64,000 bases of DNA from an uncultured virus (IMG/VR IMGVR_UViG_3300028797_000152) (IMGVR_UViG_3300028797_000152:1-64000); one strand, 5' to 3'. Counted from the first letter of the stretch, positions 1 through 64,000 are shown. The notes: generated from the letters alone by a model not told the origin. Translations and numbers: made by a program.

Positions 1-136
1 AGCATTAGGAGTAAATGGTACATGGTCTCAAGAGACGGAAGATGCAATCAATGATTATTTACGCAGGTATAAAGTACCTCTTGATAACTTCGTTGATAAT
101 ATCTTCCATAGAGTAAATGGTGATATAGTTAAATAA
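1..136 (+). CDS. 3' end of a CDS running in from the left edge (…ALGVNGTWSQETEDAINDYLRRYKVPLDNFVDNIFHRVNGDIVK*)
   Basis: Open frame from nt 2 to TAA at 134-136; hand-translated. Confidence 0.6.
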   Translation, partial: ALGVNGTWSQETEDAINDYLRRYKVPLDNFVDNIFHRVNGDIVK

Positions 137-170
137 CTAAAATAAAAACAACCGTAAAGGAGAAATCAAA

Positions 171-1274
171 ATGAAATTCACAGTTTCAACTAAACCCCTT
201 CAGAACGCGATTGATTTAGGAATTATTAAGGAAAATATTTCTAAATTTAATCAGAAGAGCTGTCTTGCTCAGGTTACAGCAACAAGAGAGACACTCAGAA
301 TCAACATCGAGGCTCCTTCTATTTACACAGAAATAGTGTTAAGAGGTTCGGGAGATTCAGATGCAGAGGAAACTATCTTTGTTGATTGTGCACTTCTTCG
401 TCAGCTTGTAGATTCCTTCGACAAGGATGTAACTACAATTGAATTTGTTGAAGGCGGAATTAACTTACATTCCGGTTCAAGTAAGTTTACTCTTGCTAAG
501 TTACTCGATGCAAATAACCTTTCACTCAATAGACCCGCTAATCCTACAGAAGGTAATAGCATTGAATTGAAGTCCGGTGATTGGAAGTTCGTAAAAGAAC
601 ATCAGATGTTTGCTATCTCAGTTTGGATGATTCACCCGGTCTATACAAAGGTTTGGGTAGGTGAAGACGGTAAAGTAGTTGTTGGTGATATTGATAATGT
701 TATCTTCACACTTTCAAATAAGTCCAACCTCGGCTCTACTTGTCTCTTGAATCCTACAATTATCAATCTGTTCACTAACCTTCCTGAAGGTTCAACCATC
801 AAGCATGTTGATAAGAGTTATGTCCTTTCAGTAAGTACAGACGGTTATAGTCTTACTTCTCAGTTTGTTCCTGAATATGAGGAAGATGAAGGCATTGGTA
901 GTTACAATTCTGAGGCAATCTTAGGTACACTTGCTAAACCTGAAAACTACATTGAAGTAGATGTAGCACCTATCAATAAGTTCCTTAATCAGGCAGACAT
1001 CGTTGCTACAGCTCAAGATACTTCTACTTCGTTCAAGTTAGAGGGCAATACTCTCATGCTTAATAGAGGTTCGGGTGACTTCAAGTCTGATGTAACTATT
1101 ACAGGAACAATTGAAGGATTTGCAGGTGACTTCAAGTCTACATTCTTCAAGTCGATTTTCTCAAGTATTGACGGAGATAAGATTAAGATTGGACCTGTTT
1201 ATAACGAAGGCGAACTTTCAGGTAGCCTCTTCTGGACAGACAATCTTGCAATAGTATTAGCATTCCAGGAGTAA
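171..1274 (+). CDS. dnaN: DNA polymerase III beta sliding clamp-like protein
   Basis: 367 aa (clamp size), MKFTVS N-terminus, beta-rich pattern, next to DnaX/HolA/HolB-like genes; SD AAGGAG. Confidence 0.65.
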   Translation: MKFTVSTKPLQNAIDLGIIKENISKFNQKSCLAQVTATRETLRINIEAPSIYTEIVLRGSGDSDAEETIFVDCALLRQLVDSFDKDVTTIEFVEGGINLHSGSSKFTLAKLLDANNLSLNRPANPTEGNSIELKSGDWKFVKEHQMFAISVWMIHPVYTKVWVGEDGKVVVGDIDNVIFTLSNKSNLGSTCLLNPTIINLFTNLPEGSTIKHVDKSYVLSVSTDGYSLTSQFVPEYEEDEGIGSYNSEAILGTLAKPENYIEVDVAPINKFLNQADIVATAQDTSTSFKLEGNTLMLNRGSGDFKSDVTITGTIEGFAGDFKSTFFKSIFSSIDGDKIKIGPVYNEGELSGSLFWTDNLAIVLAFQE

Positions 1275-1277
1275 TAA

Positions 1278-2048
1278 ATGGCATTTCAACCTATAGAAAA
1301 TTTTAAAGTTGCTAGGTTTAATTCTGCAACAAGCAGTAACTTCCTGGACTATTATGAAAATTCTTTAGACAGTTTTATACGAGAGCAAGAGTCTGAGAAA
1401 CCTTCTCAGACCTTCGCTCCTTCTTCTATAAGGTGTAAACGAGTTAGTTGGTTCAGATTACGTGGAGTTGACCCCGAAGTTGAAAAGCGAGTAGATAGGG
1501 GACTTAAATTTACTGCTGATATTGGAACGGCATGTCATCATATTATTCAGTCTACACTTATAGGTGCTTTAGGTGCAGATTGGATTGATGTTGAAACTTA
1601 TCTTGAGAATGCAAATCCTCCTTATAAGTACACATGCGAACATCTTGGTTTTGAAACTAGAATTGAGATAGCAGACCCACCTGTAAAGTTTGCTCCGGAT
1701 GGTATAATCAACTTTGAAGGTGATACTCGTCTACTAGAGATTAAGACTTGTGATAATAAAAGCTTTGAACGACTTTCAGAGCCTAAGGCTAATCATATTG
1801 ACCAAGTTAAATGCTATTGTACACTACTAAATCTCACTAGTGCTCTAATGATTTATCAAGATAGACAATATGGTGAATTAAAGTGTTACGAGGTAGATGT
1901 ATCGCTTAAAGATATGCAGGAAGTTTGGCATATGTTTAAAGAAGTCAGAGAATATGTAGACAAGAATATTGCACCTCCAAAAGTATCTGATACAAGGTAC
2001 TGCACACCTAATTATTGCAGATATTACAATAAATGTAAAGAATGGTGA
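1278..2048 (+). CDS. Cas4-like PD-(D/E)XK exonuclease with Fe-S cysteines
   Basis: PSSIRC, GTACH, PDG..LEIKT, QVKCY and C-terminal CxxxxCxxxxxC. Confidence 0.8.
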   Translation: MAFQPIENFKVARFNSATSSNFLDYYENSLDSFIREQESEKPSQTFAPSSIRCKRVSWFRLRGVDPEVEKRVDRGLKFTADIGTACHHIIQSTLIGALGADWIDVETYLENANPPYKYTCEHLGFETRIEIADPPVKFAPDGIINFEGDTRLLEIKTCDNKSFERLSEPKANHIDQVKCYCTLLNLTSALMIYQDRQYGELKCYEVDVSLKDMQEVWHMFKEVREYVDKNIAPPKVSDTRYCTPNYCRYYNKCKEW

Positions 2049-2056
2049 ATCGTTAT
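2047..2056 (+). promoter_or_regulatory. GAATCGTTAT putative phage promoter element upstream of dnaX
   Basis: Same motif recurs intergenically at 10821, 14102, 27498, 32144, 44083, 46515. Confidence 0.55.
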
Positions 2057-2096
2057 ATCATAATGAGGATATTATTGTTTAAGGAGGTAATTTGAT

Positions 2097-3122
2097 TTGA
2101 ATCTAGCTTCAAAGTACCGCCCTCGTACATTTGATGAAGTTGTTGAACAGTCTTTGGTAACTACACTTGTTAAGACAATGTGTGAGTCTGAGACTTTACC
2201 TAATAGAAACTTTCTATTTATAGGTCCAGCAGGAACGGGCAAGACGACTACAGCCCGCATCATAGCAAATCAACTGAACGAAGGTAAAGGTGAGCCGATA
2301 GAAATAGACGCAGCCTCTCACGGAAGTACTGAAGAAATTCGTCAATTAATGGCTCAGGCTTCTCAATTCCCTATTGGAATGAAGTATAAGATATTCATAA
2401 TTGACGAGGTACATTCTGTTAGTTCTCAAGGATTTCAAGTAATGCTTAAGACACTTGAGGAACAACCGGCTAAGTCTATATTTCTTTTTGCTACAACAAA
2501 CCCTGAAAAGATTCCTGCTACAATTCTTTCAAGAGTTCAAACTTTTAGGCTTTCAAAGATAAGTACAAAAGGAATTCACGATAGGCTTAAATATGTAATT
2601 GAACAAGAGAACAAAGAAGGACAAGGAATTACATATGATGAAGAGGCATTAGATTATATTGCAAGATTGTCTAATGGAGGAATGCGAGATAGTTTAACAA
2701 ACCTTGATAGATGCTTAGCATTCAGCAAGAATATAACTCTTGACAATGTAAGTGAGGCTCTTGACCTTCCTGATTATGATACTTATTTTGAACTTCTTAA
2801 CTCGTTGGTTAAGAAGGACAACGAATCTACTACAAAGATAGTAGACGAAGTGTATAACTCAGGTACAAACTTTGTAAAATGGTTTGAGGGATTTCATTCA
2901 TTCTTATGTAATATTGTCAAATTTATCTATATGAAGGACATTAGGGCAACTATGATACCTTCTCAGTATGCCGACAAATTATCTTCATATACAGAGGCAC
3001 ATGCAGTAATCTGTCTGAGACTTTCTAATGTATTATTGCAATTAAATAAGGATTTGAGAACTACTCAATATCAGATTGAAACTGCTATGACATATTTGTT
3101 AACTAGCAAATCTCCAAAATAA
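2097..3122 (+). CDS. dnaX: Clamp loader ATPase, DNA pol III gamma/tau-like
   Basis: LASKYRPRTFDEVV, Walker A GPAGTGKTT, EIDAAS, IIDEVH, LKTLEE, TILSR, GGMRD; TTG start with AGGAGG. Confidence 0.92.
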   Translation: MNLASKYRPRTFDEVVEQSLVTTLVKTMCESETLPNRNFLFIGPAGTGKTTTARIIANQLNEGKGEPIEIDAASHGSTEEIRQLMAQASQFPIGMKYKIFIIDEVHSVSSQGFQVMLKTLEEQPAKSIFLFATTNPEKIPATILSRVQTFRLSKISTKGIHDRLKYVIEQENKEGQGITYDEEALDYIARLSNGGMRDSLTNLDRCLAFSKNITLDNVSEALDLPDYDTYFELLNSLVKKDNESTTKIVDEVYNSGTNFVKWFEGFHSFLCNIVKFIYMKDIRATMIPSQYADKLSSYTEAHAVICLRLSNVLLQLNKDLRTTQYQIETAMTYLLTSKSPK

Positions 3123-3134
3123 GAGGGAATTGAT

Positions 3135-3671
3135 ATGGATTCTATAAAAAATGCTTTAGAATCTTTAGATGAAGATTTCAAGGCCGCAGATAAAGTTGTA
3201 GATGACATCTATAGTAACTACTTTGCAAAATACTTCTCTAAAGTATCTGAAATGCATACAAGATTTAGTGATATAAATGTATCTATAACTGATAAGGAGT
3301 TGGAGTGGATTATAACTTCACTTCCTCTTGATTTGTTTGCTGCTTCAGATGCACTTGCACAGTTTAAACAACATAATGAGATTGTAAAACTTACGATAAA
3401 ACAAAGGAAGCAAGATAAGAAAGCAGAAGAAATTGACGAAGAGTACAAATTGATGTCAATCGTCTATTCGTCTGTTATTGCTAAGGTAGAGCATCAGATA
3501 TCATTTTCTAAAGAATTAATAATGGGTGCTAAGAAAGTATGGGACGCAAGGAAGCGGACAGAACAGTCTAACCCTATAAACGAAGTAACTACTCCTGATT
3601 TACCTGATTATAAGCCGATTAAGAAAACAGGCCCAATGACTTACATAAAAGGAGTAGATTATGAAGGCTAA
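3135..3671 (+). CDS. Hypothetical helical protein in the replication module
   Basis: 178 aa ORF with SD, tightly packed. Confidence 0.6.
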   Translation: MDSIKNALESLDEDFKAADKVVDDIYSNYFAKYFSKVSEMHTRFSDINVSITDKELEWIITSLPLDLFAASDALAQFKQHNEIVKLTIKQRKQDKKAEEIDEEYKLMSIVYSSVIAKVEHQISFSKELIMGAKKVWDARKRTEQSNPINEVTTPDLPDYKPIKKTGPMTYIKGVDYEG

Positions 3672-3831
3672 GTTCATCTATACAAAGAATCATACATATA
3701 GGTGTACAACCTGCGGTTATGAATACAAGGAACTTCCGCCAGAGGATGGTTCCGGTGAAACATGTCCTAACTGTTGGATGACAAAAGTTACGGAGGGATA
3801 CGCCAATGGCAACATTCAGCGAGATAATTAA
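3661..3831 (+). CDS. Small zinc-ribbon protein (56 aa, not in ORF track)
   Basis: MKAKFIYTKNHTYRCTTCGYEY…TCPNCWM; SD AAGGAG; two CxxC. Confidence 0.6.
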   Translation: MKAKFIYTKNHTYRCTTCGYEYKELPPEDGSGETCPNCWMTKVTEGYANGNIQRDN

Positions 3832-4972
3832 GAAATGTGAGAAAGATTGGGCTTGTCCTGATTTGATGGAAAGTGTCAATAAGGCAGCCGGTAGAAAGAT
3901 TCCTTTTTCATCTCCATCACTTAATTGGGCAACTTATGGAGGAGTTCCTAGAAATGCTATAACAGAATTCTACGGAGTTCCTGGAGGTGGTAAGTCCACT
4001 TCTGCTATTGATGTATGCAAGAACGCTTTAGTATTATTCAATGAAGAATATAACCAAGAAGTTCTTGAGTTAGAAGAAAAGATAGCCGAAGGTAAGAAGG
4101 AATATAAGATACAACTAGCAGACCTTAAGGAAAGAGGTCCTAAAAAGATTCTTTATATTGACCTTGAGCATTCTTTTGATAGGAAATGGGCAAAAACATT
4201 AGGAATAACTAATAAGGCTATTGAAATCATGCAACCGCCCGATATTGCTGCAGAGCAGATACTTCAGAAGGTTCAAGAAATCATTGAAACAAACGAAGTA
4301 GGTCTGTTAGTTCTCGATTCAATTCCTTCTCTTATTACTCAGGCCGAATTGGATAAGAAATATGGAGAAAGAACAGTAGCGTCTCTTGCAGGACTGATGA
4401 CAGTATTCTGCAGAAAGGTAACTCAGTTACTTAGTAGATATGATTGCACAATGATATTTATCAACCAGCTCAGAGTCAACATGGATAATCCTTATGTAGA
4501 CCAGACTCCCGGTGGTGAAGCAATCAAATTCTTCTGCTCACTTAGACTTGCATTTAAACTTGGAAATCCTGTTGATTTCTTAGGTGGTGACCTTCCCCAG
4601 AAGGCTGAGAATCCTGCAGGTTATAAGATAGTTGTAACACTTAAGAAGCAGAAATCTGCACCGTTTGACAGAAAGATAGCAACATACTTCTTACTTGCTC
4701 AATCAGGTCTCAGAGTTGATTACGAGTATGCTGACCTTGCTATTAAGCAGTATGATATCATAGTCAAGAGCGGTGCTTGGTTCACATTATGTGACCCTGA
4801 AACAAAAGAACCGTTAGAGGTAGATGGAGCCCTTGTTAAGGTGAATGGCCTTGCAAAGGTTTATGACTACCTTCAGAATCACGAGGATTACTACAATAAA
4901 CTTTGTGATTATATCAACAATAATATGGTACAAGTGGAGTTAGCGGAGTTCAGTGAAGAACTTCCCGAATAA
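3806..4972 (+). CDS. recA: RecA recombinase with a charged insertion after Walker A
   Basis: GGVPRNAITEFYGVPGGGKST, YIDLEH, LVLDSI, IFINQLR, TPGGEAIKF, KSGAWF. Confidence 0.93.
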   Translation: MATFSEIIKKCEKDWACPDLMESVNKAAGRKIPFSSPSLNWATYGGVPRNAITEFYGVPGGGKSTSAIDVCKNALVLFNEEYNQEVLELEEKIAEGKKEYKIQLADLKERGPKKILYIDLEHSFDRKWAKTLGITNKAIEIMQPPDIAAEQILQKVQEIIETNEVGLLVLDSIPSLITQAELDKKYGERTVASLAGLMTVFCRKVTQLLSRYDCTMIFINQLRVNMDNPYVDQTPGGEAIKFFCSLRLAFKLGNPVDFLGGDLPQKAENPAGYKIVVTLKKQKSAPFDRKIATYFLLAQSGLRVDYEYADLAIKQYDIIVKSGAWFTLCDPETKEPLEVDGALVKVNGLAKVYDYLQNHEDYYNKLCDYINNNMVQVELAEFSEELPE

Positions 4973-4975
4973 TAA

Positions 4976-5485
4976 ATGACAAACAAGGAAGCATCAAAAT
5001 TACAAGAAGACATGGTAGCAAAATTCCTCGGCTGGAATGTAGTTTCCGGTAGTGGGGCTAGACCTTTCAAGCCAGGAGATGTTCAAAATGAACACTATTT
5101 GTTAGAGTGCAAAACACATACAACAGAACAAACTAATATTGTATTCTATACAAAACATTGGGAGAAGATTTCTATAGAAGCAAGGTCTACTAATAAGTAT
5201 CCTGCATTAGTTGTAGACAACGGAACTCAGAAGTCACAAAATACTTGGGTCATGATACCTAAAAGAGTTCTTCCTGAGAAAGTGTTTAAGATATTTGGAC
5301 TAGTAAATACAGCAAAGTCAGAAAGTACTATTACATTCCGACATGAAGCCGCAAAATCGTTATACAAAGCAGGACATAATGACGATAAGATAAGTTATTT
5401 TCCGGGCTGGTGTAACAATGAACAAATAGCCATAATGACTTTATCTGAGTTCAATAAGTTTTACGAACAGGAGTTTGAATGTTAA
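4976..5485 (+). CDS. PD-(D/E)XK Holliday junction resolvase-like nuclease
   Basis: QE..VA, SGSGA, GDV..LLECKT; directly after recA. Confidence 0.7.
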   Translation: MTNKEASKLQEDMVAKFLGWNVVSGSGARPFKPGDVQNEHYLLECKTHTTEQTNIVFYTKHWEKISIEARSTNKYPALVVDNGTQKSQNTWVMIPKRVLPEKVFKIFGLVNTAKSESTITFRHEAAKSLYKAGHNDDKISYFPGWCNNEQIAIMTLSEFNKFYEQEFEC

Positions 5486-6399
5486 GTATTCAGAATCTAG
5501 GTTTAAGTGTAATGGGAGATTCGCCTAAGAATTTTTACATCTTAGGCGGAACTGAATTTGGAATAAAGGAAAAATATATTGACATCTTAACACAGAAGAT
5601 AGGAAGTAAGATAGAACATTCTAGTGTTATAGACTTAGTATCTTCTATGGAGAAGAAGCAATTGATTCCTATTCCTCCCTCCGTCTATGTAATTAGGTAT
5701 GATAAAACATTCTTGAGCAAATTGCCTGATAAACATGGAGAACTTGCTCAAAGAATCTTGAATTGCAGGATAAATGGTTGCATCGTACTTGTATATGAAT
5801 CTGATTCAGATATAAATAAGTGTGATAAGTATTTTCCTGATAATACTGCAATAGTTAATCATATTGATAGCAAATTTGTAGTAAAGTATCTTAAATCAGA
5901 TTTTCCTGAACTTTCAGACGAGTATTGCAATATTGCAGCAAGAATCTCCTCGGACTATTATCAAGCAAAGAATATAGCAAGATGCTTGTATTCTATTCAA
6001 GATAAAGTCAACCTCAAAGAAAATCAAATAAAGTATCTATTTGGTTTAGATACAACCTATTCTGACAGTGATGTTATGCAGGCTGTAGCAAATAGGGATT
6101 TTTCATCTTTGATTTATATTTCGGAACATTACGACGGAGATATTCAGAATATATTGTACACGATGCTTCGTACAATGATTGAATTGGACAAATGTTTGGA
6201 TAATAAGTATTCAACCTCTCCTATTCAAAAGGCTGCTAAGTTATGGACAAGATATGATGTTTATTATTACTTTAATCATATTTATAATGCCCTTAAGCAA
6301 TTACGAACCGGATATACAACAGATGTTTCGTTATATATAACATATCTTGCTGCTTTGCTTAGATTTAAGCAGATACCTGATACTCGAGTTTTGGAGTGA
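5479..6399 (+). CDS. Clamp loader delta (HolA)-like subunit
   Basis: NFYILGGTE N-terminus typical of delta, ~300 aa, context. Confidence 0.55.
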   Translation: MLSIQNLGLSVMGDSPKNFYILGGTEFGIKEKYIDILTQKIGSKIEHSSVIDLVSSMEKKQLIPIPPSVYVIRYDKTFLSKLPDKHGELAQRILNCRINGCIVLVYESDSDINKCDKYFPDNTAIVNHIDSKFVVKYLKSDFPELSDEYCNIAARISSDYYQAKNIARCLYSIQDKVNLKENQIKYLFGLDTTYSDSDVMQAVANRDFSSLIYISEHYDGDIQNILYTMLRTMIELDKCLDNKYSTSPIQKAAKLWTRYDVYYYFNHIYNALKQLRTGYTTDVSLYITYLAALLRFKQIPDTRVLE

Positions 6400-6402
6400 T
6401 GT

Positions 6403-7182
6403 ATGGATTTTCAATGTCAAAGACAGGCGATAGATAACCTCAAAAAATTACAAGAGGCTAACAGACACAGCATCATTATTTCAGGCTGTAGGGGCTGTGG
6501 TAAAACTTACATTGTCAAGGAATGGGCAAATATGCTCGGAATTAATGATGTAGCAGTTGTCAATCCTACTGTATCTGAACTTAAAACAGTAATAGATACT
6601 TTATTAGACAACCATGCTCCGGCAGTATTGTGTATTGAGAATCTAGATGATGGTGTTGTTCAGGCAGCATATCCTTTGCTTAAATTCTTAGAAGAATGTC
6701 CCGAATATTTATATGTAGCAGTAACTTGTACAAATATAAGAAATGTTCCTTCTACTATATTAAGTAGATGTATCTTAGTAGATATTGCTATGCCAACCTC
6801 TTCAGATTTAGAACAATTTGCTACAAGTATAGATTTTGAAAGTTTTCATGCTATTGAAGATAAGAAAATATGGAAGTGCGCTAAGAGTTTCAAAGATGTC
6901 AAGACGATTCTTGCCTTAGACCCTAATAAGTTGGCATATTTTGAATCGTTATCAACTATGGTAGCATTCAAGGATACAGTTAGTAATATTTCGTGGAAAT
7001 TACAACATTATCCTGATAATTCTGAAGCACCAGTTACAATTGTTATAAGATATCTATTACAAATTCTTAAACCTTCACAAATTAGGGCTTGTTTAGATTG
7101 TTTAGATGACTTACAATATAATAGGATGTCAACAAACGCTATAGTATCAAAATTAATATTTGAATTAAAATATACTGAATAA
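6403..7182 (+). CDS. Clamp loader delta-prime (HolB)-like subunit
   Basis: HSIIISGCRGCGKT, LLKFLEE, TILSRC. Confidence 0.75.
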   Translation: MDFQCQRQAIDNLKKLQEANRHSIIISGCRGCGKTYIVKEWANMLGINDVAVVNPTVSELKTVIDTLLDNHAPAVLCIENLDDGVVQAAYPLLKFLEECPEYLYVAVTCTNIRNVPSTILSRCILVDIAMPTSSDLEQFATSIDFESFHAIEDKKIWKCAKSFKDVKTILALDPNKLAYFESLSTMVAFKDTVSNISWKLQHYPDNSEAPVTIVIRYLLQILKPSQIRACLDCLDDLQYNRMSTNAIVSKLIFELKYTE

Positions 7183-7193
7183 GGAGAATCCAA

Positions 7194-8186
7194 ATGGATA
7201 AATATGTATTTAGTGGCTCAGTAAGACCATTTGTTCATGATAAACTCATGTCACTTCCTGACTTTCAGCCCTTAGATGTTCTTGTAACTCAGTTAGACCG
7301 AGGAGAAATTCAGAATGCTATAAAGAATAAGCAAGATGGTTTCTGCAAATGGTTATTCATTGATTCTGGTGCATTTAGTATACATACAGGAAAAGCAAGA
7401 TTTCCTGAGAAGGGTGTAAAGGACCCTACTTTTAGACAATGGGAAGATAATTATATCGACTATCTTAATAGTATTGATGAATATGTTGATGTCTGTGCAC
7501 AGTTGGATACTATTCCAGGTAAGTTCCAGCAGCCAAAGAGACCTGAGGATTATGTAGAATCGGCTAGAAAGTCTTGGGAAAATTACCTGTATATGAGAAG
7601 TAAATTGAAGTCTCCTGAGAAGGTAATGCCAGTATTCCACTATGGCGAGGATTTGAGTGCATTAAAGAATATGCTTGAGTGGAGAGCAGAAGATGGAAGT
7701 AAGTTAGATTACATTGGAATTTCACCTGCTAACGATGCATCTCAGGAAGAGAAAGATATCTATATTGCACAGTGCAATGATGTAATTGATAAGTCAAGTA
7801 ATCCTCATGTCAAGACTCATCTTTATGGAATGACTTCTTTACAGTCATTAGCAAAGAGTAGATGTTATTCGGCCGACAGTGTAAGCCATAGGTTACAGGC
7901 CGCATATGGAAAAATAGTTTCTCCTACATTCGGAGTTGTATCGACTTCAATGAGAGTTAGACAGGATAACAATAAGTCCGGAGCAGCATTTGATTACTTT
8001 GCAAGTCAGCATGATATTGATATAATTACTGGTGAACTCAAGGCGTGTGGACTTACATGGGATGATGTTAGAGAAAATGCAGATGCAAGAACCGCATTTA
8101 ACATCTGGGCTATTCAGCAACTTGTTAGTGGAAGATACAAGTATAACGAAGCCAATAAAGTTAAGAAAGCAAAGAAACTTTTCTAA
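7194..8186 (+). CDS. TGT-fold (DpdA-like) 7-deazaguanine transglycosylase
   Basis: FIDSGAFS, QLDTIPG, MPVFHYGE, YIGISP, HLYGMT, SADS motifs of phage TGT-like proteins. Confidence 0.75.
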   Translation: MDKYVFSGSVRPFVHDKLMSLPDFQPLDVLVTQLDRGEIQNAIKNKQDGFCKWLFIDSGAFSIHTGKARFPEKGVKDPTFRQWEDNYIDYLNSIDEYVDVCAQLDTIPGKFQQPKRPEDYVESARKSWENYLYMRSKLKSPEKVMPVFHYGEDLSALKNMLEWRAEDGSKLDYIGISPANDASQEEKDIYIAQCNDVIDKSSNPHVKTHLYGMTSLQSLAKSRCYSADSVSHRLQAAYGKIVSPTFGVVSTSMRVRQDNNKSGAAFDYFASQHDIDIITGELKACGLTWDDVRENADARTAFNIWAIQQLVSGRYKYNEANKVKKAKKLF

Positions 8187-8289
8187 ATCAAAATCATAAT
8201 ATTTTGAAGTAATTTCAGAATATAATAGAGGTAGGGCATTTACTTAACCTTTATTATTTCTGAAATCTTACTTTAAGGAATACTGTGTA

Positions 8290-8691
8290 ATGAAAACATG
8301 TTTTACTGTAACAATTCAAGCATCTGAGATGCACGATTTACCGAAGTATACTGAGTTGTTCAATTCTGCAGAAATTCCTGATATTATCTGTGTTAAATTT
8401 CCCGATAATTTACCTAGAGATTTTGAATTATCAGGAATTTACTATCTAAATGATAATAAGATTATCGATTTTGATGGGCATGTAACTAGAAGTGAAAACA
8501 GGCCTTGGATTGACATCAATAAAGATATTCTCGACTTTAAAGCAGGTCAACATACTTATCGCTTAACATTTACAAAGCCTGAAATGGTCCTTACCGCTAT
8601 ATGTTGGTTTAGTTATATAATTCAAGATAACTTTGTAGACAAACCGTATATCTACATGAAACGAGAAGAAAGTGAAGAGGAGAACTCGTAA
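8290..8691 (+). CDS. Hypothetical protein
   Basis: 133 aa ORF, preceded by TAACCTTT (8245) and SD. Confidence 0.6.
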   Translation: MKTCFTVTIQASEMHDLPKYTELFNSAEIPDIICVKFPDNLPRDFELSGIYYLNDNKIIDFDGHVTRSENRPWIDINKDILDFKAGQHTYRLTFTKPEMVLTAICWFSYIIQDNFVDKPYIYMKREESEEENS

Positions 8692-8692
8692 T

Positions 8693-9448
8693 ATGAAATT
8701 GAAGAGGATTTATGCTTCTGAACTTTATTTAACAAGCACCCGTAAGGATGCAATCAAGTCTGCTATTGAAAATCCTTACAATGCTGAACTTGTTCAACAG
8801 TTTTCCGAATACTTAGATGATGATTCTAAATCTAAGTTAGAGGATGCTATTCAAGATAAGCAAGAAAAATTAGCAGAAGAAGCCAAGGAGCATGAATCAG
8901 AAGTCGAAGAATCCGATGTCAGAGGCCCCGAGGAATTTGATGACTTACCTGATGATAGAAATGTATTTTCTCCTTCATATGGTGGTGGCGGAGGTCCTGC
9001 TGGAGGTCCTAGCATATTTGATGAGCCTGCCGGTGGAGATATGCCAGAAGGCGGAGATACGTCAGAAGGTTCGAGTGAACCTGACGAGTCTGTAGAAGAA
9101 TCAACAGCTATATACGGCAAAGTTACTGCTGATACAGATATTGAAAATAACATCAACACACTTAGTGCTGACGCAGAAGTTATCAAAGGTACTTTAAATA
9201 GTAGGCAAGATACTGCCGGAGTTCAGAGAATCACAATTGATGAAAAGGAACTTTGGATTTATTACAAAGACGAAGTAAACATTGGCGATATAATGGTAGA
9301 TGTAATTGAACTCCTCAATGGAACAGATTATACCTACTTAACTTTCAGTAGATTAGCAAGAAGCAATAATGCTATTGTATTCGATATTAGTTTTAATTCT
9401 CAAGAACCAATTAAACCAATAACAGAAGTTGCAGAAGAGGATAAGTGA
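8693..9448 (+). CDS. Acidic protein with Gly/Pro linker; variant leader MKLKRIYASE
   Basis: ATG 8693 after GAGGAG; low-complexity acidic middle. Confidence 0.65.
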   Translation: MKLKRIYASELYLTSTRKDAIKSAIENPYNAELVQQFSEYLDDDSKSKLEDAIQDKQEKLAEEAKEHESEVEESDVRGPEEFDDLPDDRNVFSPSYGGGGGPAGGPSIFDEPAGGDMPEGGDTSEGSSEPDESVEESTAIYGKVTADTDIENNINTLSADAEVIKGTLNSRQDTAGVQRITIDEKELWIYYKDEVNIGDIMVDVIELLNGTDYTYLTFSRLARSNNAIVFDISFNSQEPIKPITEVAEEDK

Positions 9449-9449
9449 T

Positions 9450-9659
9450 ATGAAGAAATACGTCAGGTCTGATTTTGATATGTATAATTATTTCAGAGAT
9501 GTTTGTAGTAAGTCTGCTAAAGAAGCATCTGATGCAATTTGGCAATTCCAAGATGATATAACAGGAGACCCTGCTATTTCAGATTCACTTTCCAACGAAG
9601 ATATTGAAACACTTGATAAGGCAAGAATAATTCTTGATAATTTTGCTAAAAACATTTGA
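9450..9659 (+). CDS. Small protein with MKKYVRS leader
   Basis: ATG 9450 after GAGG; leader motif. Confidence 0.65.
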   Translation: MKKYVRSDFDMYNYFRDVCSKSAKEASDAIWQFQDDITGDPAISDSLSNEDIETLDKARIILDNFAKNI

Positions 9660-9661
9660 TT

Positions 9662-10816
9662 ATGAAAAGATACGTAGATTCAGCGACAGTAGTCAAATAT
9701 AATGCTAATACGCGAGGAACATCTACAGGGGACTGTACTACTCGTGCAATTTCTTTAGCATTTAACATGGATTATCCTAAAGTTAGGAAATTGCAAAATG
9801 AATCTTGTAAGACAAATAGAATTTATCCTTTCAATAACTTAGAAAATTGCAAGAAAGTTATTAGTGCCCTCGGTGGAGGTCCGATGATTACAGTCACTGG
9901 TAGAGTTACTGTAGAAGAGTTTGCAGATTCTCATTCAGGAACATATATCATATACTGTGGAAAATATGAAAGCAGTTCTCGTAGAACTCATCTTGTTTGT
10001 ATAATTAATGATAGAATATATGATAGTTGGGATTCTAGAGGAAGGTTTGTCAAAGGATATTGGGAGATAAGGAATGGAATAAGGCAAGAGCACATCACCG
10101 ATATTCAGCCTGTTATCAAACAAAAACTCATAACAGATAGAGATATTAATTACTACAACGAACTTGTTGGTGGTATGATGGATAGAATCATATCCAAAAA
10201 TCGTAAGATAAAGAAACTCCAACAGGAATCTGATTTTGGTATCAGCCTGCAACTTGAAATATATAGAATCACCCTTAAAGATTATACATTCACACTGACT
10301 TGTGATATTGATGTAATCTATGGAGGAAATATTCGGGCTCAGACTTATCCAGGTAAGATTGTAGTAGTATTCAAACCTACTATGAAGGCCGACGAGATAG
10401 ATGACTATTTCTATGAAACATTCTTTAATAAATTCTATTCATATTTATACAATATCATAGCAAAGATAGAAGATACTTGCGAGGGTGTAAAACTTTTAGG
10501 CGACCAGCCTAGAAACTACAAAGGAATTGCTTTCTATGATATGCGAGACAAGAAATCTTTTGATTCACTTCCTTATTGGGTCAAATCACTTGCAACTAAC
10601 TTCTACATTGATTCAAACAGATGGGGTTACGAAGAGTGCCGTACTATTGTATTAAATATGAAGCGTCCTAAGTTTGATACTAAATATGACCCAGATAAAC
10701 CAAATGAAACTGTATATTTTAGGTCGGATAGTATGGATAGTTTGCGTGAAGGGTTAAAACATTATCAGGAAACAGGGGATTATGATAGTTCCTATAGTTT
10801 AGCCCATGATTATTAA
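9662..10816 (+). CDS. Papain-fold (C39-like) putative peptidase with MKRYVDSA leader
   Basis: GDCTTRAISLA…HLVCI…IYDSWDS gives a candidate Cys-His-Asp triad. Confidence 0.5.
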   Translation: MKRYVDSATVVKYNANTRGTSTGDCTTRAISLAFNMDYPKVRKLQNESCKTNRIYPFNNLENCKKVISALGGGPMITVTGRVTVEEFADSHSGTYIIYCGKYESSSRRTHLVCIINDRIYDSWDSRGRFVKGYWEIRNGIRQEHITDIQPVIKQKLITDRDINYYNELVGGMMDRIISKNRKIKKLQQESDFGISLQLEIYRITLKDYTFTLTCDIDVIYGGNIRAQTYPGKIVVVFKPTMKADEIDDYFYETFFNKFYSYLYNIIAKIEDTCEGVKLLGDQPRNYKGIAFYDMRDKKSFDSLPYWVKSLATNFYIDSNRWGYEECRTIVLNMKRPKFDTKYDPDKPNETVYFRSDSMDSLREGLKHYQETGDYDSSYSLAHDY

Positions 10817-10864
10817 ATCAGAATCGTTAGATAAAATATAAACCAATATTAGGAGGATATAACA

Positions 10865-11239
10865 ATGAAAAAGTACATTCGTTCCGCTAACAAGTTCACC
10901 AACAAGGTTTCTCAGCTTGTATCAAAGAAGTTTTCCGAAGATGATATTCGTGAGAAGGCTGCTACTGGAACACACGGTGATGAGACAATGTCTCAGGTCT
11001 TCAATAATATTATTCATGACCCTGACATTGAGTTCGGTGAGCCTGATAAGAACGGAAATCAGGATATTCTTTACAAGGGCAAGAATATCGGCTGGATTAA
11101 TTTCCAGAGAGGTATGGGTGACATCAATGGTAAGGCCTACAGCAAGCTTCAGAAGTATGTTGAGCCTGAGATTGATGATAGCTTCTATGAAGACGAAGAT
11201 TACGAAGATGACGAAGATTACGACGTATTTGAATATTAA
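10865..11239 (+). CDS. Protein with MKKYIRSA leader and very acidic C-terminus
   Basis: SD AGGAGG; GAATCGTTA motif upstream at 10821. Confidence 0.7.
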   Translation: MKKYIRSANKFTNKVSQLVSKKFSEDDIREKAATGTHGDETMSQVFNNIIHDPDIEFGEPDKNGNQDILYKGKNIGWINFQRGMGDINGKAYSKLQKYVEPEIDDSFYEDEDYEDDEDYDVFEY

Positions 11240-11553
11240 TGCCTAGCGATATTCCTACATCAGAAGAATTAGATTTTCAATATCTACTCCAATTACTGCC
11301 GCCGCTAGAAGATACTCCTGAATTTGCAAACCTTCCGGAGTTATTCAGCATTATTGGGGCAAAGAATCTGATTACTCTTTGCAAATATGCAGGAGGGGAA
11401 ACAATAACTATTCCTACCTTGGAGCAGTTATGCAGAGATATTGAAGCACTTCAGTGGTACTATGATGTATACATCAAAAGAACTAAGTTATCTTCAGATA
11501 TTCCACTTGATTTGAAGGAACTTGTTGCAAAGATAAGAGAGGTCTATATATGA
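11239..11553 (+). CDS. Mor/C-family transcription activator-like protein (N-terminal part)
   Basis: LFSIIGAKNLITLCKYAGGETITIP resembles the Mor dimerisation motif. Confidence 0.5.
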   Translation: MPSDIPTSEELDFQYLLQLLPPLEDTPEFANLPELFSIIGAKNLITLCKYAGGETITIPTLEQLCRDIEALQWYYDVYIKRTKLSSDIPLDLKELVAKIREVYI

Positions 11554-12299
11554 AGACACGAAATGATTTTCCTGAATACGATAATGTTGCACCTGTAAGC
11601 AATATCCATTGTTACATTGATAGAAATGGGTATTTTAGGCTTGACGCTGATTTTGGCGGATATGACTATGTTGAGTTAGGTTATGACGAGGAGTATCATG
11701 AATTTTATGTTGAAGACCCTTATATAGGGCTCGTCATATCCACTACAAGTTGCAGTGTAGCTATTGATGAATTATGCAGGTTTTATGATTTAAGCCCTGA
11801 AGATTGTGATTACATTAATAACTGCGTCAAAGAGTTGTTGACTTCAAGTTCCAGAAGAAATGGTTCTACACCAATAGTATCTTCAACAGAATCTGGATTT
11901 GGTAAAGATTTTGATGTCTTCATGCTTATGGGATATTCTGCAGATACAGGCCCTGATACAATGGGAATGGATGGCGACGATTTTTGGTGTTACGGTAAGT
12001 TCTTTGCCAAGGATTTAGCAACAGCCAAGAGGGAGCTTGAGCAAATTAAGAATAAATACCCTTGGCTCAAGACTGAAAATATGAGTTCAAGATATTATCA
12101 TAATGATATATATGTAGATGAATACAACGAATATTTTGATTCTGCTACTCGTGAAATTGAAGATGACTATGGTAATCCGATGGAAGTAGAGAATAATGTA
12201 TTTGTTAATCTTGATGCACTTATAGAATACCTTGGTATGAATAATGAATATACCTGGAAAACTGGTTATCCAGATGAAGGACTTCCATTTGAATTTTAA
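11550..12299 (+). CDS. Acidic hypothetical protein with internal IVSSTE linker
   Basis: 249 aa ORF, ATGA coupling. Confidence 0.6.
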   Translation: MKTRNDFPEYDNVAPVSNIHCYIDRNGYFRLDADFGGYDYVELGYDEEYHEFYVEDPYIGLVISTTSCSVAIDELCRFYDLSPEDCDYINNCVKELLTSSSRRNGSTPIVSSTESGFGKDFDVFMLMGYSADTGPDTMGMDGDDFWCYGKFFAKDLATAKRELEQIKNKYPWLKTENMSSRYYHNDIYVDEYNEYFDSATREIEDDYGNPMEVENNVFVNLDALIEYLGMNNEYTWKTGYPDEGLPFEF

Positions 12300-12311
12300 G
12301 GAGAAGTAATA

Positions 12312-12785
12312 ATGTTACAGTATGGCGATTATCATGACATTGCTTATGATGTCCTTGAAAAGTTAAATCTTCCTGATTATAAAGATTTAACTCCTGAAAG
12401 AATTAATGAGCTTAATGAGTTACTTAATAATGATACTTTAATTGACCAGATGATTGATGAAGCAATGGTTAATTATGATACTTCCGATAACATCCCTTCC
12501 GATGTTGAAGACCTCAAGAACAATGCTTCCGATGAAGTTTTCTTCACAATTAATGATTTAATAGATTCTTATTCTAGAGCTCAAGAGCAAAAAGTATTTA
12601 ATGCTTATGAAGCAATTGTAGAAGCAATTAAAAACGCAAATATTCCCGATGTAGTAGAAGTTGAAGCCGTTTATGAACCTGCAGACCCAGATGTAGGTAT
12701 CTTTAACGAGGAGCGAGCTATTAATATCGTATTGTCTACCGGCGATTACATTGTTTTCAATGTAGAGTTTGACTGGGTTAATTAA
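12312..12785 (+). CDS. Acidic hypothetical protein
   Basis: ORF with SD AAGGAG. Confidence 0.6.
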   Translation: MLQYGDYHDIAYDVLEKLNLPDYKDLTPERINELNELLNNDTLIDQMIDEAMVNYDTSDNIPSDVEDLKNNASDEVFFTINDLIDSYSRAQEQKVFNAYEAIVEAIKNANIPDVVEVEAVYEPADPDVGIFNEERAINIVLSTGDYIVFNVEFDWVN

Positions 12786-12810
12786 GTAGCGAGGTTGATA
12801 TTAACTACTA

Positions 12811-12993
12811 ATGCTTGAAACAGTAAAGAAGTATATAGCAGAATTACCTGATAATGATTTCAACGATTATTATCAGCGTTATATTTTCCAGATTCAAGAT
12901 GACAATCTATCAAACGAAAGAGGAGTATCTGATTCAACCTTTAATTCAATTAATAAGTTGCTAAATAAAATCAGGAAAGAGATAGGAATGTAA
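12811..12993 (+). CDS. Small hypothetical protein
   Basis: 60 aa ORF filling the gap between genes. Confidence 0.5.
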   Translation: MLETVKKYIAELPDNDFNDYYQRYIFQIQDDNLSNERGVSDSTFNSINKLLNKIRKEIGM

Positions 12994-12994
12994 T

Positions 12995-13399
12995 ATGAGA
13001 ATCGAATCATCCAAGCGAGAAATAATTGATTCTACAGATATACAGAACGCATATATCAAATTCTATCCTTACATGATGGATTACCTTTGGGACCTTCATA
13101 CTGTCATGGATTTGGCTAATCTTGAAATCGCTATCTTCACATTATTTCCTAATAAAGAGGAAATGCAAAGGTGTGTAGATGCTCTTGAATTGGACATAAG
13201 AGATACTTATAAAGACGAAGTCGAAGATGGTGAGAAGTTTAAGAAGACCTTTGAATCTGTGAAGCAATGTATTGAAGATTATCAAGATTCAGGGTATGCT
13301 ATCTATCAAGTTGGTGAAAGTTTAGATGTTGAAGAGATAAAAGAAGAAGTAGAGCCTAAAAACAAAACTCTTCATTTAGGGAGAATTGTAGAGCGATAA
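12995..13399 (+). CDS. Hypothetical protein
   Basis: 134 aa ORF. Confidence 0.6.
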   Translation: MRIESSKREIIDSTDIQNAYIKFYPYMMDYLWDLHTVMDLANLEIAIFTLFPNKEEMQRCVDALELDIRDTYKDEVEDGEKFKKTFESVKQCIEDYQDSGYAIYQVGESLDVEEIKEEVEPKNKTLHLGRIVER

Positions 13400-13504
13400 T
13401 CAATTTCTATAATTGGTTAGATAAACATATGGCGGAGTTATTTAAACTTCGCTATAATTTTGAATAAATAACCTTGTTTATTATTGAATAGAGGAGATTG
13501 TAAT

Positions 13505-14104
13505 ATGAATTTCATGCTAGATGTAGATGCTGCAGACCAAGTAGCAAATTCTCTCTTAGTTATAGTTCCTGCCGTATTAGGGACTATAGGAGTTATATTC
13601 GGAGGAACAGGCTTCTGGCAATGGAAACAGGCTAAAGATGAGGCAAAGCGTCTTAAAGCAGAAAAAGAAAGTGCCGAAAATGACAAGATAGATAATCTAA
13701 CAGATAACATGGCTAACCTTACAGACAAAGTAGACAATGTAACAGATGTTATCGAGGAACTCAGAGACGATATATTAGTTCTTCAACATGCAAATGAAGA
13801 AACTGTAAAATATCGGGAGCACAGAGACCAGCAAGATAGAATAGATTCAACAGAACGCAGAGCAATAATAGAATCCCTTTGCGGAATGATGCGAGAAAGA
13901 CTTCTTGATAATTATAAAAGATGTATTAAAAAGGGTTACTATACTCGTGAAGAGCGTGAAATATATGGTGAGATGTTTGAATGTTATGAAAAACCACCAT
14001 TCAATGGTGATGGAGTAATGCATGACCTCAGGCCTATAATGAAAGACCTACCTTGGACTGCAGAAGAGGCAGGCGTACTTGATGACGAAGATAGCGAAGA
14101 TTAA
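13505..14104 (+). CDS. Single-TM coiled-coil membrane protein of a type often found near phage lysis genes
   Basis: Hydrophobic LLVIVPAVLGTIGVIFGGTGFW, coiled coil, C-terminal CIKKGY…Y…NGDG; SD GAGGAG. Confidence 0.55.
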   Translation: MNFMLDVDAADQVANSLLVIVPAVLGTIGVIFGGTGFWQWKQAKDEAKRLKAEKESAENDKIDNLTDNMANLTDKVDNVTDVIEELRDDILVLQHANEETVKYREHRDQQDRIDSTERRAIIESLCGMMRERLLDNYKRCIKKGYYTREEREIYGEMFECYEKPPFNGDGVMHDLRPIMKDLPWTAEEAGVLDDEDSED

Positions 14105-14144
14105 TCGTTATTATAAATGAAATTAATTTAAAGGAGATATAAAT

Positions 14145-14537
14145 ATGGACTATAGTTCAGTAATAGAACAATTCTTCATCGACATGGGATGCTCAGTTCG
14201 TCCTGTTACTTCAATTTCGGAAACTAGTTACGAAGTAGAAATCTATTACACTGATGAGGAGATTGAAACTTATCTCAACCACGGCACTGAAATCCTTCTG
14301 ACTTTATCTGATGTTCATGTTGAAGAAGATGGAGATAGGCAGTATGTTGTTGGTGATGTTGATTTCAGCAATATTGAAGTTCCTGGATTAAAAGATTCTC
14401 AGGACAGGTTTTATGATTTTGACCGTGGAATAAATATGGCATTATCACTTTTAGAAGAGGTTGCTGTCAATACTAAAAGAATAATTAATAACATTTCTGA
14501 AGATATTGTAGAAGGCCAACTCTGGATTGAGTTATAA
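14145..14537 (+). CDS. Acidic hypothetical protein
   Basis: SD AAGGAG; TAATCGTTAT upstream at 14102. Confidence 0.6.
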   Translation: MDYSSVIEQFFIDMGCSVRPVTSISETSYEVEIYYTDEEIETYLNHGTEILLTLSDVHVEEDGDRQYVVGDVDFSNIEVPGLKDSQDRFYDFDRGINMALSLLEEVAVNTKRIINNISEDIVEGQLWIEL

Positions 14538-14566
14538 TAAGATATTATTAGGAGGAACTACATAAT

Positions 14567-15040
14567 ATGAAGATTACAAAATCAGGTAAGAGAGCAGTAA
14601 CAGCCTCTGAAGCAATTACACTTACAGCAGATGAGAAGAAACAGCTCAAAGACATGCTGTTCAATAAGTTAGAAAGCCTTTGTGAATATCATGATGATAT
14701 AGTCCCCACAGAATATATGGACCTCGAAGAGTTGATGGACTGTTATTTCTACTGGGGTGATGAATACAACAACGGTTATCTCGGCTACAAGCAGCCTAAG
14801 GACAAGCTTGAAAGTTATCTCCTTCAAGAATTCAAGAAATATACCGGAGATGTTGAAGCTTGTGGTGACATCAAATCCTCAAAGAAAATTTCTGCTAATC
14901 AGCAAGCAATGGCCCATATTAAAGCAGCAATTGATATCCTTGGCAATTCTGGAATGAAAGACGATGTAACAAAAGATAGCATCGCCAATCTTGCTACTGT
15001 AATGTTTGATATCAAGGCAAGTGAAGACTCTAGCAAATAA
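14567..15040 (+). CDS. Hypothetical protein with VTAS, VEACGDIKSS and ISAN linker motifs
   Basis: SD AGGAGG; shares the VEACGDI motif with ORF 29772. Confidence 0.65.
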   Translation: MKITKSGKRAVTASEAITLTADEKKQLKDMLFNKLESLCEYHDDIVPTEYMDLEELMDCYFYWGDEYNNGYLGYKQPKDKLESYLLQEFKKYTGDVEACGDIKSSKKISANQQAMAHIKAAIDILGNSGMKDDVTKDSIANLATVMFDIKASEDSSK

Positions 15041-15079
15041 AGGGCTTTATTAAATGCATATTTTGAAGGATAAGAATAA

Positions 15080-15529
15080 ATGAAGTTATATGTAAGGACA
15101 GCTGAATCAGAAAAGCCTACTCCCACAGGGAATGTAGGAATCTGGTGGTATTACAATGGCAAAGTTGTAGGGGAATTCTGTCCTGTGTCTGAAGGAATAG
15201 AAGATAGAGGTTACATACAATTCAGTAAAACAAAGAATCTTATAACCGAATGGAAATCTACAATAGAAGAACAACTTCCTGAAGCTGTTGATTTAATTCC
15301 TAAAGGATACAGGTCAATAGAAAGAGGAAGAGTAGTATATGATATCAGGTCTCAAGTATTTGAAATCATATGCAGTCAAGAAATCGCAAAAGATGAAAAT
15401 GCTATAAAATTGATTGCAGAAGAATTCGAGATTTCAAACCAACGATATGATGTCATAGCAAGCTCACATTATTATATTCCAACAATGACAGGTAATCCTG
15501 CATTAGATAATTTTGATTTTGGAGATTGA
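15080..15529 (+). CDS. Protein with MKLYVRTA leader (VGIWW…RGRVVYD type)
   Basis: 149 aa ORF. Confidence 0.65.
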   Translation: MKLYVRTAESEKPTPTGNVGIWWYYNGKVVGEFCPVSEGIEDRGYIQFSKTKNLITEWKSTIEEQLPEAVDLIPKGYRSIERGRVVYDIRSQVFEIICSQEIAKDENAIKLIAEEFEISNQRYDVIASSHYYIPTMTGNPALDNFDFGD

Positions 15530-15533
15530 AAAG

Positions 15534-15932
15534 GTGAAGATATACATTAAGAGACAATCAAATTATATTCTTTCAACTGCACTCATATCTGATGATACAG
15601 AACTTAATGTGTTCTTCGAAGTGTATTCAGATTCAAAAATGACAACTAAATCTAGTGTTACGATACCTAAAATTAGATGTAAGAACACATTAACTTCTTG
15701 CAGAGATGCAATTCTGAAGAAATTTAATGCTATGCCAGAATCTACTGCAAATAAACTCAAAAACTCAGTTGTAATATGTATTGCTACTCCTGGAGGAAGT
15801 ATCAATGAATTATGTTTTATTCGAGGCACTATTTCCAATATAACTTACTGTAGGCCTCAGCGTGAAGAAGATGATAAGCCCTTCACAGATTGCGATGTCA
15901 ATCTAAATAGAGAATATGGAGGTTCTAATTAA
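15534..15932 (+). CDS. Protein with MKIYIKR leader (GTG start)
   Basis: GTG 15534 after GGAG gives the leader motif. Confidence 0.55.
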   Translation: MKIYIKRQSNYILSTALISDDTELNVFFEVYSDSKMTTKSSVTIPKIRCKNTLTSCRDAILKKFNAMPESTANKLKNSVVICIATPGGSINELCFIRGTISNITYCRPQREEDDKPFTDCDVNLNREYGGSN

Positions 15933-16354
15933 TGAAACTATATGTAAAAGCATCAAAGAACGAAGACAGTGCAATTGCTACCCTTAGAAGAATGCCTCAG
16001 TATCTTGCAGGCGGTATTATTCTGTTATCTACAGTATTGAATAAAGAGAGGTGCGGAAATACTTCTAATTACGATGAAGCTGAAGAATATGTTATTTCAA
16101 GAACTGTAAATAATAAACATTCAAAGAGAAGTAAAGACGCAGGTACTGTTGATTTAGTGCATGATATATTCGACTACGCTAAGAAAAATAACATATCAAT
16201 TGCAAAATTAGTTCAAATGGCAGGATGTTGGGAAAGATACTCATCTTTCCGTTACTACAAAAGCGGACTTAGCGATAGTTATTCAAATCATCATGAATGG
16301 CTTCGTGATGCAATGCGTGAAGCTCGTAAACATTATAATATTAAGAATTATTGA
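15932..16354 (+). CDS. Protein with MKLYVKAS leader
   Basis: SD GGAGG; TAATG coupling. Confidence 0.65.
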   Translation: MKLYVKASKNEDSAIATLRRMPQYLAGGIILLSTVLNKERCGNTSNYDEAEEYVISRTVNNKHSKRSKDAGTVDLVHDIFDYAKKNNISIAKLVQMAGCWERYSSFRYYKSGLSDSYSNHHEWLRDAMREARKHYNIKNY

Positions 16355-16392
16355 TTATCTGATTACTGCTTGTTTTCAGCAAGCATTATTTA

Positions 16393-16432
16393 AGGTCTCA
16401 GTATCACATATGCTGAGGCCTCGATTTCTTTT
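16393..16432 (+). terminator. Probable intrinsic terminator
   Basis: AGGTCTCAGTAT…ATGCTGAGGCCT hairpin followed by a T-rich tract. Confidence 0.5.
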
Positions 16433-16483
16433 ATAACCTTATATATCGTCAACAAATCCTAATTGAAAAGGTGTCATATAAAC

Positions 16484-17086
16484 ATGATAAGCGAAGATGA
16501 GCTCAAAACCTTTGAGGAGTCTGGAACAGATAGCAGTATTGAAACTACTGACACCTTAGTCGACCCTCTTCTCAAAGAACAAAAACAGCAAGCAGAACAA
16601 ATGCGTTCTGCCCTTTTAAACTGTAAGAAGAATGATATCAATTCTGCAAAGGTAGCATTACAGAATATTGCAGTATTGCAAGTCTATCATCAAGTTAGCA
16701 GAATAATTCGCTATACAGAAATGATGGATAGACTTGAAGACAAGTTGTATGATTCTATCGATATGAATCTTGCAGAGATGGACGAATGTGACCCTAATAC
16801 AATGTTAGTATTGTTAAAGGTTCAATCTCAACTCCAAGAGTCAATGGTTCTTTCACAGAAGTTATTAGAGCCATATATGAATATAGACCTTGAAGCAATA
16901 GCCCCGCCGGTAGATATTACAGAAGAAACGTCGTTTGGTGCGGCTATCATTCCTAAGGAATCTAGAAATGTAATCCGAAATGGTGCACAAGCACTCTTAA
17001 CAGAACTTCGCAACGCTGAAAACCTTTCTCCGAATAACGAGGCTACTGAAAAAGATGACGGAAATAGTGACGCCGATACGCAGTGA
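16484..17086 (+). CDS. Putative terminase small subunit
   Basis: Helical ~200 aa protein overlapping the terL start; TAACCTT upstream; call is from position only. Confidence 0.4.
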   Translation: MISEDELKTFEESGTDSSIETTDTLVDPLLKEQKQQAEQMRSALLNCKKNDINSAKVALQNIAVLQVYHQVSRIIRYTEMMDRLEDKLYDSIDMNLAEMDECDPNTMLVLLKVQSQLQESMVLSQKLLEPYMNIDLEAIAPPVDITEETSFGAAIIPKESRNVIRNGAQALLTELRNAENLSPNNEATEKDDGNSDADTQ

Positions 17087-19088
17087 CGCTCTTGATTACG
17101 AAGACATTATAAATAGAATCAAATCTATCTATAATGAATGTTCTCCGCTAGAGCAGAATATGTTCCTCAAAATATTAGAGGAACTTAGCGATAAGGGCTA
17201 CTCTGAAACTCTTGAAACAATCTACTTAGTTGACTTCAAAGAAATTCCTGTTAGTATTGATAGATTTTTAAAAGACCCGGAATATCTCGGAGCATCTAAT
17301 GATAACGGTAATCAGATATATCCCGGCTGGTGGAAAGTATATCACGACGTATTTGATTCTCAAAAAGACATATATGAAGTATGTTTAAGCGGAGCTACAA
17401 GAATTGGTAAGAGTTCTACGGCTGTTGCTTGTATGTGTTATATGACATATCTTTTGATGTGTTATAGAAATCCTCAAAAGTATTTCGGACTTAAAGAAGT
17501 ATCTAGGGCTACAGTTGCATTTGCTAATCTTACTAAAGATTTGGCAACTGGTGTCGCTTATAGAGAATTCAACGACACATTATTAAAATCACCTTGGTTC
17601 AATCGACACGGTAAATTCACAAATAGTGCAACTAAGCCGGTTTATATTCCAGAAGGAAATCAAATAGAACTTGTTGCTGCTTCAGATGCTGCACATGTTC
17701 TCGGCATGCAGCTTTGGGCAGCATTAATCGACGAGGTGAACTTTGCAAGAGCAGGTGTAAAAGACCTCTCAATATCAAAGAATCATATGAAGCACTTGTA
17801 TAATACAGCAAATGCTCGTATTACAGGTACATTCAAATTGAATGGTAAAATATATGGAAAGATGTTCACATGTTCATCAAAGAATACTGATAACGATTAT
17901 CTCTCAGAGCATATAGAACAGCAGTTAGATGCCGGAAATAAACATATGTATCTTTTTGATAAACCTCAGTGGGAAGTATTACCTGCATATAGGTTCGGCA
18001 AAGAGAAATTTCATATTACTGTTGGAGATAGATTTAAGAGAGGTTTCGTAGTTCCTGACGAGAACGATGACCCAGTACATCTTAAAGAATACGAAGACGA
18101 AGGATATCAGGTATTAGAAGTTCCTGCAGATTACAAACCTAACTTCAAGGCCGACTATGATATTGCCCTAAGAGATATAGCCGGAATATCTGTAGTAGGT
18201 TCTATGGGTTTCATTACTCAGGAAATGATAACACCTAATGTAAGTGAAGATAGAGTAAATCCGTTCTTCGAAGACTATTATGAAATTGGTCTCAGAGATA
18301 ATGATACAATTGAACGACATTTTCATCCCGAAGTAGTTCCGGCTAATCTTAAAGCACTACCAATGAATATACATATCGACTTCGCTGAAGTTTCTGACCA
18401 TATCGGTATTTCAGGAGTAGTTATAGATGGTAATAAGAATGTAATCGATATACAAACAGAAAAGAAAGTAATGATGCCTTTCTTCAGACAAATATTTCAA
18501 GTAGCAATTGGTTCGCCTAGAGGCGATAGAATGTCATTCCAGAAAGTAATCAATTTCATATTATGGTTAAAGCGAAGCGGATTCAACATTGGAATAGTTT
18601 CAACAGACCAATATCAATCTGCATATGTACGCGAGAATTTGGAGCATCAAGGATTTACTACTGAAAAAGTATCCGTAGATAGAACAATAGACCCATATAT
18701 ATCGCTAAGAAATCTCTTACAAGACCAAAGGATAGAACTGATAAAGTGTGATTTACAAGAAATTGAAATGATTAATCTTCAAAGAAACAACGACCGTATT
18801 GACCACCGGCCCCAAGGTAACTCTGGGAGTGCTGGAGGAAGCGGTGTCCCTTGCCTTGCTAATGGTTATAACAGTAAAGGAATTGGTAAAGACTGCGCAG
18901 ATGCTTTATGCGGGGCTTGTTCTTCATTGATAGAACATCTTGATTTGATTAAACCTCCGGCTAAATCTGTAATTAACGCAATTTCTTCTGTAAACACAGG
19001 AAATAGAGGTGGATATGTTCCAGGATTTGGTGCCCCTAACCGGCCTACAACAATTCCTGGGTTCGGAACTCAGTATAGAAGATTCTAA
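17055..19088 (+). CDS. terL: Terminase large subunit
   Basis: Walker A SGATRIGKS, Walker B LIDEVNF, CSS coupling motif, nuclease HIDFAEVSD, DQYQS, KDCADALCG. Confidence 0.88.
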   Translation: MTEIVTPIRSDALDYEDIINRIKSIYNECSPLEQNMFLKILEELSDKGYSETLETIYLVDFKEIPVSIDRFLKDPEYLGASNDNGNQIYPGWWKVYHDVFDSQKDIYEVCLSGATRIGKSSTAVACMCYMTYLLMCYRNPQKYFGLKEVSRATVAFANLTKDLATGVAYREFNDTLLKSPWFNRHGKFTNSATKPVYIPEGNQIELVAASDAAHVLGMQLWAALIDEVNFARAGVKDLSISKNHMKHLYNTANARITGTFKLNGKIYGKMFTCSSKNTDNDYLSEHIEQQLDAGNKHMYLFDKPQWEVLPAYRFGKEKFHITVGDRFKRGFVVPDENDDPVHLKEYEDEGYQVLEVPADYKPNFKADYDIALRDIAGISVVGSMGFITQEMITPNVSEDRVNPFFEDYYEIGLRDNDTIERHFHPEVVPANLKALPMNIHIDFAEVSDHIGISGVVIDGNKNVIDIQTEKKVMMPFFRQIFQVAIGSPRGDRMSFQKVINFILWLKRSGFNIGIVSTDQYQSAYVRENLEHQGFTTEKVSVDRTIDPYISLRNLLQDQRIELIKCDLQEIEMINLQRNNDRIDHRPQGNSGSAGGSGVPCLANGYNSKGIGKDCADALCGACSSLIEHLDLIKPPAKSVINAISSVNTGNRGGYVPGFGAPNRPTTIPGFGTQYRRF

Positions 19089-19127
19089 CGAGTCTTTTAA
19101 TATAATTTTATTAAGGAGGCATTATAT

Positions 19128-20693
19128 ATGCTAATCACAAAAACCTTTTGTACGGCAGGTTCGTTGGTATACATTGTACCAACAGGTCTCTTAGTTACTC
19201 TTCATTATGATGCTCACGGTATGCTTAATAAAGTGTATCAGGGCTTTGAGGATAAGACAGACCTCGGTGAAGATTTCATGAAAGCACTTGTAAGGCAGGG
19301 ACTTGTTCCTAACACTATCAAACTTCATGGAGGCACAACAGATATTTGGGGTGTATTTTATTCAAATGAAATAGAATGCCCTGAAGGTATCCTCCCTGAC
19401 TGCGAGTTTGACAGAATTGTAGCAGATATTATTTCTGGTAGCCCTAAGTATAAGTTCTATGTAGGAAATGTAGAGAGTGGCGCAATGGCTATAACTCCTT
19501 CCTCTATGCAGGGATGGACAAAAATGGTAGGATTTGAGTCGCTTCCTTGTTGGGCAGTCCCTGTTGATGCTACTGACAGCATGTTAGAGACATATATCAA
19601 AGGAAATAGCAATATCTCATTTGAATATCCTCTTATTTCAGGATTCATAATATTTGAAGGTCAGAGTATCGGAAGATTCCATAGATGTAACCTTAAGACA
19701 TTTAAAGTTACTGATACGCCTGTTAATCTCATTGATTATGATGGTTATATCAAATATGGTATTAAATATGGAGACGAATCTCTTGTTTTAGATTATCCTG
19801 TAGCAGTTAGATATAACATTCAGAAGAATTCACAAGTAGTTGTCGATGGCTATCATGTAATATGGAGTGATACAGCAAATTCAACTGATAAGGACAGATT
19901 GTCAACTAAGATAACTTGTTCAACTTGTCACAAGATATTAGATGTACCTGAAGCAGGTCAAATGACTTGTAGCGATGACTTCTGTATCTCGAGGATGTAT
20001 CCAAGGATAAAGAGATTCTGTTCTATTCTTTCTATTGATGAATTATCTACCGATGAGTTTGATAAGGTTACAAAATCTGGAGATATTTCAATATTCCCTG
20101 ATTTCTTATTACTTCCTCAATATAAAGATGTCAAGATAAAGAAGCCTCTTTCTGAAATAGTATATGCTGTAGTTTCAGGTGAAGTTGGCTTGAATAGAGA
20201 ATGGCTCATCAAGTTATGCAATAAGTGCAATAATTCATTTGATACTCTTAAGTATTATCTTGTAGGCCCTCTCAGAATTAAGACAGAATTAGATATGGAT
20301 GTTCCTCCTAGATTCATGAGATGGATATCTGAACCTCGTAATCTTGTTGAACTTGAAACAATAATCAATTCAGAACAGATTGAAATTGACAACGATGGAA
20401 AACTCATTAAGTTTGATGGTGCTCCAGTACTCAGAGATAAGCGTGTTATGATAACAGGTAAATTCTTACACGGAAGTACTGAAGATATTATAGCAATACT
20501 TCAGAGTTACTCTGCTACAGTTGTCACAACAATGGATAAGAAAGTATCTTGTGTAGTTGTAGGAGATATTAAAGAGAACATAGACGGATTAGCAATTCAA
20601 GCCGCTAGAGAGTTAGACATCCCGTTGTTTGATGAGTCAAAGTTCTTTGAGAGATATTCTATTGACGAAGACCTTGAGAAATTTCTCAAGTAA
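19128..20693 (+). CDS. Degenerate NAD-dependent DNA ligase-like protein (Zn finger + BRCT; no KxDG)
   Basis: VPTGLLVTLHY at the motif-I position, CSTC…CSDDFC, C-terminal BRCT (VMITGKF…CVVVGD…ARELDIPLFDE). Confidence 0.6.
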   Translation: MLITKTFCTAGSLVYIVPTGLLVTLHYDAHGMLNKVYQGFEDKTDLGEDFMKALVRQGLVPNTIKLHGGTTDIWGVFYSNEIECPEGILPDCEFDRIVADIISGSPKYKFYVGNVESGAMAITPSSMQGWTKMVGFESLPCWAVPVDATDSMLETYIKGNSNISFEYPLISGFIIFEGQSIGRFHRCNLKTFKVTDTPVNLIDYDGYIKYGIKYGDESLVLDYPVAVRYNIQKNSQVVVDGYHVIWSDTANSTDKDRLSTKITCSTCHKILDVPEAGQMTCSDDFCISRMYPRIKRFCSILSIDELSTDEFDKVTKSGDISIFPDFLLLPQYKDVKIKKPLSEIVYAVVSGEVGLNREWLIKLCNKCNNSFDTLKYYLVGPLRIKTELDMDVPPRFMRWISEPRNLVELETIINSEQIEIDNDGKLIKFDGAPVLRDKRVMITGKFLHGSTEDIIAILQSYSATVVTTMDKKVSCVVVGDIKENIDGLAIQAARELDIPLFDESKFFERYSIDEDLEKFLK

Positions 20694-20699
20694 ACCTTT
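20692..20699 (+). promoter_or_regulatory. AACCTT putative late promoter element upstream of portal
   Basis: Motif recurs before many structural/accessory genes (see findings). Confidence 0.55.
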
Positions 20700-20728
20700 T
20701 TTATCAATGAAATCGGAGGATTTACTTA

Positions 20729-22246
20729 ATGGCTAACTGGTATGAAAGATTATTTGCTCCTAAAAAGCAAAATATCTTATCTCGTCTAAGAAGCACTGTA
20801 GCTGTAAGTGGAACATTCTATAAAGTATCTGACCTCAGAGGTGCTTCAGATATTGAAGATATTAGAACACAGATTAATGTAATGCGTGCTCTTGCAAGAG
20901 ATTCTCAAATAAGTACCGCATTAAACTATTATGCGACAGATGCTACAACCGCAAATAGTTCAGGAGACATCATATGGGCTACAGCTATTGACGATGACCA
21001 CAAGAATGTAGCAGACATCATTAATCAGTGTTTTAAGAGATGGAAAGTAAACGATTATGCTCGAGACCATATTCTTGAGTTGGCAACAGTAGGCCAGGTT
21101 TACATTCCTACAACAGAAACTTATCGAGTTCCGGGAGTTCATCAAACAAGAGAATTAGTTGCATTAGACGACAATACTCTTGTAAATAAGGATTATGATA
21201 TTATTCCTTCTTATATGATACCTCCTGAAGATATTATTCATATTTGGTATCAAGGAAAACCTCAAGGATATTTATTTCAGCCTAATTCTGATAATACTTC
21301 GTTCTTCAGTGAACAGATTATAAGTTATCCTGAATCGTCAATAATTCACTTCTCTTTAGGTGGATTACTTGGTAAGTATCACATTTCAGGCACAGATTCT
21401 AACAACGAGCAAGTTGATTACGATATTCAATTTGCTGAGCCTATCTTATCTCAAGCAGTACAGCCTACACAAACATTAAGTCTTTTAGAAGACGCGATGT
21501 TACTTTCTTCATTAACAAGAACAGTAAGGTTCATAAATGTAGATTGCGGAACAACTGCAGAGGAAAACGAGATTAGAGAAAATCTCCAAGTAATCAAGGA
21601 TATGATTGAGCAGCAGTTGGCACTTAATACGGCTACAGGAAATGCAGAAAGTTTCGTCAATCCGCAGAGCCCTAATAACCTCATCTATTTAGCAAAAGTA
21701 AATGGCTCAGATGCAATATCTATTACAGATTTGAATATGGGTGAGCCTAGTGAAAGTGAAAACAAACTTCTTGATTACTATCAAGATAAGAAGTTATCAG
21801 TATTAGGCGTACCTAAAGAAGCGATGAACTATTCTGCTGCAGAAGGTTTGGGTAATGCAGGTTCAGTAATGTCACAAAGGTCAGCCCTTTATGCAAATAT
21901 TCTTGCAAGGATTGAAACAGCATATAAGAATGGTTGGCGAGATGCTCTTAATAAGTATTTCTTATCAAGAAATATGAGCGGTTTCGTTGATAAGTTCGTT
22001 CTTAATATGAATCCTATCATTACTAATATGGACCAGGTATTATTTGAAAAACGTGATGCTACTATCGGCCAAGCTCAAAACCTTGTAACTTTGATGAAGG
22101 AACTTGGTGTTGAAGACATATCTGATTATAAGTCAGCAATTCAGGAAATCCTTACTCAGGCCTTCCCTAAGACCGGTTCTGATGTAATGAATTGGGATGT
22201 TGATTTGTCTAGCGGTGGCGAAGAAGGTATGGGAGGAATGATGTAA
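20729..22246 (+). CDS. Portal protein (T4 gp20-like)
   Basis: 505 aa near terL; LSLLEDAMLLSSLTR, VDCG, YYQDKKLSVLGVPK match the gp20-like pattern. Confidence 0.8.
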   Translation: MANWYERLFAPKKQNILSRLRSTVAVSGTFYKVSDLRGASDIEDIRTQINVMRALARDSQISTALNYYATDATTANSSGDIIWATAIDDDHKNVADIINQCFKRWKVNDYARDHILELATVGQVYIPTTETYRVPGVHQTRELVALDDNTLVNKDYDIIPSYMIPPEDIIHIWYQGKPQGYLFQPNSDNTSFFSEQIISYPESSIIHFSLGGLLGKYHISGTDSNNEQVDYDIQFAEPILSQAVQPTQTLSLLEDAMLLSSLTRTVRFINVDCGTTAEENEIRENLQVIKDMIEQQLALNTATGNAESFVNPQSPNNLIYLAKVNGSDAISITDLNMGEPSESENKLLDYYQDKKLSVLGVPKEAMNYSAAEGLGNAGSVMSQRSALYANILARIETAYKNGWRDALNKYFLSRNMSGFVDKFVLNMNPIITNMDQVLFEKRDATIGQAQNLVTLMKELGVEDISDYKSAIQEILTQAFPKTGSDVMNWDVDLSSGGEEGMGGMM

Positions 22247-22247
22247 T

Positions 22248-22631
22248 ATGCGACCTACAAAAGATTTGACAGACTTGTTCTTCAAGAATCTGAAAGAGTT
22301 TAACTCAACAAATTTTAAGACTATTGAAAAAGCAGATTTATCTGTAAATAGTCCGGTTATTCATAAATCATTCAGTTCCGTATTAACAAGATACTTTATC
22401 TTCATTGAGAAACATCCTGATATAACAGATGTTGAAGAAAGAATTCTTTACTTCAAGTTAAAGTTAGACCAGGTTGCAAAGTATTTCAGTGATTATCCTG
22501 ATGCGTCAACAGATAACCTTATTGGATTTCAGGTTGAATTAAGGGCTTACATTAAAGAGCATAAAGCTGCAATTGAAGCGGCTAAGAAGTCAGCTCCGGA
22601 AGTAGAAAATAGCAATGAGGTAGCTGTATGA
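22248..22631 (+). CDS. Hypothetical protein
   Basis: 127 aa ORF after portal. Confidence 0.6.
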   Translation: MRPTKDLTDLFFKNLKEFNSTNFKTIEKADLSVNSPVIHKSFSSVLTRYFIFIEKHPDITDVEERILYFKLKLDQVAKYFSDYPDASTDNLIGFQVELRAYIKEHKAAIEAAKKSAPEVENSNEVAV

Positions 22632-23266
22632 GTACATTTCCTTTAAGATACAACATATCAAATTGGCTTCAATTATCCGAATGTAAGTCGAATAATTCAG
22701 TCGATTTATATATTACAGTTAAGACTGTAATTGACGATGGAAGCCATAGGTTAGAAGGAACTATTATATTAGTAAATCATACTCAATACGGTACATTATT
22801 TGCTTGCCTGATAAATTCTAAAGGAACTTTATTAACTCCTGACCCTGTTTCAGGTAAGATTAAAGAATTTACCACAGATGAAATCCTTGCCGAATTGAAT
22901 AAATTTGGATTTGATGTCACCTTTGAAATCAATCAGCATCTTAGCGGTGAGCAGATTTCGTATCTTATTACTCTTTCAGGTCTTAATTATGATAAGATTA
23001 GAAAACTTCCGGTCTACAAGTATGATAGTTTAGGCAACAAAGTATTCTCGGATTACATTGTAGCATTCAATGTAGAACATTGTCCTGATTGGATTAATCA
23101 AGACTACACTTGTAGAGATACTGAATTCCTGAGTAAACTTAACGACGGAGTTGCTGCAAATCTTACATTCATGAGTCAAACAAAGTTATTTGACTGGACT
23201 TGGCTTACTTATGTAGCAAATATTGATGATATCATTGAAGATAACGGATATGGAGATGAAGAATAA
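22628..23266 (+). CDS. Hypothetical protein
   Basis: 212 aa ORF, ATGA coupling. Confidence 0.6.
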   Translation: MSTFPLRYNISNWLQLSECKSNNSVDLYITVKTVIDDGSHRLEGTIILVNHTQYGTLFACLINSKGTLLTPDPVSGKIKEFTTDEILAELNKFGFDVTFEINQHLSGEQISYLITLSGLNYDKIRKLPVYKYDSLGNKVFSDYIVAFNVEHCPDWINQDYTCRDTEFLSKLNDGVAANLTFMSQTKLFDWTWLTYVANIDDIIEDNGYGDEE

Positions 23267-23563
23267 ATGAAAAGGTACATTAGAGCGACAGACGATGAAA
23301 TTTTAGAAGTCTGGGATATAATACCTGAAAAATATTATCCCTATATTTCAGAAGTACAGGTAAATAATCCGTATAGTCAGTATCAGAACAAAAAAGTTAC
23401 TACCTATTCTGCATATTTCACGGATGATGTAATAAATTATTATCGTGAAAAGTCAAATTCCTATCTTGTCGGACTTATTCATTGTGAAGATTTAGAATCT
23501 TTGTTATCAGGTATTGGTGAGTATCTTGACCCGCTTATTGGAGAAGGAGATTATGATGAGTAA
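23267..23563 (+). CDS. Protein with MKRYIRAT leader
   Basis: SD GGAG; leader motif. Confidence 0.6.
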   Translation: MKRYIRATDDEILEVWDIIPEKYYPYISEVQVNNPYSQYQNKKVTTYSAYFTDDVINYYREKSNSYLVGLIHCEDLESLLSGIGEYLDPLIGEGDYDE

Positions 23564-24104
23564 TCACTTAATAGGGTCTGATATACTGCTTTGGCGCAAG
23601 CGTTATGATGAAGCATTGCAACAACAGGGTATTCCTTGTACTTATCAGTTTCCGAATATCGCTAAGTCAAATGAACAAGGCGAACCTGAAATTGATTCTT
23701 ATTCTGAACCGATGCCAACACATATCTTTTTTGACGGTAGCCCTAAGGTGAAAACATTCAAGAGATATGGGTGGGTAGTTGATAATAACAGCGATTTGCC
23801 TTTTCTTATCCATTGTAGTTGGAATTTACCAAAGGTACAGAAAGATAGTATTTTCAGCATGTCAGGTCTGTATTCCGAATTAACTGAGAGAAAATTTAGA
23901 GTTACTGAAATTACTTATGATATGGTAGCCGCAGACCACTTAGTATGTCAAGTAGTTCCTTTAGCAAATGGTCAGCCTATTGTAGGAAGAACAAGAAAAG
24001 AAATTGCTCAAACATTCAATTCGTCAAACCACTTCTTAAATCAGCCTAGCGATTATCGTGGAGAAGATTTAAAGAGTAAATATAGGCCCGGAGATAAAGC
24101 ATAA
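23553..24104 (+). CDS. Putative head-closure/neck protein
   Basis: Beta-barrel-like pattern (KFRVTEI), position before the tail-terminator-like gene. Confidence 0.4.
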   Translation: MMSNHLIGSDILLWRKRYDEALQQQGIPCTYQFPNIAKSNEQGEPEIDSYSEPMPTHIFFDGSPKVKTFKRYGWVVDNNSDLPFLIHCSWNLPKVQKDSIFSMSGLYSELTERKFRVTEITYDMVAADHLVCQVVPLANGQPIVGRTRKEIAQTFNSSNHFLNQPSDYRGEDLKSKYRPGDKA

Positions 24105-24125
24105 ACTAATGAGAGGTAATTAACT

Positions 24126-24749
24126 GTGCTCTACTTGTATGACCGTGCAATAGTTGATGATATAAAATCATCTATAAATTCTGCAAATGCAAATCCGAAT
24201 GTAGTTATTTCGGATGCAGAAACATATCCTGGAATAATTGCACAGATGCAGGAAGATACAATTACATATCCACTTATCCTTGTTAGTAGAGATGAGGATA
24301 TGCCCATTATAACTGACTTATGGAATTTTTCTAGGGCTCAGTTTGGTGTTCCTGCAGCATTTGACAACAAAACAAATACAGTATATTATGAAAAAGCCAT
24401 TCATGTTGACCTTCAATATACAATAAGAATACTTTCTACAAATACTGCTGATACAGATGAGTTAGCTCGAGAACTCTTCTACAAGTATCTTTCACAATAT
24501 TATCTTGTAATTCAACTTCCATATGAATCAGATAGAAAAGTAAGATTTGCAATAGAAGTAGATTTAGGTTATGGTATAAAGAGGGAATCCGGCAGTGTTG
24601 AATTTACTAAAACAGGTGCATTGTATCAGTCTACCATTCACTTGAAAACAAACGGTTGTGTATATCTTTCTTATAGCCCTCACCATCTGCAAAGACAGGT
24701 GCTTTCACAGGATATTGAAATATTACCTCCTACTCCTAATTCCGATTAA
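24126..24749 (+). CDS. Putative tail terminator/sheath stabiliser
   Basis: YDRAIV, ITYPLILVSR, LQYTIRI…DELARE pattern of neck/terminator proteins. Confidence 0.5.
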   Translation: MLYLYDRAIVDDIKSSINSANANPNVVISDAETYPGIIAQMQEDTITYPLILVSRDEDMPIITDLWNFSRAQFGVPAAFDNKTNTVYYEKAIHVDLQYTIRILSTNTADTDELARELFYKYLSQYYLVIQLPYESDRKVRFAIEVDLGYGIKRESGSVEFTKTGALYQSTIHLKTNGCVYLSYSPHHLQRQVLSQDIEILPPTPNSD

Positions 24750-24875
24750 TAACCTTGTATTATTATATGGAATTAGATTTAGCGACTTTGATTGCATATG
24801 GTATATATTTAGGAACTTTATTATTAATATTCATAGTAACTATTAGAGAATAATACTTAGAGGAGGAAAAGTAAA

Positions 24876-25142
24876 ATGACAGAATTCGTAGCATTCCCTG
24901 CAATTGTAGTTATGTGTTACCTTGTAGGATATACTTGCAAGAAAATCGGCAATGAGAAACTTGATAAGTTCATTCCTTCTATCTGCGGAGCATTAGGTGC
25001 AATCTTAGGTATTGTAATCTTCCTTACTATTCCTAATTTCATTCCTGCAGAGAATTGGGCAGTTGCAGTAGCAGTTGGTATTGTATCAGGTTTTGCTGCA
25101 ACAGGTATCAATCAGATTTACAAGCAACTTAAATCAAAGTAA
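24876..25142 (+). CDS. Holin
   Basis: 88 aa, three hydrophobic segments, GIVSGFAATGINQIYKQ C-terminus; precedes endolysin. Confidence 0.85.
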   Translation: MTEFVAFPAIVVMCYLVGYTCKKIGNEKLDKFIPSICGALGAILGIVIFLTIPNFIPAENWAVAVAVGIVSGFAATGINQIYKQLKSK

Positions 25143-25154
25143 GGAGAAACTATT

Positions 25155-25970
25155 ATGGCAAAAACAAATAGTGGACTTGTTGCCTATGTGAAGGCTAAAG
25201 TAGGCTGTTATTATTGGTTTGGTACATTCGGCCAGATGGCTAGTAATGCTTTATACAAAGCAAAGAAGGCACAGTATAGCCGATATTATACAGCAAGCGA
25301 TTTTGAGAAGCAGATTCAGAATCCTAAACAGGTATTTGACTGCGCCGGTCTTATCAAGGCTTACCTTTGGACCGATAGCATTGATGATGTAACTCCTAAG
25401 TACAATGCAAAGCAAGATTATGGTGCAACTGCACTTTATAATAATTCTTCTGCTAAGGGCAAGATTTCTTCTTTTGACAAAGTTCCTGGTAGACTTGTTT
25501 ACAAAGGAGATAATACTACAAAGTCTCATGTAGGTGTCTACATTGGCGATGATACAATTATCGAGGCTAAAGGCCATAAATATGGCGTAATCATTAGCAA
25601 GTTAGATTCTTCTTGGACACATTGGAGCCAGAGCAACTTGCTTGTTGACGATACATCAGCACCTCAGCCTGCACCTACTCCTACACCTACCCCGACCCCT
25701 GCACCTGAGCCTCAAGGTTATACAGGAGAGTTCCCGACTCTTCCTAACAGAGGATATTTCAAGAAGGGTGATAAGGGTAAGGAAGTTGTTAAATTACAGA
25801 AACTGTTACTTTGGATTTCACCTGGATGCCTTCCTAAGTTTGGCGCAGACGGAGAATATGGCAACGAGTGCTACAATGCCGTCAAAGTTTGCCAAAGTAT
25901 CCTTAAAGTAAAAGTAGATGGTCTTTATGGAAGAGCAACTCAGATTGCTGCTAAAGCCTACAAAAAGTAA
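25155..25970 (+). CDS. Endolysin: NlpC/P60 peptidase, Pro/Thr linker, peptidoglycan-binding domain
   Basis: FDCAGL…HVGVYIG…IIEAKG; PAPTPTPTP; KGDKGKEVVKLQ…ADGEYG…VDGLYG. Confidence 0.88.
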   Translation: MAKTNSGLVAYVKAKVGCYYWFGTFGQMASNALYKAKKAQYSRYYTASDFEKQIQNPKQVFDCAGLIKAYLWTDSIDDVTPKYNAKQDYGATALYNNSSAKGKISSFDKVPGRLVYKGDNTTKSHVGVYIGDDTIIEAKGHKYGVIISKLDSSWTHWSQSNLLVDDTSAPQPAPTPTPTPTPAPEPQGYTGEFPTLPNRGYFKKGDKGKEVVKLQKLLLWISPGCLPKFGADGEYGNECYNAVKVCQSILKVKVDGLYGRATQIAAKAYKK

Positions 25971-25999
25971 ACGGTCTTAACCTCCCATTTTTCTTTCGC

Positions 26000-26040
26000 A
26001 ATAACCCTGAGGTACCTGGCACGCCTTGGGGTTATTATTT
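26000..26040. terminator. Bidirectional intrinsic terminator between convergent genes
   Basis: AATAACCCTGAGG…CCTTGGGGTTATT stem with A/T flanks. Confidence 0.6.
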
Positions 26041-26850
26041 TGTGTACTTATATGTTATCCGTTCTGTGAAATAGAATGGAATATAATCTTTTCTTTCATC
26101 TTCAGTGATATGCCATTTAGTTCCTTTAATATTCCACCATATTTTCTTCTTCGGTGTAGTTTGTACTATTGGCAAATCAAGTAATTCGTACATTGCTGTA
26201 GTATACGAGTTATCTAGATTACTAGGTATAAGAATCTCAGGAATTTCAAACCATTCATTTAGATATCTGAGTAGCATGTAAGTTCCGTAGGGAATAGAAC
26301 AATCTTTTTGAACAACATTAGTAATTATTTTATTATCTCTAAGTATGATACACTGATATATTTTCTCGTCTTTTATGTAAGTTGCTCTAAATATGTCTTT
26401 ATAATAGACCGGATTCACATCATTCGTCTTTAAGAACTTGTTTGTAGATTTCTGAACTGCTTTGCAAAATTGGAGTTCATTTGTTTCTATTATTTTACTT
26501 GGGAAAAGTTTTCCTAGTACTCTTGTGATGTCAGTATCATAATTAATACGAATGTAATTATAATTCTTATTGATAACAGGATAGTACTCAAAGTCCAAAA
26601 GTACATCTTTTTCGGGTATATAAAGTCGATACAGATGCCCGTCTATCCATTCATTCCAAATATATTCTATATTTTTATTACTCAACCATTTCATTGCTTC
26701 ATTAACTTTTGATGCCATTAAAGCATTGAAGTCTTTATACGCTTTACATTCTTTGTCAGGATGAATAATATTAACAAACTCTTCGCATTGGCGTATATTT
26801 TCTACGCCATACTTGTTATAGATAGTAAGTTTTGCTTTATCGTTCAACAT
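26035..26850 (-). CDS. Degenerate endonuclease-like protein with a KYGVEN repeat unit; the only convincing minus-strand gene
   Basis: 271 aa; N-terminal TIYNKYGVEN like the repeats in ORF 27597; reverse-oriented TAACCTT upstream (26891-26897). Confidence 0.5.
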   Translation of the reverse strand: MLNDKAKLTIYNKYGVENIRQCEEFVNIIHPDKECKAYKDFNALMASKVNEAMKWLSNKNIEYIWNEWIDGHLYRLYIPEKDVLLDFEYYPVINKNYNYIRINYDTDITRVLGKLFPSKIIETNELQFCKAVQKSTNKFLKTNDVNPVYYKDIFRATYIKDEKIYQCIILRDNKIITNVVQKDCSIPYGTYMLLRYLNEWFEIPEILIPSNLDNSYTTAMYELLDLPIVQTTPKKKIWWNIKGTKWHITEDERKDYIPFYFTERITYKYTK

Positions 26851-26949
26851 TGTACTTATATTATTTTAATATCATTAATTAATTGCAGATAAGGTTAGAT
26901 TACCTTGAATGTATGTAACCACAATAAATTACAAATGGAGGAATTCAAT

Positions 26950-27495
26950 ATGTTCACACCTTTAGCAATGGGAACCAACCACATGTTAGGCGTAGATTCC
27001 TATGTACCCCTTTACAAGAACAATTTTGAGATTAGAATCTACAACATGGATGGCTCAAGCCCTGCAGAATTTTCTGACACACTTACACTTTCTACACAAG
27101 ATGTAGGAGCCATTGAAGAATCACAACAGGCTATTACCGTTCATTATGGTAACGGCATTATCAAGTTCCCACAGAAAGTCGATTACAACGATGTTTCTTG
27201 GACACTTAATTGCTATACTACTCCAAATGTTCTTGAGGCTCTCAGGGCTTGGAGAAGGCAGACATATGACCCGCTCACAGAGTGCTTAGGTCTTCCTTCT
27301 CAATATATGAGACAGGTTTACTTCATTAAATACGATGGTACAGGCGGGCAGGCAAGAGATATCATTAAATGTCCTGGTGTTTGGCTCAGTAACCTTAACA
27401 ACGGCGATATGAGCCAGGAAGGTGGACTGGTACAGGTTCAGTGCACATTCGTTATTTCGAGAGCAATATACCTGAAGCCGGAAGACATTCAATAA
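26950..27495 (+). CDS. Tail tube protein (T4 gp19-like)
   Basis: NNFEI, ITVHYGNGIIKFP, WRRQTYDP, YMRQVYFIKYD, GVW; ATG after GGAGG. Confidence 0.8.
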   Translation: MFTPLAMGTNHMLGVDSYVPLYKNNFEIRIYNMDGSSPAEFSDTLTLSTQDVGAIEESQQAITVHYGNGIIKFPQKVDYNDVSWTLNCYTTPNVLEALRAWRRQTYDPLTECLGLPSQYMRQVYFIKYDGTGGQARDIIKCPGVWLSNLNNGDMSQEGGLVQVQCTFVISRAIYLKPEDIQ

Positions 27496-27512
27496 TTGAA
27501 TCGTTATAGTAA

Positions 27513-27590
27513 ATGAGGGACAGCACCGGCCAGTGTTTCAAGTGCCACTACACTTGATTACCTCATATACTATACTTAACCTTAGTGGAG
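27513..27590 (+). promoter_or_regulatory. Structured 5' leader RNA (three-way junction with loop-SD pseudoknot potential)
   Basis: ATGAGG/CCTCAT, AGCAC/GTGTT and TCAAGTG/CACTTGA stems; loop CCACTA complementary to TAGTGG at the SD. Confidence 0.55.
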
Positions 27591-27596
27591 GTGAAT

Positions 27597-29231
27597 ATGA
27601 CGAAGTTATGTAAGATGTGTGGAAAACCGTTTGAGCCAAAAACAAATGCTCAAACAATTTGTTCTGATATTCATTATAGAAATTGCGAAGTATGTGGAAG
27701 ACCGTTTATTATCAAGCGGCCTACATCTTCGCAATTATGTTGTTCGAAAGAATGTACTCGAAAGAAGAGAGAAGCTACAATTGAACAACGATATGGAACT
27801 CCTTATCCTTTACGAAATCCTGCTTTGAAAGAGAAACAAGAACAAACTAATCTGAAGCGATTTGGTAAACGTAATGCCGCACAATCACAAGAAATAAAAG
27901 ACAAGTGTCGAGATTTATTTCAGTCAAAATATGGAGTAGATTGTCCATTTCAGATGGATGATTTTTGGGATAAATCTAAGAAGACTTGCCTGAATAAATA
28001 CGGTGTAGAATTTGTCACTCAAAGCGATGAATTTAAGCGAAGAGGTGAAGAAGGCTACTTGCGTAACTACGGTGTCCGTAGGCCTATGCAAAGTGCAGAA
28101 TTTCATTCAAAAGCTGCAATTACTCGCAAAGGAATTAAAGCCGAAGACGGAACTCCTTTAGATAGTTTATATGAGAAGACTGTCTATGATTTTTGTAAAT
28201 CGCTTGGACTTGCTATTGATAGAAATATTCCTATTGAGTTTGAATATGATGGAGTTATTAGAAAAACTTTCATAGATTTCAGAATAGAGGGAATGCTTTT
28301 TGAGGTAAAGGGGCTTCCATATCTTCAAGGTGTATATGATTATGCTCAATCAGTGCCTATCGAGAAGAAAATAGAATTATATAAACAGCATCATGTTATA
28401 CTGATAACTGATAATTCTGCCGAAGCAATTAAGTTGTGCGGGAGGCCTAATACTAAAGAATCAAATGGATTAAATTATCTTGATAAATGTCCTGACCCGC
28501 TGATTGGTGTAGATATTTCATTGTTCCACAAGGATGTTAATTTTCCATATGCATCTGATAGACCTAAGTGTTTTTATGATGTAAAAGTAGATGGTAAACT
28601 TAGTGCCCACGAAGCATTTTATGACCCAAAAACACGATGGAATATGATAGTTAATAGAATTAAATATACTGGCGGGTTCATTGATAATAAACAAATACTT
28701 ACTGCTATGAATGTTACAAGAACATGCAAACAGCCTTCGTGGTTTTCTAAGCAGTTTGCTAAGGATTTGATAACTAAGTACTGCACATCTGATACAATAG
28801 TTGACCCTTTTGCAGGTTGGGGCGCTAGATGTGACGCAGCTATTGAGTTAGGTAAACAATATGTAGGAGTAGATTTGAATTCTGAATTAGTTGAATGGCA
28901 TAAATCTCTACGTCGGCCTATCGATGTAGGCGATGCTACAAAATTCACTTATTCTGATAAGTGTTCAGTTTTCATATGCCCTCCTTATCAAGATAAAGAA
29001 GTTTATTTTGAGGAGCAGAATTCCGAATTAACACAATGTCAGTGGCTATCTATAGTTATGGAAAATATTCCAAATGCAACAGAATATCTTATGGTATGTA
29101 AAGTAGTGGACCGCGGTTGGGAAAAATACATAGTTGATGTTAAAGAAAACAAGAGCCACTTTGGAATCAACAAAGAATATGTTTTGTTAGTTCCGTCAAC
29201 CTTTAATAATTCATGTGAGGTTGGTACATGA
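27597..29231 (+). CDS. Fusion of Zn-finger, KYGV repeats, PD-(D/E)XK nuclease and DNA methyltransferase-like domains
   Basis: CKMC/CEVC; LKRFGK, SKYGVD, NKYGVE, RNYGVR repeats; DSLYE…IDF…EVKG; DPFAGWG, GVDLN, CPPY. Confidence 0.7.
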   Translation: MTKLCKMCGKPFEPKTNAQTICSDIHYRNCEVCGRPFIIKRPTSSQLCCSKECTRKKREATIEQRYGTPYPLRNPALKEKQEQTNLKRFGKRNAAQSQEIKDKCRDLFQSKYGVDCPFQMDDFWDKSKKTCLNKYGVEFVTQSDEFKRRGEEGYLRNYGVRRPMQSAEFHSKAAITRKGIKAEDGTPLDSLYEKTVYDFCKSLGLAIDRNIPIEFEYDGVIRKTFIDFRIEGMLFEVKGLPYLQGVYDYAQSVPIEKKIELYKQHHVILITDNSAEAIKLCGRPNTKESNGLNYLDKCPDPLIGVDISLFHKDVNFPYASDRPKCFYDVKVDGKLSAHEAFYDPKTRWNMIVNRIKYTGGFIDNKQILTAMNVTRTCKQPSWFSKQFAKDLITKYCTSDTIVDPFAGWGARCDAAIELGKQYVGVDLNSELVEWHKSLRRPIDVGDATKFTYSDKCSVFICPPYQDKEVYFEEQNSELTQCQWLSIVMENIPNATEYLMVCKVVDRGWEKYIVDVKENKSHFGINKEYVLLVPSTFNNSCEVGT

Positions 29232-29554
29232 AATTATATATCAAATCAACAAGTGAATATCGTTATTGCGGAAGTGTAGCCGATAGGTTTGGCAATATCA
29301 AGATTCGTGATTGGGAATGTAGTACTAGAGCATCTAGTATTGACCAAGCAAGAAATAATATTCTTTTTCAGGCTAAGAAGAGATTAGGACTTAAACCTAC
29401 TGCTTTTCTTAAGTTAACTAAACCGGATAATATTGAGGATTTAACTCCAATAGAAGAAGATAACTCTCGTTGTCCTAACTGTGGAACTCCTTTAACAGAC
29501 GGTGGCTTTTGCCCTAGATGTTATGCGGAGGGTGACGAAAGTAATTATAGTTAA
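29228..29554 (+). CDS. Protein with MKLYIKST leader and C-terminal zinc ribbon
   Basis: CPNCG…FCPRC. Confidence 0.65.
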   Translation: MKLYIKSTSEYRYCGSVADRFGNIKIRDWECSTRASSIDQARNNILFQAKKRLGLKPTAFLKLTKPDNIEDLTPIEEDNSRCPNCGTPLTDGGFCPRCYAEGDESNYS

Positions 29555-29732
29555 AGTGTTTAATGTAACTCCTGACAGATATCAAAATCTTGATAATTTG
29601 ATTAACTACAATAAAGACAAGCAAGATTACATTCTTGCTCGTCTTTATCTTTTAAGAAACTTCATAAAAGATGGAAACAAGTCAAAAGCACTTGATTGTA
29701 TAGATAACATAATTAAAGATTTAACCACATAA
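29502..29732 (+). CDS. Small hypothetical protein (start uncertain)
   Basis: ORF fills the gap between genes. Confidence 0.4.
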   Translation: MAFALDVMRRVTKVIIVKVFNVTPDRYQNLDNLINYNKDKQDYILARLYLLRNFIKDGNKSKALDCIDNIIKDLTT

Positions 29733-29771
29733 ACCTTTAATCTAATTGTATTTTACAATAAGGAGTTTTAT

Positions 29772-31088
29772 ATGAAAATATATGTAAAATCTTCAGAACT
29801 GACTCAAGAAGATATCAAAGACTCTTTACAGGACCCTGAACTTGTAAAAGAATTAAATCGTCAAGGCTATATTGACTTTGACCGTTCAAGAAAATGGGGA
29901 ATATCTCCTAGAAATTCTGTTATTGATAGTATTGAAAGAGCAGCCAGCAATTCAGCAGACCCTAAGTTACTTAGATTAATCTTAGATAAGTTTGGTAGTG
30001 TTAATTCAAGAAGATTCATAGCTAAAAATCCCAATACTCCTGTTGAGATATTGGAAGAATTATCCGAAGATACTTATGGGTTAGATTATGGAGAACTAAC
30101 TAGAGTTTATGTGGCAAGAAATCCAAATACACCCTATGACATATTAGTTAAATTATCTCAAGATGATGATGATAGATGTGTACGAGATAATGCAGAAAAG
30201 AGTTTAGAAGAAAGAGGTGTAGAGGCTTGCAGTAAAGTAACATCTTCTCTTGATATTGATGAACCGTATGGATTTGATTCTAAATCATTTGATAGATATG
30301 ACGAAGAAGATTGGGCATATTATATTGCCAACAAAGAACACTATGATGAAGACATGTATCATGAACTTCTTTCAGATATAAATAATCTCCGTGCAGATGA
30401 GTGGATAAAAGATGATTGTTTTGAACATCTGAGCAAAAAGGCTCTCGAAGCATTTAAGCAATTTATCAAATTTCACGAAGATGATGAAGATGTAGAAGCT
30501 TGCGGAGATATAACAGCATCTACAAAATCACACCCATCTGTCCCTGCAGGGTGGGAGATTATCCCAGAAGGTGATGACGAGGAAGGAAATTGGGGTACTA
30601 TTTGCAAGGCATTACCTAATGATTCTGGTTATGTTTGGATTGATATGTTCTATAATGAAAAAGATAGAAGATATTATGAAATCCAGTATGCTTATAGAAA
30701 AGCTAATGGAAATGTTGGCGAGATATGGAAAGTTTCTGAGAATCCATTTTATAGTTTGAATCGAGCTCTTGAATATGCTAATAGAAAATTCTTCTCCGAT
30801 AGTGATGATGTAGAGGCTTGTGGAGATATAACTTGTTCAAAAGACCCTGAATTAGACGAGGAGTTTCTTATTGAAGGCTATTACGATGACCAGAAGCGAG
30901 GTTTAGCCGAATCTGCTGAAACTTCAGATGTATATGCTCTCAATGAACTCGCAAATGAGTATGCTAACAAGGGATATTATATAAGAGTTCATAATATCAC
31001 AGATGGAACTGTTGCAGAATTTTCTGCAGATAGTTGGTTTAATAGTTTAGCAAAAGATGGCGGTGCTGAACTTTTCATGTCTTGGTAA
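29772..31088 (+). CDS. Multi-segment protein with MKIYVKSS leader, LRV/HEAT-like repeats and three VEAC linkers
   Basis: IAKNPNTPVEILEELSED and VARNPNTPYDILVKLSQD; VEACSKVTSS, VEACGDITAS, VEACGDITCS. Confidence 0.7.
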   Translation: MKIYVKSSELTQEDIKDSLQDPELVKELNRQGYIDFDRSRKWGISPRNSVIDSIERAASNSADPKLLRLILDKFGSVNSRRFIAKNPNTPVEILEELSEDTYGLDYGELTRVYVARNPNTPYDILVKLSQDDDDRCVRDNAEKSLEERGVEACSKVTSSLDIDEPYGFDSKSFDRYDEEDWAYYIANKEHYDEDMYHELLSDINNLRADEWIKDDCFEHLSKKALEAFKQFIKFHEDDEDVEACGDITASTKSHPSVPAGWEIIPEGDDEEGNWGTICKALPNDSGYVWIDMFYNEKDRRYYEIQYAYRKANGNVGEIWKVSENPFYSLNRALEYANRKFFSDSDDVEACGDITCSKDPELDEEFLIEGYYDDQKRGLAESAETSDVYALNELANEYANKGYYIRVHNITDGTVAEFSADSWFNSLAKDGGAELFMSW

Positions 31089-31112
31089 AATCATATAAAG
31101 GAGATATAGAAT

Positions 31113-31388
31113 ATGGCTGAAGCAACATTAATTCCGATGGATGAACTTCAAACATTAAAGTCTAAAGATGACGTAGCTGCAGTAGCTGCTATTGCAGAAA
31201 AAGCACAGCAGAAACAAGCTATTGCATATCTTATCAATACTGCTGCAAATTGCGGCCAGTATGATGTAACTTATAATGGTAAGATTCTTCCTGATGTATT
31301 GACTGAATTAGAAACAGAAGGTTATACTATTACTTATGACATTGCAAAGGTCAATGCAGAAGATATTGCTCATATCAGTTGGGCATAA
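31113..31388 (+). CDS. Hypothetical protein
   Basis: SD AAGGAG; 91 aa. Confidence 0.6.
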   Translation: MAEATLIPMDELQTLKSKDDVAAVAAIAEKAQQKQAIAYLINTAANCGQYDVTYNGKILPDVLTELETEGYTITYDIAKVNAEDIAHISWA

Positions 31389-31402
31389 TCAGGAGAACTA
31401 TC

Positions 31403-31648
31403 ATGAAGAAGTATATTTCAGCATCTAATAATATGTCTTTTGATGAATATTTAGAAGCACTTAAACAAAAATTGCCTAAAACTTATAATTGGGATTATGA
31501 TGTCAATGTAGGCCCAGATGGTTTCAGATATGCTGATTTCTTTGCAGATGATAGGGTAGTGGGGGAAATTGACGATGACCCTAACATCAAGTTAAATAAA
31601 GCTCAACTTAAGAGAGATGTAGCATACCTCATGGAAGAGCTAGGTTGA
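31403..31648 (+). CDS. Protein with MKKYISAS leader
   Basis: ATG 31403 after AGGAG. Confidence 0.65.
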   Translation: MKKYISASNNMSFDEYLEALKQKLPKTYNWDYDVNVGPDGFRYADFFADDRVVGEIDDDPNIKLNKAQLKRDVAYLMEELG

Positions 31649-31653
31649 TTATC

Positions 31654-32139
31654 ATGAAATTATATATCAAATCTAATTCACAAGCCTATCAAGAAGCATT
31701 TAACCGGATACAGCAATCACTTGTACTCGGCAAGAAAGATAGAGCAGATATAATGGACTATCTGGATAATCTGTATGACGAAGATAAATTGACTGAAGAA
31801 GAATACGATATGCTTTCTGATAATGCCTGGAAATCACTCACAGATGTAACTCCATATGAAAGCATTAAAGAAGATTGCCCGTTAGCTGTTACTTTTTATG
31901 ATGATAATTGGGTCCCTTATTACACTATCTATGATGTTTTTGAAGAAGGCCCAGTTGAATATGCATTGTTAGATGAAAGGCATAATAACTTGCTTGAACT
32001 TTACGAAAATTCTTCAAATAATCTAAATAGCTTAGATATCTTGTACGAGTATGTGGGTGATATATTAGATAGATATTTTGATAATCTTAATGATGTATTT
32101 GTAGAATATACTCCAGAGTACAAACCAAATGTAAATTAA
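31654..32139 (+). CDS. Acidic protein with MKLYIKSN leader
   Basis: ATG 31654; leader motif. Confidence 0.65.
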   Translation: MKLYIKSNSQAYQEAFNRIQQSLVLGKKDRADIMDYLDNLYDEDKLTEEEYDMLSDNAWKSLTDVTPYESIKEDCPLAVTFYDDNWVPYYTIYDVFEEGPVEYALLDERHNNLLELYENSSNNLNSLDILYEYVGDILDRYFDNLNDVFVEYTPEYKPNVN

Positions 32140-32172
32140 ATCAGAATCGTTATATAATGTGACAGATAGATA

Positions 32173-32202
32173 TTAGCCCTTGTAATTGAGGGCTAAATTT
32201 TT
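32173..32202 (+). promoter_or_regulatory. Hairpin plus T-tract between a GAATCGTTAT motif and the SD (terminator, attenuator or 5' stabiliser)
   Basis: TTAGCCCTT…GAGGGCTAA followed by ATTTTT. Confidence 0.45.
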
Positions 32203-32213
32203 AAGGAGATGAG

Positions 32214-32663
32214 ATGAAAGTTTATATTAAAGCAATGTCAATGAGTCGTGGAGACCTTAAAGAATGGATTGAAGCGCATACTCAGCAGACTATAATTGCT
32301 CTAGCTCAGCTTTATCTCTTCCCTCAGGGTAATAGAGTGCATTGGAGAAAAGAAGTATGGGAAAAATTTCATGAAATGCACAAACTTAAATTTAATAATA
32401 AGTTACCTTCTTCAAAATTTATCTTAGACAACAGTTATGGGTTGCATCAATCAAAGATATGTCGATTACTTCAGTATGCTATTGATAAGGAAGAGAAATA
32501 TACACCTATTTCTAGTAGACGAGAGTCTGAGTTTCTTCTCATAGTTGAAGACTACTTTATATGGCTTGCTAATCAGTTAAGTCAAGCAGATTTGATAAAT
32601 ACACAAGAAGTTTTAGACGAACTTGATAACTTAGGACTCACTATAGATTACGAAAGGGAATGA
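32214..32663 (+). CDS. Protein with MKVYIKAM leader; possible DUF29-like helical fold
   Basis: LYLFP…HWRKEV pattern. Confidence 0.55.
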   Translation: MKVYIKAMSMSRGDLKEWIEAHTQQTIIALAQLYLFPQGNRVHWRKEVWEKFHEMHKLKFNNKLPSSKFILDNSYGLHQSKICRLLQYAIDKEEKYTPISSRRESEFLLIVEDYFIWLANQLSQADLINTQEVLDELDNLGLTIDYERE

Positions 32664-32666
32664 TTC

Positions 32667-33656
32667 ATGAAAGTTTACATCAAATCAGCAACAAATATAT
32701 CAGATTACGAAGCAAAGATTGCTAAGAAACAAGCAGAAATAGATAAAAAAGAAGCTTGGATTCAGAAGAAAGAAGCAAGTATTGCTAAGAGATACAAGAT
32801 AATTGAACCCGCAGTAACTCCTGAAGAGTTTGCTCGAGTTCAAAATTATGTTGAGTTCATTAAGAATCATAATTCTTATAGAGTCCCGGAAGAACTTTCT
32901 ATTAGTGATATTAGCAGAAAGTTTCCATGGGGCGAGGATGTAGGACATGCATTATATGGTATCAGAGATGATGCATCTTCTATTTACAATTCAAACGAAG
33001 CAATCAAGGAAGCACAGAAGATAATTGATAACTACAATTCCAAAATTTCTGCCTTGACAGAGAAGGCTAATGAAATTGATAGAATTCCTGATTGTCTCAA
33101 AGAATTCATGAATGATATTATCGCTAGGTGGGATGAACACGACCTTAGAATCAAGAACGAAGGTAAACCTTTCTACCAACAACTGCGTCATGATGCTTGG
33201 GTCATCCTTTATGGAGAAACATCTTCCGGTAGTCCTTCGGTAGAAAAAGCAAAGTTAGCAGAACTTTATCCTAACATTCCTGAAAGAGACAGATATTATA
33301 GCTATAGAGACCCTCGAAGAGAGCAATTTGACGAAGATTACATTGAGAGGCCTTTTGAAAGAGAATATGGCTCACTTAAATATGCTCGTTCTATTTGGGA
33401 TTTATCAGACGAGCAGATTCATAAGCAGAATCAAAGAGACGGAGAGAATCTTGTTCTTGACTTACTCAAGAGAGTAACTAAGATAACAGGCCCTGTTAGA
33501 GATTGGAATAGCCTCAGAGTTACAAGAGGAAATGTAGGGGCTGTTATCAATGGAATTGTTGTCGGTGAGGATGGCACAGCTGAGGTGAAATCGATTTTAG
33601 CTTCTGGGCCTATTCAGAGGCTCCATGTCCGAACACTTGTTCACGAGGTTAAATAA
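32667..33656 (+). CDS. Coiled-coil protein with MKVYIKSA leader
   Basis: N-terminal coiled coil; C-terminal INGIVVG…IQRLHVRTLV. Confidence 0.7.
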   Translation: MKVYIKSATNISDYEAKIAKKQAEIDKKEAWIQKKEASIAKRYKIIEPAVTPEEFARVQNYVEFIKNHNSYRVPEELSISDISRKFPWGEDVGHALYGIRDDASSIYNSNEAIKEAQKIIDNYNSKISALTEKANEIDRIPDCLKEFMNDIIARWDEHDLRIKNEGKPFYQQLRHDAWVILYGETSSGSPSVEKAKLAELYPNIPERDRYYSYRDPRREQFDEDYIERPFEREYGSLKYARSIWDLSDEQIHKQNQRDGENLVLDLLKRVTKITGPVRDWNSLRVTRGNVGAVINGIVVGEDGTAEVKSILASGPIQRLHVRTLVHEVK

Positions 33657-33662
33657 AGTAAT

Positions 33663-33875
33663 ATGAATTATCTTGTACTTGAACTTCAGACTACTAACGG
33701 AGTTACATCTTCATTAACTTATCAGTTCAACGAACTTCCTTTAGCTGAGCAAAAATATTATCTCACATTAGCGTCAGCAGCAATAAGTGAAGTAGATGTT
33801 CATTCGGCAGTTCTATTGAACGAAGTAGGTGAAACATTAAAATTTGATAGTTACAATCATATTCAAAATAATTAA
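33663..33875 (+). CDS. Small hypothetical protein
   Basis: 70 aa ORF. Confidence 0.55.
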   Translation: MNYLVLELQTTNGVTSSLTYQFNELPLAEQKYYLTLASAAISEVDVHSAVLLNEVGETLKFDSYNHIQNN

Positions 33876-33888
33876 GGAGATATAAAAT

Positions 33889-34155
33889 ATGAAAATTTAT
33901 ATTAAATCTTCAACATATAAAAGAATAGCAAGAACTGATGAATTTGATAATGGAAAAGTTTTTCATAACGACTGGCTTAATATTTCAAATGAAGAAGCTG
34001 AACAATCAGCCCAGAAGAAATCTCTCGAATATCCTGAAAGCATATGGTATGTTCAGTATGATGATATAATGAATCCTAGTTCTGATATCTATTGGGTCAA
34101 CGGAGAAGCATATCATTCATATGATGATGCAATCAAGGTACAGAAGCATTTATGA
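33889..34155 (+). CDS. Protein with MKIYIKSS leader
   Basis: SD AAGGAG. Confidence 0.65.
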   Translation: MKIYIKSSTYKRIARTDEFDNGKVFHNDWLNISNEEAEQSAQKKSLEYPESIWYVQYDDIMNPSSDIYWVNGEAYHSYDDAIKVQKHL

Positions 34156-34403
34156 AAATTTATATCAAAGCAAAAGCAGATATAGAAGTTCAGAATCCAG
34201 GAATGTTAGAAGTTCCCGAAGGTAAATCAATTCAAGATTTGCCAGTGAAACATTTCAAGGCCTTAATAGATAAGAAAGGCAGAGCACCAATAATTAGAGC
34301 ATTAACTAACTTAGAAATATGGAATAAGAATGATAACAAATCGTTATCTAATTGGGCTAAGAAAATGAAGAAATCTTTAGAAGGCTACGGAGAGAAGGAA
34401 TAA
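34152..34403 (+). CDS. Protein with MKIYIKAK leader
   Basis: ATGA coupling. Confidence 0.65.
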   Translation: MKIYIKAKADIEVQNPGMLEVPEGKSIQDLPVKHFKALIDKKGRAPIIRALTNLEIWNKNDNKSLSNWAKKMKKSLEGYGEKE

Positions 34404-34405
34404 AG

Positions 34406-34630
34406 ATGAGTGAATTAGAATATGCAAAACAGGCTATAAAGAAGAAACTTAAGCCAGATGGACAATGTTTGTCATGTGTAGTTAGAAGTAAAAGGACAGG
34501 AAGTGAATTCATAATCGCTCAGCAGTATCCTTCTTATGATGGTTGGTTTGTATACGAAGGTTGTGAACTTATTGTAGGAGATACAACCTTTGATTATGCT
34601 GTAAAAGTATTATTAGACGCCACGAGGTGA
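34406..34630 (+). CDS. Small hypothetical protein
   Basis: 74 aa ORF. Confidence 0.55.
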   Translation: MSELEYAKQAIKKKLKPDGQCLSCVVRSKRTGSEFIIAQQYPSYDGWFVYEGCELIVGDTTFDYAVKVLLDATR

Positions 34631-34634
34631 GCAC

Positions 34635-34943
34635 ATGAAAAAATATATTAAAGCAATGACTATCAGAGATATGCGAATAGACGCAGTTTCAAGGACAGTA
34701 TATTCTTTTAAAACAGCATATAGCGTAACATATGTAAATCCTGATGGATACGGCGGAGCAGATAGAGAATATACTGAGAAAGATGTTCCGAAGCGCGTAT
34801 TGAATTTCATTGAGAATGAATCAGTAAATACTTGTCATACTGAAGGTAGGCAAGGCTGGAGAGGAAGTTATGTCTATGATGTCTTCTGGAGAAAGGGAAC
34901 TCCCGAGGCTGAAATGGGCAAAACTATTGATAAGGTTGAATGA
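34635..34943 (+). CDS. Protein with MKKYIKAM leader
   Basis: SD GAGGTG. Confidence 0.65.
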   Translation: MKKYIKAMTIRDMRIDAVSRTVYSFKTAYSVTYVNPDGYGGADREYTEKDVPKRVLNFIENESVNTCHTEGRQGWRGSYVYDVFWRKGTPEAEMGKTIDKVE

Positions 34944-34954
34944 GGTAATGCTCC

Positions 34955-35314
34955 ATGAAAAGATACATTAAAGCATCAAGTTATGATAGAGCATCAATTG
35001 TAAACAGATTAGATGCTATTGACGGAATTCACTTAATAGCAGTAAGCGATGAAATAGTAATATTCAAAGACCACAATAATAAAGAATATTCTATTCAGTT
35101 TAATGGTGACACAGAAAGAATAGAAAATTTACTTACGCAGTTAGAGGCAAACGAAGAACCTTATAATCTTACTGCCCCTGAAGATATAACACCTGAGAGA
35201 CTTGCAACTATTGTATCGCAGTTAATTGATATCTATAATAATGATTCAATTGGAGGTTCAGGCCAACTAATCAAGATTGGAAAGTTGCTTAAATTCTATA
35301 ATTTGATTAGATGA
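34955..35314 (+). CDS. Protein with MKRYIKAS leader
   Basis: SD GAGGT. Confidence 0.65.
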   Translation: MKRYIKASSYDRASIVNRLDAIDGIHLIAVSDEIVIFKDHNNKEYSIQFNGDTERIENLLTQLEANEEPYNLTAPEDITPERLATIVSQLIDIYNNDSIGGSGQLIKIGKLLKFYNLIR

Positions 35315-35327
35315 TAGGAGTGATAGT

Positions 35328-35780
35328 ATGAAGATATATGTAAAAGCAGCGACTGATGAAATTGTTTACACTACAGCTAGTGGTAGAGGTAAAGTAAGAA
35401 AATTTGATTATCCTAACGGCGATATAGTTTATGATGCAACTATACTCGACCGGTACGGCGACGAATGCGATGGCGAAGAATATGATACTTTAGAAGATGC
35501 TATATCTTTTGTAGATGAGTATGAAGCTAAGTATCAATGGGGATTAAGTAAGCAGCCTGAATTTGAAAAATGGTATCAATCTTTATCTCCTGAAGTAAAG
35601 AAAGATTTTGACCGCCAAAATTCGTGGAATATGAGTCGATGTGATATAAGCTGCGACTATGAATCTATGTTAGATTATATTGATTATGTTAAATCTGGAA
35701 GAAAACCTAAATGGGCAAGAAGCATGAATCTTTCAGATGAAGAGTTTAAAGAAATGACTAATTATGATGGCATATTATAA
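35328..35780 (+). CDS. Acidic protein with MKIYVKAA leader
   Basis: SD AGGAG. Confidence 0.65.
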   Translation: MKIYVKAATDEIVYTTASGRGKVRKFDYPNGDIVYDATILDRYGDECDGEEYDTLEDAISFVDEYEAKYQWGLSKQPEFEKWYQSLSPEVKKDFDRQNSWNMSRCDISCDYESMLDYIDYVKSGRKPKWARSMNLSDEEFKEMTNYDGIL

Positions 35781-35794
35781 GGAGCGGTGATATT

Positions 35795-36049
35795 ATGCAG
35801 AATTATGAAGATTTTATAAATGCAATGAATGATTTCATTCATACTTGGATGCCTGAATTCAAAGATGTAGAATTAGTATATGTTTATTTTGATGAAGAAG
35901 ACATCGAGTATATGTATATTATCTGGGCAAACGGTAGCCAAAGTAGATTGAATCTTTCTTACAACTATCCTTGCTTTAGCTCAATTCTTCAGAATTTCCT
36001 CAATCGCAGAGGTAATTACGAATCTGTTCCTGAGGATGAATATATCTAA
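35795..36049 (+). CDS. Hypothetical protein
   Basis: 84 aa ORF. Confidence 0.55.
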   Translation: MQNYEDFINAMNDFIHTWMPEFKDVELVYVYFDEEDIEYMYIIWANGSQSRLNLSYNYPCFSSILQNFLNRRGNYESVPEDEYI

Positions 36050-36052
36050 TAT

Positions 36053-36595
36053 ATGGCAGAAAACGAACACGGAAAGAAAGCCGAAGGCAAGATAAAAGAA
36101 TGGTTGAATCGTCCTGACGATGGATATAGTTTTGACAGAATTCCTGACCAAGTTTCCGGCATGTATGGTTCGTCAAATATCTGCGATTTTGAGTTATACA
36201 AGTATCCATACAAATACTACATAGAGTCAAAATGCACATATAATGATAATATTCCTTTTAGCTGTCTCACAAATAAACAAAGAGACGGCTTAATGCTGAA
36301 ATCACAGATTGAAGGTTCACACGGACTTGTAATTGTATTGTTTCAATCTTACAAAAGGGCATTTGTATTCAATATACAAGATATAGCAGAACTCATTGAC
36401 ACAGAATCATCTCTTCTAGAGCTTGAAAAGAAGTTAAACAAATCAGATATAATATCTCAACTAAAAATCAAGTCACTGAACATAAAGAAAATTGCAAAAT
36501 GGCCAATTCCTTATAAAGAAATCAGGACAATTCCCAATAACAGAAAAGAATTTCTTGATTACGAAGGCGATATAGAGGAATACATTCCTCAATAA
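36053..36595 (+). CDS. RecU-like Holliday junction resolvase
   Basis: HGKKAE, RIPD, CDF…IESK, Q..GL, LVIVLF. Confidence 0.7.
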   Translation: MAENEHGKKAEGKIKEWLNRPDDGYSFDRIPDQVSGMYGSSNICDFELYKYPYKYYIESKCTYNDNIPFSCLTNKQRDGLMLKSQIEGSHGLVIVLFQSYKRAFVFNIQDIAELIDTESSLLELEKKLNKSDIISQLKIKSLNIKKIAKWPIPYKEIRTIPNNRKEFLDYEGDIEEYIPQ

Positions 36596-36640
36596 CCTTT
36601 AATTAATTGAATATTATTTATATAAAAGAAGGAGAATCAT

Positions 36641-36958
36641 ATGCCCAAGAGTAATAATCCTTATGATTTAATCAATGCATTAGAAGATAGATATGATGAA
36701 TTAACAATGAATGCGAGTTCAAATATCTATTCTGCAACAGAAACAGACGAAGCAGACGAAGAGAAGGACCCCGAAGTAGAGGAACTTTGGAATCTTATTA
36801 CTGACTACCACATTGCTACAGAAGATGAATTACAGTTGCTTACAAAGATATTCGGATATAATGTAGAGAATCTGAATAAAGTAATTCATGAAAGAACCGG
36901 CTATGATGACATTGATACCTATCTTGCAGAAGTCTATCCGGAGGAAAAAATCAAATGA
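36641..36958 (+). CDS. Acidic protein with ALEDR…IYSAT N-terminus
   Basis: TAACCTTT upstream; SD AAGGAG. Confidence 0.6.
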   Translation: MPKSNNPYDLINALEDRYDELTMNASSNIYSATETDEADEEKDPEVEELWNLITDYHIATEDELQLLTKIFGYNVENLNKVIHERTGYDDIDTYLAEVYPEEKIK

Positions 36959-37779
36959 AGAAGTATATAGTATCTAGTAGAAAAGATGACCTTATCAAAG
37001 AAAAGCAGCAGTGGCAGATGAAGTATGACGCTAGAAAGCAATTATACAGAGACCAAGAGCGTAAGTATGATGAGGCTAGATGGGCTTGGAACGATAACAT
37101 TGTTGCATTAATTAAAAAAGAATTCAGTTCTTATATTGACAAGCTTCCTTATTTGGAAATATTTGCAGATTATGGATGGAAGCGAGTTGAAATTCGTTTC
37201 AAATATGCAGATTATCTCAGTGCTGATGAAAGAGAAGATGTATGTCTCAGATGGAGTTACGAAATCCGATTAAATGAAAACGGAGAATTGAAGAGAGAAT
37301 CAAATTCCTGGTCTGGATTTGATGCAACTACATCGGCTCAGTTAGACGACCTGATGAATTCTGCTAACTTCCTCAAAGCAATTGTTGATTATGATTGGGC
37401 ACCGCTCCTTAAAGAGGCTAAAGAATCTTATCCTGATTATAACAAATACATCGGCATTAAAGACCCTTCTTATGACCCGGATTATAAAGACCCTGGATAT
37501 GATAAGATGATTAGAGAGGCAGAATTAGAAGAAGCTGTCGGTAAAGATATATGGATACAAGGTGACAATGGAAAAACATGGTACAAAATTGTATCTGAAA
37601 CTCCTAAGTTCTATAATATTGCTAAGATTAATACTTGGGATATGCGAAGTTCTCCTGAATATGCAATACAGCGTATTCAAAGACAGTCTCCTTGGCGGGT
37701 TAAAAAAGACAATGTTAATTTTGACCGTCCGATTACAACAATCAGTCAAGAAGATTTAATTGCACGAATAACAGGTTGA
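36955..37779 (+). CDS. Protein with MKKYIVSS leader; paralog of ORF 39953
   Basis: Shared coiled coil and GKDxW…WxxxVSxTxKFY. Confidence 0.65.
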   Translation: MKKYIVSSRKDDLIKEKQQWQMKYDARKQLYRDQERKYDEARWAWNDNIVALIKKEFSSYIDKLPYLEIFADYGWKRVEIRFKYADYLSADEREDVCLRWSYEIRLNENGELKRESNSWSGFDATTSAQLDDLMNSANFLKAIVDYDWAPLLKEAKESYPDYNKYIGIKDPSYDPDYKDPGYDKMIREAELEEAVGKDIWIQGDNGKTWYKIVSETPKFYNIAKINTWDMRSSPEYAIQRIQRQSPWRVKKDNVNFDRPITTISQEDLIARITG

Positions 37780-37780
37780 T

Positions 37781-38038
37781 ATGAAGTTATACATAAAGTA
37801 TCCATTAACATATTTTTCAGACCGGACACGAGATGAATTAGATGTTATAATTGAAACATTGGTAGAAACTTTGCCGAAAGGTGAAGTTATACCACTGTTT
37901 ATAGAACATTTTGACAGAGATACTTTTGAGAAAAGATTTGGAATTGAGGTAACTGATAACTTTGTTAAAGCATTGAAGAAAACTCTCAATTATCCAGATG
38001 ATACTGAAAACTTAATAAGATACATATTAAATAAATAA
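37781..38038 (+). CDS. Protein with MKLYIKY leader
   Basis: 85 aa ORF. Confidence 0.55.
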   Translation: MKLYIKYPLTYFSDRTRDELDVIIETLVETLPKGEVIPLFIEHFDRDTFEKRFGIEVTDNFVKALKKTLNYPDDTENLIRYILNK

Positions 38039-38060
38039 AGTCAAAGCGAGGTAGTGGATA

Positions 38061-39698
38061 ATGAAACGATATATCAGTGCAGTAGTTTCCATAGAAAAGC
38101 TTAGAGAACAATTTGCTCCAGAACTTGAGGATGATAAATTTCAGGAGCTTATCGAGCTTGACCCTTCTGCTGATTTTGAAAAGAATCGCGGAGGAAAGTA
38201 TTGCCCTTGGATTTTTAGGCAGTATAACAAAGGCAACTTAGACCAATCAGAGTATACTAACCTCAAAGACGCCTTAGGATTCTTCTTAAATAACTATAAG
38301 AAATATCCTAAGCCTGACCTCGGCCAATATAAGACAGTAGAAGAGTTCTTAACTGACACTGAGGCTGTTGGTAACAGAGAACTTACTGAAAAAGAGAAGG
38401 CTAAGTTGCTTAAGAAACAAGCACACCATGCAAACACAGACGACAAAGAGTTCTGTGTAGAGGATGGTGATTGGGAAGTTTGGAAGCCCCTTACTTATCC
38501 AGGTTCTATTTCTCTTGCTCGTGAAGGCGGTACAAAGGCTACTTGGTGCACCGCTTATGAAGGTGATGATTATTATTGGAGAAGTTATAGCCGCAGAGGT
38601 CCTCTTTATATCTTCTTAAATACTAAGAATCCAAATGAAAAATTCCAGCTTCATTTCGAATCAAATTCTTGGTACGATATAAACGACCGTTCAAAGGGCT
38701 TAGCTCAATTCTACAAATTCTGTTCTGAGCATCCTAATTTCCAAGCATATTTTGGTATTAAAGAAAAGGATGGTGTTCAGTATAGAGCAGATTCTATTGT
38801 AGGATATGTAGAAGATGCAAAAGAAATCAAACTCCCTGAAGATGTTAGATTTCCTTGGGATTTTCCAGATAGCGTTGAAAGTATCATATTTCCTGATTCA
38901 CTTACTACACTTGAACAAGAGGGCCTTAGAGACTTGTCTAATCTCAAGAAAGTCAAGCTTCCCGAAGGAATAAAGGTAATACCTGATAGGTTCTTCATGC
39001 GATGTGGGTTAGAGTCTATTGATATTCCGAATTCAGTTGTCAAATATGAATCTAGTGCATTTCAGAATTGTGAGAATTTAATCACTATTAATCACAGTAC
39101 TTCATTAAAAGTAGTTGAAGATTCTTGCTTCAGGGGTTGCTCTCAGTTAACAAGTCAACTTCCTGATTCAGTAGTTTACTTAGGCACATATGCTTTCAAA
39201 GATTGCGGACTTACTTATGTTGAAATGCCTTCGAAGTTACAGAGGATTGTTACAAAAACATTCTTAAATGATACTTCTATTGAAGAAGTAAAATTTAACA
39301 ATGTAACAGAGGTAGGCCCAAGTGCATTCAATGGTTCATCACTTGAAAAGTTAGACCTTGGTAGCGTTGCTATTGTGGGTGGTGGTGCTTTCCGTAATTG
39401 TAATTCATTGAAGGGTGTAGACCTTGATTTAGGTGGAATGAAGATAGGTGCTTATGCTTTTGCAGATAGTGAAATAGAAGGAACAATTACTGTAGATGAT
39501 GGCACAGACCTTTCATTTAGTGCATTTGATAATTGCCCTAACCTTACTATTATCTGGAATCGTGCTGATGAATCTTATGAGTTTGAAAATATCAAATTAC
39601 TTAAGTGCAGTGAAGCGACTTGCCCTAACTTAATCAAAGTTAACAAGGACTATATAAATATTGAAACTACGGAGGGTCATACATATGAAGTTCAATAA
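38061..39698 (+). CDS. BspA-type leucine-rich-repeat protein with a WCT-motif N-terminal domain and MKRYISA leader
   Basis: Repeats such as LESIDIPNSVVKYESSAFQNC and LPDSVVYLGTYAFKDC; KYCPWI, ATWCTA. Confidence 0.75.
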   Translation: MKRYISAVVSIEKLREQFAPELEDDKFQELIELDPSADFEKNRGGKYCPWIFRQYNKGNLDQSEYTNLKDALGFFLNNYKKYPKPDLGQYKTVEEFLTDTEAVGNRELTEKEKAKLLKKQAHHANTDDKEFCVEDGDWEVWKPLTYPGSISLAREGGTKATWCTAYEGDDYYWRSYSRRGPLYIFLNTKNPNEKFQLHFESNSWYDINDRSKGLAQFYKFCSEHPNFQAYFGIKEKDGVQYRADSIVGYVEDAKEIKLPEDVRFPWDFPDSVESIIFPDSLTTLEQEGLRDLSNLKKVKLPEGIKVIPDRFFMRCGLESIDIPNSVVKYESSAFQNCENLITINHSTSLKVVEDSCFRGCSQLTSQLPDSVVYLGTYAFKDCGLTYVEMPSKLQRIVTKTFLNDTSIEEVKFNNVTEVGPSAFNGSSLEKLDLGSVAIVGGGAFRNCNSLKGVDLDLGGMKIGAYAFADSEIEGTITVDDGTDLSFSAFDNCPNLTIIWNRADESYEFENIKLLKCSEATCPNLIKVNKDYINIETTEGHTYEVQ

Positions 39699-39951
39699 TA
39701 TAAATAGTTTCCTCTTTGCATTGGAAAGCCGAATTGAAGATTTAGAAGAAGGCGATGCTATCACAAGTGCAACCATCTTATCTAAGAGATTCAGTCCTGA
39801 GGAATACGAAAAATTTGATTCTGTAGTAGACGAAGCAAAGGCACTAACTGATTCAGATAATGATTTTGTAACTTATGTAACTAATAGACTTTACGATTTA
39901 GGTTATTCTGATGATGAAGTTACAGGTATATTAGATATGGAGGGAATATAA
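39685..39951 (+). CDS. Acidic protein with ALESR…ITSAT N-terminus
   Basis: ATG 39685 after GGAGG. Confidence 0.6.
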   Translation: MKFNNINSFLFALESRIEDLEEGDAITSATILSKRFSPEEYEKFDSVVDEAKALTDSDNDFVTYVTNRLYDLGYSDDEVTGILDMEGI

Positions 39952-39952
39952 T

Positions 39953-40951
39953 ATGAAATTTGTATTTGCTTCTGAAAGACAAAAATTAATAAGAGAAAGA
40001 AAGAATTATCTTGATAATTATAACAAGCAGCTTTCTGAACACAGGGCACAGCGTGCAGCATATGAGGAAGCTGCATCAAACTATTCTAGCGATATGGAAG
40101 CATACATAAAGACGCTTCTTGAGTCAGACATGGTAGCACTTCCTGAGGGCATACAAATTAGTGTAAAACAATCAGATTATCGACGTGATGAATATGCCTA
40201 CTACATCGTAGTACGGTATATATCTAACAAGTCTAAATATGACGACCCTAAGTATCGCTATAGTAATAGCGGTCGTGATATAAATTCAGGAAGAGTTAGA
40301 GGTTTCAATTGGAAATTTACTTCTTATCTTCAAGTAAAAGAACAAAAAGATGAAGAAACAGGTGAAGTAAAAAATGTAACCACCGTTGAGACATCTACAA
40401 ATATATCTGCAGATTTGTTAGAAACTGACGATATAGAAGCACTTAAGGTTACTTATGATGTATTTTCTAAACTGAAAAGTATCAACTGGGATGATGTACT
40501 GATGAAGATAAACACAGGTATTCCTGTTGAGGAGAATTTCATAACAACAGAAAACCCTGGCCATATAGATACTTCAAAGTGGGATGATGCTATAACTGCT
40601 TATAACTTATCTAGAACCATGGGTAAGGACTTGTGGGTCAAAGTTATTATCAATAGAGAAGATTCTTACGACAGATATAATTCAAATAATCCTGGTGTAG
40701 ATGGTAGGGGTTGGATTAATCTTGTATCTGCTACAGATAAATTCTACACATTCTATTGGCTTGAGTGTAGATACAACGATTCAGATAGTTTTAGTTTAGC
40801 TCAAATACAGTCTGCTACAAGACGAACAGTAAAACTTAAGAAAATATATATCAGTGTAATGGAGCCGGTTGAATATCTTACAACGGCTGAATTAACTTCT
40901 ACTCCAATTCCTTCTCTTAAAGATTTAGAAGAAAACGACAATGAAGATTAA
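39953..40951 (+). CDS. Protein with variant leader MKFVFAS; paralog of ORF 36955
   Basis: SD GGAGG; alignable by eye to ORF 36955. Confidence 0.65.
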   Translation: MKFVFASERQKLIRERKNYLDNYNKQLSEHRAQRAAYEEAASNYSSDMEAYIKTLLESDMVALPEGIQISVKQSDYRRDEYAYYIVVRYISNKSKYDDPKYRYSNSGRDINSGRVRGFNWKFTSYLQVKEQKDEETGEVKNVTTVETSTNISADLLETDDIEALKVTYDVFSKLKSINWDDVLMKINTGIPVEENFITTENPGHIDTSKWDDAITAYNLSRTMGKDLWVKVIINREDSYDRYNSNNPGVDGRGWINLVSATDKFYTFYWLECRYNDSDSFSLAQIQSATRRTVKLKKIYISVMEPVEYLTTAELTSTPIPSLKDLEENDNED

Positions 40952-40975
40952 CCTTTAATATTAACAGAGGTATTA

Positions 40976-41218
40976 TTGTTTATGATAAGATACAAGAATA
41001 GTTCTAATATTCCGTTAACTTTCTACGGTGTAACATTTAACCCAAATGAGATAAAGGAAGTTCCCGGATTCATAAATCATATCAAGATGATTAGAGTCAA
41101 GGAAGTTCCTTCTACACCTATTAAGCCGAGGGCAATAATTACTAAACCTAAGCAAGAAGAGCCTAAGCCAGTAGAAGTTAAGAAGAAGAGAACTTATACC
41201 AAAAGAAAGCAAACATAA
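40976..41218 (+). CDS. Small basic protein upstream of tail sheath
   Basis: TAACCTTT upstream; Lys-rich tail. Confidence 0.55.
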   Translation: MFMIRYKNSSNIPLTFYGVTFNPNEIKEVPGFINHIKMIRVKEVPSTPIKPRAIITKPKQEEPKPVEVKKKRTYTKRKQT

Positions 41219-41238
41219 ATCAGGAGGAGTCAAATAAT

Positions 41239-43587
41239 ATGGCTAAGATAACAATTAATCCAATTTCTAACAATTATTCGATTAATGTTACAAACTCAAA
41301 CTATTGTACCGTAGCACTCCCTATCACCTCTTGTTGGGGCCCTGCATTTCAAGACCCTACCTCAACAGGTAAGTCTTTATCTGATGCATTAGAGGATACT
41401 GCTTGGACAAGGTTTAATTCAACACAGACAGGTTTACAGAATTTTGTATCAACATTTAGAGGACCTGCTGCAAATTACAGAAGGGCAAAAGATTATTCAT
41501 ATCAGATTGCTCTTTCACTTATCACTAATGGATATGATGTTCTTGTTTGCAGACTTTGTCCTGGTACATCGGCTTCTGGTAAGTTTAGCGATACAGCAGA
41601 TATGAAGGTTTTATCTTCCGAGCCTGCAGATTGGGAAACAAATTATGCTAATTACTACGAGAAAGATGCTTCACTTCAGTTCGTTCACGTAGAAGGTGTA
41701 GAAGTTGATAAGTATGATTTATTGACAGTTCAGCCTGCTGATTGGGCCACAGATTATGCTAATTACTTCACGAGGAATGGCGACCAGTACGAAGCAGTAG
41801 AAGGTGTAGAAGTTCCCACTTATGCACATGTAACTGGCGAGAGTGCTCCAGAATTCCAAGCAAATACATACTATAAGCTTGAGGATAACGAATATGTTCT
41901 CTTATCTTCCGAGCCTGCTGATTGGGCCACAGACTACACAAATTACTACATTCAGGATGGAACAGAGACTGTTGCCCCTGCTTTTGCAGCAGATACTTAT
42001 TATGAGAAGAACGGAACAGAGATTGTTGCTCCTACTTTCGAAGCTGATAAGTATTACGAAGATGAAGGCGTTGCACTCAACATCACCGCAAAGTATCCTG
42101 GTACATTTGGTAACAATCTTGTTGTAACTCTCAAGAAAATTGAGAGTGCAAGCCAGACATATTGGAATGCTATTGTATATGCAGTTGATGCTTCTAATGT
42201 AAGAACTTCGCTTGAGAACCTTACCTTTGTATTCGACTTAGATAATTCTACAGACAGTATCCTTCATATAAGTGAAGTTGAATCTCAGTTCATAGTATTC
42301 ACAGGATTTGAGAAGATTACAGACGATAGTGTACTTGTAGGCGATGACGGAGCTGATACAACTAGATTAAAAGATGGTTCTGATACAGCAGCACAAGATG
42401 TTGCTGATACTTATGATTCAGTTCTTGCTCAGGCTCAGGATTATGCAAAAGATAGATTTGGTATTGTATCTACAGAAGTAGATAACCTCGATTATATCAA
42501 GGCTATCCCGACAGCAACAGAAGATATCAATGTTGCTTATGCTATTAGATACAGAGAGTGGACATTCACTTATGCTACTAAGGTATATGACCTTCTCAAA
42601 GATAAGCTTTCATATAATCCTAATAGAGTTATTACTCCTTGGGATGACCAGAATTTCTACGAATTAGGTGCAACAGAGCCTAAGGCTCACTTCGGTACAC
42701 TTTCTCCGATGCATGTCAAACTCATAGATGTTGCTTACAATAGTAGATGTGCAACAGCTCTTCTTGATATTCCGAAGAGCCTTGCTAGAGATGGCGTATG
42801 GAACGATTCTACATCATCTTCTCAAGAAGGTTATGTACAGAAACTTTGCAGATATGAGCCTGATGATACAACATTACAGACAGGTCTTTTCACTTCTGCA
42901 TCTGCTCTCTTTGCTCCTTGGGGCCAGTATACATATGCAGGAACAAGTAGGCCGGCACCGGCTTCGCCTTCGTTCCTTGCTCTTATGATTACAAGAGCAA
43001 TGATTCTTAATCAGGCTAACCAATATGAATGGGCTCTTCCTACAGTCAGGAGTACAAATTTCAAGCTTGGTAAGTTAGACTACACAGTACCGGAAGCACT
43101 TCTTGATAAGTGGCAGTCAAGAGAAGGTTGCAGACTCAACGTCATCACAAACCTTCCTGAAATTGGTGCTGGTATTTGGGGCAACTCCACATTATTTGAA
43201 GTACCTCCGGCAACATACCAGGCTCTGGCTAACCTTTCTACAAGATACATCTTCAATGCAATTCAGGATGTCGTCTATAGAGTAGGTATCGGAATAACAT
43301 ATCAGTACAGCAATGCTAATGCTTATGACAGATTCTATGCGGGAGTTACGCCTATCCTTGATACAATGTCTAACCTCGGTGCACTTGTAAAGGGTGCAGA
43401 CGTACCTGGTAGAGATGACCTTGATGACCCTGGCTATTATGTAACAATGGCAGCCGACATCAATGGTTTAGATTCAGTAAATGCTAACTCAGTAATTGGT
43501 AAGATTATTATCAGAACCGCCGGAGTTATTGAGGATATCACAATTGACCTCATTGCTCTGCCTCAGTCTGCAGCACTCACCTCCTGA
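41239..43587 (+). CDS. Contractile tail sheath protein with inserted EPADW/APxF repeats
   Basis: ITAKYPGTFGNNLVV, ALLDIP, LFAPWG, NVI, IWGNSTL, LSTRYIFN. Confidence 0.85.
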   Translation: MAKITINPISNNYSINVTNSNYCTVALPITSCWGPAFQDPTSTGKSLSDALEDTAWTRFNSTQTGLQNFVSTFRGPAANYRRAKDYSYQIALSLITNGYDVLVCRLCPGTSASGKFSDTADMKVLSSEPADWETNYANYYEKDASLQFVHVEGVEVDKYDLLTVQPADWATDYANYFTRNGDQYEAVEGVEVPTYAHVTGESAPEFQANTYYKLEDNEYVLLSSEPADWATDYTNYYIQDGTETVAPAFAADTYYEKNGTEIVAPTFEADKYYEDEGVALNITAKYPGTFGNNLVVTLKKIESASQTYWNAIVYAVDASNVRTSLENLTFVFDLDNSTDSILHISEVESQFIVFTGFEKITDDSVLVGDDGADTTRLKDGSDTAAQDVADTYDSVLAQAQDYAKDRFGIVSTEVDNLDYIKAIPTATEDINVAYAIRYREWTFTYATKVYDLLKDKLSYNPNRVITPWDDQNFYELGATEPKAHFGTLSPMHVKLIDVAYNSRCATALLDIPKSLARDGVWNDSTSSSQEGYVQKLCRYEPDDTTLQTGLFTSASALFAPWGQYTYAGTSRPAPASPSFLALMITRAMILNQANQYEWALPTVRSTNFKLGKLDYTVPEALLDKWQSREGCRLNVITNLPEIGAGIWGNSTLFEVPPATYQALANLSTRYIFNAIQDVVYRVGIGITYQYSNANAYDRFYAGVTPILDTMSNLGALVKGADVPGRDDLDDPGYYVTMAADINGLDSVNANSVIGKIIIRTAGVIEDITIDLIALPQSAALTS

Positions 43588-43605
43588 TTTAGTTAATACA
43601 ATCTT

Positions 43606-43641
43606 AGGGCAGGTAGCTTCGGCTACTTGCCCTTTATTTTT
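43606..43641 (+). terminator. Intrinsic terminator after sheath
   Basis: AGGGCAGGTAGC-TTCG-GCTACTTGCCCT with T tract (cUUCGg loop). Confidence 0.85.
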
Positions 43642-43666
43642 AACTAATCTAACAAGAGGTGTAAGC

Positions 43667-43801
43667 ATGTCCGAAGAAGAATTGGAATTCTATCTAAATT
43701 TCATATTAGCAAAAGATTCAGATATTACAGAAACTACTTCATGTAATCAGCCAGGAGATTATGATAATGAAAAAGGAAAGATATATTATAACGTCATCTG
43801 A
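43667..43801 (+). CDS. Small hypothetical protein (MSEEELEFY…)
   Basis: ATG after GAGGTG. Confidence 0.4.
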   Translation: MSEEELEFYLNFILAKDSDITETTSCNQPGDYDNEKGKIYYNVI

Positions 43802-43997
43802 AGAAGAGTTATACGAATATGCAATGGAGCCTGAAGAGACTAGGGCTTATTTAATTAAACTAGTTGGACTTGACGGCCATGTTACAAGCACAAAAAGAAT
43901 TCATGCAAAGAATTTTGAATCTGCTTATAACTTTGCAAAGAGTTATGTAATTCGTGGAAGGTTTGACCGCATCTTTTCTATAATTGAAGAAACTTAA
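43767..43997 (+). CDS. Protein with variant leader MKKERYIITSS
   Basis: SD AGGAG upstream. Confidence 0.55.
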   Translation: MKKERYIITSSEEELYEYAMEPEETRAYLIKLVGLDGHVTSTKRIHAKNFESAYNFAKSYVIRGRFDRIFSIIEET

Positions 43998-44043
43998 TCT
44001 TACTGCCTATATGTTACCTCCTGTGGTGCATATATTTATATAG

Positions 44044-44080
44044 GCTCGCTGGATAGCAATATTCAGCGAGTTTATTTTTT
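44044..44080 (+). terminator. Intrinsic terminator
   Basis: GCTCGCTGGATA…TATTCAGCGAGT with T tract. Confidence 0.7.
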
Positions 44081-44094
44081 ATGAATCGTTATAA

Positions 44095-44202
44095 AAGATA
44101 AGTCCGTAAGGACTAGAGATTCGTGAGTTCACATTGGTGACATAATGTGAGCCTCCTAATTGGGTTGAGCCTATTGTACCTATAGCAGTAGGCTCATTTT
44201 TT
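44095..44202 (+). ncRNA. Candidate small RNA with an anti-SD segment
   Basis: GAATCGTTAT at 44083, AGTCC-GTAA-GGACT hairpin, second hairpin, CCTCCT, terminator TGAGCCTA…TAGGCTCATTTTTT; no ORF. Confidence 0.45.
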
Positions 44203-44227
44203 AAGTAAACTTTATTAATAAACTATA

Positions 44228-44246
44228 AATTCTTGAATTATTTCAA
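44228..44246. repeat. 19-bp repeat with palindromic core TTGAA-TTAT-TTCAA (copy 1, putative operator)
   Basis: Identical to 46905-46923. Confidence 0.6.
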
Positions 44247-44356
44247 AATTATTATGCAGATTACTTTTATTTCACACTGATTTATATTATAATTAAAATG
44301 TCATTATAGGTATTTTGACCAGTGTATCAACAGTCCCAGAGGACAGGAGGTCTCAT

Positions 44357-46510
44357 ATGAAGCACGAATATCAGATAGAAGTTAAGCCTTGGATGACTTT
44401 TAAGTCTTCAGATGGTTTCGATTTCATGCAGAAATTTAACGACGATATCCCGATGCCGCTAGTAGTCATGTATACTAGTGGTAAGCTCACTGAAACGAAG
44501 GGCATGGTTAAGATGTCACTTCACGGCGATATCAAGCAGAGAGTAACCACAAGATGTATGCATTGCGGCCGCCCCATCACCAATAAGGTTTCTCAGTTCT
44601 TCGGAATTGGTCCTATCTGCGGTGGTCACAATTACGTAAATCCTTTTGATAGTGAAGAAGAACTCAACGAAGCAGTTCGCATCTATCGTGAAAAGTTGGT
44701 TAACACCGTTTGGACCGGATGGGTTGCGAAGTCCGCCATCAAGTCTATCGAAGATGAAGACGGTAACTTCCTTTCAGTAGATGACCTTCCTACTCTTGTA
44801 GAAGAGAAGAAGGCAGAGACTGAGGCAGTTGAGCCTAAGGCAGCAGTCATCACCGCTAGGATTGATAAGCCTATCAGATGCACAGATGACTTCTCCGTAT
44901 TCCTTACATTCGACTACAATAAGGAAGTCGTTGCATCAGTTAAGGCTCTCAGGGCTAGGTTCTGGGACCCCGATAATAAGAGGTGGGAAATCGAGTACAA
45001 AGAGTTGAACGAACTCAAGTCCGCTTTATCTCATTTCACTTGGAACATCGAGAACGAGGAAATCGTTCCTGATACAGTTGAAGTAGATGCAGGATTCAAC
45101 TTCAAAACAAATCCTATGGAGCATCAGCTTGAAGGTATTCAGTTTGGCTTAGAGCATAGCAGATTCCTTCTTGCAGACGACCAGGGTCTTGGTAAGACAA
45201 AAGAAGTTATTGACCTGGCCCTTATTCGCAAGCAGGCTCAGAACTTCAAGCATTGCCTTATCATCGCTTGTGTAAATTCTCTTAAGTGGAACTGGCTTGA
45301 AGAGATTGAAAAGCATTCCAACGAGACAGGTTACATCCTCGGACAGAGAACGATGAAGCGTTCAGGTAAGATGTACATCGGTAGCAATGCTGATAAGCTT
45401 GCAGATATCAAGGAACTCGGAACAGGTTCTGGTATTGATTCTCATTATTTCATCATCACGAATATCGAGTCCCTCAGGAACACAGAGATAGCCGCAGAAC
45501 TTAAAGCTCTTTGTGATGCAGGTATAATCAACATGATAGCCGCAGACGAATCTCATAGATGTAAGAATCTTGAGACCAAGCAGGGACAGGGCCTGATTCA
45601 GCTTCAGCCTTATTATCGCATCGCGATGACAGGTACACCCTTAATCAATACTCCATTAGACCTTTATTCAATCCTCAAGTGGTTAGGATATGAGCCTTAT
45701 GAATTCAGACAGTTCAAGTATCATTTCTGTCAGTACGACGAATGGGGCAATATCGTAGGCTACAAGAACATTGACCAGCTCAGGGCTCAGTTAGGTGCCA
45801 TCATGATTCGTAGAACGAAGGGTGAGGTTCTTGACCTTCCCGAGAAGATTTACAAGAACGAGTACGTAGAACTCACAGATGAGCAGAAGAAGTTATACAA
45901 TCAGATTATCGACGAAGCCATCGAAGACCCCGAACTCAACGATATCATCAATACAGAGTGCATACTTGCCCTCAAGATGAGACTTCGTCAGGTATCTGGT
46001 GGAATTGGTCCTTTCAATTTCATCAAGAATAACCCCAAGCTCGACAGACTTGAGCAGATAGTCGAAGAGGCCGTTTACTCAGGCACAAAGGTCATCGTAT
46101 ACAGCAATTGGATTCAGGGAATCAATCCTGCAGTTGAGAGATTGAAGAGATTCAATCCTGTAGTAATCACAGGTGAGACTCCTGATTCAGATAGGCAGGC
46201 ACTTGTCAATAAGTTCCAGACAGACGATTCAGTTAAGGTCTTCTGCGCAACCACAGGAGCAGCAGGCGTAGGTCTTACCCTTACAGCCGCTACAGAAGTT
46301 GTCTTCTTAGACGAGCCTTGGACAAACGGTGCCAAGGAACAGGCTTGCGATAGAGCCCACAGAATCGGTACAACATCTGCAGTCACGATTCATACAATCA
46401 TGTCTCATGGCACATATGATGAAGATGTACACGATATAGTTGAAGGCAAGAGAGACCTTTCAGAAAGAATCGTAGAGAAGAAGGACCTCATTAGGCTCAA
46501 GATAGCCTAA
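44357..46510 (+). CDS. SNF2-family helicase with N-terminal Zn-binding and HARP-like domains
   Basis: CMHCG…GIGPIC; FDYN…WDPDNKRWEI; LADDQGLGKT, DESH, MTGTP, RR, GVGLTLT, QACDRAHRIG; ATG after AGGAGG. Confidence 0.9.
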   Translation: MKHEYQIEVKPWMTFKSSDGFDFMQKFNDDIPMPLVVMYTSGKLTETKGMVKMSLHGDIKQRVTTRCMHCGRPITNKVSQFFGIGPICGGHNYVNPFDSEEELNEAVRIYREKLVNTVWTGWVAKSAIKSIEDEDGNFLSVDDLPTLVEEKKAETEAVEPKAAVITARIDKPIRCTDDFSVFLTFDYNKEVVASVKALRARFWDPDNKRWEIEYKELNELKSALSHFTWNIENEEIVPDTVEVDAGFNFKTNPMEHQLEGIQFGLEHSRFLLADDQGLGKTKEVIDLALIRKQAQNFKHCLIIACVNSLKWNWLEEIEKHSNETGYILGQRTMKRSGKMYIGSNADKLADIKELGTGSGIDSHYFIITNIESLRNTEIAAELKALCDAGIINMIAADESHRCKNLETKQGQGLIQLQPYYRIAMTGTPLINTPLDLYSILKWLGYEPYEFRQFKYHFCQYDEWGNIVGYKNIDQLRAQLGAIMIRRTKGEVLDLPEKIYKNEYVELTDEQKKLYNQIIDEAIEDPELNDIINTECILALKMRLRQVSGGIGPFNFIKNNPKLDRLEQIVEEAVYSGTKVIVYSNWIQGINPAVERLKRFNPVVITGETPDSDRQALVNKFQTDDSVKVFCATTGAAGVGLTLTAATEVVFLDEPWTNGAKEQACDRAHRIGTTSAVTIHTIMSHGTYDEDVHDIVEGKRDLSERIVEKKDLIRLKIA

Positions 46511-46567
46511 AAGAGAATCGTTATATCAGATATCAAAATATCAATAATCCAAGAGGAGGAAATTATC

Positions 46568-46873
46568 ATGTGTAAAACAAAGAAAGAACTCGACAAGCTC
46601 GTAGTCAAGAAGAGAAAGCTCTCAGTCCTCAAGAAGAAGATTGATGCAGCCTTGGATAAGATTAATGATGAGATTGAGGCTTATGCTAAGGCGAAGGGAA
46701 CCCTCGGTGGAGAGAAGAAGAATACTTACATCGTCTATGGTGACGACTATAAGGTATCTTGCGTAATCGTCAGCTCCGCTAGGTTGGATGAAGCCAAGAT
46801 TAAGGAATTCTTCGGTGATAAGGTCTCCGATTATCAGAAGACTATCACATATCCTAGAATCTACATCAGCTAA
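46568..46873 (+). CDS. Basic coiled-coil hypothetical protein
   Basis: SD GAGGAGG; GAATCGTTAT at 46515. Confidence 0.6.
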   Translation: MCKTKKELDKLVVKKRKLSVLKKKIDAALDKINDEIEAYAKAKGTLGGEKKNTYIVYGDDYKVSCVIVSSARLDEAKIKEFFGDKVSDYQKTITYPRIYIS

Positions 46874-46904
46874 TTTCTAATGTAGATTTTAGTTTATTCC
46901 ATTC

Positions 46905-46923
46905 AATTCTTGAATTATTTCAA
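46905..46923. repeat. 19-bp palindromic repeat (copy 2), directly before the SD
   Basis: AATTCTTGAATTATTTCAA, identical to 44228-44246. Confidence 0.6.
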
Positions 46924-46936
46924 TAAGGAGTTTAAT

Positions 46937-47179
46937 ATGATAGATAAAGTTTTTAAGAATACAGAGATGAGCAATGCAATGGAGGTAGAGGACCCTAAGG
47001 TTATCAAGATTGCAAAGCTCGCTATGATAGTAGCCGACCCTAAGGTGGAGCTCAAGGACAAGTATATTTGTATCAAGATAGCAATCAAGCAGGGTACTAT
47101 AACTGAAGAGGAGGGTGCAATATTTATTGCATATCGTCCGGAGCTCACAGATTTCGCAGATGTAGATACAGGAGTATAA
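46937..47179 (+). CDS. Hypothetical protein
   Basis: ATG after AAGGAG. Confidence 0.6.
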   Translation: MIDKVFKNTEMSNAMEVEDPKVIKIAKLAMIVADPKVELKDKYICIKIAIKQGTITEEEGAIFIAYRPELTDFADVDTGV

Positions 47180-47272
47180 GGAGGAATTGTTATGGGTGTA
47201 ATGATAGTATCAAATGATAATACACATACATTGCATATTTCTTATTCGTCTTTTAATAAAAGGAGATAGATT

Positions 47273-47611
47273 ATGAAACTTTGGGATATGCTATCAGTCG
47301 CTACTTATTGGCAAGAGTTTACGATTTATGTAACTAATGCCTATGACGAGAATCTTTTGGTGGGTAGGGGTACACGTTCAGAGTTAATGGGGCAAGAGCA
47401 TTTTGGCGGTGCTTATTTGACTTTTGACCATTTACAAGACGTAGTGGACTTCTATCGAGTAAAAGATTCAAGAATTATCATTTTCTTGCGAGATAGCAAT
47501 TTTAATAATCATGTCGCAGACCAATATCCGGCTGATTATGCAAAGACTTGGGATAGAAACGATAAGACTACAAGACCGTACTTATTTGGTAGTGAAACAG
47601 AGGGTTTTTAA
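47273..47611 (+). CDS. Hypothetical protein
   Basis: SD AAGGAG; 112 aa. Confidence 0.6.
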   Translation: MKLWDMLSVATYWQEFTIYVTNAYDENLLVGRGTRSELMGQEHFGGAYLTFDHLQDVVDFYRVKDSRIIIFLRDSNFNNHVADQYPADYAKTWDRNDKTTRPYLFGSETEGF

Positions 47612-47612
47612 T

Positions 47613-48047
47613 ATGGGCATGTATACTGAACTTAATATCGAGGTAGCCATTAAGGTAGATAAGGCAACTTTAGCCTTATTGGAAAATATGGTAGGTGAAT
47701 CGGACAATGAGGTAACTTTACCCAAGCATCCGTTGTTTAAGTCTGATGCCGGTAGGTGGGAATATATGCTCCGTTGCGATTCATTCTATTTCGACCATAT
47801 CGCTGATTCTTCTTTGACCAATAAGACACCGTGGTATAAGGAAGACGAGGAAACTAATACATACAAACGTATCTTGAATGTCAGGTGCGATTTGAAGGAT
47901 TATGATGACGAGATAAAGCATTTTTTGGAGTGGATATATCCTTTTACGGAAACAAAGGGATTTATCGGGTATTCTCGCTATGAAGAAGACGAGAATCCGA
48001 CTTTGATTTATTTCACAGATACAGGGGTTGTATATATGGGGGTATGA
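47613..48047 (+). CDS. Phage hypothetical protein (MGMYTE…YSRYEE type)
   Basis: ATG 47613 just after the upstream stop. Confidence 0.6.
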   Translation: MGMYTELNIEVAIKVDKATLALLENMVGESDNEVTLPKHPLFKSDAGRWEYMLRCDSFYFDHIADSSLTNKTPWYKEDEETNTYKRILNVRCDLKDYDDEIKHFLEWIYPFTETKGFIGYSRYEEDENPTLIYFTDTGVVYMGV

Positions 48048-48048
48048 T

Positions 48049-48348
48049 ATGAAAGTTAATTTATCTTATGACGAATTGTTCTACATAGAAATGGCAGTAG
48101 ACCAAGCAATGTATGCCGTTGAGCATCAGTACGGAATGAATAATCCGGCATATCAGAGGTATCAACTTCTTAGTCAGAAGATATATGAGTTACGCAAGAG
48201 TGCGGAAAATGGTATGAAAAATATACAAGACTCCATTTTTGACATCAAAGACAAGGACAAAGGGGGTGTTATAAACCCGGTTTACTCCGAAGATATGCGT
48301 GGGAAGCAAGGTATCACATATACAGAAAACATATCAAAGGAGAAGTGA
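48049..48348 (+). CDS. Hypothetical protein
   Basis: ORF in a tight gene array. Confidence 0.55.
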   Translation: MKVNLSYDELFYIEMAVDQAMYAVEHQYGMNNPAYQRYQLLSQKIYELRKSAENGMKNIQDSIFDIKDKDKGGVINPVYSEDMRGKQGITYTENISKEK

Positions 48349-48350
48349 TT

Positions 48351-48584
48351 ATGAGTAATTGGTTAGAACAAGCAACTACATCATATAAACGAGAGGATAG
48401 AGAACTTCTGCTGATAGACCTTATCCCATATCTTAATACAGGGGCTTGGTTCACAGTTATTGCAAAGACCGGAGAACCTTGCAATAGGCTTACATATACC
48501 TATCCTGAAAGATTTAAGGTAGTTCAGGTAGGATATGATACAGATGAACAGAAGATATATGTAGTAGTTGACGAGGTAAATTGA
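48351..48584 (+). CDS. Hypothetical protein
   Basis: SD AAGGAG. Confidence 0.55.
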   Translation: MSNWLEQATTSYKREDRELLLIDLIPYLNTGAWFTVIAKTGEPCNRLTYTYPERFKVVQVGYDTDEQKIYVVVDEVN

Positions 48585-48585
48585 T

Positions 48586-48717
48586 ATGACAACATATAGA
48601 CAGTCTAATAGTTGTAAAAGATGTGTTCTTTCGCAGATTTGCGAGATAAAGAAGAGCAAGGGAGAGCCTTGTAAGTATGCAAAATTTGCTTATACAGAAA
48701 GGAAGCCGAAAGTATGA
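48586..48717 (+). CDS. Small Cys-rich protein (43 aa, not in ORF track)
   Basis: MTTYRQSNSCKRC…C…C; SD GAGGT; ATGA overlap with the next gene. Confidence 0.5.
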   Translation: MTTYRQSNSCKRCVLSQICEIKKSKGEPCKYAKFAYTERKPKV

Positions 48718-48980
48718 AGATAGTAATTGATATTGAACCGAGATACTGTGAAAATATGCAGAGCGATATTAAGCCACTCTATTATGAAGCTATAAGTCGT
48801 ATAAAGGAAGCAATCCGTAACGGAATACCTTATGAAGAAAAACCACAAGGCGATTTAATCAGCCGTGAGGCTTTGAAAAAGACATTATGCGAAGAATATG
48901 AAGCAAGAGAGCATTATATCGGAGAAATAATGTTAAAGGCTATCGATGATGCCCCAACAGTAATTCCAGCAGGGAGGTAA
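48714..48980 (+). CDS. Clostridial-phage-type small protein (MKIVIDI…DLISREAL…APTV)
   Basis: Recognisable small-protein motifs; related to ORF 49186. Confidence 0.6.
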   Translation: MKIVIDIEPRYCENMQSDIKPLYYEAISRIKEAIRNGIPYEEKPQGDLISREALKKTLCEEYEAREHYIGEIMLKAIDDAPTVIPAGR

Positions 48981-48986
48981 ATTGGT

Positions 48987-49202
48987 ATGACAAATTTTTT
49001 ACTTACTAAAAATATGCTTGCTTGGGAACAGATACAGCTTAATCCAAAATTGACGATAGGTGGTTCACTTTATCGTTGTCCAAAGTGTAGGAATGAATTG
49101 TTTATCCCTTATGGTCGTTCTATTAAGGATTATAGACATTGTAATAGTTGTAAAGAGCCGTTAAAGGCTAATGAGGTAGATGGCTATGAGAATAGTAATT
49201 GA
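48987..49202 (+). CDS. Zinc-ribbon protein
   Basis: CPKC…CNSC. Confidence 0.55.
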   Translation: MTNFLLTKNMLAWEQIQLNPKLTIGGSLYRCPKCRNELFIPYGRSIKDYRHCNSCKEPLKANEVDGYENSN

Positions 49203-49470
49203 TATACCGGAAGAAAGATATGAGTTCATAAAAGGGTTGGATAACACCTGTTATGACATCCATACCGCAATCGCTAATGGCATACCTCTCCCTAAAGGAC
49301 ACGGAGATTTGATTGACCGCAGTAAATTAGCATATTATAGATGCCCTAATAATGTTAAAGATTGCCCGCCTAGTTATGACTTTATTTGTAATAGTTGTGA
49401 TTATGGAATAACACATAAATTTAAAGTTGATAGGGCTGAAGTAATAATCCCCGCTGATAAAGGAGAATAA
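49186..49470 (+). CDS. Clostridial-phage-type small protein (MRIVIDI…GHGDLIDR)
   Basis: SD GAGGT; related to ORF 48714. Confidence 0.55.
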   Translation: MRIVIDIPEERYEFIKGLDNTCYDIHTAIANGIPLPKGHGDLIDRSKLAYYRCPNNVKDCPPSYDFICNSCDYGITHKFKVDRAEVIIPADKGE

Positions 49471-49472
49471 TT

Positions 49473-49739
49473 ATGAAAATAGATAATGAAGATTTTGGGA
49501 CATTAGCCGTTTGTGCAATAAGGTACTGTCAAGGCAGACAAACTTATATGCCGAGTTTAGTTCAAGGAATTGTTAAATCTCATATAGCCGAAATATCTAA
49601 TAAAGATTTGCAAGTGCTGATAAATGACTGCGATAGTCAGGCACAATGTGGTAATTACGGTTCTGATTTTGATAAGAAAGGTTGGCTTGAATATCAGGAT
49701 TTTCTTATAGCGGAGCAGAAAAGACGGGAAGGGAAATAA
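49473..49739 (+). CDS. Hypothetical protein (AIRYCQGRQTYMPS type)
   Basis: SD AAGGAG. Confidence 0.6.
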   Translation: MKIDNEDFGTLAVCAIRYCQGRQTYMPSLVQGIVKSHIAEISNKDLQVLINDCDSQAQCGNYGSDFDKKGWLEYQDFLIAEQKRREGK

Positions 49740-49766
49740 CACTAACAAGTTTGAAGGAGAATCCTA

Positions 49767-49967
49767 ATGAGTATCATAATCAGCGGAATGGATATGCCGA
49801 AATGTTGTATTGATTGCCCTATCTATGACCACGAGTTCGGGTGTTGTAACTTAATTCCTAATAGTTGTTTTTATAATAAAGATACAGGTGAAGAACTCTA
49901 TGACCCATTTGAAGAAAGGAATAAAGATTGCCCACTAAAGGAGGTTTCTAATGAGGATAATAGATAA
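49767..49967 (+). CDS. Small Cys-rich protein (MDMPKCCIDCP…CPL)
   Basis: SD AAGGAG. Confidence 0.55.
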   Translation: MSIIISGMDMPKCCIDCPIYDHEFGCCNLIPNSCFYNKDTGEELYDPFEERNKDCPLKEVSNEDNR

Positions 49968-50646
49968 GAACCAAGATTATTATGATTATCTTCAAGACCG
50001 AGATGACACGCTTGTATTTGACAGGCGTGGCTCATTTCTTCTGACAAAAGATATGTTCTGCGATAGAATACGATGGGCTTGGAGGAGTTATTCGGCTTAT
50101 AGGTTTGTCCTACTTCAGAGCGGAGCAACCTTTTGGCTTATTCTTGTTCACATAACTAAGTTTGATGACTATCCCTGCAGAGATAAGCCGTTGGATTATG
50201 AACTAGAATGCATAACAACTTGGAAGAACTATAATAAGCCAAGAGAATTATTCAAGTTATCTCTTATCAGTTTTAATACCGACTGGAAATATGACATCTT
50301 TTATATGGATAAAACTACTTTCCATTATGAATATGTGCCGGAGAAGATTAGGGAGCATAAAGATGATTTAAGACAGGCTATTGACACTGCCGATTTCAAG
50401 TCTTCTGCCTTTAATAAATTTATCCAGTATGTCGGAGATACTAAATCAGAGTTATCAATTCCTTTATTCAAGGCCTGTGGAATTTCAAGTATAATCTCTG
50501 CGGAAGATATGTATCACGCAATAGACGAGTATTTTTCTTTGGAAAAGACCGCATCTGAATCAACCGTAGCCGAAGGTACGACTAATAAAGATAAAATAGT
50601 AAATCACGGATTTGATACTAAGACTTCATTCCGTGGAAAAATTTAA
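49951..50646 (+). CDS. Phage hypothetical protein (DYYD…HGFDTKTSFR type)
   Basis: SD AAGGAGG; 231 aa. Confidence 0.65.
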   Translation: MRIIDKNQDYYDYLQDRDDTLVFDRRGSFLLTKDMFCDRIRWAWRSYSAYRFVLLQSGATFWLILVHITKFDDYPCRDKPLDYELECITTWKNYNKPRELFKLSLISFNTDWKYDIFYMDKTTFHYEYVPEKIREHKDDLRQAIDTADFKSSAFNKFIQYVGDTKSELSIPLFKACGISSIISAEDMYHAIDEYFSLEKTASESTVAEGTTNKDKIVNHGFDTKTSFRGKI

Positions 50647-50661
50647 ACCTTTCATATTGAT

Positions 50662-50760
50662 ATGAACACCATCATCGGAGTAGCATTTGGATTTATACTT
50701 GGAGCCGTATTTGGTTTCATGATAAGTGCAGTGTTAGTTATGAGTCGAGATAAAGAATAG
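50662..50760 (+). CDS. 32-aa single-TM protein, possibly leaderless (not in ORF track)
   Basis: MNTIIGVAFGFILGAVFGFMISAVLVMSRDKE*; no SD; AAACCTTT ends about 10 nt upstream. Confidence 0.5.
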   Translation: MNTIIGVAFGFILGAVFGFMISAVLVMSRDKE

Positions 50761-50783
50761 TTTTCTTCTGCCATAGACCACAC

Positions 50784-50824
50784 ATGCAAGAACGGGAGGC
50801 ACCTTTCACCTCCCGTTTTTGTAT
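50784..50824 (+). terminator. Intrinsic terminator
   Basis: AACGGGAGG…CCTCCCGTTTTT. Confidence 0.75.
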
Positions 50825-50941
50825 TGATTAACCTTAAATAATATCATGTAAGAATATTTATCATTAATACTTTTATGGTAAATATAAGACAACTTAATAT
50901 ACACGAAATACCAATCACTAAACACTTTTTGGAGGTATCAA

Positions 50942-51760
50942 ATGGCTATTTCAGAAAAAATCGAACTGTTAGGCAAAGGGCTTTACAATGGTGAGATTCC
51001 TGATGTTCTCACCCTTAAGAGCATTCCTACTGCATCCGAATTGGATTATGTAGGAGGGGAAGATTTCGTAGCAACTATGCTTGATATCATATTCCCTAAA
51101 GCAATTGAAGAAAGTTGCAATTTCCACAATCTTTTAGAAATTGATTTCCAATGGATTTGTAGAGGCTTAAGAATTCTTAACTATGGCCCTTTCTATACAA
51201 CAAATGCAATCTTCTGCGGAGACTGCGGTGAAGTATCTAGAGGTGAATATCAAGTAGACCTTCGCTCAGTAGAAGTAAAGACACTTCCTGCAGGCTTTGA
51301 TAATAATATAAAGATATCTAAAGACGAGTTCATCGACTTTAATGGTGATATTGTTTTAAAACTTCCCACAATTCAGGATATAGTAAATGCAAACAATGAT
51401 AAGTTGTTTACATTATCTACAGGTGAAAGAAATGCCGATTTGGCTAGAATGTGTTACATGGTGAAGTCTATCAATGGCGAATCAAATATGACACCTGCAG
51501 ATATCAAATTCAAACTTCAGAATAGTCTTGTTGACGCTGATTTTAAGATTCTTAAGCAAGTAGTATCCGAATTAACAGATTTTGGCCTTAGAGCAGGAGG
51601 TACAACGACATGTCCTAAGTGTGGTAGCAAAGATGCCGCATTTATTGCACTTGTCGATGACCGATTTTTTCGTCCGACCTTGGGAAATCTCAGGGCCTGG
51701 AAGGCTGATAGATGTGCCGAGAAGTCAAGTGGACCCGCTAAGGGAAACAATAAAGCTTAA
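50942..51760 (+). CDS. Tail/baseplate assembly chaperone (T4 gp26/gp51-like) with Zn cysteines
   Basis: LRILNYG, CGDC, LKLPT, CPKCG…DRFFRP; located upstream of the tape measure gene. Confidence 0.65.
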   Translation: MAISEKIELLGKGLYNGEIPDVLTLKSIPTASELDYVGGEDFVATMLDIIFPKAIEESCNFHNLLEIDFQWICRGLRILNYGPFYTTNAIFCGDCGEVSRGEYQVDLRSVEVKTLPAGFDNNIKISKDEFIDFNGDIVLKLPTIQDIVNANNDKLFTLSTGERNADLARMCYMVKSINGESNMTPADIKFKLQNSLVDADFKILKQVVSELTDFGLRAGGTTTCPKCGSKDAAFIALVDDRFFRPTLGNLRAWKADRCAEKSSGPAKGNNKA

Positions 51761-51980
51761 TGGCGAATTAAAAACATTTCATGATATGCGTCAAGACAAA
51801 TATGAACGCATAATAGATGAAACCTTATTCATATCAAGAGCCTCCGAAGGCGCAGTAAGTGCAGATTGGGTTATGCAACAACCTATATTTGTAAGAGAAA
51901 AATATGTAAAATCTTTTGAAAAAGAATTGAAGGAACGACAGCAACGATTAGAAAATAATGCAACAAAGAAGAGAAACTAA
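51663..51980 (+). CDS. Probable +1 frameshift extension of the chaperone (GT-like)
   Basis: Overlapping +1 frame lacking an SD; slippery TTT TTT C at 51665-51671; ends at the TMP start. Confidence 0.5.
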   Translation, partial: DFFVRPWEISGPGRLIDVPRSQVDPLRETIKLNGELKTFHDMRQDKYERIIDETLFISRASEGAVSADWVMQQPIFVREKYVKSFEKELKERQQRLENNATKKRN

Positions 51981-54900
51981 TGTCAGAAAATAACAACAAC
52001 CAGAATTATTCAGGAAATCCATTCTTTGATTCAAGAACTTCTCCTGACCAGCGTCAAATGGCCGATATCATGTATCGTTCCATGCGTAGGGCACTTCATG
52101 ATGAAAGTGCTTCTAATCCTGGTGGTTTCAATCCTTCTAATTCATCTCAAAGTTTCTTTAGTGACCGAAGAGATGAAATGCAGTATAAACAGAGAGATAG
52201 ATATGAAGAAACTCGAAGTTATCTGCGTTCCGGAAACATAACTAGAGATTTCACAAAAGGTATTGAGAATCAACTTCTCAATTCTCTTACAGGTGGCGAT
52301 TTCAAGAAGGGCATGAATCGTGCTCTTGCTACATTCTCAAAACAATTTGGAGTAGAATTAAAAGACCTTCCCGGTGCATTAGGCAAAAATATTGGTAAGC
52401 AGATATTTGGTGACGGTAAGAATTCTATCTTAAATAAAGCTCTCCAAACTGCCGGTAATAAGTTAGCAGGTTCTAATTCTGAATTAGGCAAAGCAGTTGG
52501 AAATGTCATAAATAGTGCCGCAGGTTCAGGCGTTAAAGCGGCTGGACAAGCAATGGGTGATGTAGCCGCTGGCGGTGCACAAGTTACAGGTGCAATGGGA
52601 GAATTAACAGCCGTAGCATCTGCTGCCGCTCCTGTAATCTTAGGTGTAGTAATTGCGGCTAAGTTATTAAAACCAGCATTTGAAGGTCTTGTAAAGCTTT
52701 CTGAAGCTTTGCAAGCTGCCGCTACTCGAAGAGAAGAAAGTCGTAAGAAACAATCTGAAGAGGCTCAAAAGAGACTTAAGGCAGATATGGAGTATATGGC
52801 TCGTGAGCCTTTTGAAATACTCATGAATGCTGCTAAGAAATGGGAAGATGCATGGGATGCAAATCTTGCCAAAATCTCTTTAACTCAAGGCTATACAAAA
52901 GAAGATGTCTACGATTTATATTCTAGTGTATCTGAGAGATTAATCAGTGAAGGATTAGGTTCAGTAATTCCTGCTACTGATATTATCAATAATCTCAGTT
53001 CTGTATTAGAGAGTGGATTAAGCGGAAAGATTGCCGAAGAGTTTGCTTACGAAGCCACTAAATTAACTGCTGCAGTACCTACTGAAAACTTCTTAAGTTA
53101 CGGAAGTACTTATGCTCAGTTAATATCTGACGCTACTGCACAGGGAATGGCTCAAGCTGAAGCAGTTCAGTATGCTAATCAGCAGTTAGAAGCATTTGCT
53201 AATAATCTCTTATATTCAAGCAGAAATCTTTCAGGTGGTTTAGGCACAGGATTAAAAGATGCTTCTAATTTACTCAGCAGTGCTGTTGCTATTGCCCAAT
53301 CTGCAAAGAGTGGAAATGCCGCAGATATCTCAGGTACACTTACTTCTGTATCTGCTATAGTAAGTTCTGTTGCTCCTGATTTAGCATCAGGATTAGTTGA
53401 CAATGTAGTTAAAGCAGCGATTGGCGGAAACAGTGATACAATCGTTGCACTTCGTTCCCTTTCTGGAATGAATGCAAGCAATACAGAGTTCTTAAAGCAG
53501 TTAGCAAATGACCCTCAAGGCTTGTTTGTAACAATATTTAAGAACCTTGCCAACATGCAAAATATGTCTCCCGACAATTATATGGAAGTCGCAGAAGGAC
53601 TTTCATCTATATTCGGAATAGACATGAAGGCATTTGCAAGGGTTGATTTCAATAACCTTGCAGACAAGATTGCCGAGATGAACATCAACAGTGGAGCATT
53701 AAGTGAGAATATGTCACTCCTTGCTAGTGGCGAAGCTACAATGTCCACTGAGCAACTTAAACTTCAAGAAATAAATAATACAATTCTTGAAGAAGGACTT
53801 GCGTATGTAATTGATAGTGAAGCTGGCCGAATGGTTCAGCAACATATGTGGGAAGAGCAGATTGCACAACAGATGCAAGAAGCAACTTATGCTGTAGAAA
53901 TCCAAGGTTCTGCATTAGCATTCCTTGAAGGCATTCGTGAAACAATTGTAAATCTCCTCAATTTCTTGAATCCTATTTCATATGCTGCAAATAGCATTGC
54001 AAACATGGATGCTTCAGTTAAAGAAGTCGAAGAAAGACGAGAAGATATTGCAGAAATTCTTCAGTTAAGTGCTGTAGGTTCTAATCAACAAGCCCTTACA
54101 AACTTAGTTACAGTAGGACAAGATTTGGCCCTTGTAAGACCTCTTATCGAGATGATGGGCGGCAAGTCTAATGTTACTGACTATGTTACACCCGATGGGG
54201 TTAAAATTGCTACAGCAATTGGAACAGTTTTTAGCCCTGCAGGTCCTTTGGGTGCATTGGAGAATCAGTTAGTATTAGGTGCATTAGCCGGTGACCCTAC
54301 TGCTGCCTTATTGACAGGAGGCGCTGAAGGATTCAACAATGCATATTATTCTGGTGGTGGCCTCCTTGGTTGGATGCAAGATAATTCAGGATATACTAAC
54401 ATTTCTGCTAAAGCCGGAGCATCAACAGGTTCATCTATAAGTTCAATTTATTCTGGATTCAGCGTAGGAAAGAGTGCAGCTTCGTTATCTTCTGCATCAA
54501 GCAAAGGTTCACTTCCTGCTATAATAAAGAATATAACTGCTACGGCTGCTGAAAATGCTATGGCATTATCAAATGCTAAGTTCCAAGAATTTCTTGACAG
54601 TGCAGAAGAAGCATCTAAGACAATGTCTTGGGAAGCATACAAAGAAACATTAAGTGACTACGGTCTTTCAGATTGGGACGAAGCACTTAGTAACTACGGA
54701 AGAAGTGAAGCCGAGATTCAAGGTTACTTCCAGGCCAACCAAGCAAGAGAAGGTGCTTTACAAGAAGCAGCAAGAAAAGAAGACGAACAGAAATTCAGAG
54801 ATGAAACTAGAGCCTTCTGGGACTTCGATGCAGGCACAAGCGGAATTTATCAAACCGCTATGTGGCTTCCATTCATAAATGATGAATTCAAACCATTCTT

Positions 54901-55417
54901 TGATTCAGGTGCAAGATATGACCAGAGAATGGATGCTGTAGATATGGCATTATCTAATATACAGATTAAGGAAGACATGATTGGAAGTAAACTCGGAGAT
55001 GCTAAAGATTTTACTGTCATTAGTGCTTTAGAATTGTTGAATACAAATTTCCATAAGACATTTGTTTCAACTTCAAGTGTATTCCAAAAGTGTTTAGCAG
55101 ATTGGATAGGCTATATTGGCCGTGTAGGTAAATATAGTGAATCAATTTCTGGTGCAAGTGCTTGGAGTGATTTAAGACAAGCAGAAGGCGATGCACAGAA
55201 TGAAACATTATTAGCATTAGCAAATGCAATGAATGTATTCAGTGCAGATGAATTAAAGAAACTTGACCCTCAGATGCAAGCAAATGCATTGTTAGGTAAG
55301 ATAGTAATCATACTTGAAGCAATGATGCAACAGCAGAATACACAGGCAGGCGGTTTATCGCTGATAGATACGATGAGTGCACTTGGTTTAGGTGTAACCC
55401 AGCGTACATCAACATAG
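51980..55417 (+). CDS. Tape measure protein
   Basis: 1145 aa, Ala/Gly/Ser-rich helical sequence with hydrophobic segments; follows the chaperone. Confidence 0.75.
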   Translation: MSENNNNQNYSGNPFFDSRTSPDQRQMADIMYRSMRRALHDESASNPGGFNPSNSSQSFFSDRRDEMQYKQRDRYEETRSYLRSGNITRDFTKGIENQLLNSLTGGDFKKGMNRALATFSKQFGVELKDLPGALGKNIGKQIFGDGKNSILNKALQTAGNKLAGSNSELGKAVGNVINSAAGSGVKAAGQAMGDVAAGGAQVTGAMGELTAVASAAAPVILGVVIAAKLLKPAFEGLVKLSEALQAAATRREESRKKQSEEAQKRLKADMEYMAREPFEILMNAAKKWEDAWDANLAKISLTQGYTKEDVYDLYSSVSERLISEGLGSVIPATDIINNLSSVLESGLSGKIAEEFAYEATKLTAAVPTENFLSYGSTYAQLISDATAQGMAQAEAVQYANQQLEAFANNLLYSSRNLSGGLGTGLKDASNLLSSAVAIAQSAKSGNAADISGTLTSVSAIVSSVAPDLASGLVDNVVKAAIGGNSDTIVALRSLSGMNASNTEFLKQLANDPQGLFVTIFKNLANMQNMSPDNYMEVAEGLSSIFGIDMKAFARVDFNNLADKIAEMNINSGALSENMSLLASGEATMSTEQLKLQEINNTILEEGLAYVIDSEAGRMVQQHMWEEQIAQQMQEATYAVEIQGSALAFLEGIRETIVNLLNFLNPISYAANSIANMDASVKEVEERREDIAEILQLSAVGSNQQALTNLVTVGQDLALVRPLIEMMGGKSNVTDYVTPDGVKIATAIGTVFSPAGPLGALENQLVLGALAGDPTAALLTGGAEGFNNAYYSGGGLLGWMQDNSGYTNISAKAGASTGSSISSIYSGFSVGKSAASLSSASSKGSLPAIIKNITATAAENAMALSNAKFQEFLDSAEEASKTMSWEAYKETLSDYGLSDWDEALSNYGRSEAEIQGYFQANQAREGALQEAARKEDEQKFRDETRAFWDFDAGTSGIYQTAMWLPFINDEFKPFFDSGARYDQRMDAVDMALSNIQIKEDMIGSKLGDAKDFTVISALELLNTNFHKTFVSTSSVFQKCLADWIGYIGRVGKYSESISGASAWSDLRQAEGDAQNETLLALANAMNVFSADELKKLDPQMQANALLGKIVIILEAMMQQQNTQAGGLSLIDTMSALGLGVTQRTST

Positions 55418-55457
55418 GACCTTTTATAGAGATATAATTACATATGGAGGAAGATAA

Positions 55458-58364
55458 ATGCATTTCCAAACATTTAATGTAGCAACAACCAATATATTCC
55501 CGCTCAGTAATTCAACAAAAGGCGGTCAATTAGTTACAGAATATAATCTTCGTTCAAGAGAGATGGTAGGAACAGACCCACAGATAGAATACGAAGTGGG
55601 GCCTTCCTATACACATGGAATGAACGATTTTGCTGTTAGTTTACTTTCCTCAATGGAGGCACCGGAATACGATTCTACACAGACTTATACAATTGGTGAT
55701 TATGTAACATACAATTCTGTTACATATGTTTGTACACAGCCGATAGTAACTCCCGAGCCTTTTGATTCATCTAAATGGACTATTGTTAATGCAGCATCTT
55801 GTATCCTCCAGATAGCTCCTGGTAGAGCAGTAATCAATGGACATTATGTTCAGACTCTTGCTCCAATGATTATCGATTTAGCTCTTGCAAATGCACAATT
55901 AGCAAAAGATTATAAACCGCCGCTCATTGGTGAGTTAGTAGTAGGTATTAGGGCTTATTATAGCACAGAAGCCACTATGTCCGGTTCAATGTTGATTGAA
56001 AATGAGGATAATGTATATATTGGAATTCAGTTAGTTGTTGAAAAGAAAGAAGATTTTAGAACACCTTCTGATTGTCCTACAGATAGGTCACAAGTAACTG
56101 CAGACCTCAAGTTAGCAGATTTTATCTACATCAATGGAACAATCAATCCTGCGGCAATCGTTCAAAATAAGAATAAAGTATCATATATCAATTCATCTAG
56201 GATTGACGATATTTCTAAGGTACTTGATGATAACTTCGTATCAAAGAAAAATCTTAATCCTCACATGTTATATACATTCTCCGGTCAGGGAGGAAGTAGC
56301 GATAAATCTACTTGGTGTGATTCAACAGGAAGCCTCATGGTATGGGATGCAGACCCTCAGAATACTATAAGCACTATCAATCCTAATGAAGCAGTTCCTC
56401 AAGCAACATTCTTAACAACAAATGACGGATTTGTCCACTTAGCAATTCCCCATCAGCAGATTGATTCTATGAAGAATACTGCTGGTGATAATGTTTACTT
56501 CGGATTAAGAGATATTAAATTACCTAAAGCAAATTATCTTTCGGGAAGTGCCGGAACTGTTGATAACGAATATACACAAGTAATAAAAAATCTTGCAGAG
56601 AAGTTAGGTGGACTTAAACAGTCGCCTGCAGGCAACATGGTCCTTTGGTTAGATACAAAAGATTCAGATTATGTAATGCCTACAATTCCTGCAAATTACA
56701 GTAATGGAGATTATATCTTCGTTAGAGAAGATTATACTGCAAATACTACAGAAGATGACGGAGCGTCTCCTTCAACAATGTATAAGGTCTTGCCTGGAAC
56801 AGTATCAAATGTTGGATATTCACAATCACTTCCTACAGGTGTAAGATTAGGTGAAACTTCCGTATCAGTTTGGGCTGGAGATAATCCAGGTGTTACTGTA
56901 AATGACCTTAAGCATCTTGCAGATTTCTACGAAACAAGCACAAATTATAGAGTGAATGATTATGCAGCCTACAACGGAGGTCTGTACAAGTGTAACACAG
57001 CTACTACAGGCGATTGGAATCCTGAGTATTGGGATAAGATTTTCAATGAAGATGCAACAACATTATTCAACTTTGCAACATATAGAGGAACATTAAATGC
57101 CGATTACTTCGAGGTATCTTGGCATAATGATTCAGACACTGAAATAACTCCGCTGTACTACAAAGTAATTGGAACAGGCCCTAGAACTTGGTCAGATTAT
57201 ATATTAGTAACAGGTGGAATTCCTCTTGCAGCAACAACACAGATAGGTGGATTCTACAATACAGATTCTACATATACAGACGCAGGATATGTAACTCTTG
57301 ATGAGACCGGTCGACTTAAATTGATTGACTATTCTTTACTTCGTTCTGGTACATTAGCATATCAATTAGGAGAAGATGTTACATTAGCAAGTAATATTAC
57401 TTATCCTACTATCCAATCTAACCTTGATGAATATGTAAACAACAGAGTAGCGTTCCCGTTCACTCCATACCTTGGTGGTACAACTCCTGTAATAAATGTC
57501 TATATAACACTTCCTCAGTTAGGTGATGACGATGACCCGGCGAGTGTGAATATTTACAATATTGATTCAAGATTCGGAACAGCCGTTACATTACATATCT
57601 TGGGTAATGCAAATGCTAAAACAATAATCAATATTATTGATTGTGAGAAGATTAAGATTGATAGTAACATATCCGGCACACCTGTAATAAATATAGTTAG
57701 AAGTTGTATATATTATGATGCAAATATTTTCAACTATATTAGGGTTTGTGATGTTAACCATTATAGGGCTACATCATTCACTGGATTACAAGATATTACA
57801 TTATGGTACGATAGGTTCAACGAAACAGACCCGGACCTCCTTGTAAATGGAATGGAAGTTTCACAGCCTAATGCACCAATGACAGTAGAAGATATTGCAT
57901 TCTGGGATGAAGATAATCCGAATGATAACCATTATTCTGCAGCACTCAGGAGCATAACTCTTGGAGGAAACGGTGACATAATTGAGTGTAGCATTTATGT
58001 TTCAAATGGTTCTACAGCAACTAATGTAACGACAGGTAGGTCAATAATCGGAGGAACATTCAACTTGCCTCAAGGTTCTGAATTGATTTATCCTAATAGG
58101 TGCTTATCAAAGCCTCTTAAAGTAACAGGTTCGTTTACAACCGCTTATATAGTGCAGAATGCACAGTGGGTCGTTATTGCTACTAACTTTACAGTATATA
58201 CAGGAACATATGATGTCACAACAGATGTAACTTCGTCAGGAACAATAGCATTTGATTCAATAACAGACATAGTAAATTCTGAAAATATGACAATGGGCGT
58301 AGACAGTATTGATGGTTGGGAACCTGGTTCGTATCATATCTTCAATGGAGGGTCAACAATCTAA
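55458..58364 (+). CDS. Large tail/baseplate structural protein with two CBM5/12-like modules
   Basis: IAPGRAVINGHY; YDSTQTYTIGDYVTYN…W and YETSTNYRVNDYAAYN…W; Thr/Asn/Ser-rich. Confidence 0.6.
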   Translation: MHFQTFNVATTNIFPLSNSTKGGQLVTEYNLRSREMVGTDPQIEYEVGPSYTHGMNDFAVSLLSSMEAPEYDSTQTYTIGDYVTYNSVTYVCTQPIVTPEPFDSSKWTIVNAASCILQIAPGRAVINGHYVQTLAPMIIDLALANAQLAKDYKPPLIGELVVGIRAYYSTEATMSGSMLIENEDNVYIGIQLVVEKKEDFRTPSDCPTDRSQVTADLKLADFIYINGTINPAAIVQNKNKVSYINSSRIDDISKVLDDNFVSKKNLNPHMLYTFSGQGGSSDKSTWCDSTGSLMVWDADPQNTISTINPNEAVPQATFLTTNDGFVHLAIPHQQIDSMKNTAGDNVYFGLRDIKLPKANYLSGSAGTVDNEYTQVIKNLAEKLGGLKQSPAGNMVLWLDTKDSDYVMPTIPANYSNGDYIFVREDYTANTTEDDGASPSTMYKVLPGTVSNVGYSQSLPTGVRLGETSVSVWAGDNPGVTVNDLKHLADFYETSTNYRVNDYAAYNGGLYKCNTATTGDWNPEYWDKIFNEDATTLFNFATYRGTLNADYFEVSWHNDSDTEITPLYYKVIGTGPRTWSDYILVTGGIPLAATTQIGGFYNTDSTYTDAGYVTLDETGRLKLIDYSLLRSGTLAYQLGEDVTLASNITYPTIQSNLDEYVNNRVAFPFTPYLGGTTPVINVYITLPQLGDDDDPASVNIYNIDSRFGTAVTLHILGNANAKTIINIIDCEKIKIDSNISGTPVINIVRSCIYYDANIFNYIRVCDVNHYRATSFTGLQDITLWYDRFNETDPDLLVNGMEVSQPNAPMTVEDIAFWDEDNPNDNHYSAALRSITLGGNGDIIECSIYVSNGSTATNVTTGRSIIGGTFNLPQGSELIYPNRCLSKPLKVTGSFTTAYIVQNAQWVVIATNFTVYTGTYDVTTDVTSSGTIAFDSITDIVNSENMTMGVDSIDGWEPGSYHIFNGGSTI

Positions 58365-58915
58365 TGTCACTTATTCACGACATTATCAAGATAAAGTATT
58401 CAAATCTGGGTTATCTGCCTGGATATCCTTATCATTTGATTTCAGATAAGGAGATGTTTACTGCCTTTATCAACTTAGAAAATGATTCATCAGAACATTT
58501 CTTTGAAGATAATTATCCTAATCCTTTTGCAGAAGAAGATTTGATATACAAGAAACTAGACAAAGATGGCAATGTAATAAGTGAAGTAAGTCTTAGCGAA
58601 GAATATCAGAAACTTAAATCATATATTGTATCTCTAGTAACTTACTATGTTAATGGTCAGATATTGGAACTTCCTGATTGGATTTATACCTATATGTTAG
58701 GTGAGGTTGTATATAATAATTCAGACTATTTGGACATATACGATACATTAATGCTCTTAGGTGCGAATAATATAGACAATACCTTTACTAATCAAACATG
58801 CGCTCTTTGTTACGCAACAAGTCTCAAATATGTATCTACACTTACAACAGGATTGAGACCTCCTACAGTGTTTGGTGAGCCTCATGTAATTAAGCAATTA
58901 AGATTGGAGGAATAG
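58364..58915 (+). CDS. Hypothetical protein in the tail module
   Basis: ATG 58364 after GGAGG. Confidence 0.55.
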   Translation: MSLIHDIIKIKYSNLGYLPGYPYHLISDKEMFTAFINLENDSSEHFFEDNYPNPFAEEDLIYKKLDKDGNVISEVSLSEEYQKLKSYIVSLVTYYVNGQILELPDWIYTYMLGEVVYNNSDYLDIYDTLMLLGANNIDNTFTNQTCALCYATSLKYVSTLTTGLRPPTVFGEPHVIKQLRLEE

Positions 58916-58919
58916 TTAA

Positions 58920-59912
58920 ATGAGTAAATATTTACCTGTAACTCCTAATACTACTTTATCTGACCTTTCAGATATAGTAGGTGAAAGATATGTTGATTAT
59001 GTCCTTAATGTTAATGGACTTAAAAGAGCTGTAAATATCGGAAGGCAGTTACAAGATAGAGATACGTCAGGTACAACAGACGCTCAAACTAAAAGACATA
59101 TACTCAATTCAACCGTTTCAGATTCAGATGTATATGAAAGGGCTGCTTTAGGTACTGAGGCAGATTGGTGCTCTCTTCAGAGATATGGAACATTTGAAGG
59201 TCATATCATAATACCTCCTGAAGTTGATGTTCCGTTGTCAACAGATATATTAGGAAACGGAGAGCCTGTTAGCACCGAAGTTTATAGACGATGTGATGAG
59301 TCACTCAAAACTAGAGGATTTGTAGACCCTGTTATATTCTCAGACTACAGTGTAATGAACACAGCCGCTTATGGTATGTCTGATACTTATAAAGTAAGTA
59401 ATCCGTTTGAGTGGTTTAACTTACCTTGGGGCAAAATTAGTTTATATTCTTCTATAAAGAATGAGTCCATGGATTTTCCGGTCTATCCTGAGGAATATTC
59501 TGATGGTTACCAAGCAAATTATGACCAGATGCCTAGTATGCTTTATCAATATGAGCCGTGGTTTGTATACAAAGATTCTGGCCCCAGGACAAATTCATTT
59601 ACATTCAAGATGCATAGAGATATGTGGTCCGGAGACCACAGAGATGGTCTTGCAAACAAGTTAGTAAGATTCTGTGAAGCAAATTGCTTCCCTGAGTATC
59701 AAGGCTCGGCAGTAATAACTCCTACAGTTACATTATATCTTAACGGAAATAATTTAATAACAGGAGTTATGACATCTTGTAAGGCTGATTGGGGCGGACC
59801 TATTGGCCTTGATGGACATTGGTTAGAACTCACACTTTCACTTGAAATAACAGAAGTTTCGCCTGAAGCTCTTAACTACAATACAGTAATGAATAAGGGG
59901 TTAGAAGCATGA
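58920..59912 (+). CDS. Baseplate tube-initiator-like protein
   Basis: FPVYPEEYSD…YKDSGPRT…PEY…GVMTS…W…LEITEV pattern; LysM-like start. Confidence 0.5.
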   Translation: MSKYLPVTPNTTLSDLSDIVGERYVDYVLNVNGLKRAVNIGRQLQDRDTSGTTDAQTKRHILNSTVSDSDVYERAALGTEADWCSLQRYGTFEGHIIIPPEVDVPLSTDILGNGEPVSTEVYRRCDESLKTRGFVDPVIFSDYSVMNTAAYGMSDTYKVSNPFEWFNLPWGKISLYSSIKNESMDFPVYPEEYSDGYQANYDQMPSMLYQYEPWFVYKDSGPRTNSFTFKMHRDMWSGDHRDGLANKLVRFCEANCFPEYQGSAVITPTVTLYLNGNNLITGVMTSCKADWGGPIGLDGHWLELTLSLEITEVSPEALNYNTVMNKGLEA

Positions 59913-60337
59913 TACCAACTAATGATTTAACAATTCCCTATGATGAAGTAAACTATTACGGAATTGAGTATGGTGTATGTATCGACTATAACCATATTTC
60001 AAGATATAGAAATCTCAGGCAAGTTACTCATCATACAGACACTTCTGATAGATATATAACTCTTGAAACTGTTAATCCACTGACTACAAACAACTTAGAT
60101 GTAATCTATCATGTAGTAGAAACAGGTGAAGAAAACAGGCTTGATTTGATAGCAAATACTTACCTAGGTTCTCCTACATATAGTTGGGTCATTGCTTATT
60201 TCAACAAGATTGAAGATGGCTATACTGTAAGAGAAGGTCAGACGCTTATAATACCTAAGACAATTACTTCATTATTCTCTGAAGGTGAATTACTTGCATC
60301 TATTACAGCCTTATCATTAAACTTAGGAGAGGAATAA
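59909..60337 (+). CDS. LysM-like baseplate wedge protein (gp53/tail X-like)
   Basis: HVVETGEENRLDLIANTYLGSPTYSWVIAYFN…GQTLIIP. Confidence 0.75.
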   Translation: MIPTNDLTIPYDEVNYYGIEYGVCIDYNHISRYRNLRQVTHHTDTSDRYITLETVNPLTTNNLDVIYHVVETGEENRLDLIANTYLGSPTYSWVIAYFNKIEDGYTVREGQTLIIPKTITSLFSEGELLASITALSLNLGEE

Positions 60338-60338
60338 T

Positions 60339-61784
60339 ATGCTCAACAATTGTTTCTGCAACTTCGTATTCGCAGGAGTATCGTTGACGGAATTTGGACT
60401 GAAAATTCCTTCTCCTTTCTGTTCTCTTGAATTATCAAATTCACAAATAACATCATTCACATCTTGGACATTAAATGTAGTTGTTGGTGGAGATGACACT
60501 AAGAAGTCAAATGTAGCCGCATTTGAAGCATTACTTTATTCTGCTGCACAAGATGCAAGCAAATATGCAAATTCAAGCGGAATACCCGTATCTTTCATGT
60601 TTGGCTGGCTTAATAATGATGGCTCTATCGGAGCGAGTGTAGCATATCAAGGATTTACTTTGAAGTTCCAATGTTCCACAGATGGAAGATTCATGAGATA
60701 TACAGTTACAGGATATGCTTCTATTGGAGTGAAGGCAGCAATGCCTGTTTATCATTTTCCGGCTGTTCACGGAATGGTTCAACCTTCTGCATTAGTTGAA
60801 GCAACTTACAGAAGTTTAAAGATGGATAGATACTACGACCTTGACATTGACCACAATGATGCTCCTACTTATGTAAATCATGGTGCAATGACAACAAGTG
60901 TGAATGGTTATATTAGGGGACACTATTCTACTGAAGACGATTATGAGAGTTGGCCTGGTTGCTTAAGATTATCAAAATCCTATAGTGGAACAAGAGATGC
61001 TGCTGGACTTAAATCAGGTGTGCGTAAATTAAGTTGCTTGATGAATAATCTTCAAGATATATCTACATTAGGCGGTTACTTGAAGAAGAGTATAGTAGAC
61101 GAAACTCCTCAATGTTCTTCTTTCTCTCACTGGGTTGAGGAACCTACAATGACAAGAAAGGGAACCATCCACTACAAGAGTAATGCAGGACTGATTTCTA
61201 TGCATAATGGAGATACTCTTGAGTATGGTACGGCTAATACAAATATTCTTTCATTAAGTGGTTCGTATAATGGTGTTGCATACAACATGACAGATATGAA
61301 ATTTGCTCAAATCGGATTTTCAGTTGACGGAAGTGGTAACACTATTGTTCAAGATACTAAAGTAGTAAATAGCTGGTCGGCAACTCTTGGAGATGTTTAT
61401 CAGACAGTCAATATTATCAATGATGTAAATGCTTTAGCATCTCAGTTCTCAGGAGATTTCAAGATAACTATTCCTGGTAATGTTAATCAGTACACAGTAG
61501 CACAACCTGTATCGTTATTAGTAGTATCCGGAAATACAATTTCACCTGTAACTGGAATTTATAATGTAGTTTCTGTTGACCATAGTATTAGTAATCAATT
61601 TACGACCACACTCAAGGTACAGAGATTGGTTATGAGTTCTGCTAACGAAGTTGCATCTTCCCAAGGAATTACTATAGCAAATGGTTCAAGCAGTAGGTCA
61701 TACAGCAAATCAAATAATATAATATCTGCATATAAAGTAGATTTTGGAACTATGTATCCGACGTTTGAAGATGTATCTGCTTAA
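60339..61784 (+). CDS. Putative baseplate hub (gpD/gp27-like)
   Basis: ITIPGN…TGIYNVVSVDHSI…FTTTLKVQR. Confidence 0.55.
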   Translation: MLNNCFCNFVFAGVSLTEFGLKIPSPFCSLELSNSQITSFTSWTLNVVVGGDDTKKSNVAAFEALLYSAAQDASKYANSSGIPVSFMFGWLNNDGSIGASVAYQGFTLKFQCSTDGRFMRYTVTGYASIGVKAAMPVYHFPAVHGMVQPSALVEATYRSLKMDRYYDLDIDHNDAPTYVNHGAMTTSVNGYIRGHYSTEDDYESWPGCLRLSKSYSGTRDAAGLKSGVRKLSCLMNNLQDISTLGGYLKKSIVDETPQCSSFSHWVEEPTMTRKGTIHYKSNAGLISMHNGDTLEYGTANTNILSLSGSYNGVAYNMTDMKFAQIGFSVDGSGNTIVQDTKVVNSWSATLGDVYQTVNIINDVNALASQFSGDFKITIPGNVNQYTVAQPVSLLVVSGNTISPVTGIYNVVSVDHSISNQFTTTLKVQRLVMSSANEVASSQGITIANGSSSRSYSKSNNIISAYKVDFGTMYPTFEDVSA

Positions 61785-61796
61785 GGGAGGTTATAA

Positions 61797-62228
61797 TTGA
61801 ATCAAGTATTATCAATTCTAACTGGCAAGCAGGTAGATTCTTCTGTTATAGATAGGGGCTTCTGCGGAACAAAGCAAGTAAATGCTGGCTGCTACATCAA
61901 GTGTGATAAAGTATACAGTATTTATAGCGGAGTTATATTAGCAACGGAAGTCGACCCTGAAACTGACACATGGTCAGTTACTCAAGAAGTAAATTCACAA
62001 TTCTGGCTCAGATATTGTAACCTCAGTAAAGTGAATGTTTCTGTGGGTAGCAATATAACATTATCTAACTACATTGGAGATACAACAAAAGGCTTAGTTA
62101 GATTAGAATACTGCAATGCAGAATCTTCTTCATTTCCTGTTAGAATCTTATCTCAGCAATTGTATAAGCAAGACCCTACTCCTATAATATTTGGTAAAGT
62201 GAATATGTTTGAGGTGCCTCATGCCTAA
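61797..62228 (+). CDS. Degenerate M23-peptidase-fold protein
   Basis: VYSIYSGVI, RYCNLSKVNVSVG, IG…LEY…DP; metal-binding histidines absent. Confidence 0.4.
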   Translation: MNQVLSILTGKQVDSSVIDRGFCGTKQVNAGCYIKCDKVYSIYSGVILATEVDPETDTWSVTQEVNSQFWLRYCNLSKVNVSVGSNITLSNYIGDTTKGLVRLEYCNAESSSFPVRILSQQLYKQDPTPIIFGKVNMFEVPHA

Positions 62229-64000
62229 TACAAATAGTTGGTTATGTATATATGCGATAGCCCAGTTAGGCAGACCTTATAGATTAGGGGCTAGCGGAGA
62301 TTTTGAGGTATCTTCTAAAAGAAAATTATATCAGAATAATTGGGAAGTTACTTCTACTACTTATCCTAATCCTAATTATAATGTTCCTGCAAAGACACAT
62401 GATTGTTCGGGCCTGTTTATAGGCGCAGTGTGTTGTGATGATGTAAATGGCCCTAAAGTCCGAAGTACAAATCTATATCATGGTGCAACTAAACAATATT
62501 GGGATTTTTGCACACACAAAGGAGATAACATACATGAATTCCCTAGAATTCCAGGTATGTTAGTATTTAGGTCAAAGTCAGCAGGAAGCCATACAAAGGA
62601 ACATGTAGGTGTATACATTGGAAGATTTATTGACCTTAATGGCAACCCACACGAAGATTATGTAATTGATGCAAAGGGCAAAGATTACGGAGTAGTAATG
62701 GGCCCGCTATTTAGGAAAGACGGTTCATCTAGATGGGACTGTTGGGGTCAATTAGATATGTGTGAACAAGACACAAATGAGACCTCAATATTTGATGCAA
62801 GAACAAATTCCATGCGAACAGATGAGCAGCAGGAAGCCGGTGAACTTCAGCCTGTAGAAATATCTACAGAGAACATGAAGCCTTTTGTTGCAACTGTATT
62901 AGGTCAATATGACCCTAAATTAGATTACGACAGAATAAGAAATGCAAGAATATCTGCTATGATGTTTTATGCAGGAGAATTGTTTGATGTGAGCCATGTT
63001 AAACATACATATTTGAATCCTAAATTAGCATATCAAGTAGAGCAGTGTAATTCAGCAGGACTTCCTTATGCTTTGTATGTTAATGTCCGAGCAAGAAATG
63101 AGATAGAAGCCGATGCAGAATGTAAGGCTCTTTATTATGTCATTTCTCAATTCTCACCTAAATTAGGATTATGGCTATCGCTTAATCTCAATAATTCTGT
63201 TGATATGAATAATAAAATAGTTTCAATCTATTATAAATTCATATATAGTTGGGGATTAGTTGATAGATGTGGATTATATGTAACTCGTTCACAACTCCAA
63301 CAGATAACTTGGGAAAATTTTGAAAATGTATTTTATTTATGGTGCATTGAGCCCGAAGATGTGAATAATATTGATGATGAATTGCTTGACCCTTCATTAT
63401 TTGACATTAATCCTGAAGATAACGAAATTGAATCTAGGTACACGGAAGAAACATCTAAAGAAGTATTTTCAAATGCATCACATTTTGATAGTCCTCGTAG
63501 CTGGTTGCCAAATCTGCCTAAGTCTGATGAAAGCGGTAGATTTACAAGGTCAACTGGAACCACTTCTAGATTCGTTCGCCAAGAGGAATTAGATGAGCAG
63601 AAATTGGAACCTCTTTATACTACTAGAACCGATAGACATGATATGACTCTGCGTCAAGTCGGATATTTAGACACAGGATATAATTTATCTAACAACAGTT
63701 CAAATATAGCAATTTCAGTTATTAACTATACATCGGCCCTTGGCGATATATACGATAGTTTTGCTCCTACAGTTTCTCAATTAAATTCTACAAAAGTTGA
63801 TACTTCTGCATTACCTCAGTTACAGAAAATCGCTATAGATAAATTATTAGAGGCTGGATATAGTGCTTCAAGTGCAACTGGAATTGTAGCATGCCTAGAG
63901 AAATATTCAGGACTGAATACACAGCATGCCAAAACTATTCAGAGTGTAACTTTACATGGAATTGGTGATTGGTATGACCAAGATTTTGATGCACTTAAGT
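62221..64000 (+). CDS. Multidomain virion-associated lysin (NlpC/P60, GH25-like, lysozyme-like), truncated by window edge; not in ORF track
   Basis: Hand-translated MPNTNSW…AQLGRPY…HDCSGL…HVGVYIG…DAKGKDYGVV; later AGLPYALY…EADAEC; LLEAGYSASSATGIVACL; no stop before 64000. Confidence 0.7.
   Translation, partial: MPNTNSWLCIYAIAQLGRPYRLGASGDFEVSSKRKLYQNNWEVTSTTYPNPNYNVPAKTHDCSGLFIGAVCCDDVNGPKVRSTNLYHGATKQYWDFCTHKGDNIHEFPRIPGMLVFRSKSAGSHTKEHVGVYIGRFIDLNGNPHEDYVIDAKGKDYGVVMGPLFRKDGSSRWDCWGQLDMCEQDTNETSIFDARTNSMRTDEQQEAGELQPVEISTENMKPFVATVLGQYDPKLDYDRIRNARISAMMFYAGELFDVSHVKHTYLNPKLAYQVEQCNSAGLPYALYVNVRARNEIEADAECKALYYVISQFSPKLGLWLSLNLNNSVDMNNKIVSIYYKFIYSWGLVDRCGLYVTRSQLQQITWENFENVFYLWCIEPEDVNNIDDELLDPSLFDINPEDNEIESRYTEETSKEVFSNASHFDSPRSWLPNLPKSDESGRFTRSTGTTSRFVRQEELDEQKLEPLYTTRTDRHDMTLRQVGYLDTGYNLSNNSSNIAISVINYTSALGDIYDSFAPTVSQLNSTKVDTSALPQLQKIAIDKLLEAGYSASSATGIVACLEKYSGLNTQHAKTIQSVTLHGIGDWYDQDFDALK

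Follow-up and report, generated by a model that had tools for sequence, protein, structure and literature searches.

In an uncultured myovirus, 22 of the 98 plus-strand proteins encoded on a 77,161-bp contig begin with the same short leader, M-K-x-Y-[IV], mostly followed by [KR]-[SA]-[SAT], and selection acts on this peptide. Since the leader agrees with the site at which the head protease of this phage probably cuts, it is probably a label that means "load into head, then trim". Our preferred reading, to which we give a probability of roughly 0.6, is that the leader would be a capsid-targeting propeptide like that of T4, and that the head protease would cut it at an Ala↓Ser site of the kind used by herpesvirus assemblin (the arrow marks the predicted cut). 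Such a propeptide would mark unrelated, fast-changing proteins for uptake into the assembling head, where the gp21-type maturation protease of the phage would remove it. M-K-x-Y, with its invariant Tyr4, would serve targeting, by analogy with the T4 tag, and [IV]-[KR]-[AS]↓[SAT] the putative cutting site, with seven residues removed. The cutting rule would then be aliphatic-x-Ala/Ser followed by a small residue, nearer to that of herpesvirus assemblin than to the Glu rule of T4, phiKZ and SPN3US, and the protease is fused to the scaffold, as in herpesviruses.

The stretch of DNA analysed, 64,000 nucleotides of an IMG/VR genome (hereafter the window), sits on this contig. The parent phage, of ~190 kb, encodes a T4-type portal, a capsid protein and a gp21-type head protease. 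The last two genes lie outside the window, just past the end of the contig; they are carried by a second contig from this phage, which has in common with the first a portal of 100% identity and five leader genes that are identical. A Bacillota host is plausible, judging from the nearest cultured relatives, which grow on Bacillus, Streptococcus and Listeria, and from a G+C content of 36%. Genes were called with a simple purpose-written ORF/RBS caller, and four starts were adjusted by hand. Chance levels for the leader were taken from 100 dinucleotide shuffles of the window, with the 191 proteins of a distant relative (G005) and a 41-kb region of the cultured Streptococcus phage GXN1 as further controls. 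Rfam and tRNA scans of the window gave no match.

The leader and the proteins that carry it

The window holds 21 strict M-K-x-Y-[IV] starts, 20 with ATG and one with GTG (15534), while the 22nd such protein starts at 68095, outside the window. An earlier note on this DNA had listed these 21 starts and four variants (8693, 14567, 39953 and 43767), and all 25 were recovered as it described them (Table 1). Counting variants, 27 of the 98 contig genes carry a leader; among the 160 genes seen, it is present in at least 27, or ~40 with variants. At the DNA level, the pattern ATGAARNNNTAYRTH matched 21 times in the window, every time on the plus strand, compared with 0.92 +/- 0.96 matches expected to ATGAARNNNTAYRTH from the shuffles (maximum 4 in 100). 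Twenty of these matches are ATG gene starts, and the remaining one (10704) belongs to an out-of-frame 17-codon ORF. MK.Y[IV] was found at no internal position among the 24,013 residues of the contig proteins.

Table 1. Leader genes of the window and the portal gene (strict leader genes start with ATG unless stated)
Feature	Coordinates	Strand	Length (aa)	N-terminus	Remarks
Leader gene	9450..9659	+	69	MKKYVRSD	
Leader gene	9662..10816	+	384	MKRYVDSAT	N-terminal domain with invariant Cys25/His110/Asp121
Leader gene	10865..11239	+	124	MKKYIRSAN	
Leader gene	15080..15529	+	149	MKLYVRTAE	
Leader gene	15534..15932	+	132	(V)KIYIKRQS	GTG start; poorest fit at positions 7-8
Leader gene	15932..16354	+	140	MKLYVKASK	
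Leader gene	23267..23563	+	98	MKRYIRATD	Within portal operon
Leader gene	29228..29554	+	108	MKLYIKSTS	Weak zinc-ribbon matches under Pfam cut-off
Leader gene	29772..31088	+	438	MKIYVKSSE	LRV repeat
Leader gene	31403..31648	+	81	MKKYISASN	
Leader gene	31654..32139	+	161	MKLYIKSNS	
Leader gene	32214..32663	+	149	MKVYIKAMS	
Leader gene	32667..33656	+	329	MKVYIKSAT	
Leader gene	33889..34155	+	88	MKIYIKSST	
Leader gene	34152..34403	+	83	MKIYIKAKA	
Leader gene	34635..34943	+	102	MKKYIKAMT	
Leader gene	34955..35314	+	119	MKRYIKASS	
Leader gene	35328..35780	+	150	MKIYVKAAT	
Leader gene	36955..37779	+	274	MKKYIVSSR	Weak paralog of 39953
Leader gene	37781..38038	+	85	MKLYIKYPL	Positions 7-8 outside the [SA][SAT] rule
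Leader gene	38061..39698	+	545	MKRYISAVV	BspA-type leucine-rich repeats
Variant leader	8693..9448	+	251	MKLKRIYAS	Candidate site I-Y-A-S, shifted away from start
Variant leader	14567..15040	+	157	MKITKSGKRAVTAS	Candidate site V-T-A-S, a form present in the capsid-protein propeptide
Variant leader	39953..40951	+	332	MKFVFAS	Candidate site V-F-A-S
Variant leader	43767..43997	+	76	MKKERYIITSS	Candidate site I-T-S-S
T4-type portal protein	20729..22246	+			No leader; Pfam Portal_T4, 2.5e-13; marks T4-like head lineage

Within the 22 canonical leaders, Tyr4 is invariant (22/22) and stands at a constant spacing from Met1. Position 6 is mostly basic (K14 R4 S2 D1 V1), position 7 is nearly always Ser or Ala (S10 A9 T1 R1 Y1), and position 8 is more varied (S7 A5 T2 M2 and six others); the leaders at 15534 and 37781 are without the [SA][SAT] pair. 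The synonymous codon variation that had been pointed out is borne out by the counts (AAA 15/AAG 7, TAT 14/TAC 8, ATT 8/ATC 5/ATA 3, GTA 5/GTC 1). Replication and core tail genes had been described as free of the leader, and among the replication, terminase, portal, tail-tube and baseplate proteins indeed none has it.

The bodies behind the leader are unrelated, as claimed: BLAST among the 22 proteins, which range from 69 to 545 aa, gave no similarity except between 36955 and 39953 (20% identity, E 1e-6). All bodies are hydrophilic, and none of the leader proteins has a hydrophobic stretch or lipobox. The 27 leader proteins sum to 4,704 residues, so that their packaging is plausible only with few copies per protein. 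Scans against PHROGs, Pfam and NCBIfam left 22 of the window's 25 leader proteins without a named function. The body types proposed earlier were confirmed for the leucine-rich repeats (LRR_5 in 38061, 2.9e-46) and the LRV repeat (29772, 9.5e-9), while the zinc ribbon of 29228 fell below threshold and the "papain-like" label of 9662 comes down to its invariant Cys, His and Asp columns. For this last family, a profile search of solved structures gave no match, and the protein atlas offered weak leads only (Peptidase_C39 in 19% of one cluster, score 0.87). No anti-defence or host-takeover function could be assigned to any body. M-K-x-Y is retained in 1 of the 52 homologs of the 9662 family, in 43 of which the N-terminus is still short and has [IVL]-x-[SA]-[SAT] placed 8 residues ahead of YNAN. 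The homologs of 36955 in two relatives, G002 and G005, begin MNIRAS and MRITSAS, respectively.

The core motif in head proteins and in relatives

The capsid protein on the second contig matches Pfam Gp23 (1.3e-20), with an alignment that starts from residue 108. A protease-scaffold protein of 487 aa, encoded on this second contig too, matches phrog_207 at 1.1e-22 and scores 27.5 and 26.0 bits against PF03420 (cut-off 27). Its sole Pfam match is Peptidase_S77, the T4 gp21 family, with no membership in S21, and in the alignment with T4 gp21 the His and Ser motifs pair up, GHPED falling opposite NHP and GISIRG opposite GVSSRG. The protease domain spans residues 1-150, and the C-terminal half matches coiled-coil proteins only.

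The leader core matches a motif that is enriched in the capsid-protein propeptide and in the scaffold. Against a background of ~2 per 1000 (59 occurrences of [IV]-x-A-[AST] in 30,119 positions), the capsid protein has 4 in its first 88 residues (Poisson P 2.8e-5) versus 2 in the remaining 399, and the protease-scaffold protein has 7 in its 336-residue scaffold half (P 5.6e-6) versus 0 in the 151-residue protease domain. The copies in the capsid propeptide include three I-T-A-[AS] sites. The sites of both proteins are conserved in 7 homologs at 60-86% identity. One of them lies directly ahead of the conserved mature N-terminus, and the one at the protease/scaffold junction (QIAAS; [IV]-A-A-[ST]) is kept in 7/7 homologs. 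The N-termini of the protease and the capsid protein are themselves leader-like. The motif copies in the capsid propeptide and scaffold may well be actual cut sites. They differ from the leader at position P2, which is Lys or Arg in 18 of 22 leaders versus mostly Thr or Val in the head proteins. Predicted as a complex with leader protein 34955 (119 aa), the protease domain (residues 1-180, 7-row alignment) scored 0.00, which we count neither for nor against an interaction.

In the related phage GXN1, the leader changes along with the head-protein motif. There, the protease-scaffold protein contains 22 copies of [LI]-x-E and the first 80 residues of the capsid protein contain 4, with 0 copies of [IV]-x-A-[AST] in both. 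Three small genes located directly after the GXN1 capsid gene begin M-R-L-[VI]-[RK]-L-[TN]-E. The clear switch is the one seen with GXN1; between the present clade and that of G005, no clear covariation of the core was seen, and Tyr4 alone differs (to Val). The earlier note had suggested counting the motif at the N-termini of this genome and its relatives, and the count gives 22/98 for the contig versus 1/191 in G005 and 0 in the 41-kb GXN1 region. At least about 25 IMG/VR contigs have the tag in a gene-start context.

The bodies act as exchangeable cassettes. A slot flanked by two conserved portal-operon genes, filled by 23267 in the window and compared there and in seven related loci, is occupied by a leader gene in 4 of the 8 genomes; the relatives have 0, 1 or 2 leader genes there, with unrelated bodies, and the five proteins of this slot are similar only across their first 10-26 residues. 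Besides the portal operon, leader genes in relatives adjoin the protease and capsid genes. Turnover is also fast, with a homolog in G005 for 2 of 27 leader proteins versus 54 of 133 others (Fisher P 0.0007) and in G002 for 11 of 27 versus 83 of 133 (P 0.05).

Competing explanations

The motif could be a mere protease site on structural or inner-head proteins, such as core, inner body, scaffold helpers or decoration, that enter the head through other contacts, with no injected effectors and no targeting role for M-K-x-Y. We consider this unlikely, although the site does stand without M-K-x-Y in the capsid protein, in the scaffold and in 43 of the 52 homologs of the 9662 family, and SPN3US and phiKZ heads contain ~50 proteins, many of them cleaved and not all of them ejected (PMC5694885, PMC10052503). 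Tyr4, however, is invariant at a fixed distance from Met1 and is missing from the head-protein sites, which points to a further constraint. Moreover, neither the turnover measured against G005 nor the swapping of cassettes in a single slot would be expected of structural components.

It is quite improbable that the leader is instead a sorting, stability or turnover tag unconnected with the head, read by a chaperone or protease of the host or the phage, acting as an N-degron or directing proteins to another compartment. Two promoter-like motifs were found, and leader genes lie behind both when assigned by nearest upstream motif: ~10 of 22 behind the one common to structural genes, and ~12 of 22 behind the one that also precedes the clamp loader and helicase genes. 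The latter half would fit such a tag. It would leave unexplained, however, the abundance of the core in the capsid-protein propeptide and the scaffold, the joint switch of leader and motif in GXN1, and the location of leader genes in the portal operon and, in relatives, next to the protease and capsid genes; the hydrophilic bodies and the lack of a lipobox also speak against it.

Very little weight falls on removal of the leader by a host enzyme like the Bacillota protease that trims ribosomal protein L27. In the staphylococcal phage 80alpha, the N-termini of the capsid and scaffold proteins are reportedly trimmed by this host enzyme. The resemblance lies in the probable Bacillota host and in a short N-terminal extension ending in Ala then Ser, with a small residue after the cut. 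In maturation of the L27-protease (Prp) type there is no phage protease, and the motif copies the N-terminal extension of the host L27. Unlike 80alpha, where a host enzyme reportedly acts on capsid and scaffold N-termini only, the present phage has its own gp21-type protease, and numerous copies of the motif also lie within the scaffold and the capsid propeptide.

A bias of translation initiation or early elongation toward A-rich 5' codons, with no function for the peptide, is barely credible. Leader codons do show some surplus of A-ending forms, with AAA at codons 2 and 6 and GCA at codon 7 over-used relative to the genome, and Lys at position 2 is frequent in other genes too (17 of the 76 non-leader proteins, with Tyr at position 4 in 7). 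Tyr and Ile/Val nevertheless stay fixed while their codons vary, 21 DNA matches stand against 0.9 expected, and no replication or tail gene has the leader, which G005 nearly lacks as well. The core is also found inside head proteins and, in longer leaders such as MKRKFTKYPSSYIQAS and MKRTNRVYPQSYVRAS, at 5-12 residues from the start, and this displacement argues against an effect of the initiation region. Just as hard to credit is that the leader genes are diverged paralogs with only the N-terminus kept, since apart from the weak pair 36955/39953 the 22 proteins share no further similarity, differ widely in length and domains (LRR_5, LRV), and match their slot-mates in relatives across the leader only.

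Known tagging systems and implications

The preferred reading, a T4-like propeptide cut by the head protease, follows the idea of a head-linked address tag removed after Ala or Ser that the earlier note had put forward. Comparative support for this idea comes from the types of head genes, the shared motif, the L-x-E leader of GXN1 and the cassettes; cleavage itself, the exact cut position, head loading and delivery into the host are what we infer from these sequences. Weighing against it are the difference at P2, the two leaders without the [SA][SAT] pair, the protease match right at the Pfam cut-off, the mixed promoter context, the large summed length of the leader proteins and the near absence of M-K-x-Y from the 9662 homologs. 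The leader is probably of the kind known from the T4 capsid-targeting sequence (CTS), used here on far more proteins. In T4, the CTS of IPI, IPII, IPIII and Alt, removed by the prohead protease gp21, is likewise a short N-terminal peptide on unrelated, fast-evolving proteins, in a phage that has the same types of portal, Gp23-type capsid protein and S77 protease. In both phages, too, the end of the tag repeats the motif that is abundant in the capsid-protein propeptide and the scaffold, and the bodies are swappable cassettes; among T-even internal proteins, described as diverse, the CTS alone is conserved (PMC3012670). IPII and IPIII begin MKTYQEFIAE and IPI begins MKTFKEF in the T4 record, so that M-K-x-Y is common to the leader and the first two, with M-K-x-F in the third, a match too short to separate common descent from convergence. 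Residues 4 and 7 of the T4 tag serve targeting, and residues 8 and 10 serve processing (PMC9026906). Unlike the T4 tag, the present one has 7 residues instead of 10, is known from sequence alone, has [IV]-x-[AS]↓[SAT] at its end where T4 has I-x-E↓ and occurs on 22 canonical genes (27 with variants) of the 98 on the contig, compared with a handful in T4. The protease is also fused to the scaffold here, unlike that of T4.

The characterized gp21-type proteases (T4, phiKZ, 201phi2-1 and SPN3US) all cut after Glu (PMC9026906, PMC10052503), so that an Ala rule would be a departure. A literature search, with most subscription journals outside its reach, found neither this leader nor a gp21-type phage protease with an Ala-type site reported. 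The predicted rule resembles that of herpesvirus assemblin (pUL26), which has release and maturational sites and in which the protease domain is also N-terminal to a fused scaffold (a coiled coil here). The sites given for the pseudorabies virus enzyme in PMC4498786 are YLQA-T and VQA-S; the sites predicted here are similarly aliphatic-x-Ala then Ser/Thr, with Tyr at P4 in the leader and one copy at the protease/scaffold junction. Unlike assemblin, the present protease belongs to the S77 family and not to S21, there is no nested scaffold gene, and dozens of separate genes use the motif as a tag at the N-terminus; the sites may resemble each other by convergence. In phiKZ, 201phi2-1 and SPN3US, many proteins of the head bear N-terminal propeptides with several sites, removed by a diverged gp21 homolog, and two SPN3US paralogs have an identical N-terminus (PMC5694885). 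Those propeptides, unlike the present leader, mostly exceed 100 residues, are cut after Glu (S/A-x-E) and include no single short leader across unrelated proteins.

We suggest, tentatively, that a T4-type head protease lineage may have switched from the Glu rule to an assemblin-like aliphatic-x-Ala↓Ser rule, and that a 7-residue tag, M-K-x-Y-[IV]-K-[AS], may direct dozens of fast-swapping proteins into the capsid, from which they would be delivered into Bacillota hosts. If the leader is what we propose, gp21-type proteases would not be confined to Glu sites, and the maturation of phage and herpesvirus heads would be more closely tied. The packaged, possibly injected proteins of a whole family of uncultured large phages could then be listed from sequence, and those listed, almost all without a known family, would be candidates for anti-defence or host-takeover roles. 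The cultured phage GXN1, with a leader of its own, offers a route to testing the principle. A 7-residue tag could serve to load foreign proteins into the heads of Gram-positive phages, as the T4 tag does in E. coli, and the phages with the switched protease would possess a naturally programmable protein-injection system whose cargo list is legible from sequence.

The leader and its genomic distribution

An earlier note on this DNA had listed 21 strict M-K-x-Y-[IV] protein starts (20 with ATG and one with GTG, at 15534) and four variants of this N-terminal peptide, here called the leader, and all of them proved to be present. On the raw window DNA, ATGAARNNNTAYRTH gave 21 matches, all on the + strand, against 0.92 +/- 0.96 (maximum 4) in 100 dinucleotide shuffles, and 20 of the 21 were gene starts. 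The remaining match is an out-of-frame 17-codon ORF starting MKLYI (10704-10757) inside the 3' end of the leader gene starting at 9662, and may be chance or a leader-gene remnant. Gene calls came from a simple custom ORF/RBS caller, with four starts corrected by hand. Across the N-termini of the complete contig (77,161 bp, with the window as its first 64 kb), MK.Y[IV] begins 22 of 98 + strand proteins, the 22nd at 68095, and occurs at no internal position in 24,013 residues.

A second contig of the same phage, G001, is 100% identical to it in the portal and has five of its leader genes in identical form; by its coordinates it reaches ~40 kb past the contig end, the piece examined beginning ~100 bases beyond that end with no overlap seen. 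Contig and extension together encode 160 proteins, 27 with the canonical leader and 39 with the looser site [IV]-x-[AS]-[SAT] in the first 20 residues. Two complete or near-complete relatives carry canonical leader genes (18/250 in G002 and 19/277 in G003), which cluster between the tail-tube gene and a putative sheath gene assigned on weak evidence, within the portal operon, and immediately next to the genes for the protease and the capsid protein. A fixed-codon leader scan of IMG/VR returned 81 matches, of which ~45 combined a ribosome-binding site with K/R/L/I/V at position 3 (contexts judged by eye), and several contigs held 2-4 matches apiece.

The leader consensus is M-K-[KLIRV]-Y-[IV]-[KR]-[SA]-[SAT]-[ST], with two leaders lacking the small-residue pair. 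Because the leader uses varied synonymous codons, much as the remainder of the genome does (with some A-ending excess), no conserved DNA was found upstream past the ribosome-binding site, and the protein bodies are not paralogs, one weak pair excepted, selection acts on the peptide, as the earlier note had argued. The leader genes are also poorly kept between relatives: 2/27 leader proteins had a homolog in the distant relative G005 versus 54/133 other proteins (P 0.0007), and 11/27 versus 83/133 in G002 (P 0.05). The portal operon contains a variable slot flanked by two conserved genes, which holds one leader gene each in the window phage and the related loci L004 and L005, two in L014, and none in L003, L006, L009 and L010; similarity among the five slot proteins is limited to their first 10-26 residues. 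The family of the 9662 protein has 52 homologs. The N-terminus is short in 43 of them and bears [IVL]-x-[SA]-[SAT], always 8 residues ahead of a conserved YNAN; M-K-x-Y is found only in the window phage's protein, and the present gene call gives the homolog in G005 no end resembling the leader. The N-terminal domain of this protein (9662-10816; signature YNANxRG...GDC) has Cys25, His110 and Asp121 invariant in 32 aligned homologs and no match in Pfam or among solved structures, and judging by these residues it looks like an undescribed cysteine-peptidase-like phage family.

Genome context and promoter-like motifs

The contig encodes replication and recombination proteins (sliding-clamp loader, RecA/UvsX-like recombinase, resolvases, SNF2 helicase) together with virion and lysis proteins (terminase, T4-type portal, holin, NlpC/P60 endolysin, tail tube, baseplate proteins). 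Its relatives in IMG/VR span 98 to 200 kb, and the nearest cultured phages, at 22-31% identity, have Bacillus, Streptococcus and Listeria hosts. The TAACCTT[TG] motif occurs at 12 intergenic sites close upstream of gene starts, right after the preceding stop codon. The distance to the downstream start codon is mostly 31-48 bases, with 94 and 124 bases at two of the sites. Four leader arrays have this motif in front of them, as do the portal, holin, tail-tube, tail-fibre and gp25-like baseplate genes. The motif resembles a late promoter, and a sigma-like protein (phrog_351) encoded in the extension would be consistent with that role. A second motif, GAATCGTTATA, has seven sites, six of them intergenic, and none on the - strand; it lies ahead of the clamp loader, HNH-methylase and SNF2 helicase genes and two leader arrays, and could be a promoter, operator or RNA signal. 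Leader genes stand downstream of both motifs, so neither fixes their timing.

Positions of variant leaders, promoter-like motifs and conserved head-protein sites
Feature	Pattern	Position	Strand	Remark
Variant leader starts		8693, 14567, 39953, 43767		checked in sequence
Promoter-like motif	TAACCTT[TG]	window 8247, 13471, 20694, 24752, 26902, 29733, 36595, 40951, 55419; contig 64812, 65151, 65651		
Second motif	GAATCGTTATA	window 2047, 6943, 10821, 27498, 32144, 44083, 46515	+	hairpin-like inverted repeat after 27498, 32144, 44083
Kept site	S-I-T-[AS]	mid-propeptide of capsid protein		
Kept site	[IV]-[TM]-[AG]-A-T-N	mature-domain border		
Kept site	[IV]-A-A-[ST]	protease/scaffold junction		
Kept sites	R-I-[TSV]-[AS]-[SA]-Q and T-V-[VT]-A-[SA]	within scaffold		

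Several other features were observed. A large HNH homing-endonuclease fused to a DNA methylase domain follows the tail-tube gene (27597-29231), and a 722-aa HNH homing-endonuclease directly follows the capsid gene in the extension (C1:26265-28433); homologous insertions lie at the same places in the relatives L039, L040 and G005. The sole sizeable minus-strand gene (26035-26850, 271 aa), between endolysin and tail tube, encodes a protein matching no PHROGs or Pfam family. The 7194-8186 protein matches the PHROG queuine tRNA-ribosyltransferase (1.4e-35); phage genes of this type are often part of 7-deazaguanine DNA modification. Adjoining leader genes in the extension (C1:18966-19295) is a gene for a 109-aa protein with a match to the PHROG Doc-like toxin (2e-10). 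Small proteins starting M-[KR]-[IV]-V-I-D-I-P-[DE]-E (48714-48980, 49186-49470) and another set starting M-R-L-G-D-L-D-A-L (G002, 135-146 kb) belong to N-terminal patterns that recur in small-gene arrays of the apparent early region, and probably represent genuine paralog families rather than tags.

The leader core in head proteins

The head module sits on the extension, where a 487-aa protease-scaffold protein (phrog_207, 1.1e-22; 27.5 and 26.0 bits against PF03420, at the threshold of 27) adjoins a capsid protein, also of 487 aa, whose Pfam Gp23 alignment (1.3e-20) begins at residue 108. Aligned to T4 gp21, the protease places GHPED opposite NHP and GISIRG opposite GVSSRG, which we take to be the catalytic His and Ser; over its C-terminal 300 residues, coiled-coil proteins are the sole matches. 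Capsid residues 1-88, which lie ahead of the region of homology with other capsid proteins, contain four [IV]-x-A-[AST] sites (SITASS, SITAAG, SVEASL, AITAAT) versus two in the other 399 residues, and the protease-scaffold protein has seven in its scaffold half and zero in its protease domain. Against a background of 59 sites per 30,119 positions, both regions are enriched: the Poisson P is 2.8e-5 over capsid residues 1-88 and 5.6e-6 over the scaffold half. Seven homologs (60-86% identity) keep these sites in place; the capsid propeptide has only two Glu residues, neither of them conserved. Leader-like N-termini also open the protease (K-I-T-S-A), the capsid protein (S-I-T-A-S) and other head-module proteins, including a long form, M-K-R-K-F-T-K-Y-P-S-S-Y-I-Q-A-S. 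The leader core Y-[IV]-[KR]-[AS]-[SAT] is therefore the motif of the head-protein parts that T4-type phages degrade, with Lys/Arg at P2 in leaders versus mostly Thr/Val in the head-protein sites. One protein of a relative (L040, 622-1224) opens with three tandem leader-like units, MKKYIVSAT, ELYIKSSK and SRSIYAST, as if several putative cut sites were stacked.

Comparison with known packaging systems

The cultured Streptococcus phage GXN1 (vB_SagM-GXN1, PQ819873) encodes a capsid-protein homolog and a comparable fusion of protease and scaffold. Its [LI]-x-E sites, the T4 rule, number 22 in the protease-scaffold protein, 4 in capsid residues 1-80 and 2 in the other 397, and its [IV]-x-A-[AST] sites 0, 0 and 1, respectively. 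Closely downstream of its capsid gene, three small genes open with M-R-L-[VI]-[RK]-L-[TN]-E; the shared leader therefore changes together with the phage's own head-protein motif. The regions concerned are 22888-25009 and 34306-34956. A looser M-L-L-[IV] form opens two small genes near the GXN1 tail tube, and the leader-type small genes are absent from the 40 features annotated in the record. In G005 (portal 66% identical), MK.Y[IV] begins 1/191 proteins, many starts read M-K-R-V-[IL]-x-A-[ST] or a long form ending [VI]-T-A-S, and the head proteins retain Ala-type sites.

In T4, a 10-residue capsid targeting sequence on the internal proteins IPI-III and Alt loads them into the scaffold core and is removed by gp21 at L/I-x-E, residues 4 and 7 serving targeting and 8 and 10 processing, and the authors suggest that it allows T4-like phages to pack varied proteins (PMC9026906; PMC3012670). 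The T4 record gives MKTYQEFIAE for IPII and IPIII and MKTFKEF for IPI; M-K-x-Y and an aromatic position 4 are therefore common to tag and leader, a likeness over too few residues to establish shared ancestry. A 1994 paper reportedly described polymorphic internal-protein loci in T-even phages. Phages phiKZ, 201phi2-1 and SPN3US cut after Glu and have mostly long propeptides (PMC9026906, PMC5694885, PMC10052503). Unlike these, the window phage resembles herpesvirus assemblin in its predicted Ala|Ser rule, in having Tyr at P4 and in the fusion of protease to scaffold; the assemblin sites of pseudorabies virus are given as YLQA-T and VQA-S (PMC4498786). A literature search covering few subscription journals returned no description of the leader, nor of any gp21-type phage protease with an Ala-type site.

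A T4-like capsid-targeting tag is the best-supported reading of the leader, with a probability of roughly 60%; under the predicted Ala|Ser rule, the phage's own head protease would cut it. The analogy proposed in the earlier note is thus retained and tied to that protease, and its suggestion of injected effectors finds no support in the data; no body could be assigned an effector function, and 22 of the 25 leader proteins in the window match no family. Read as a tag, the leader follows a familiar T4 principle, on an unusually large scale and with a predicted protease specificity that differs.
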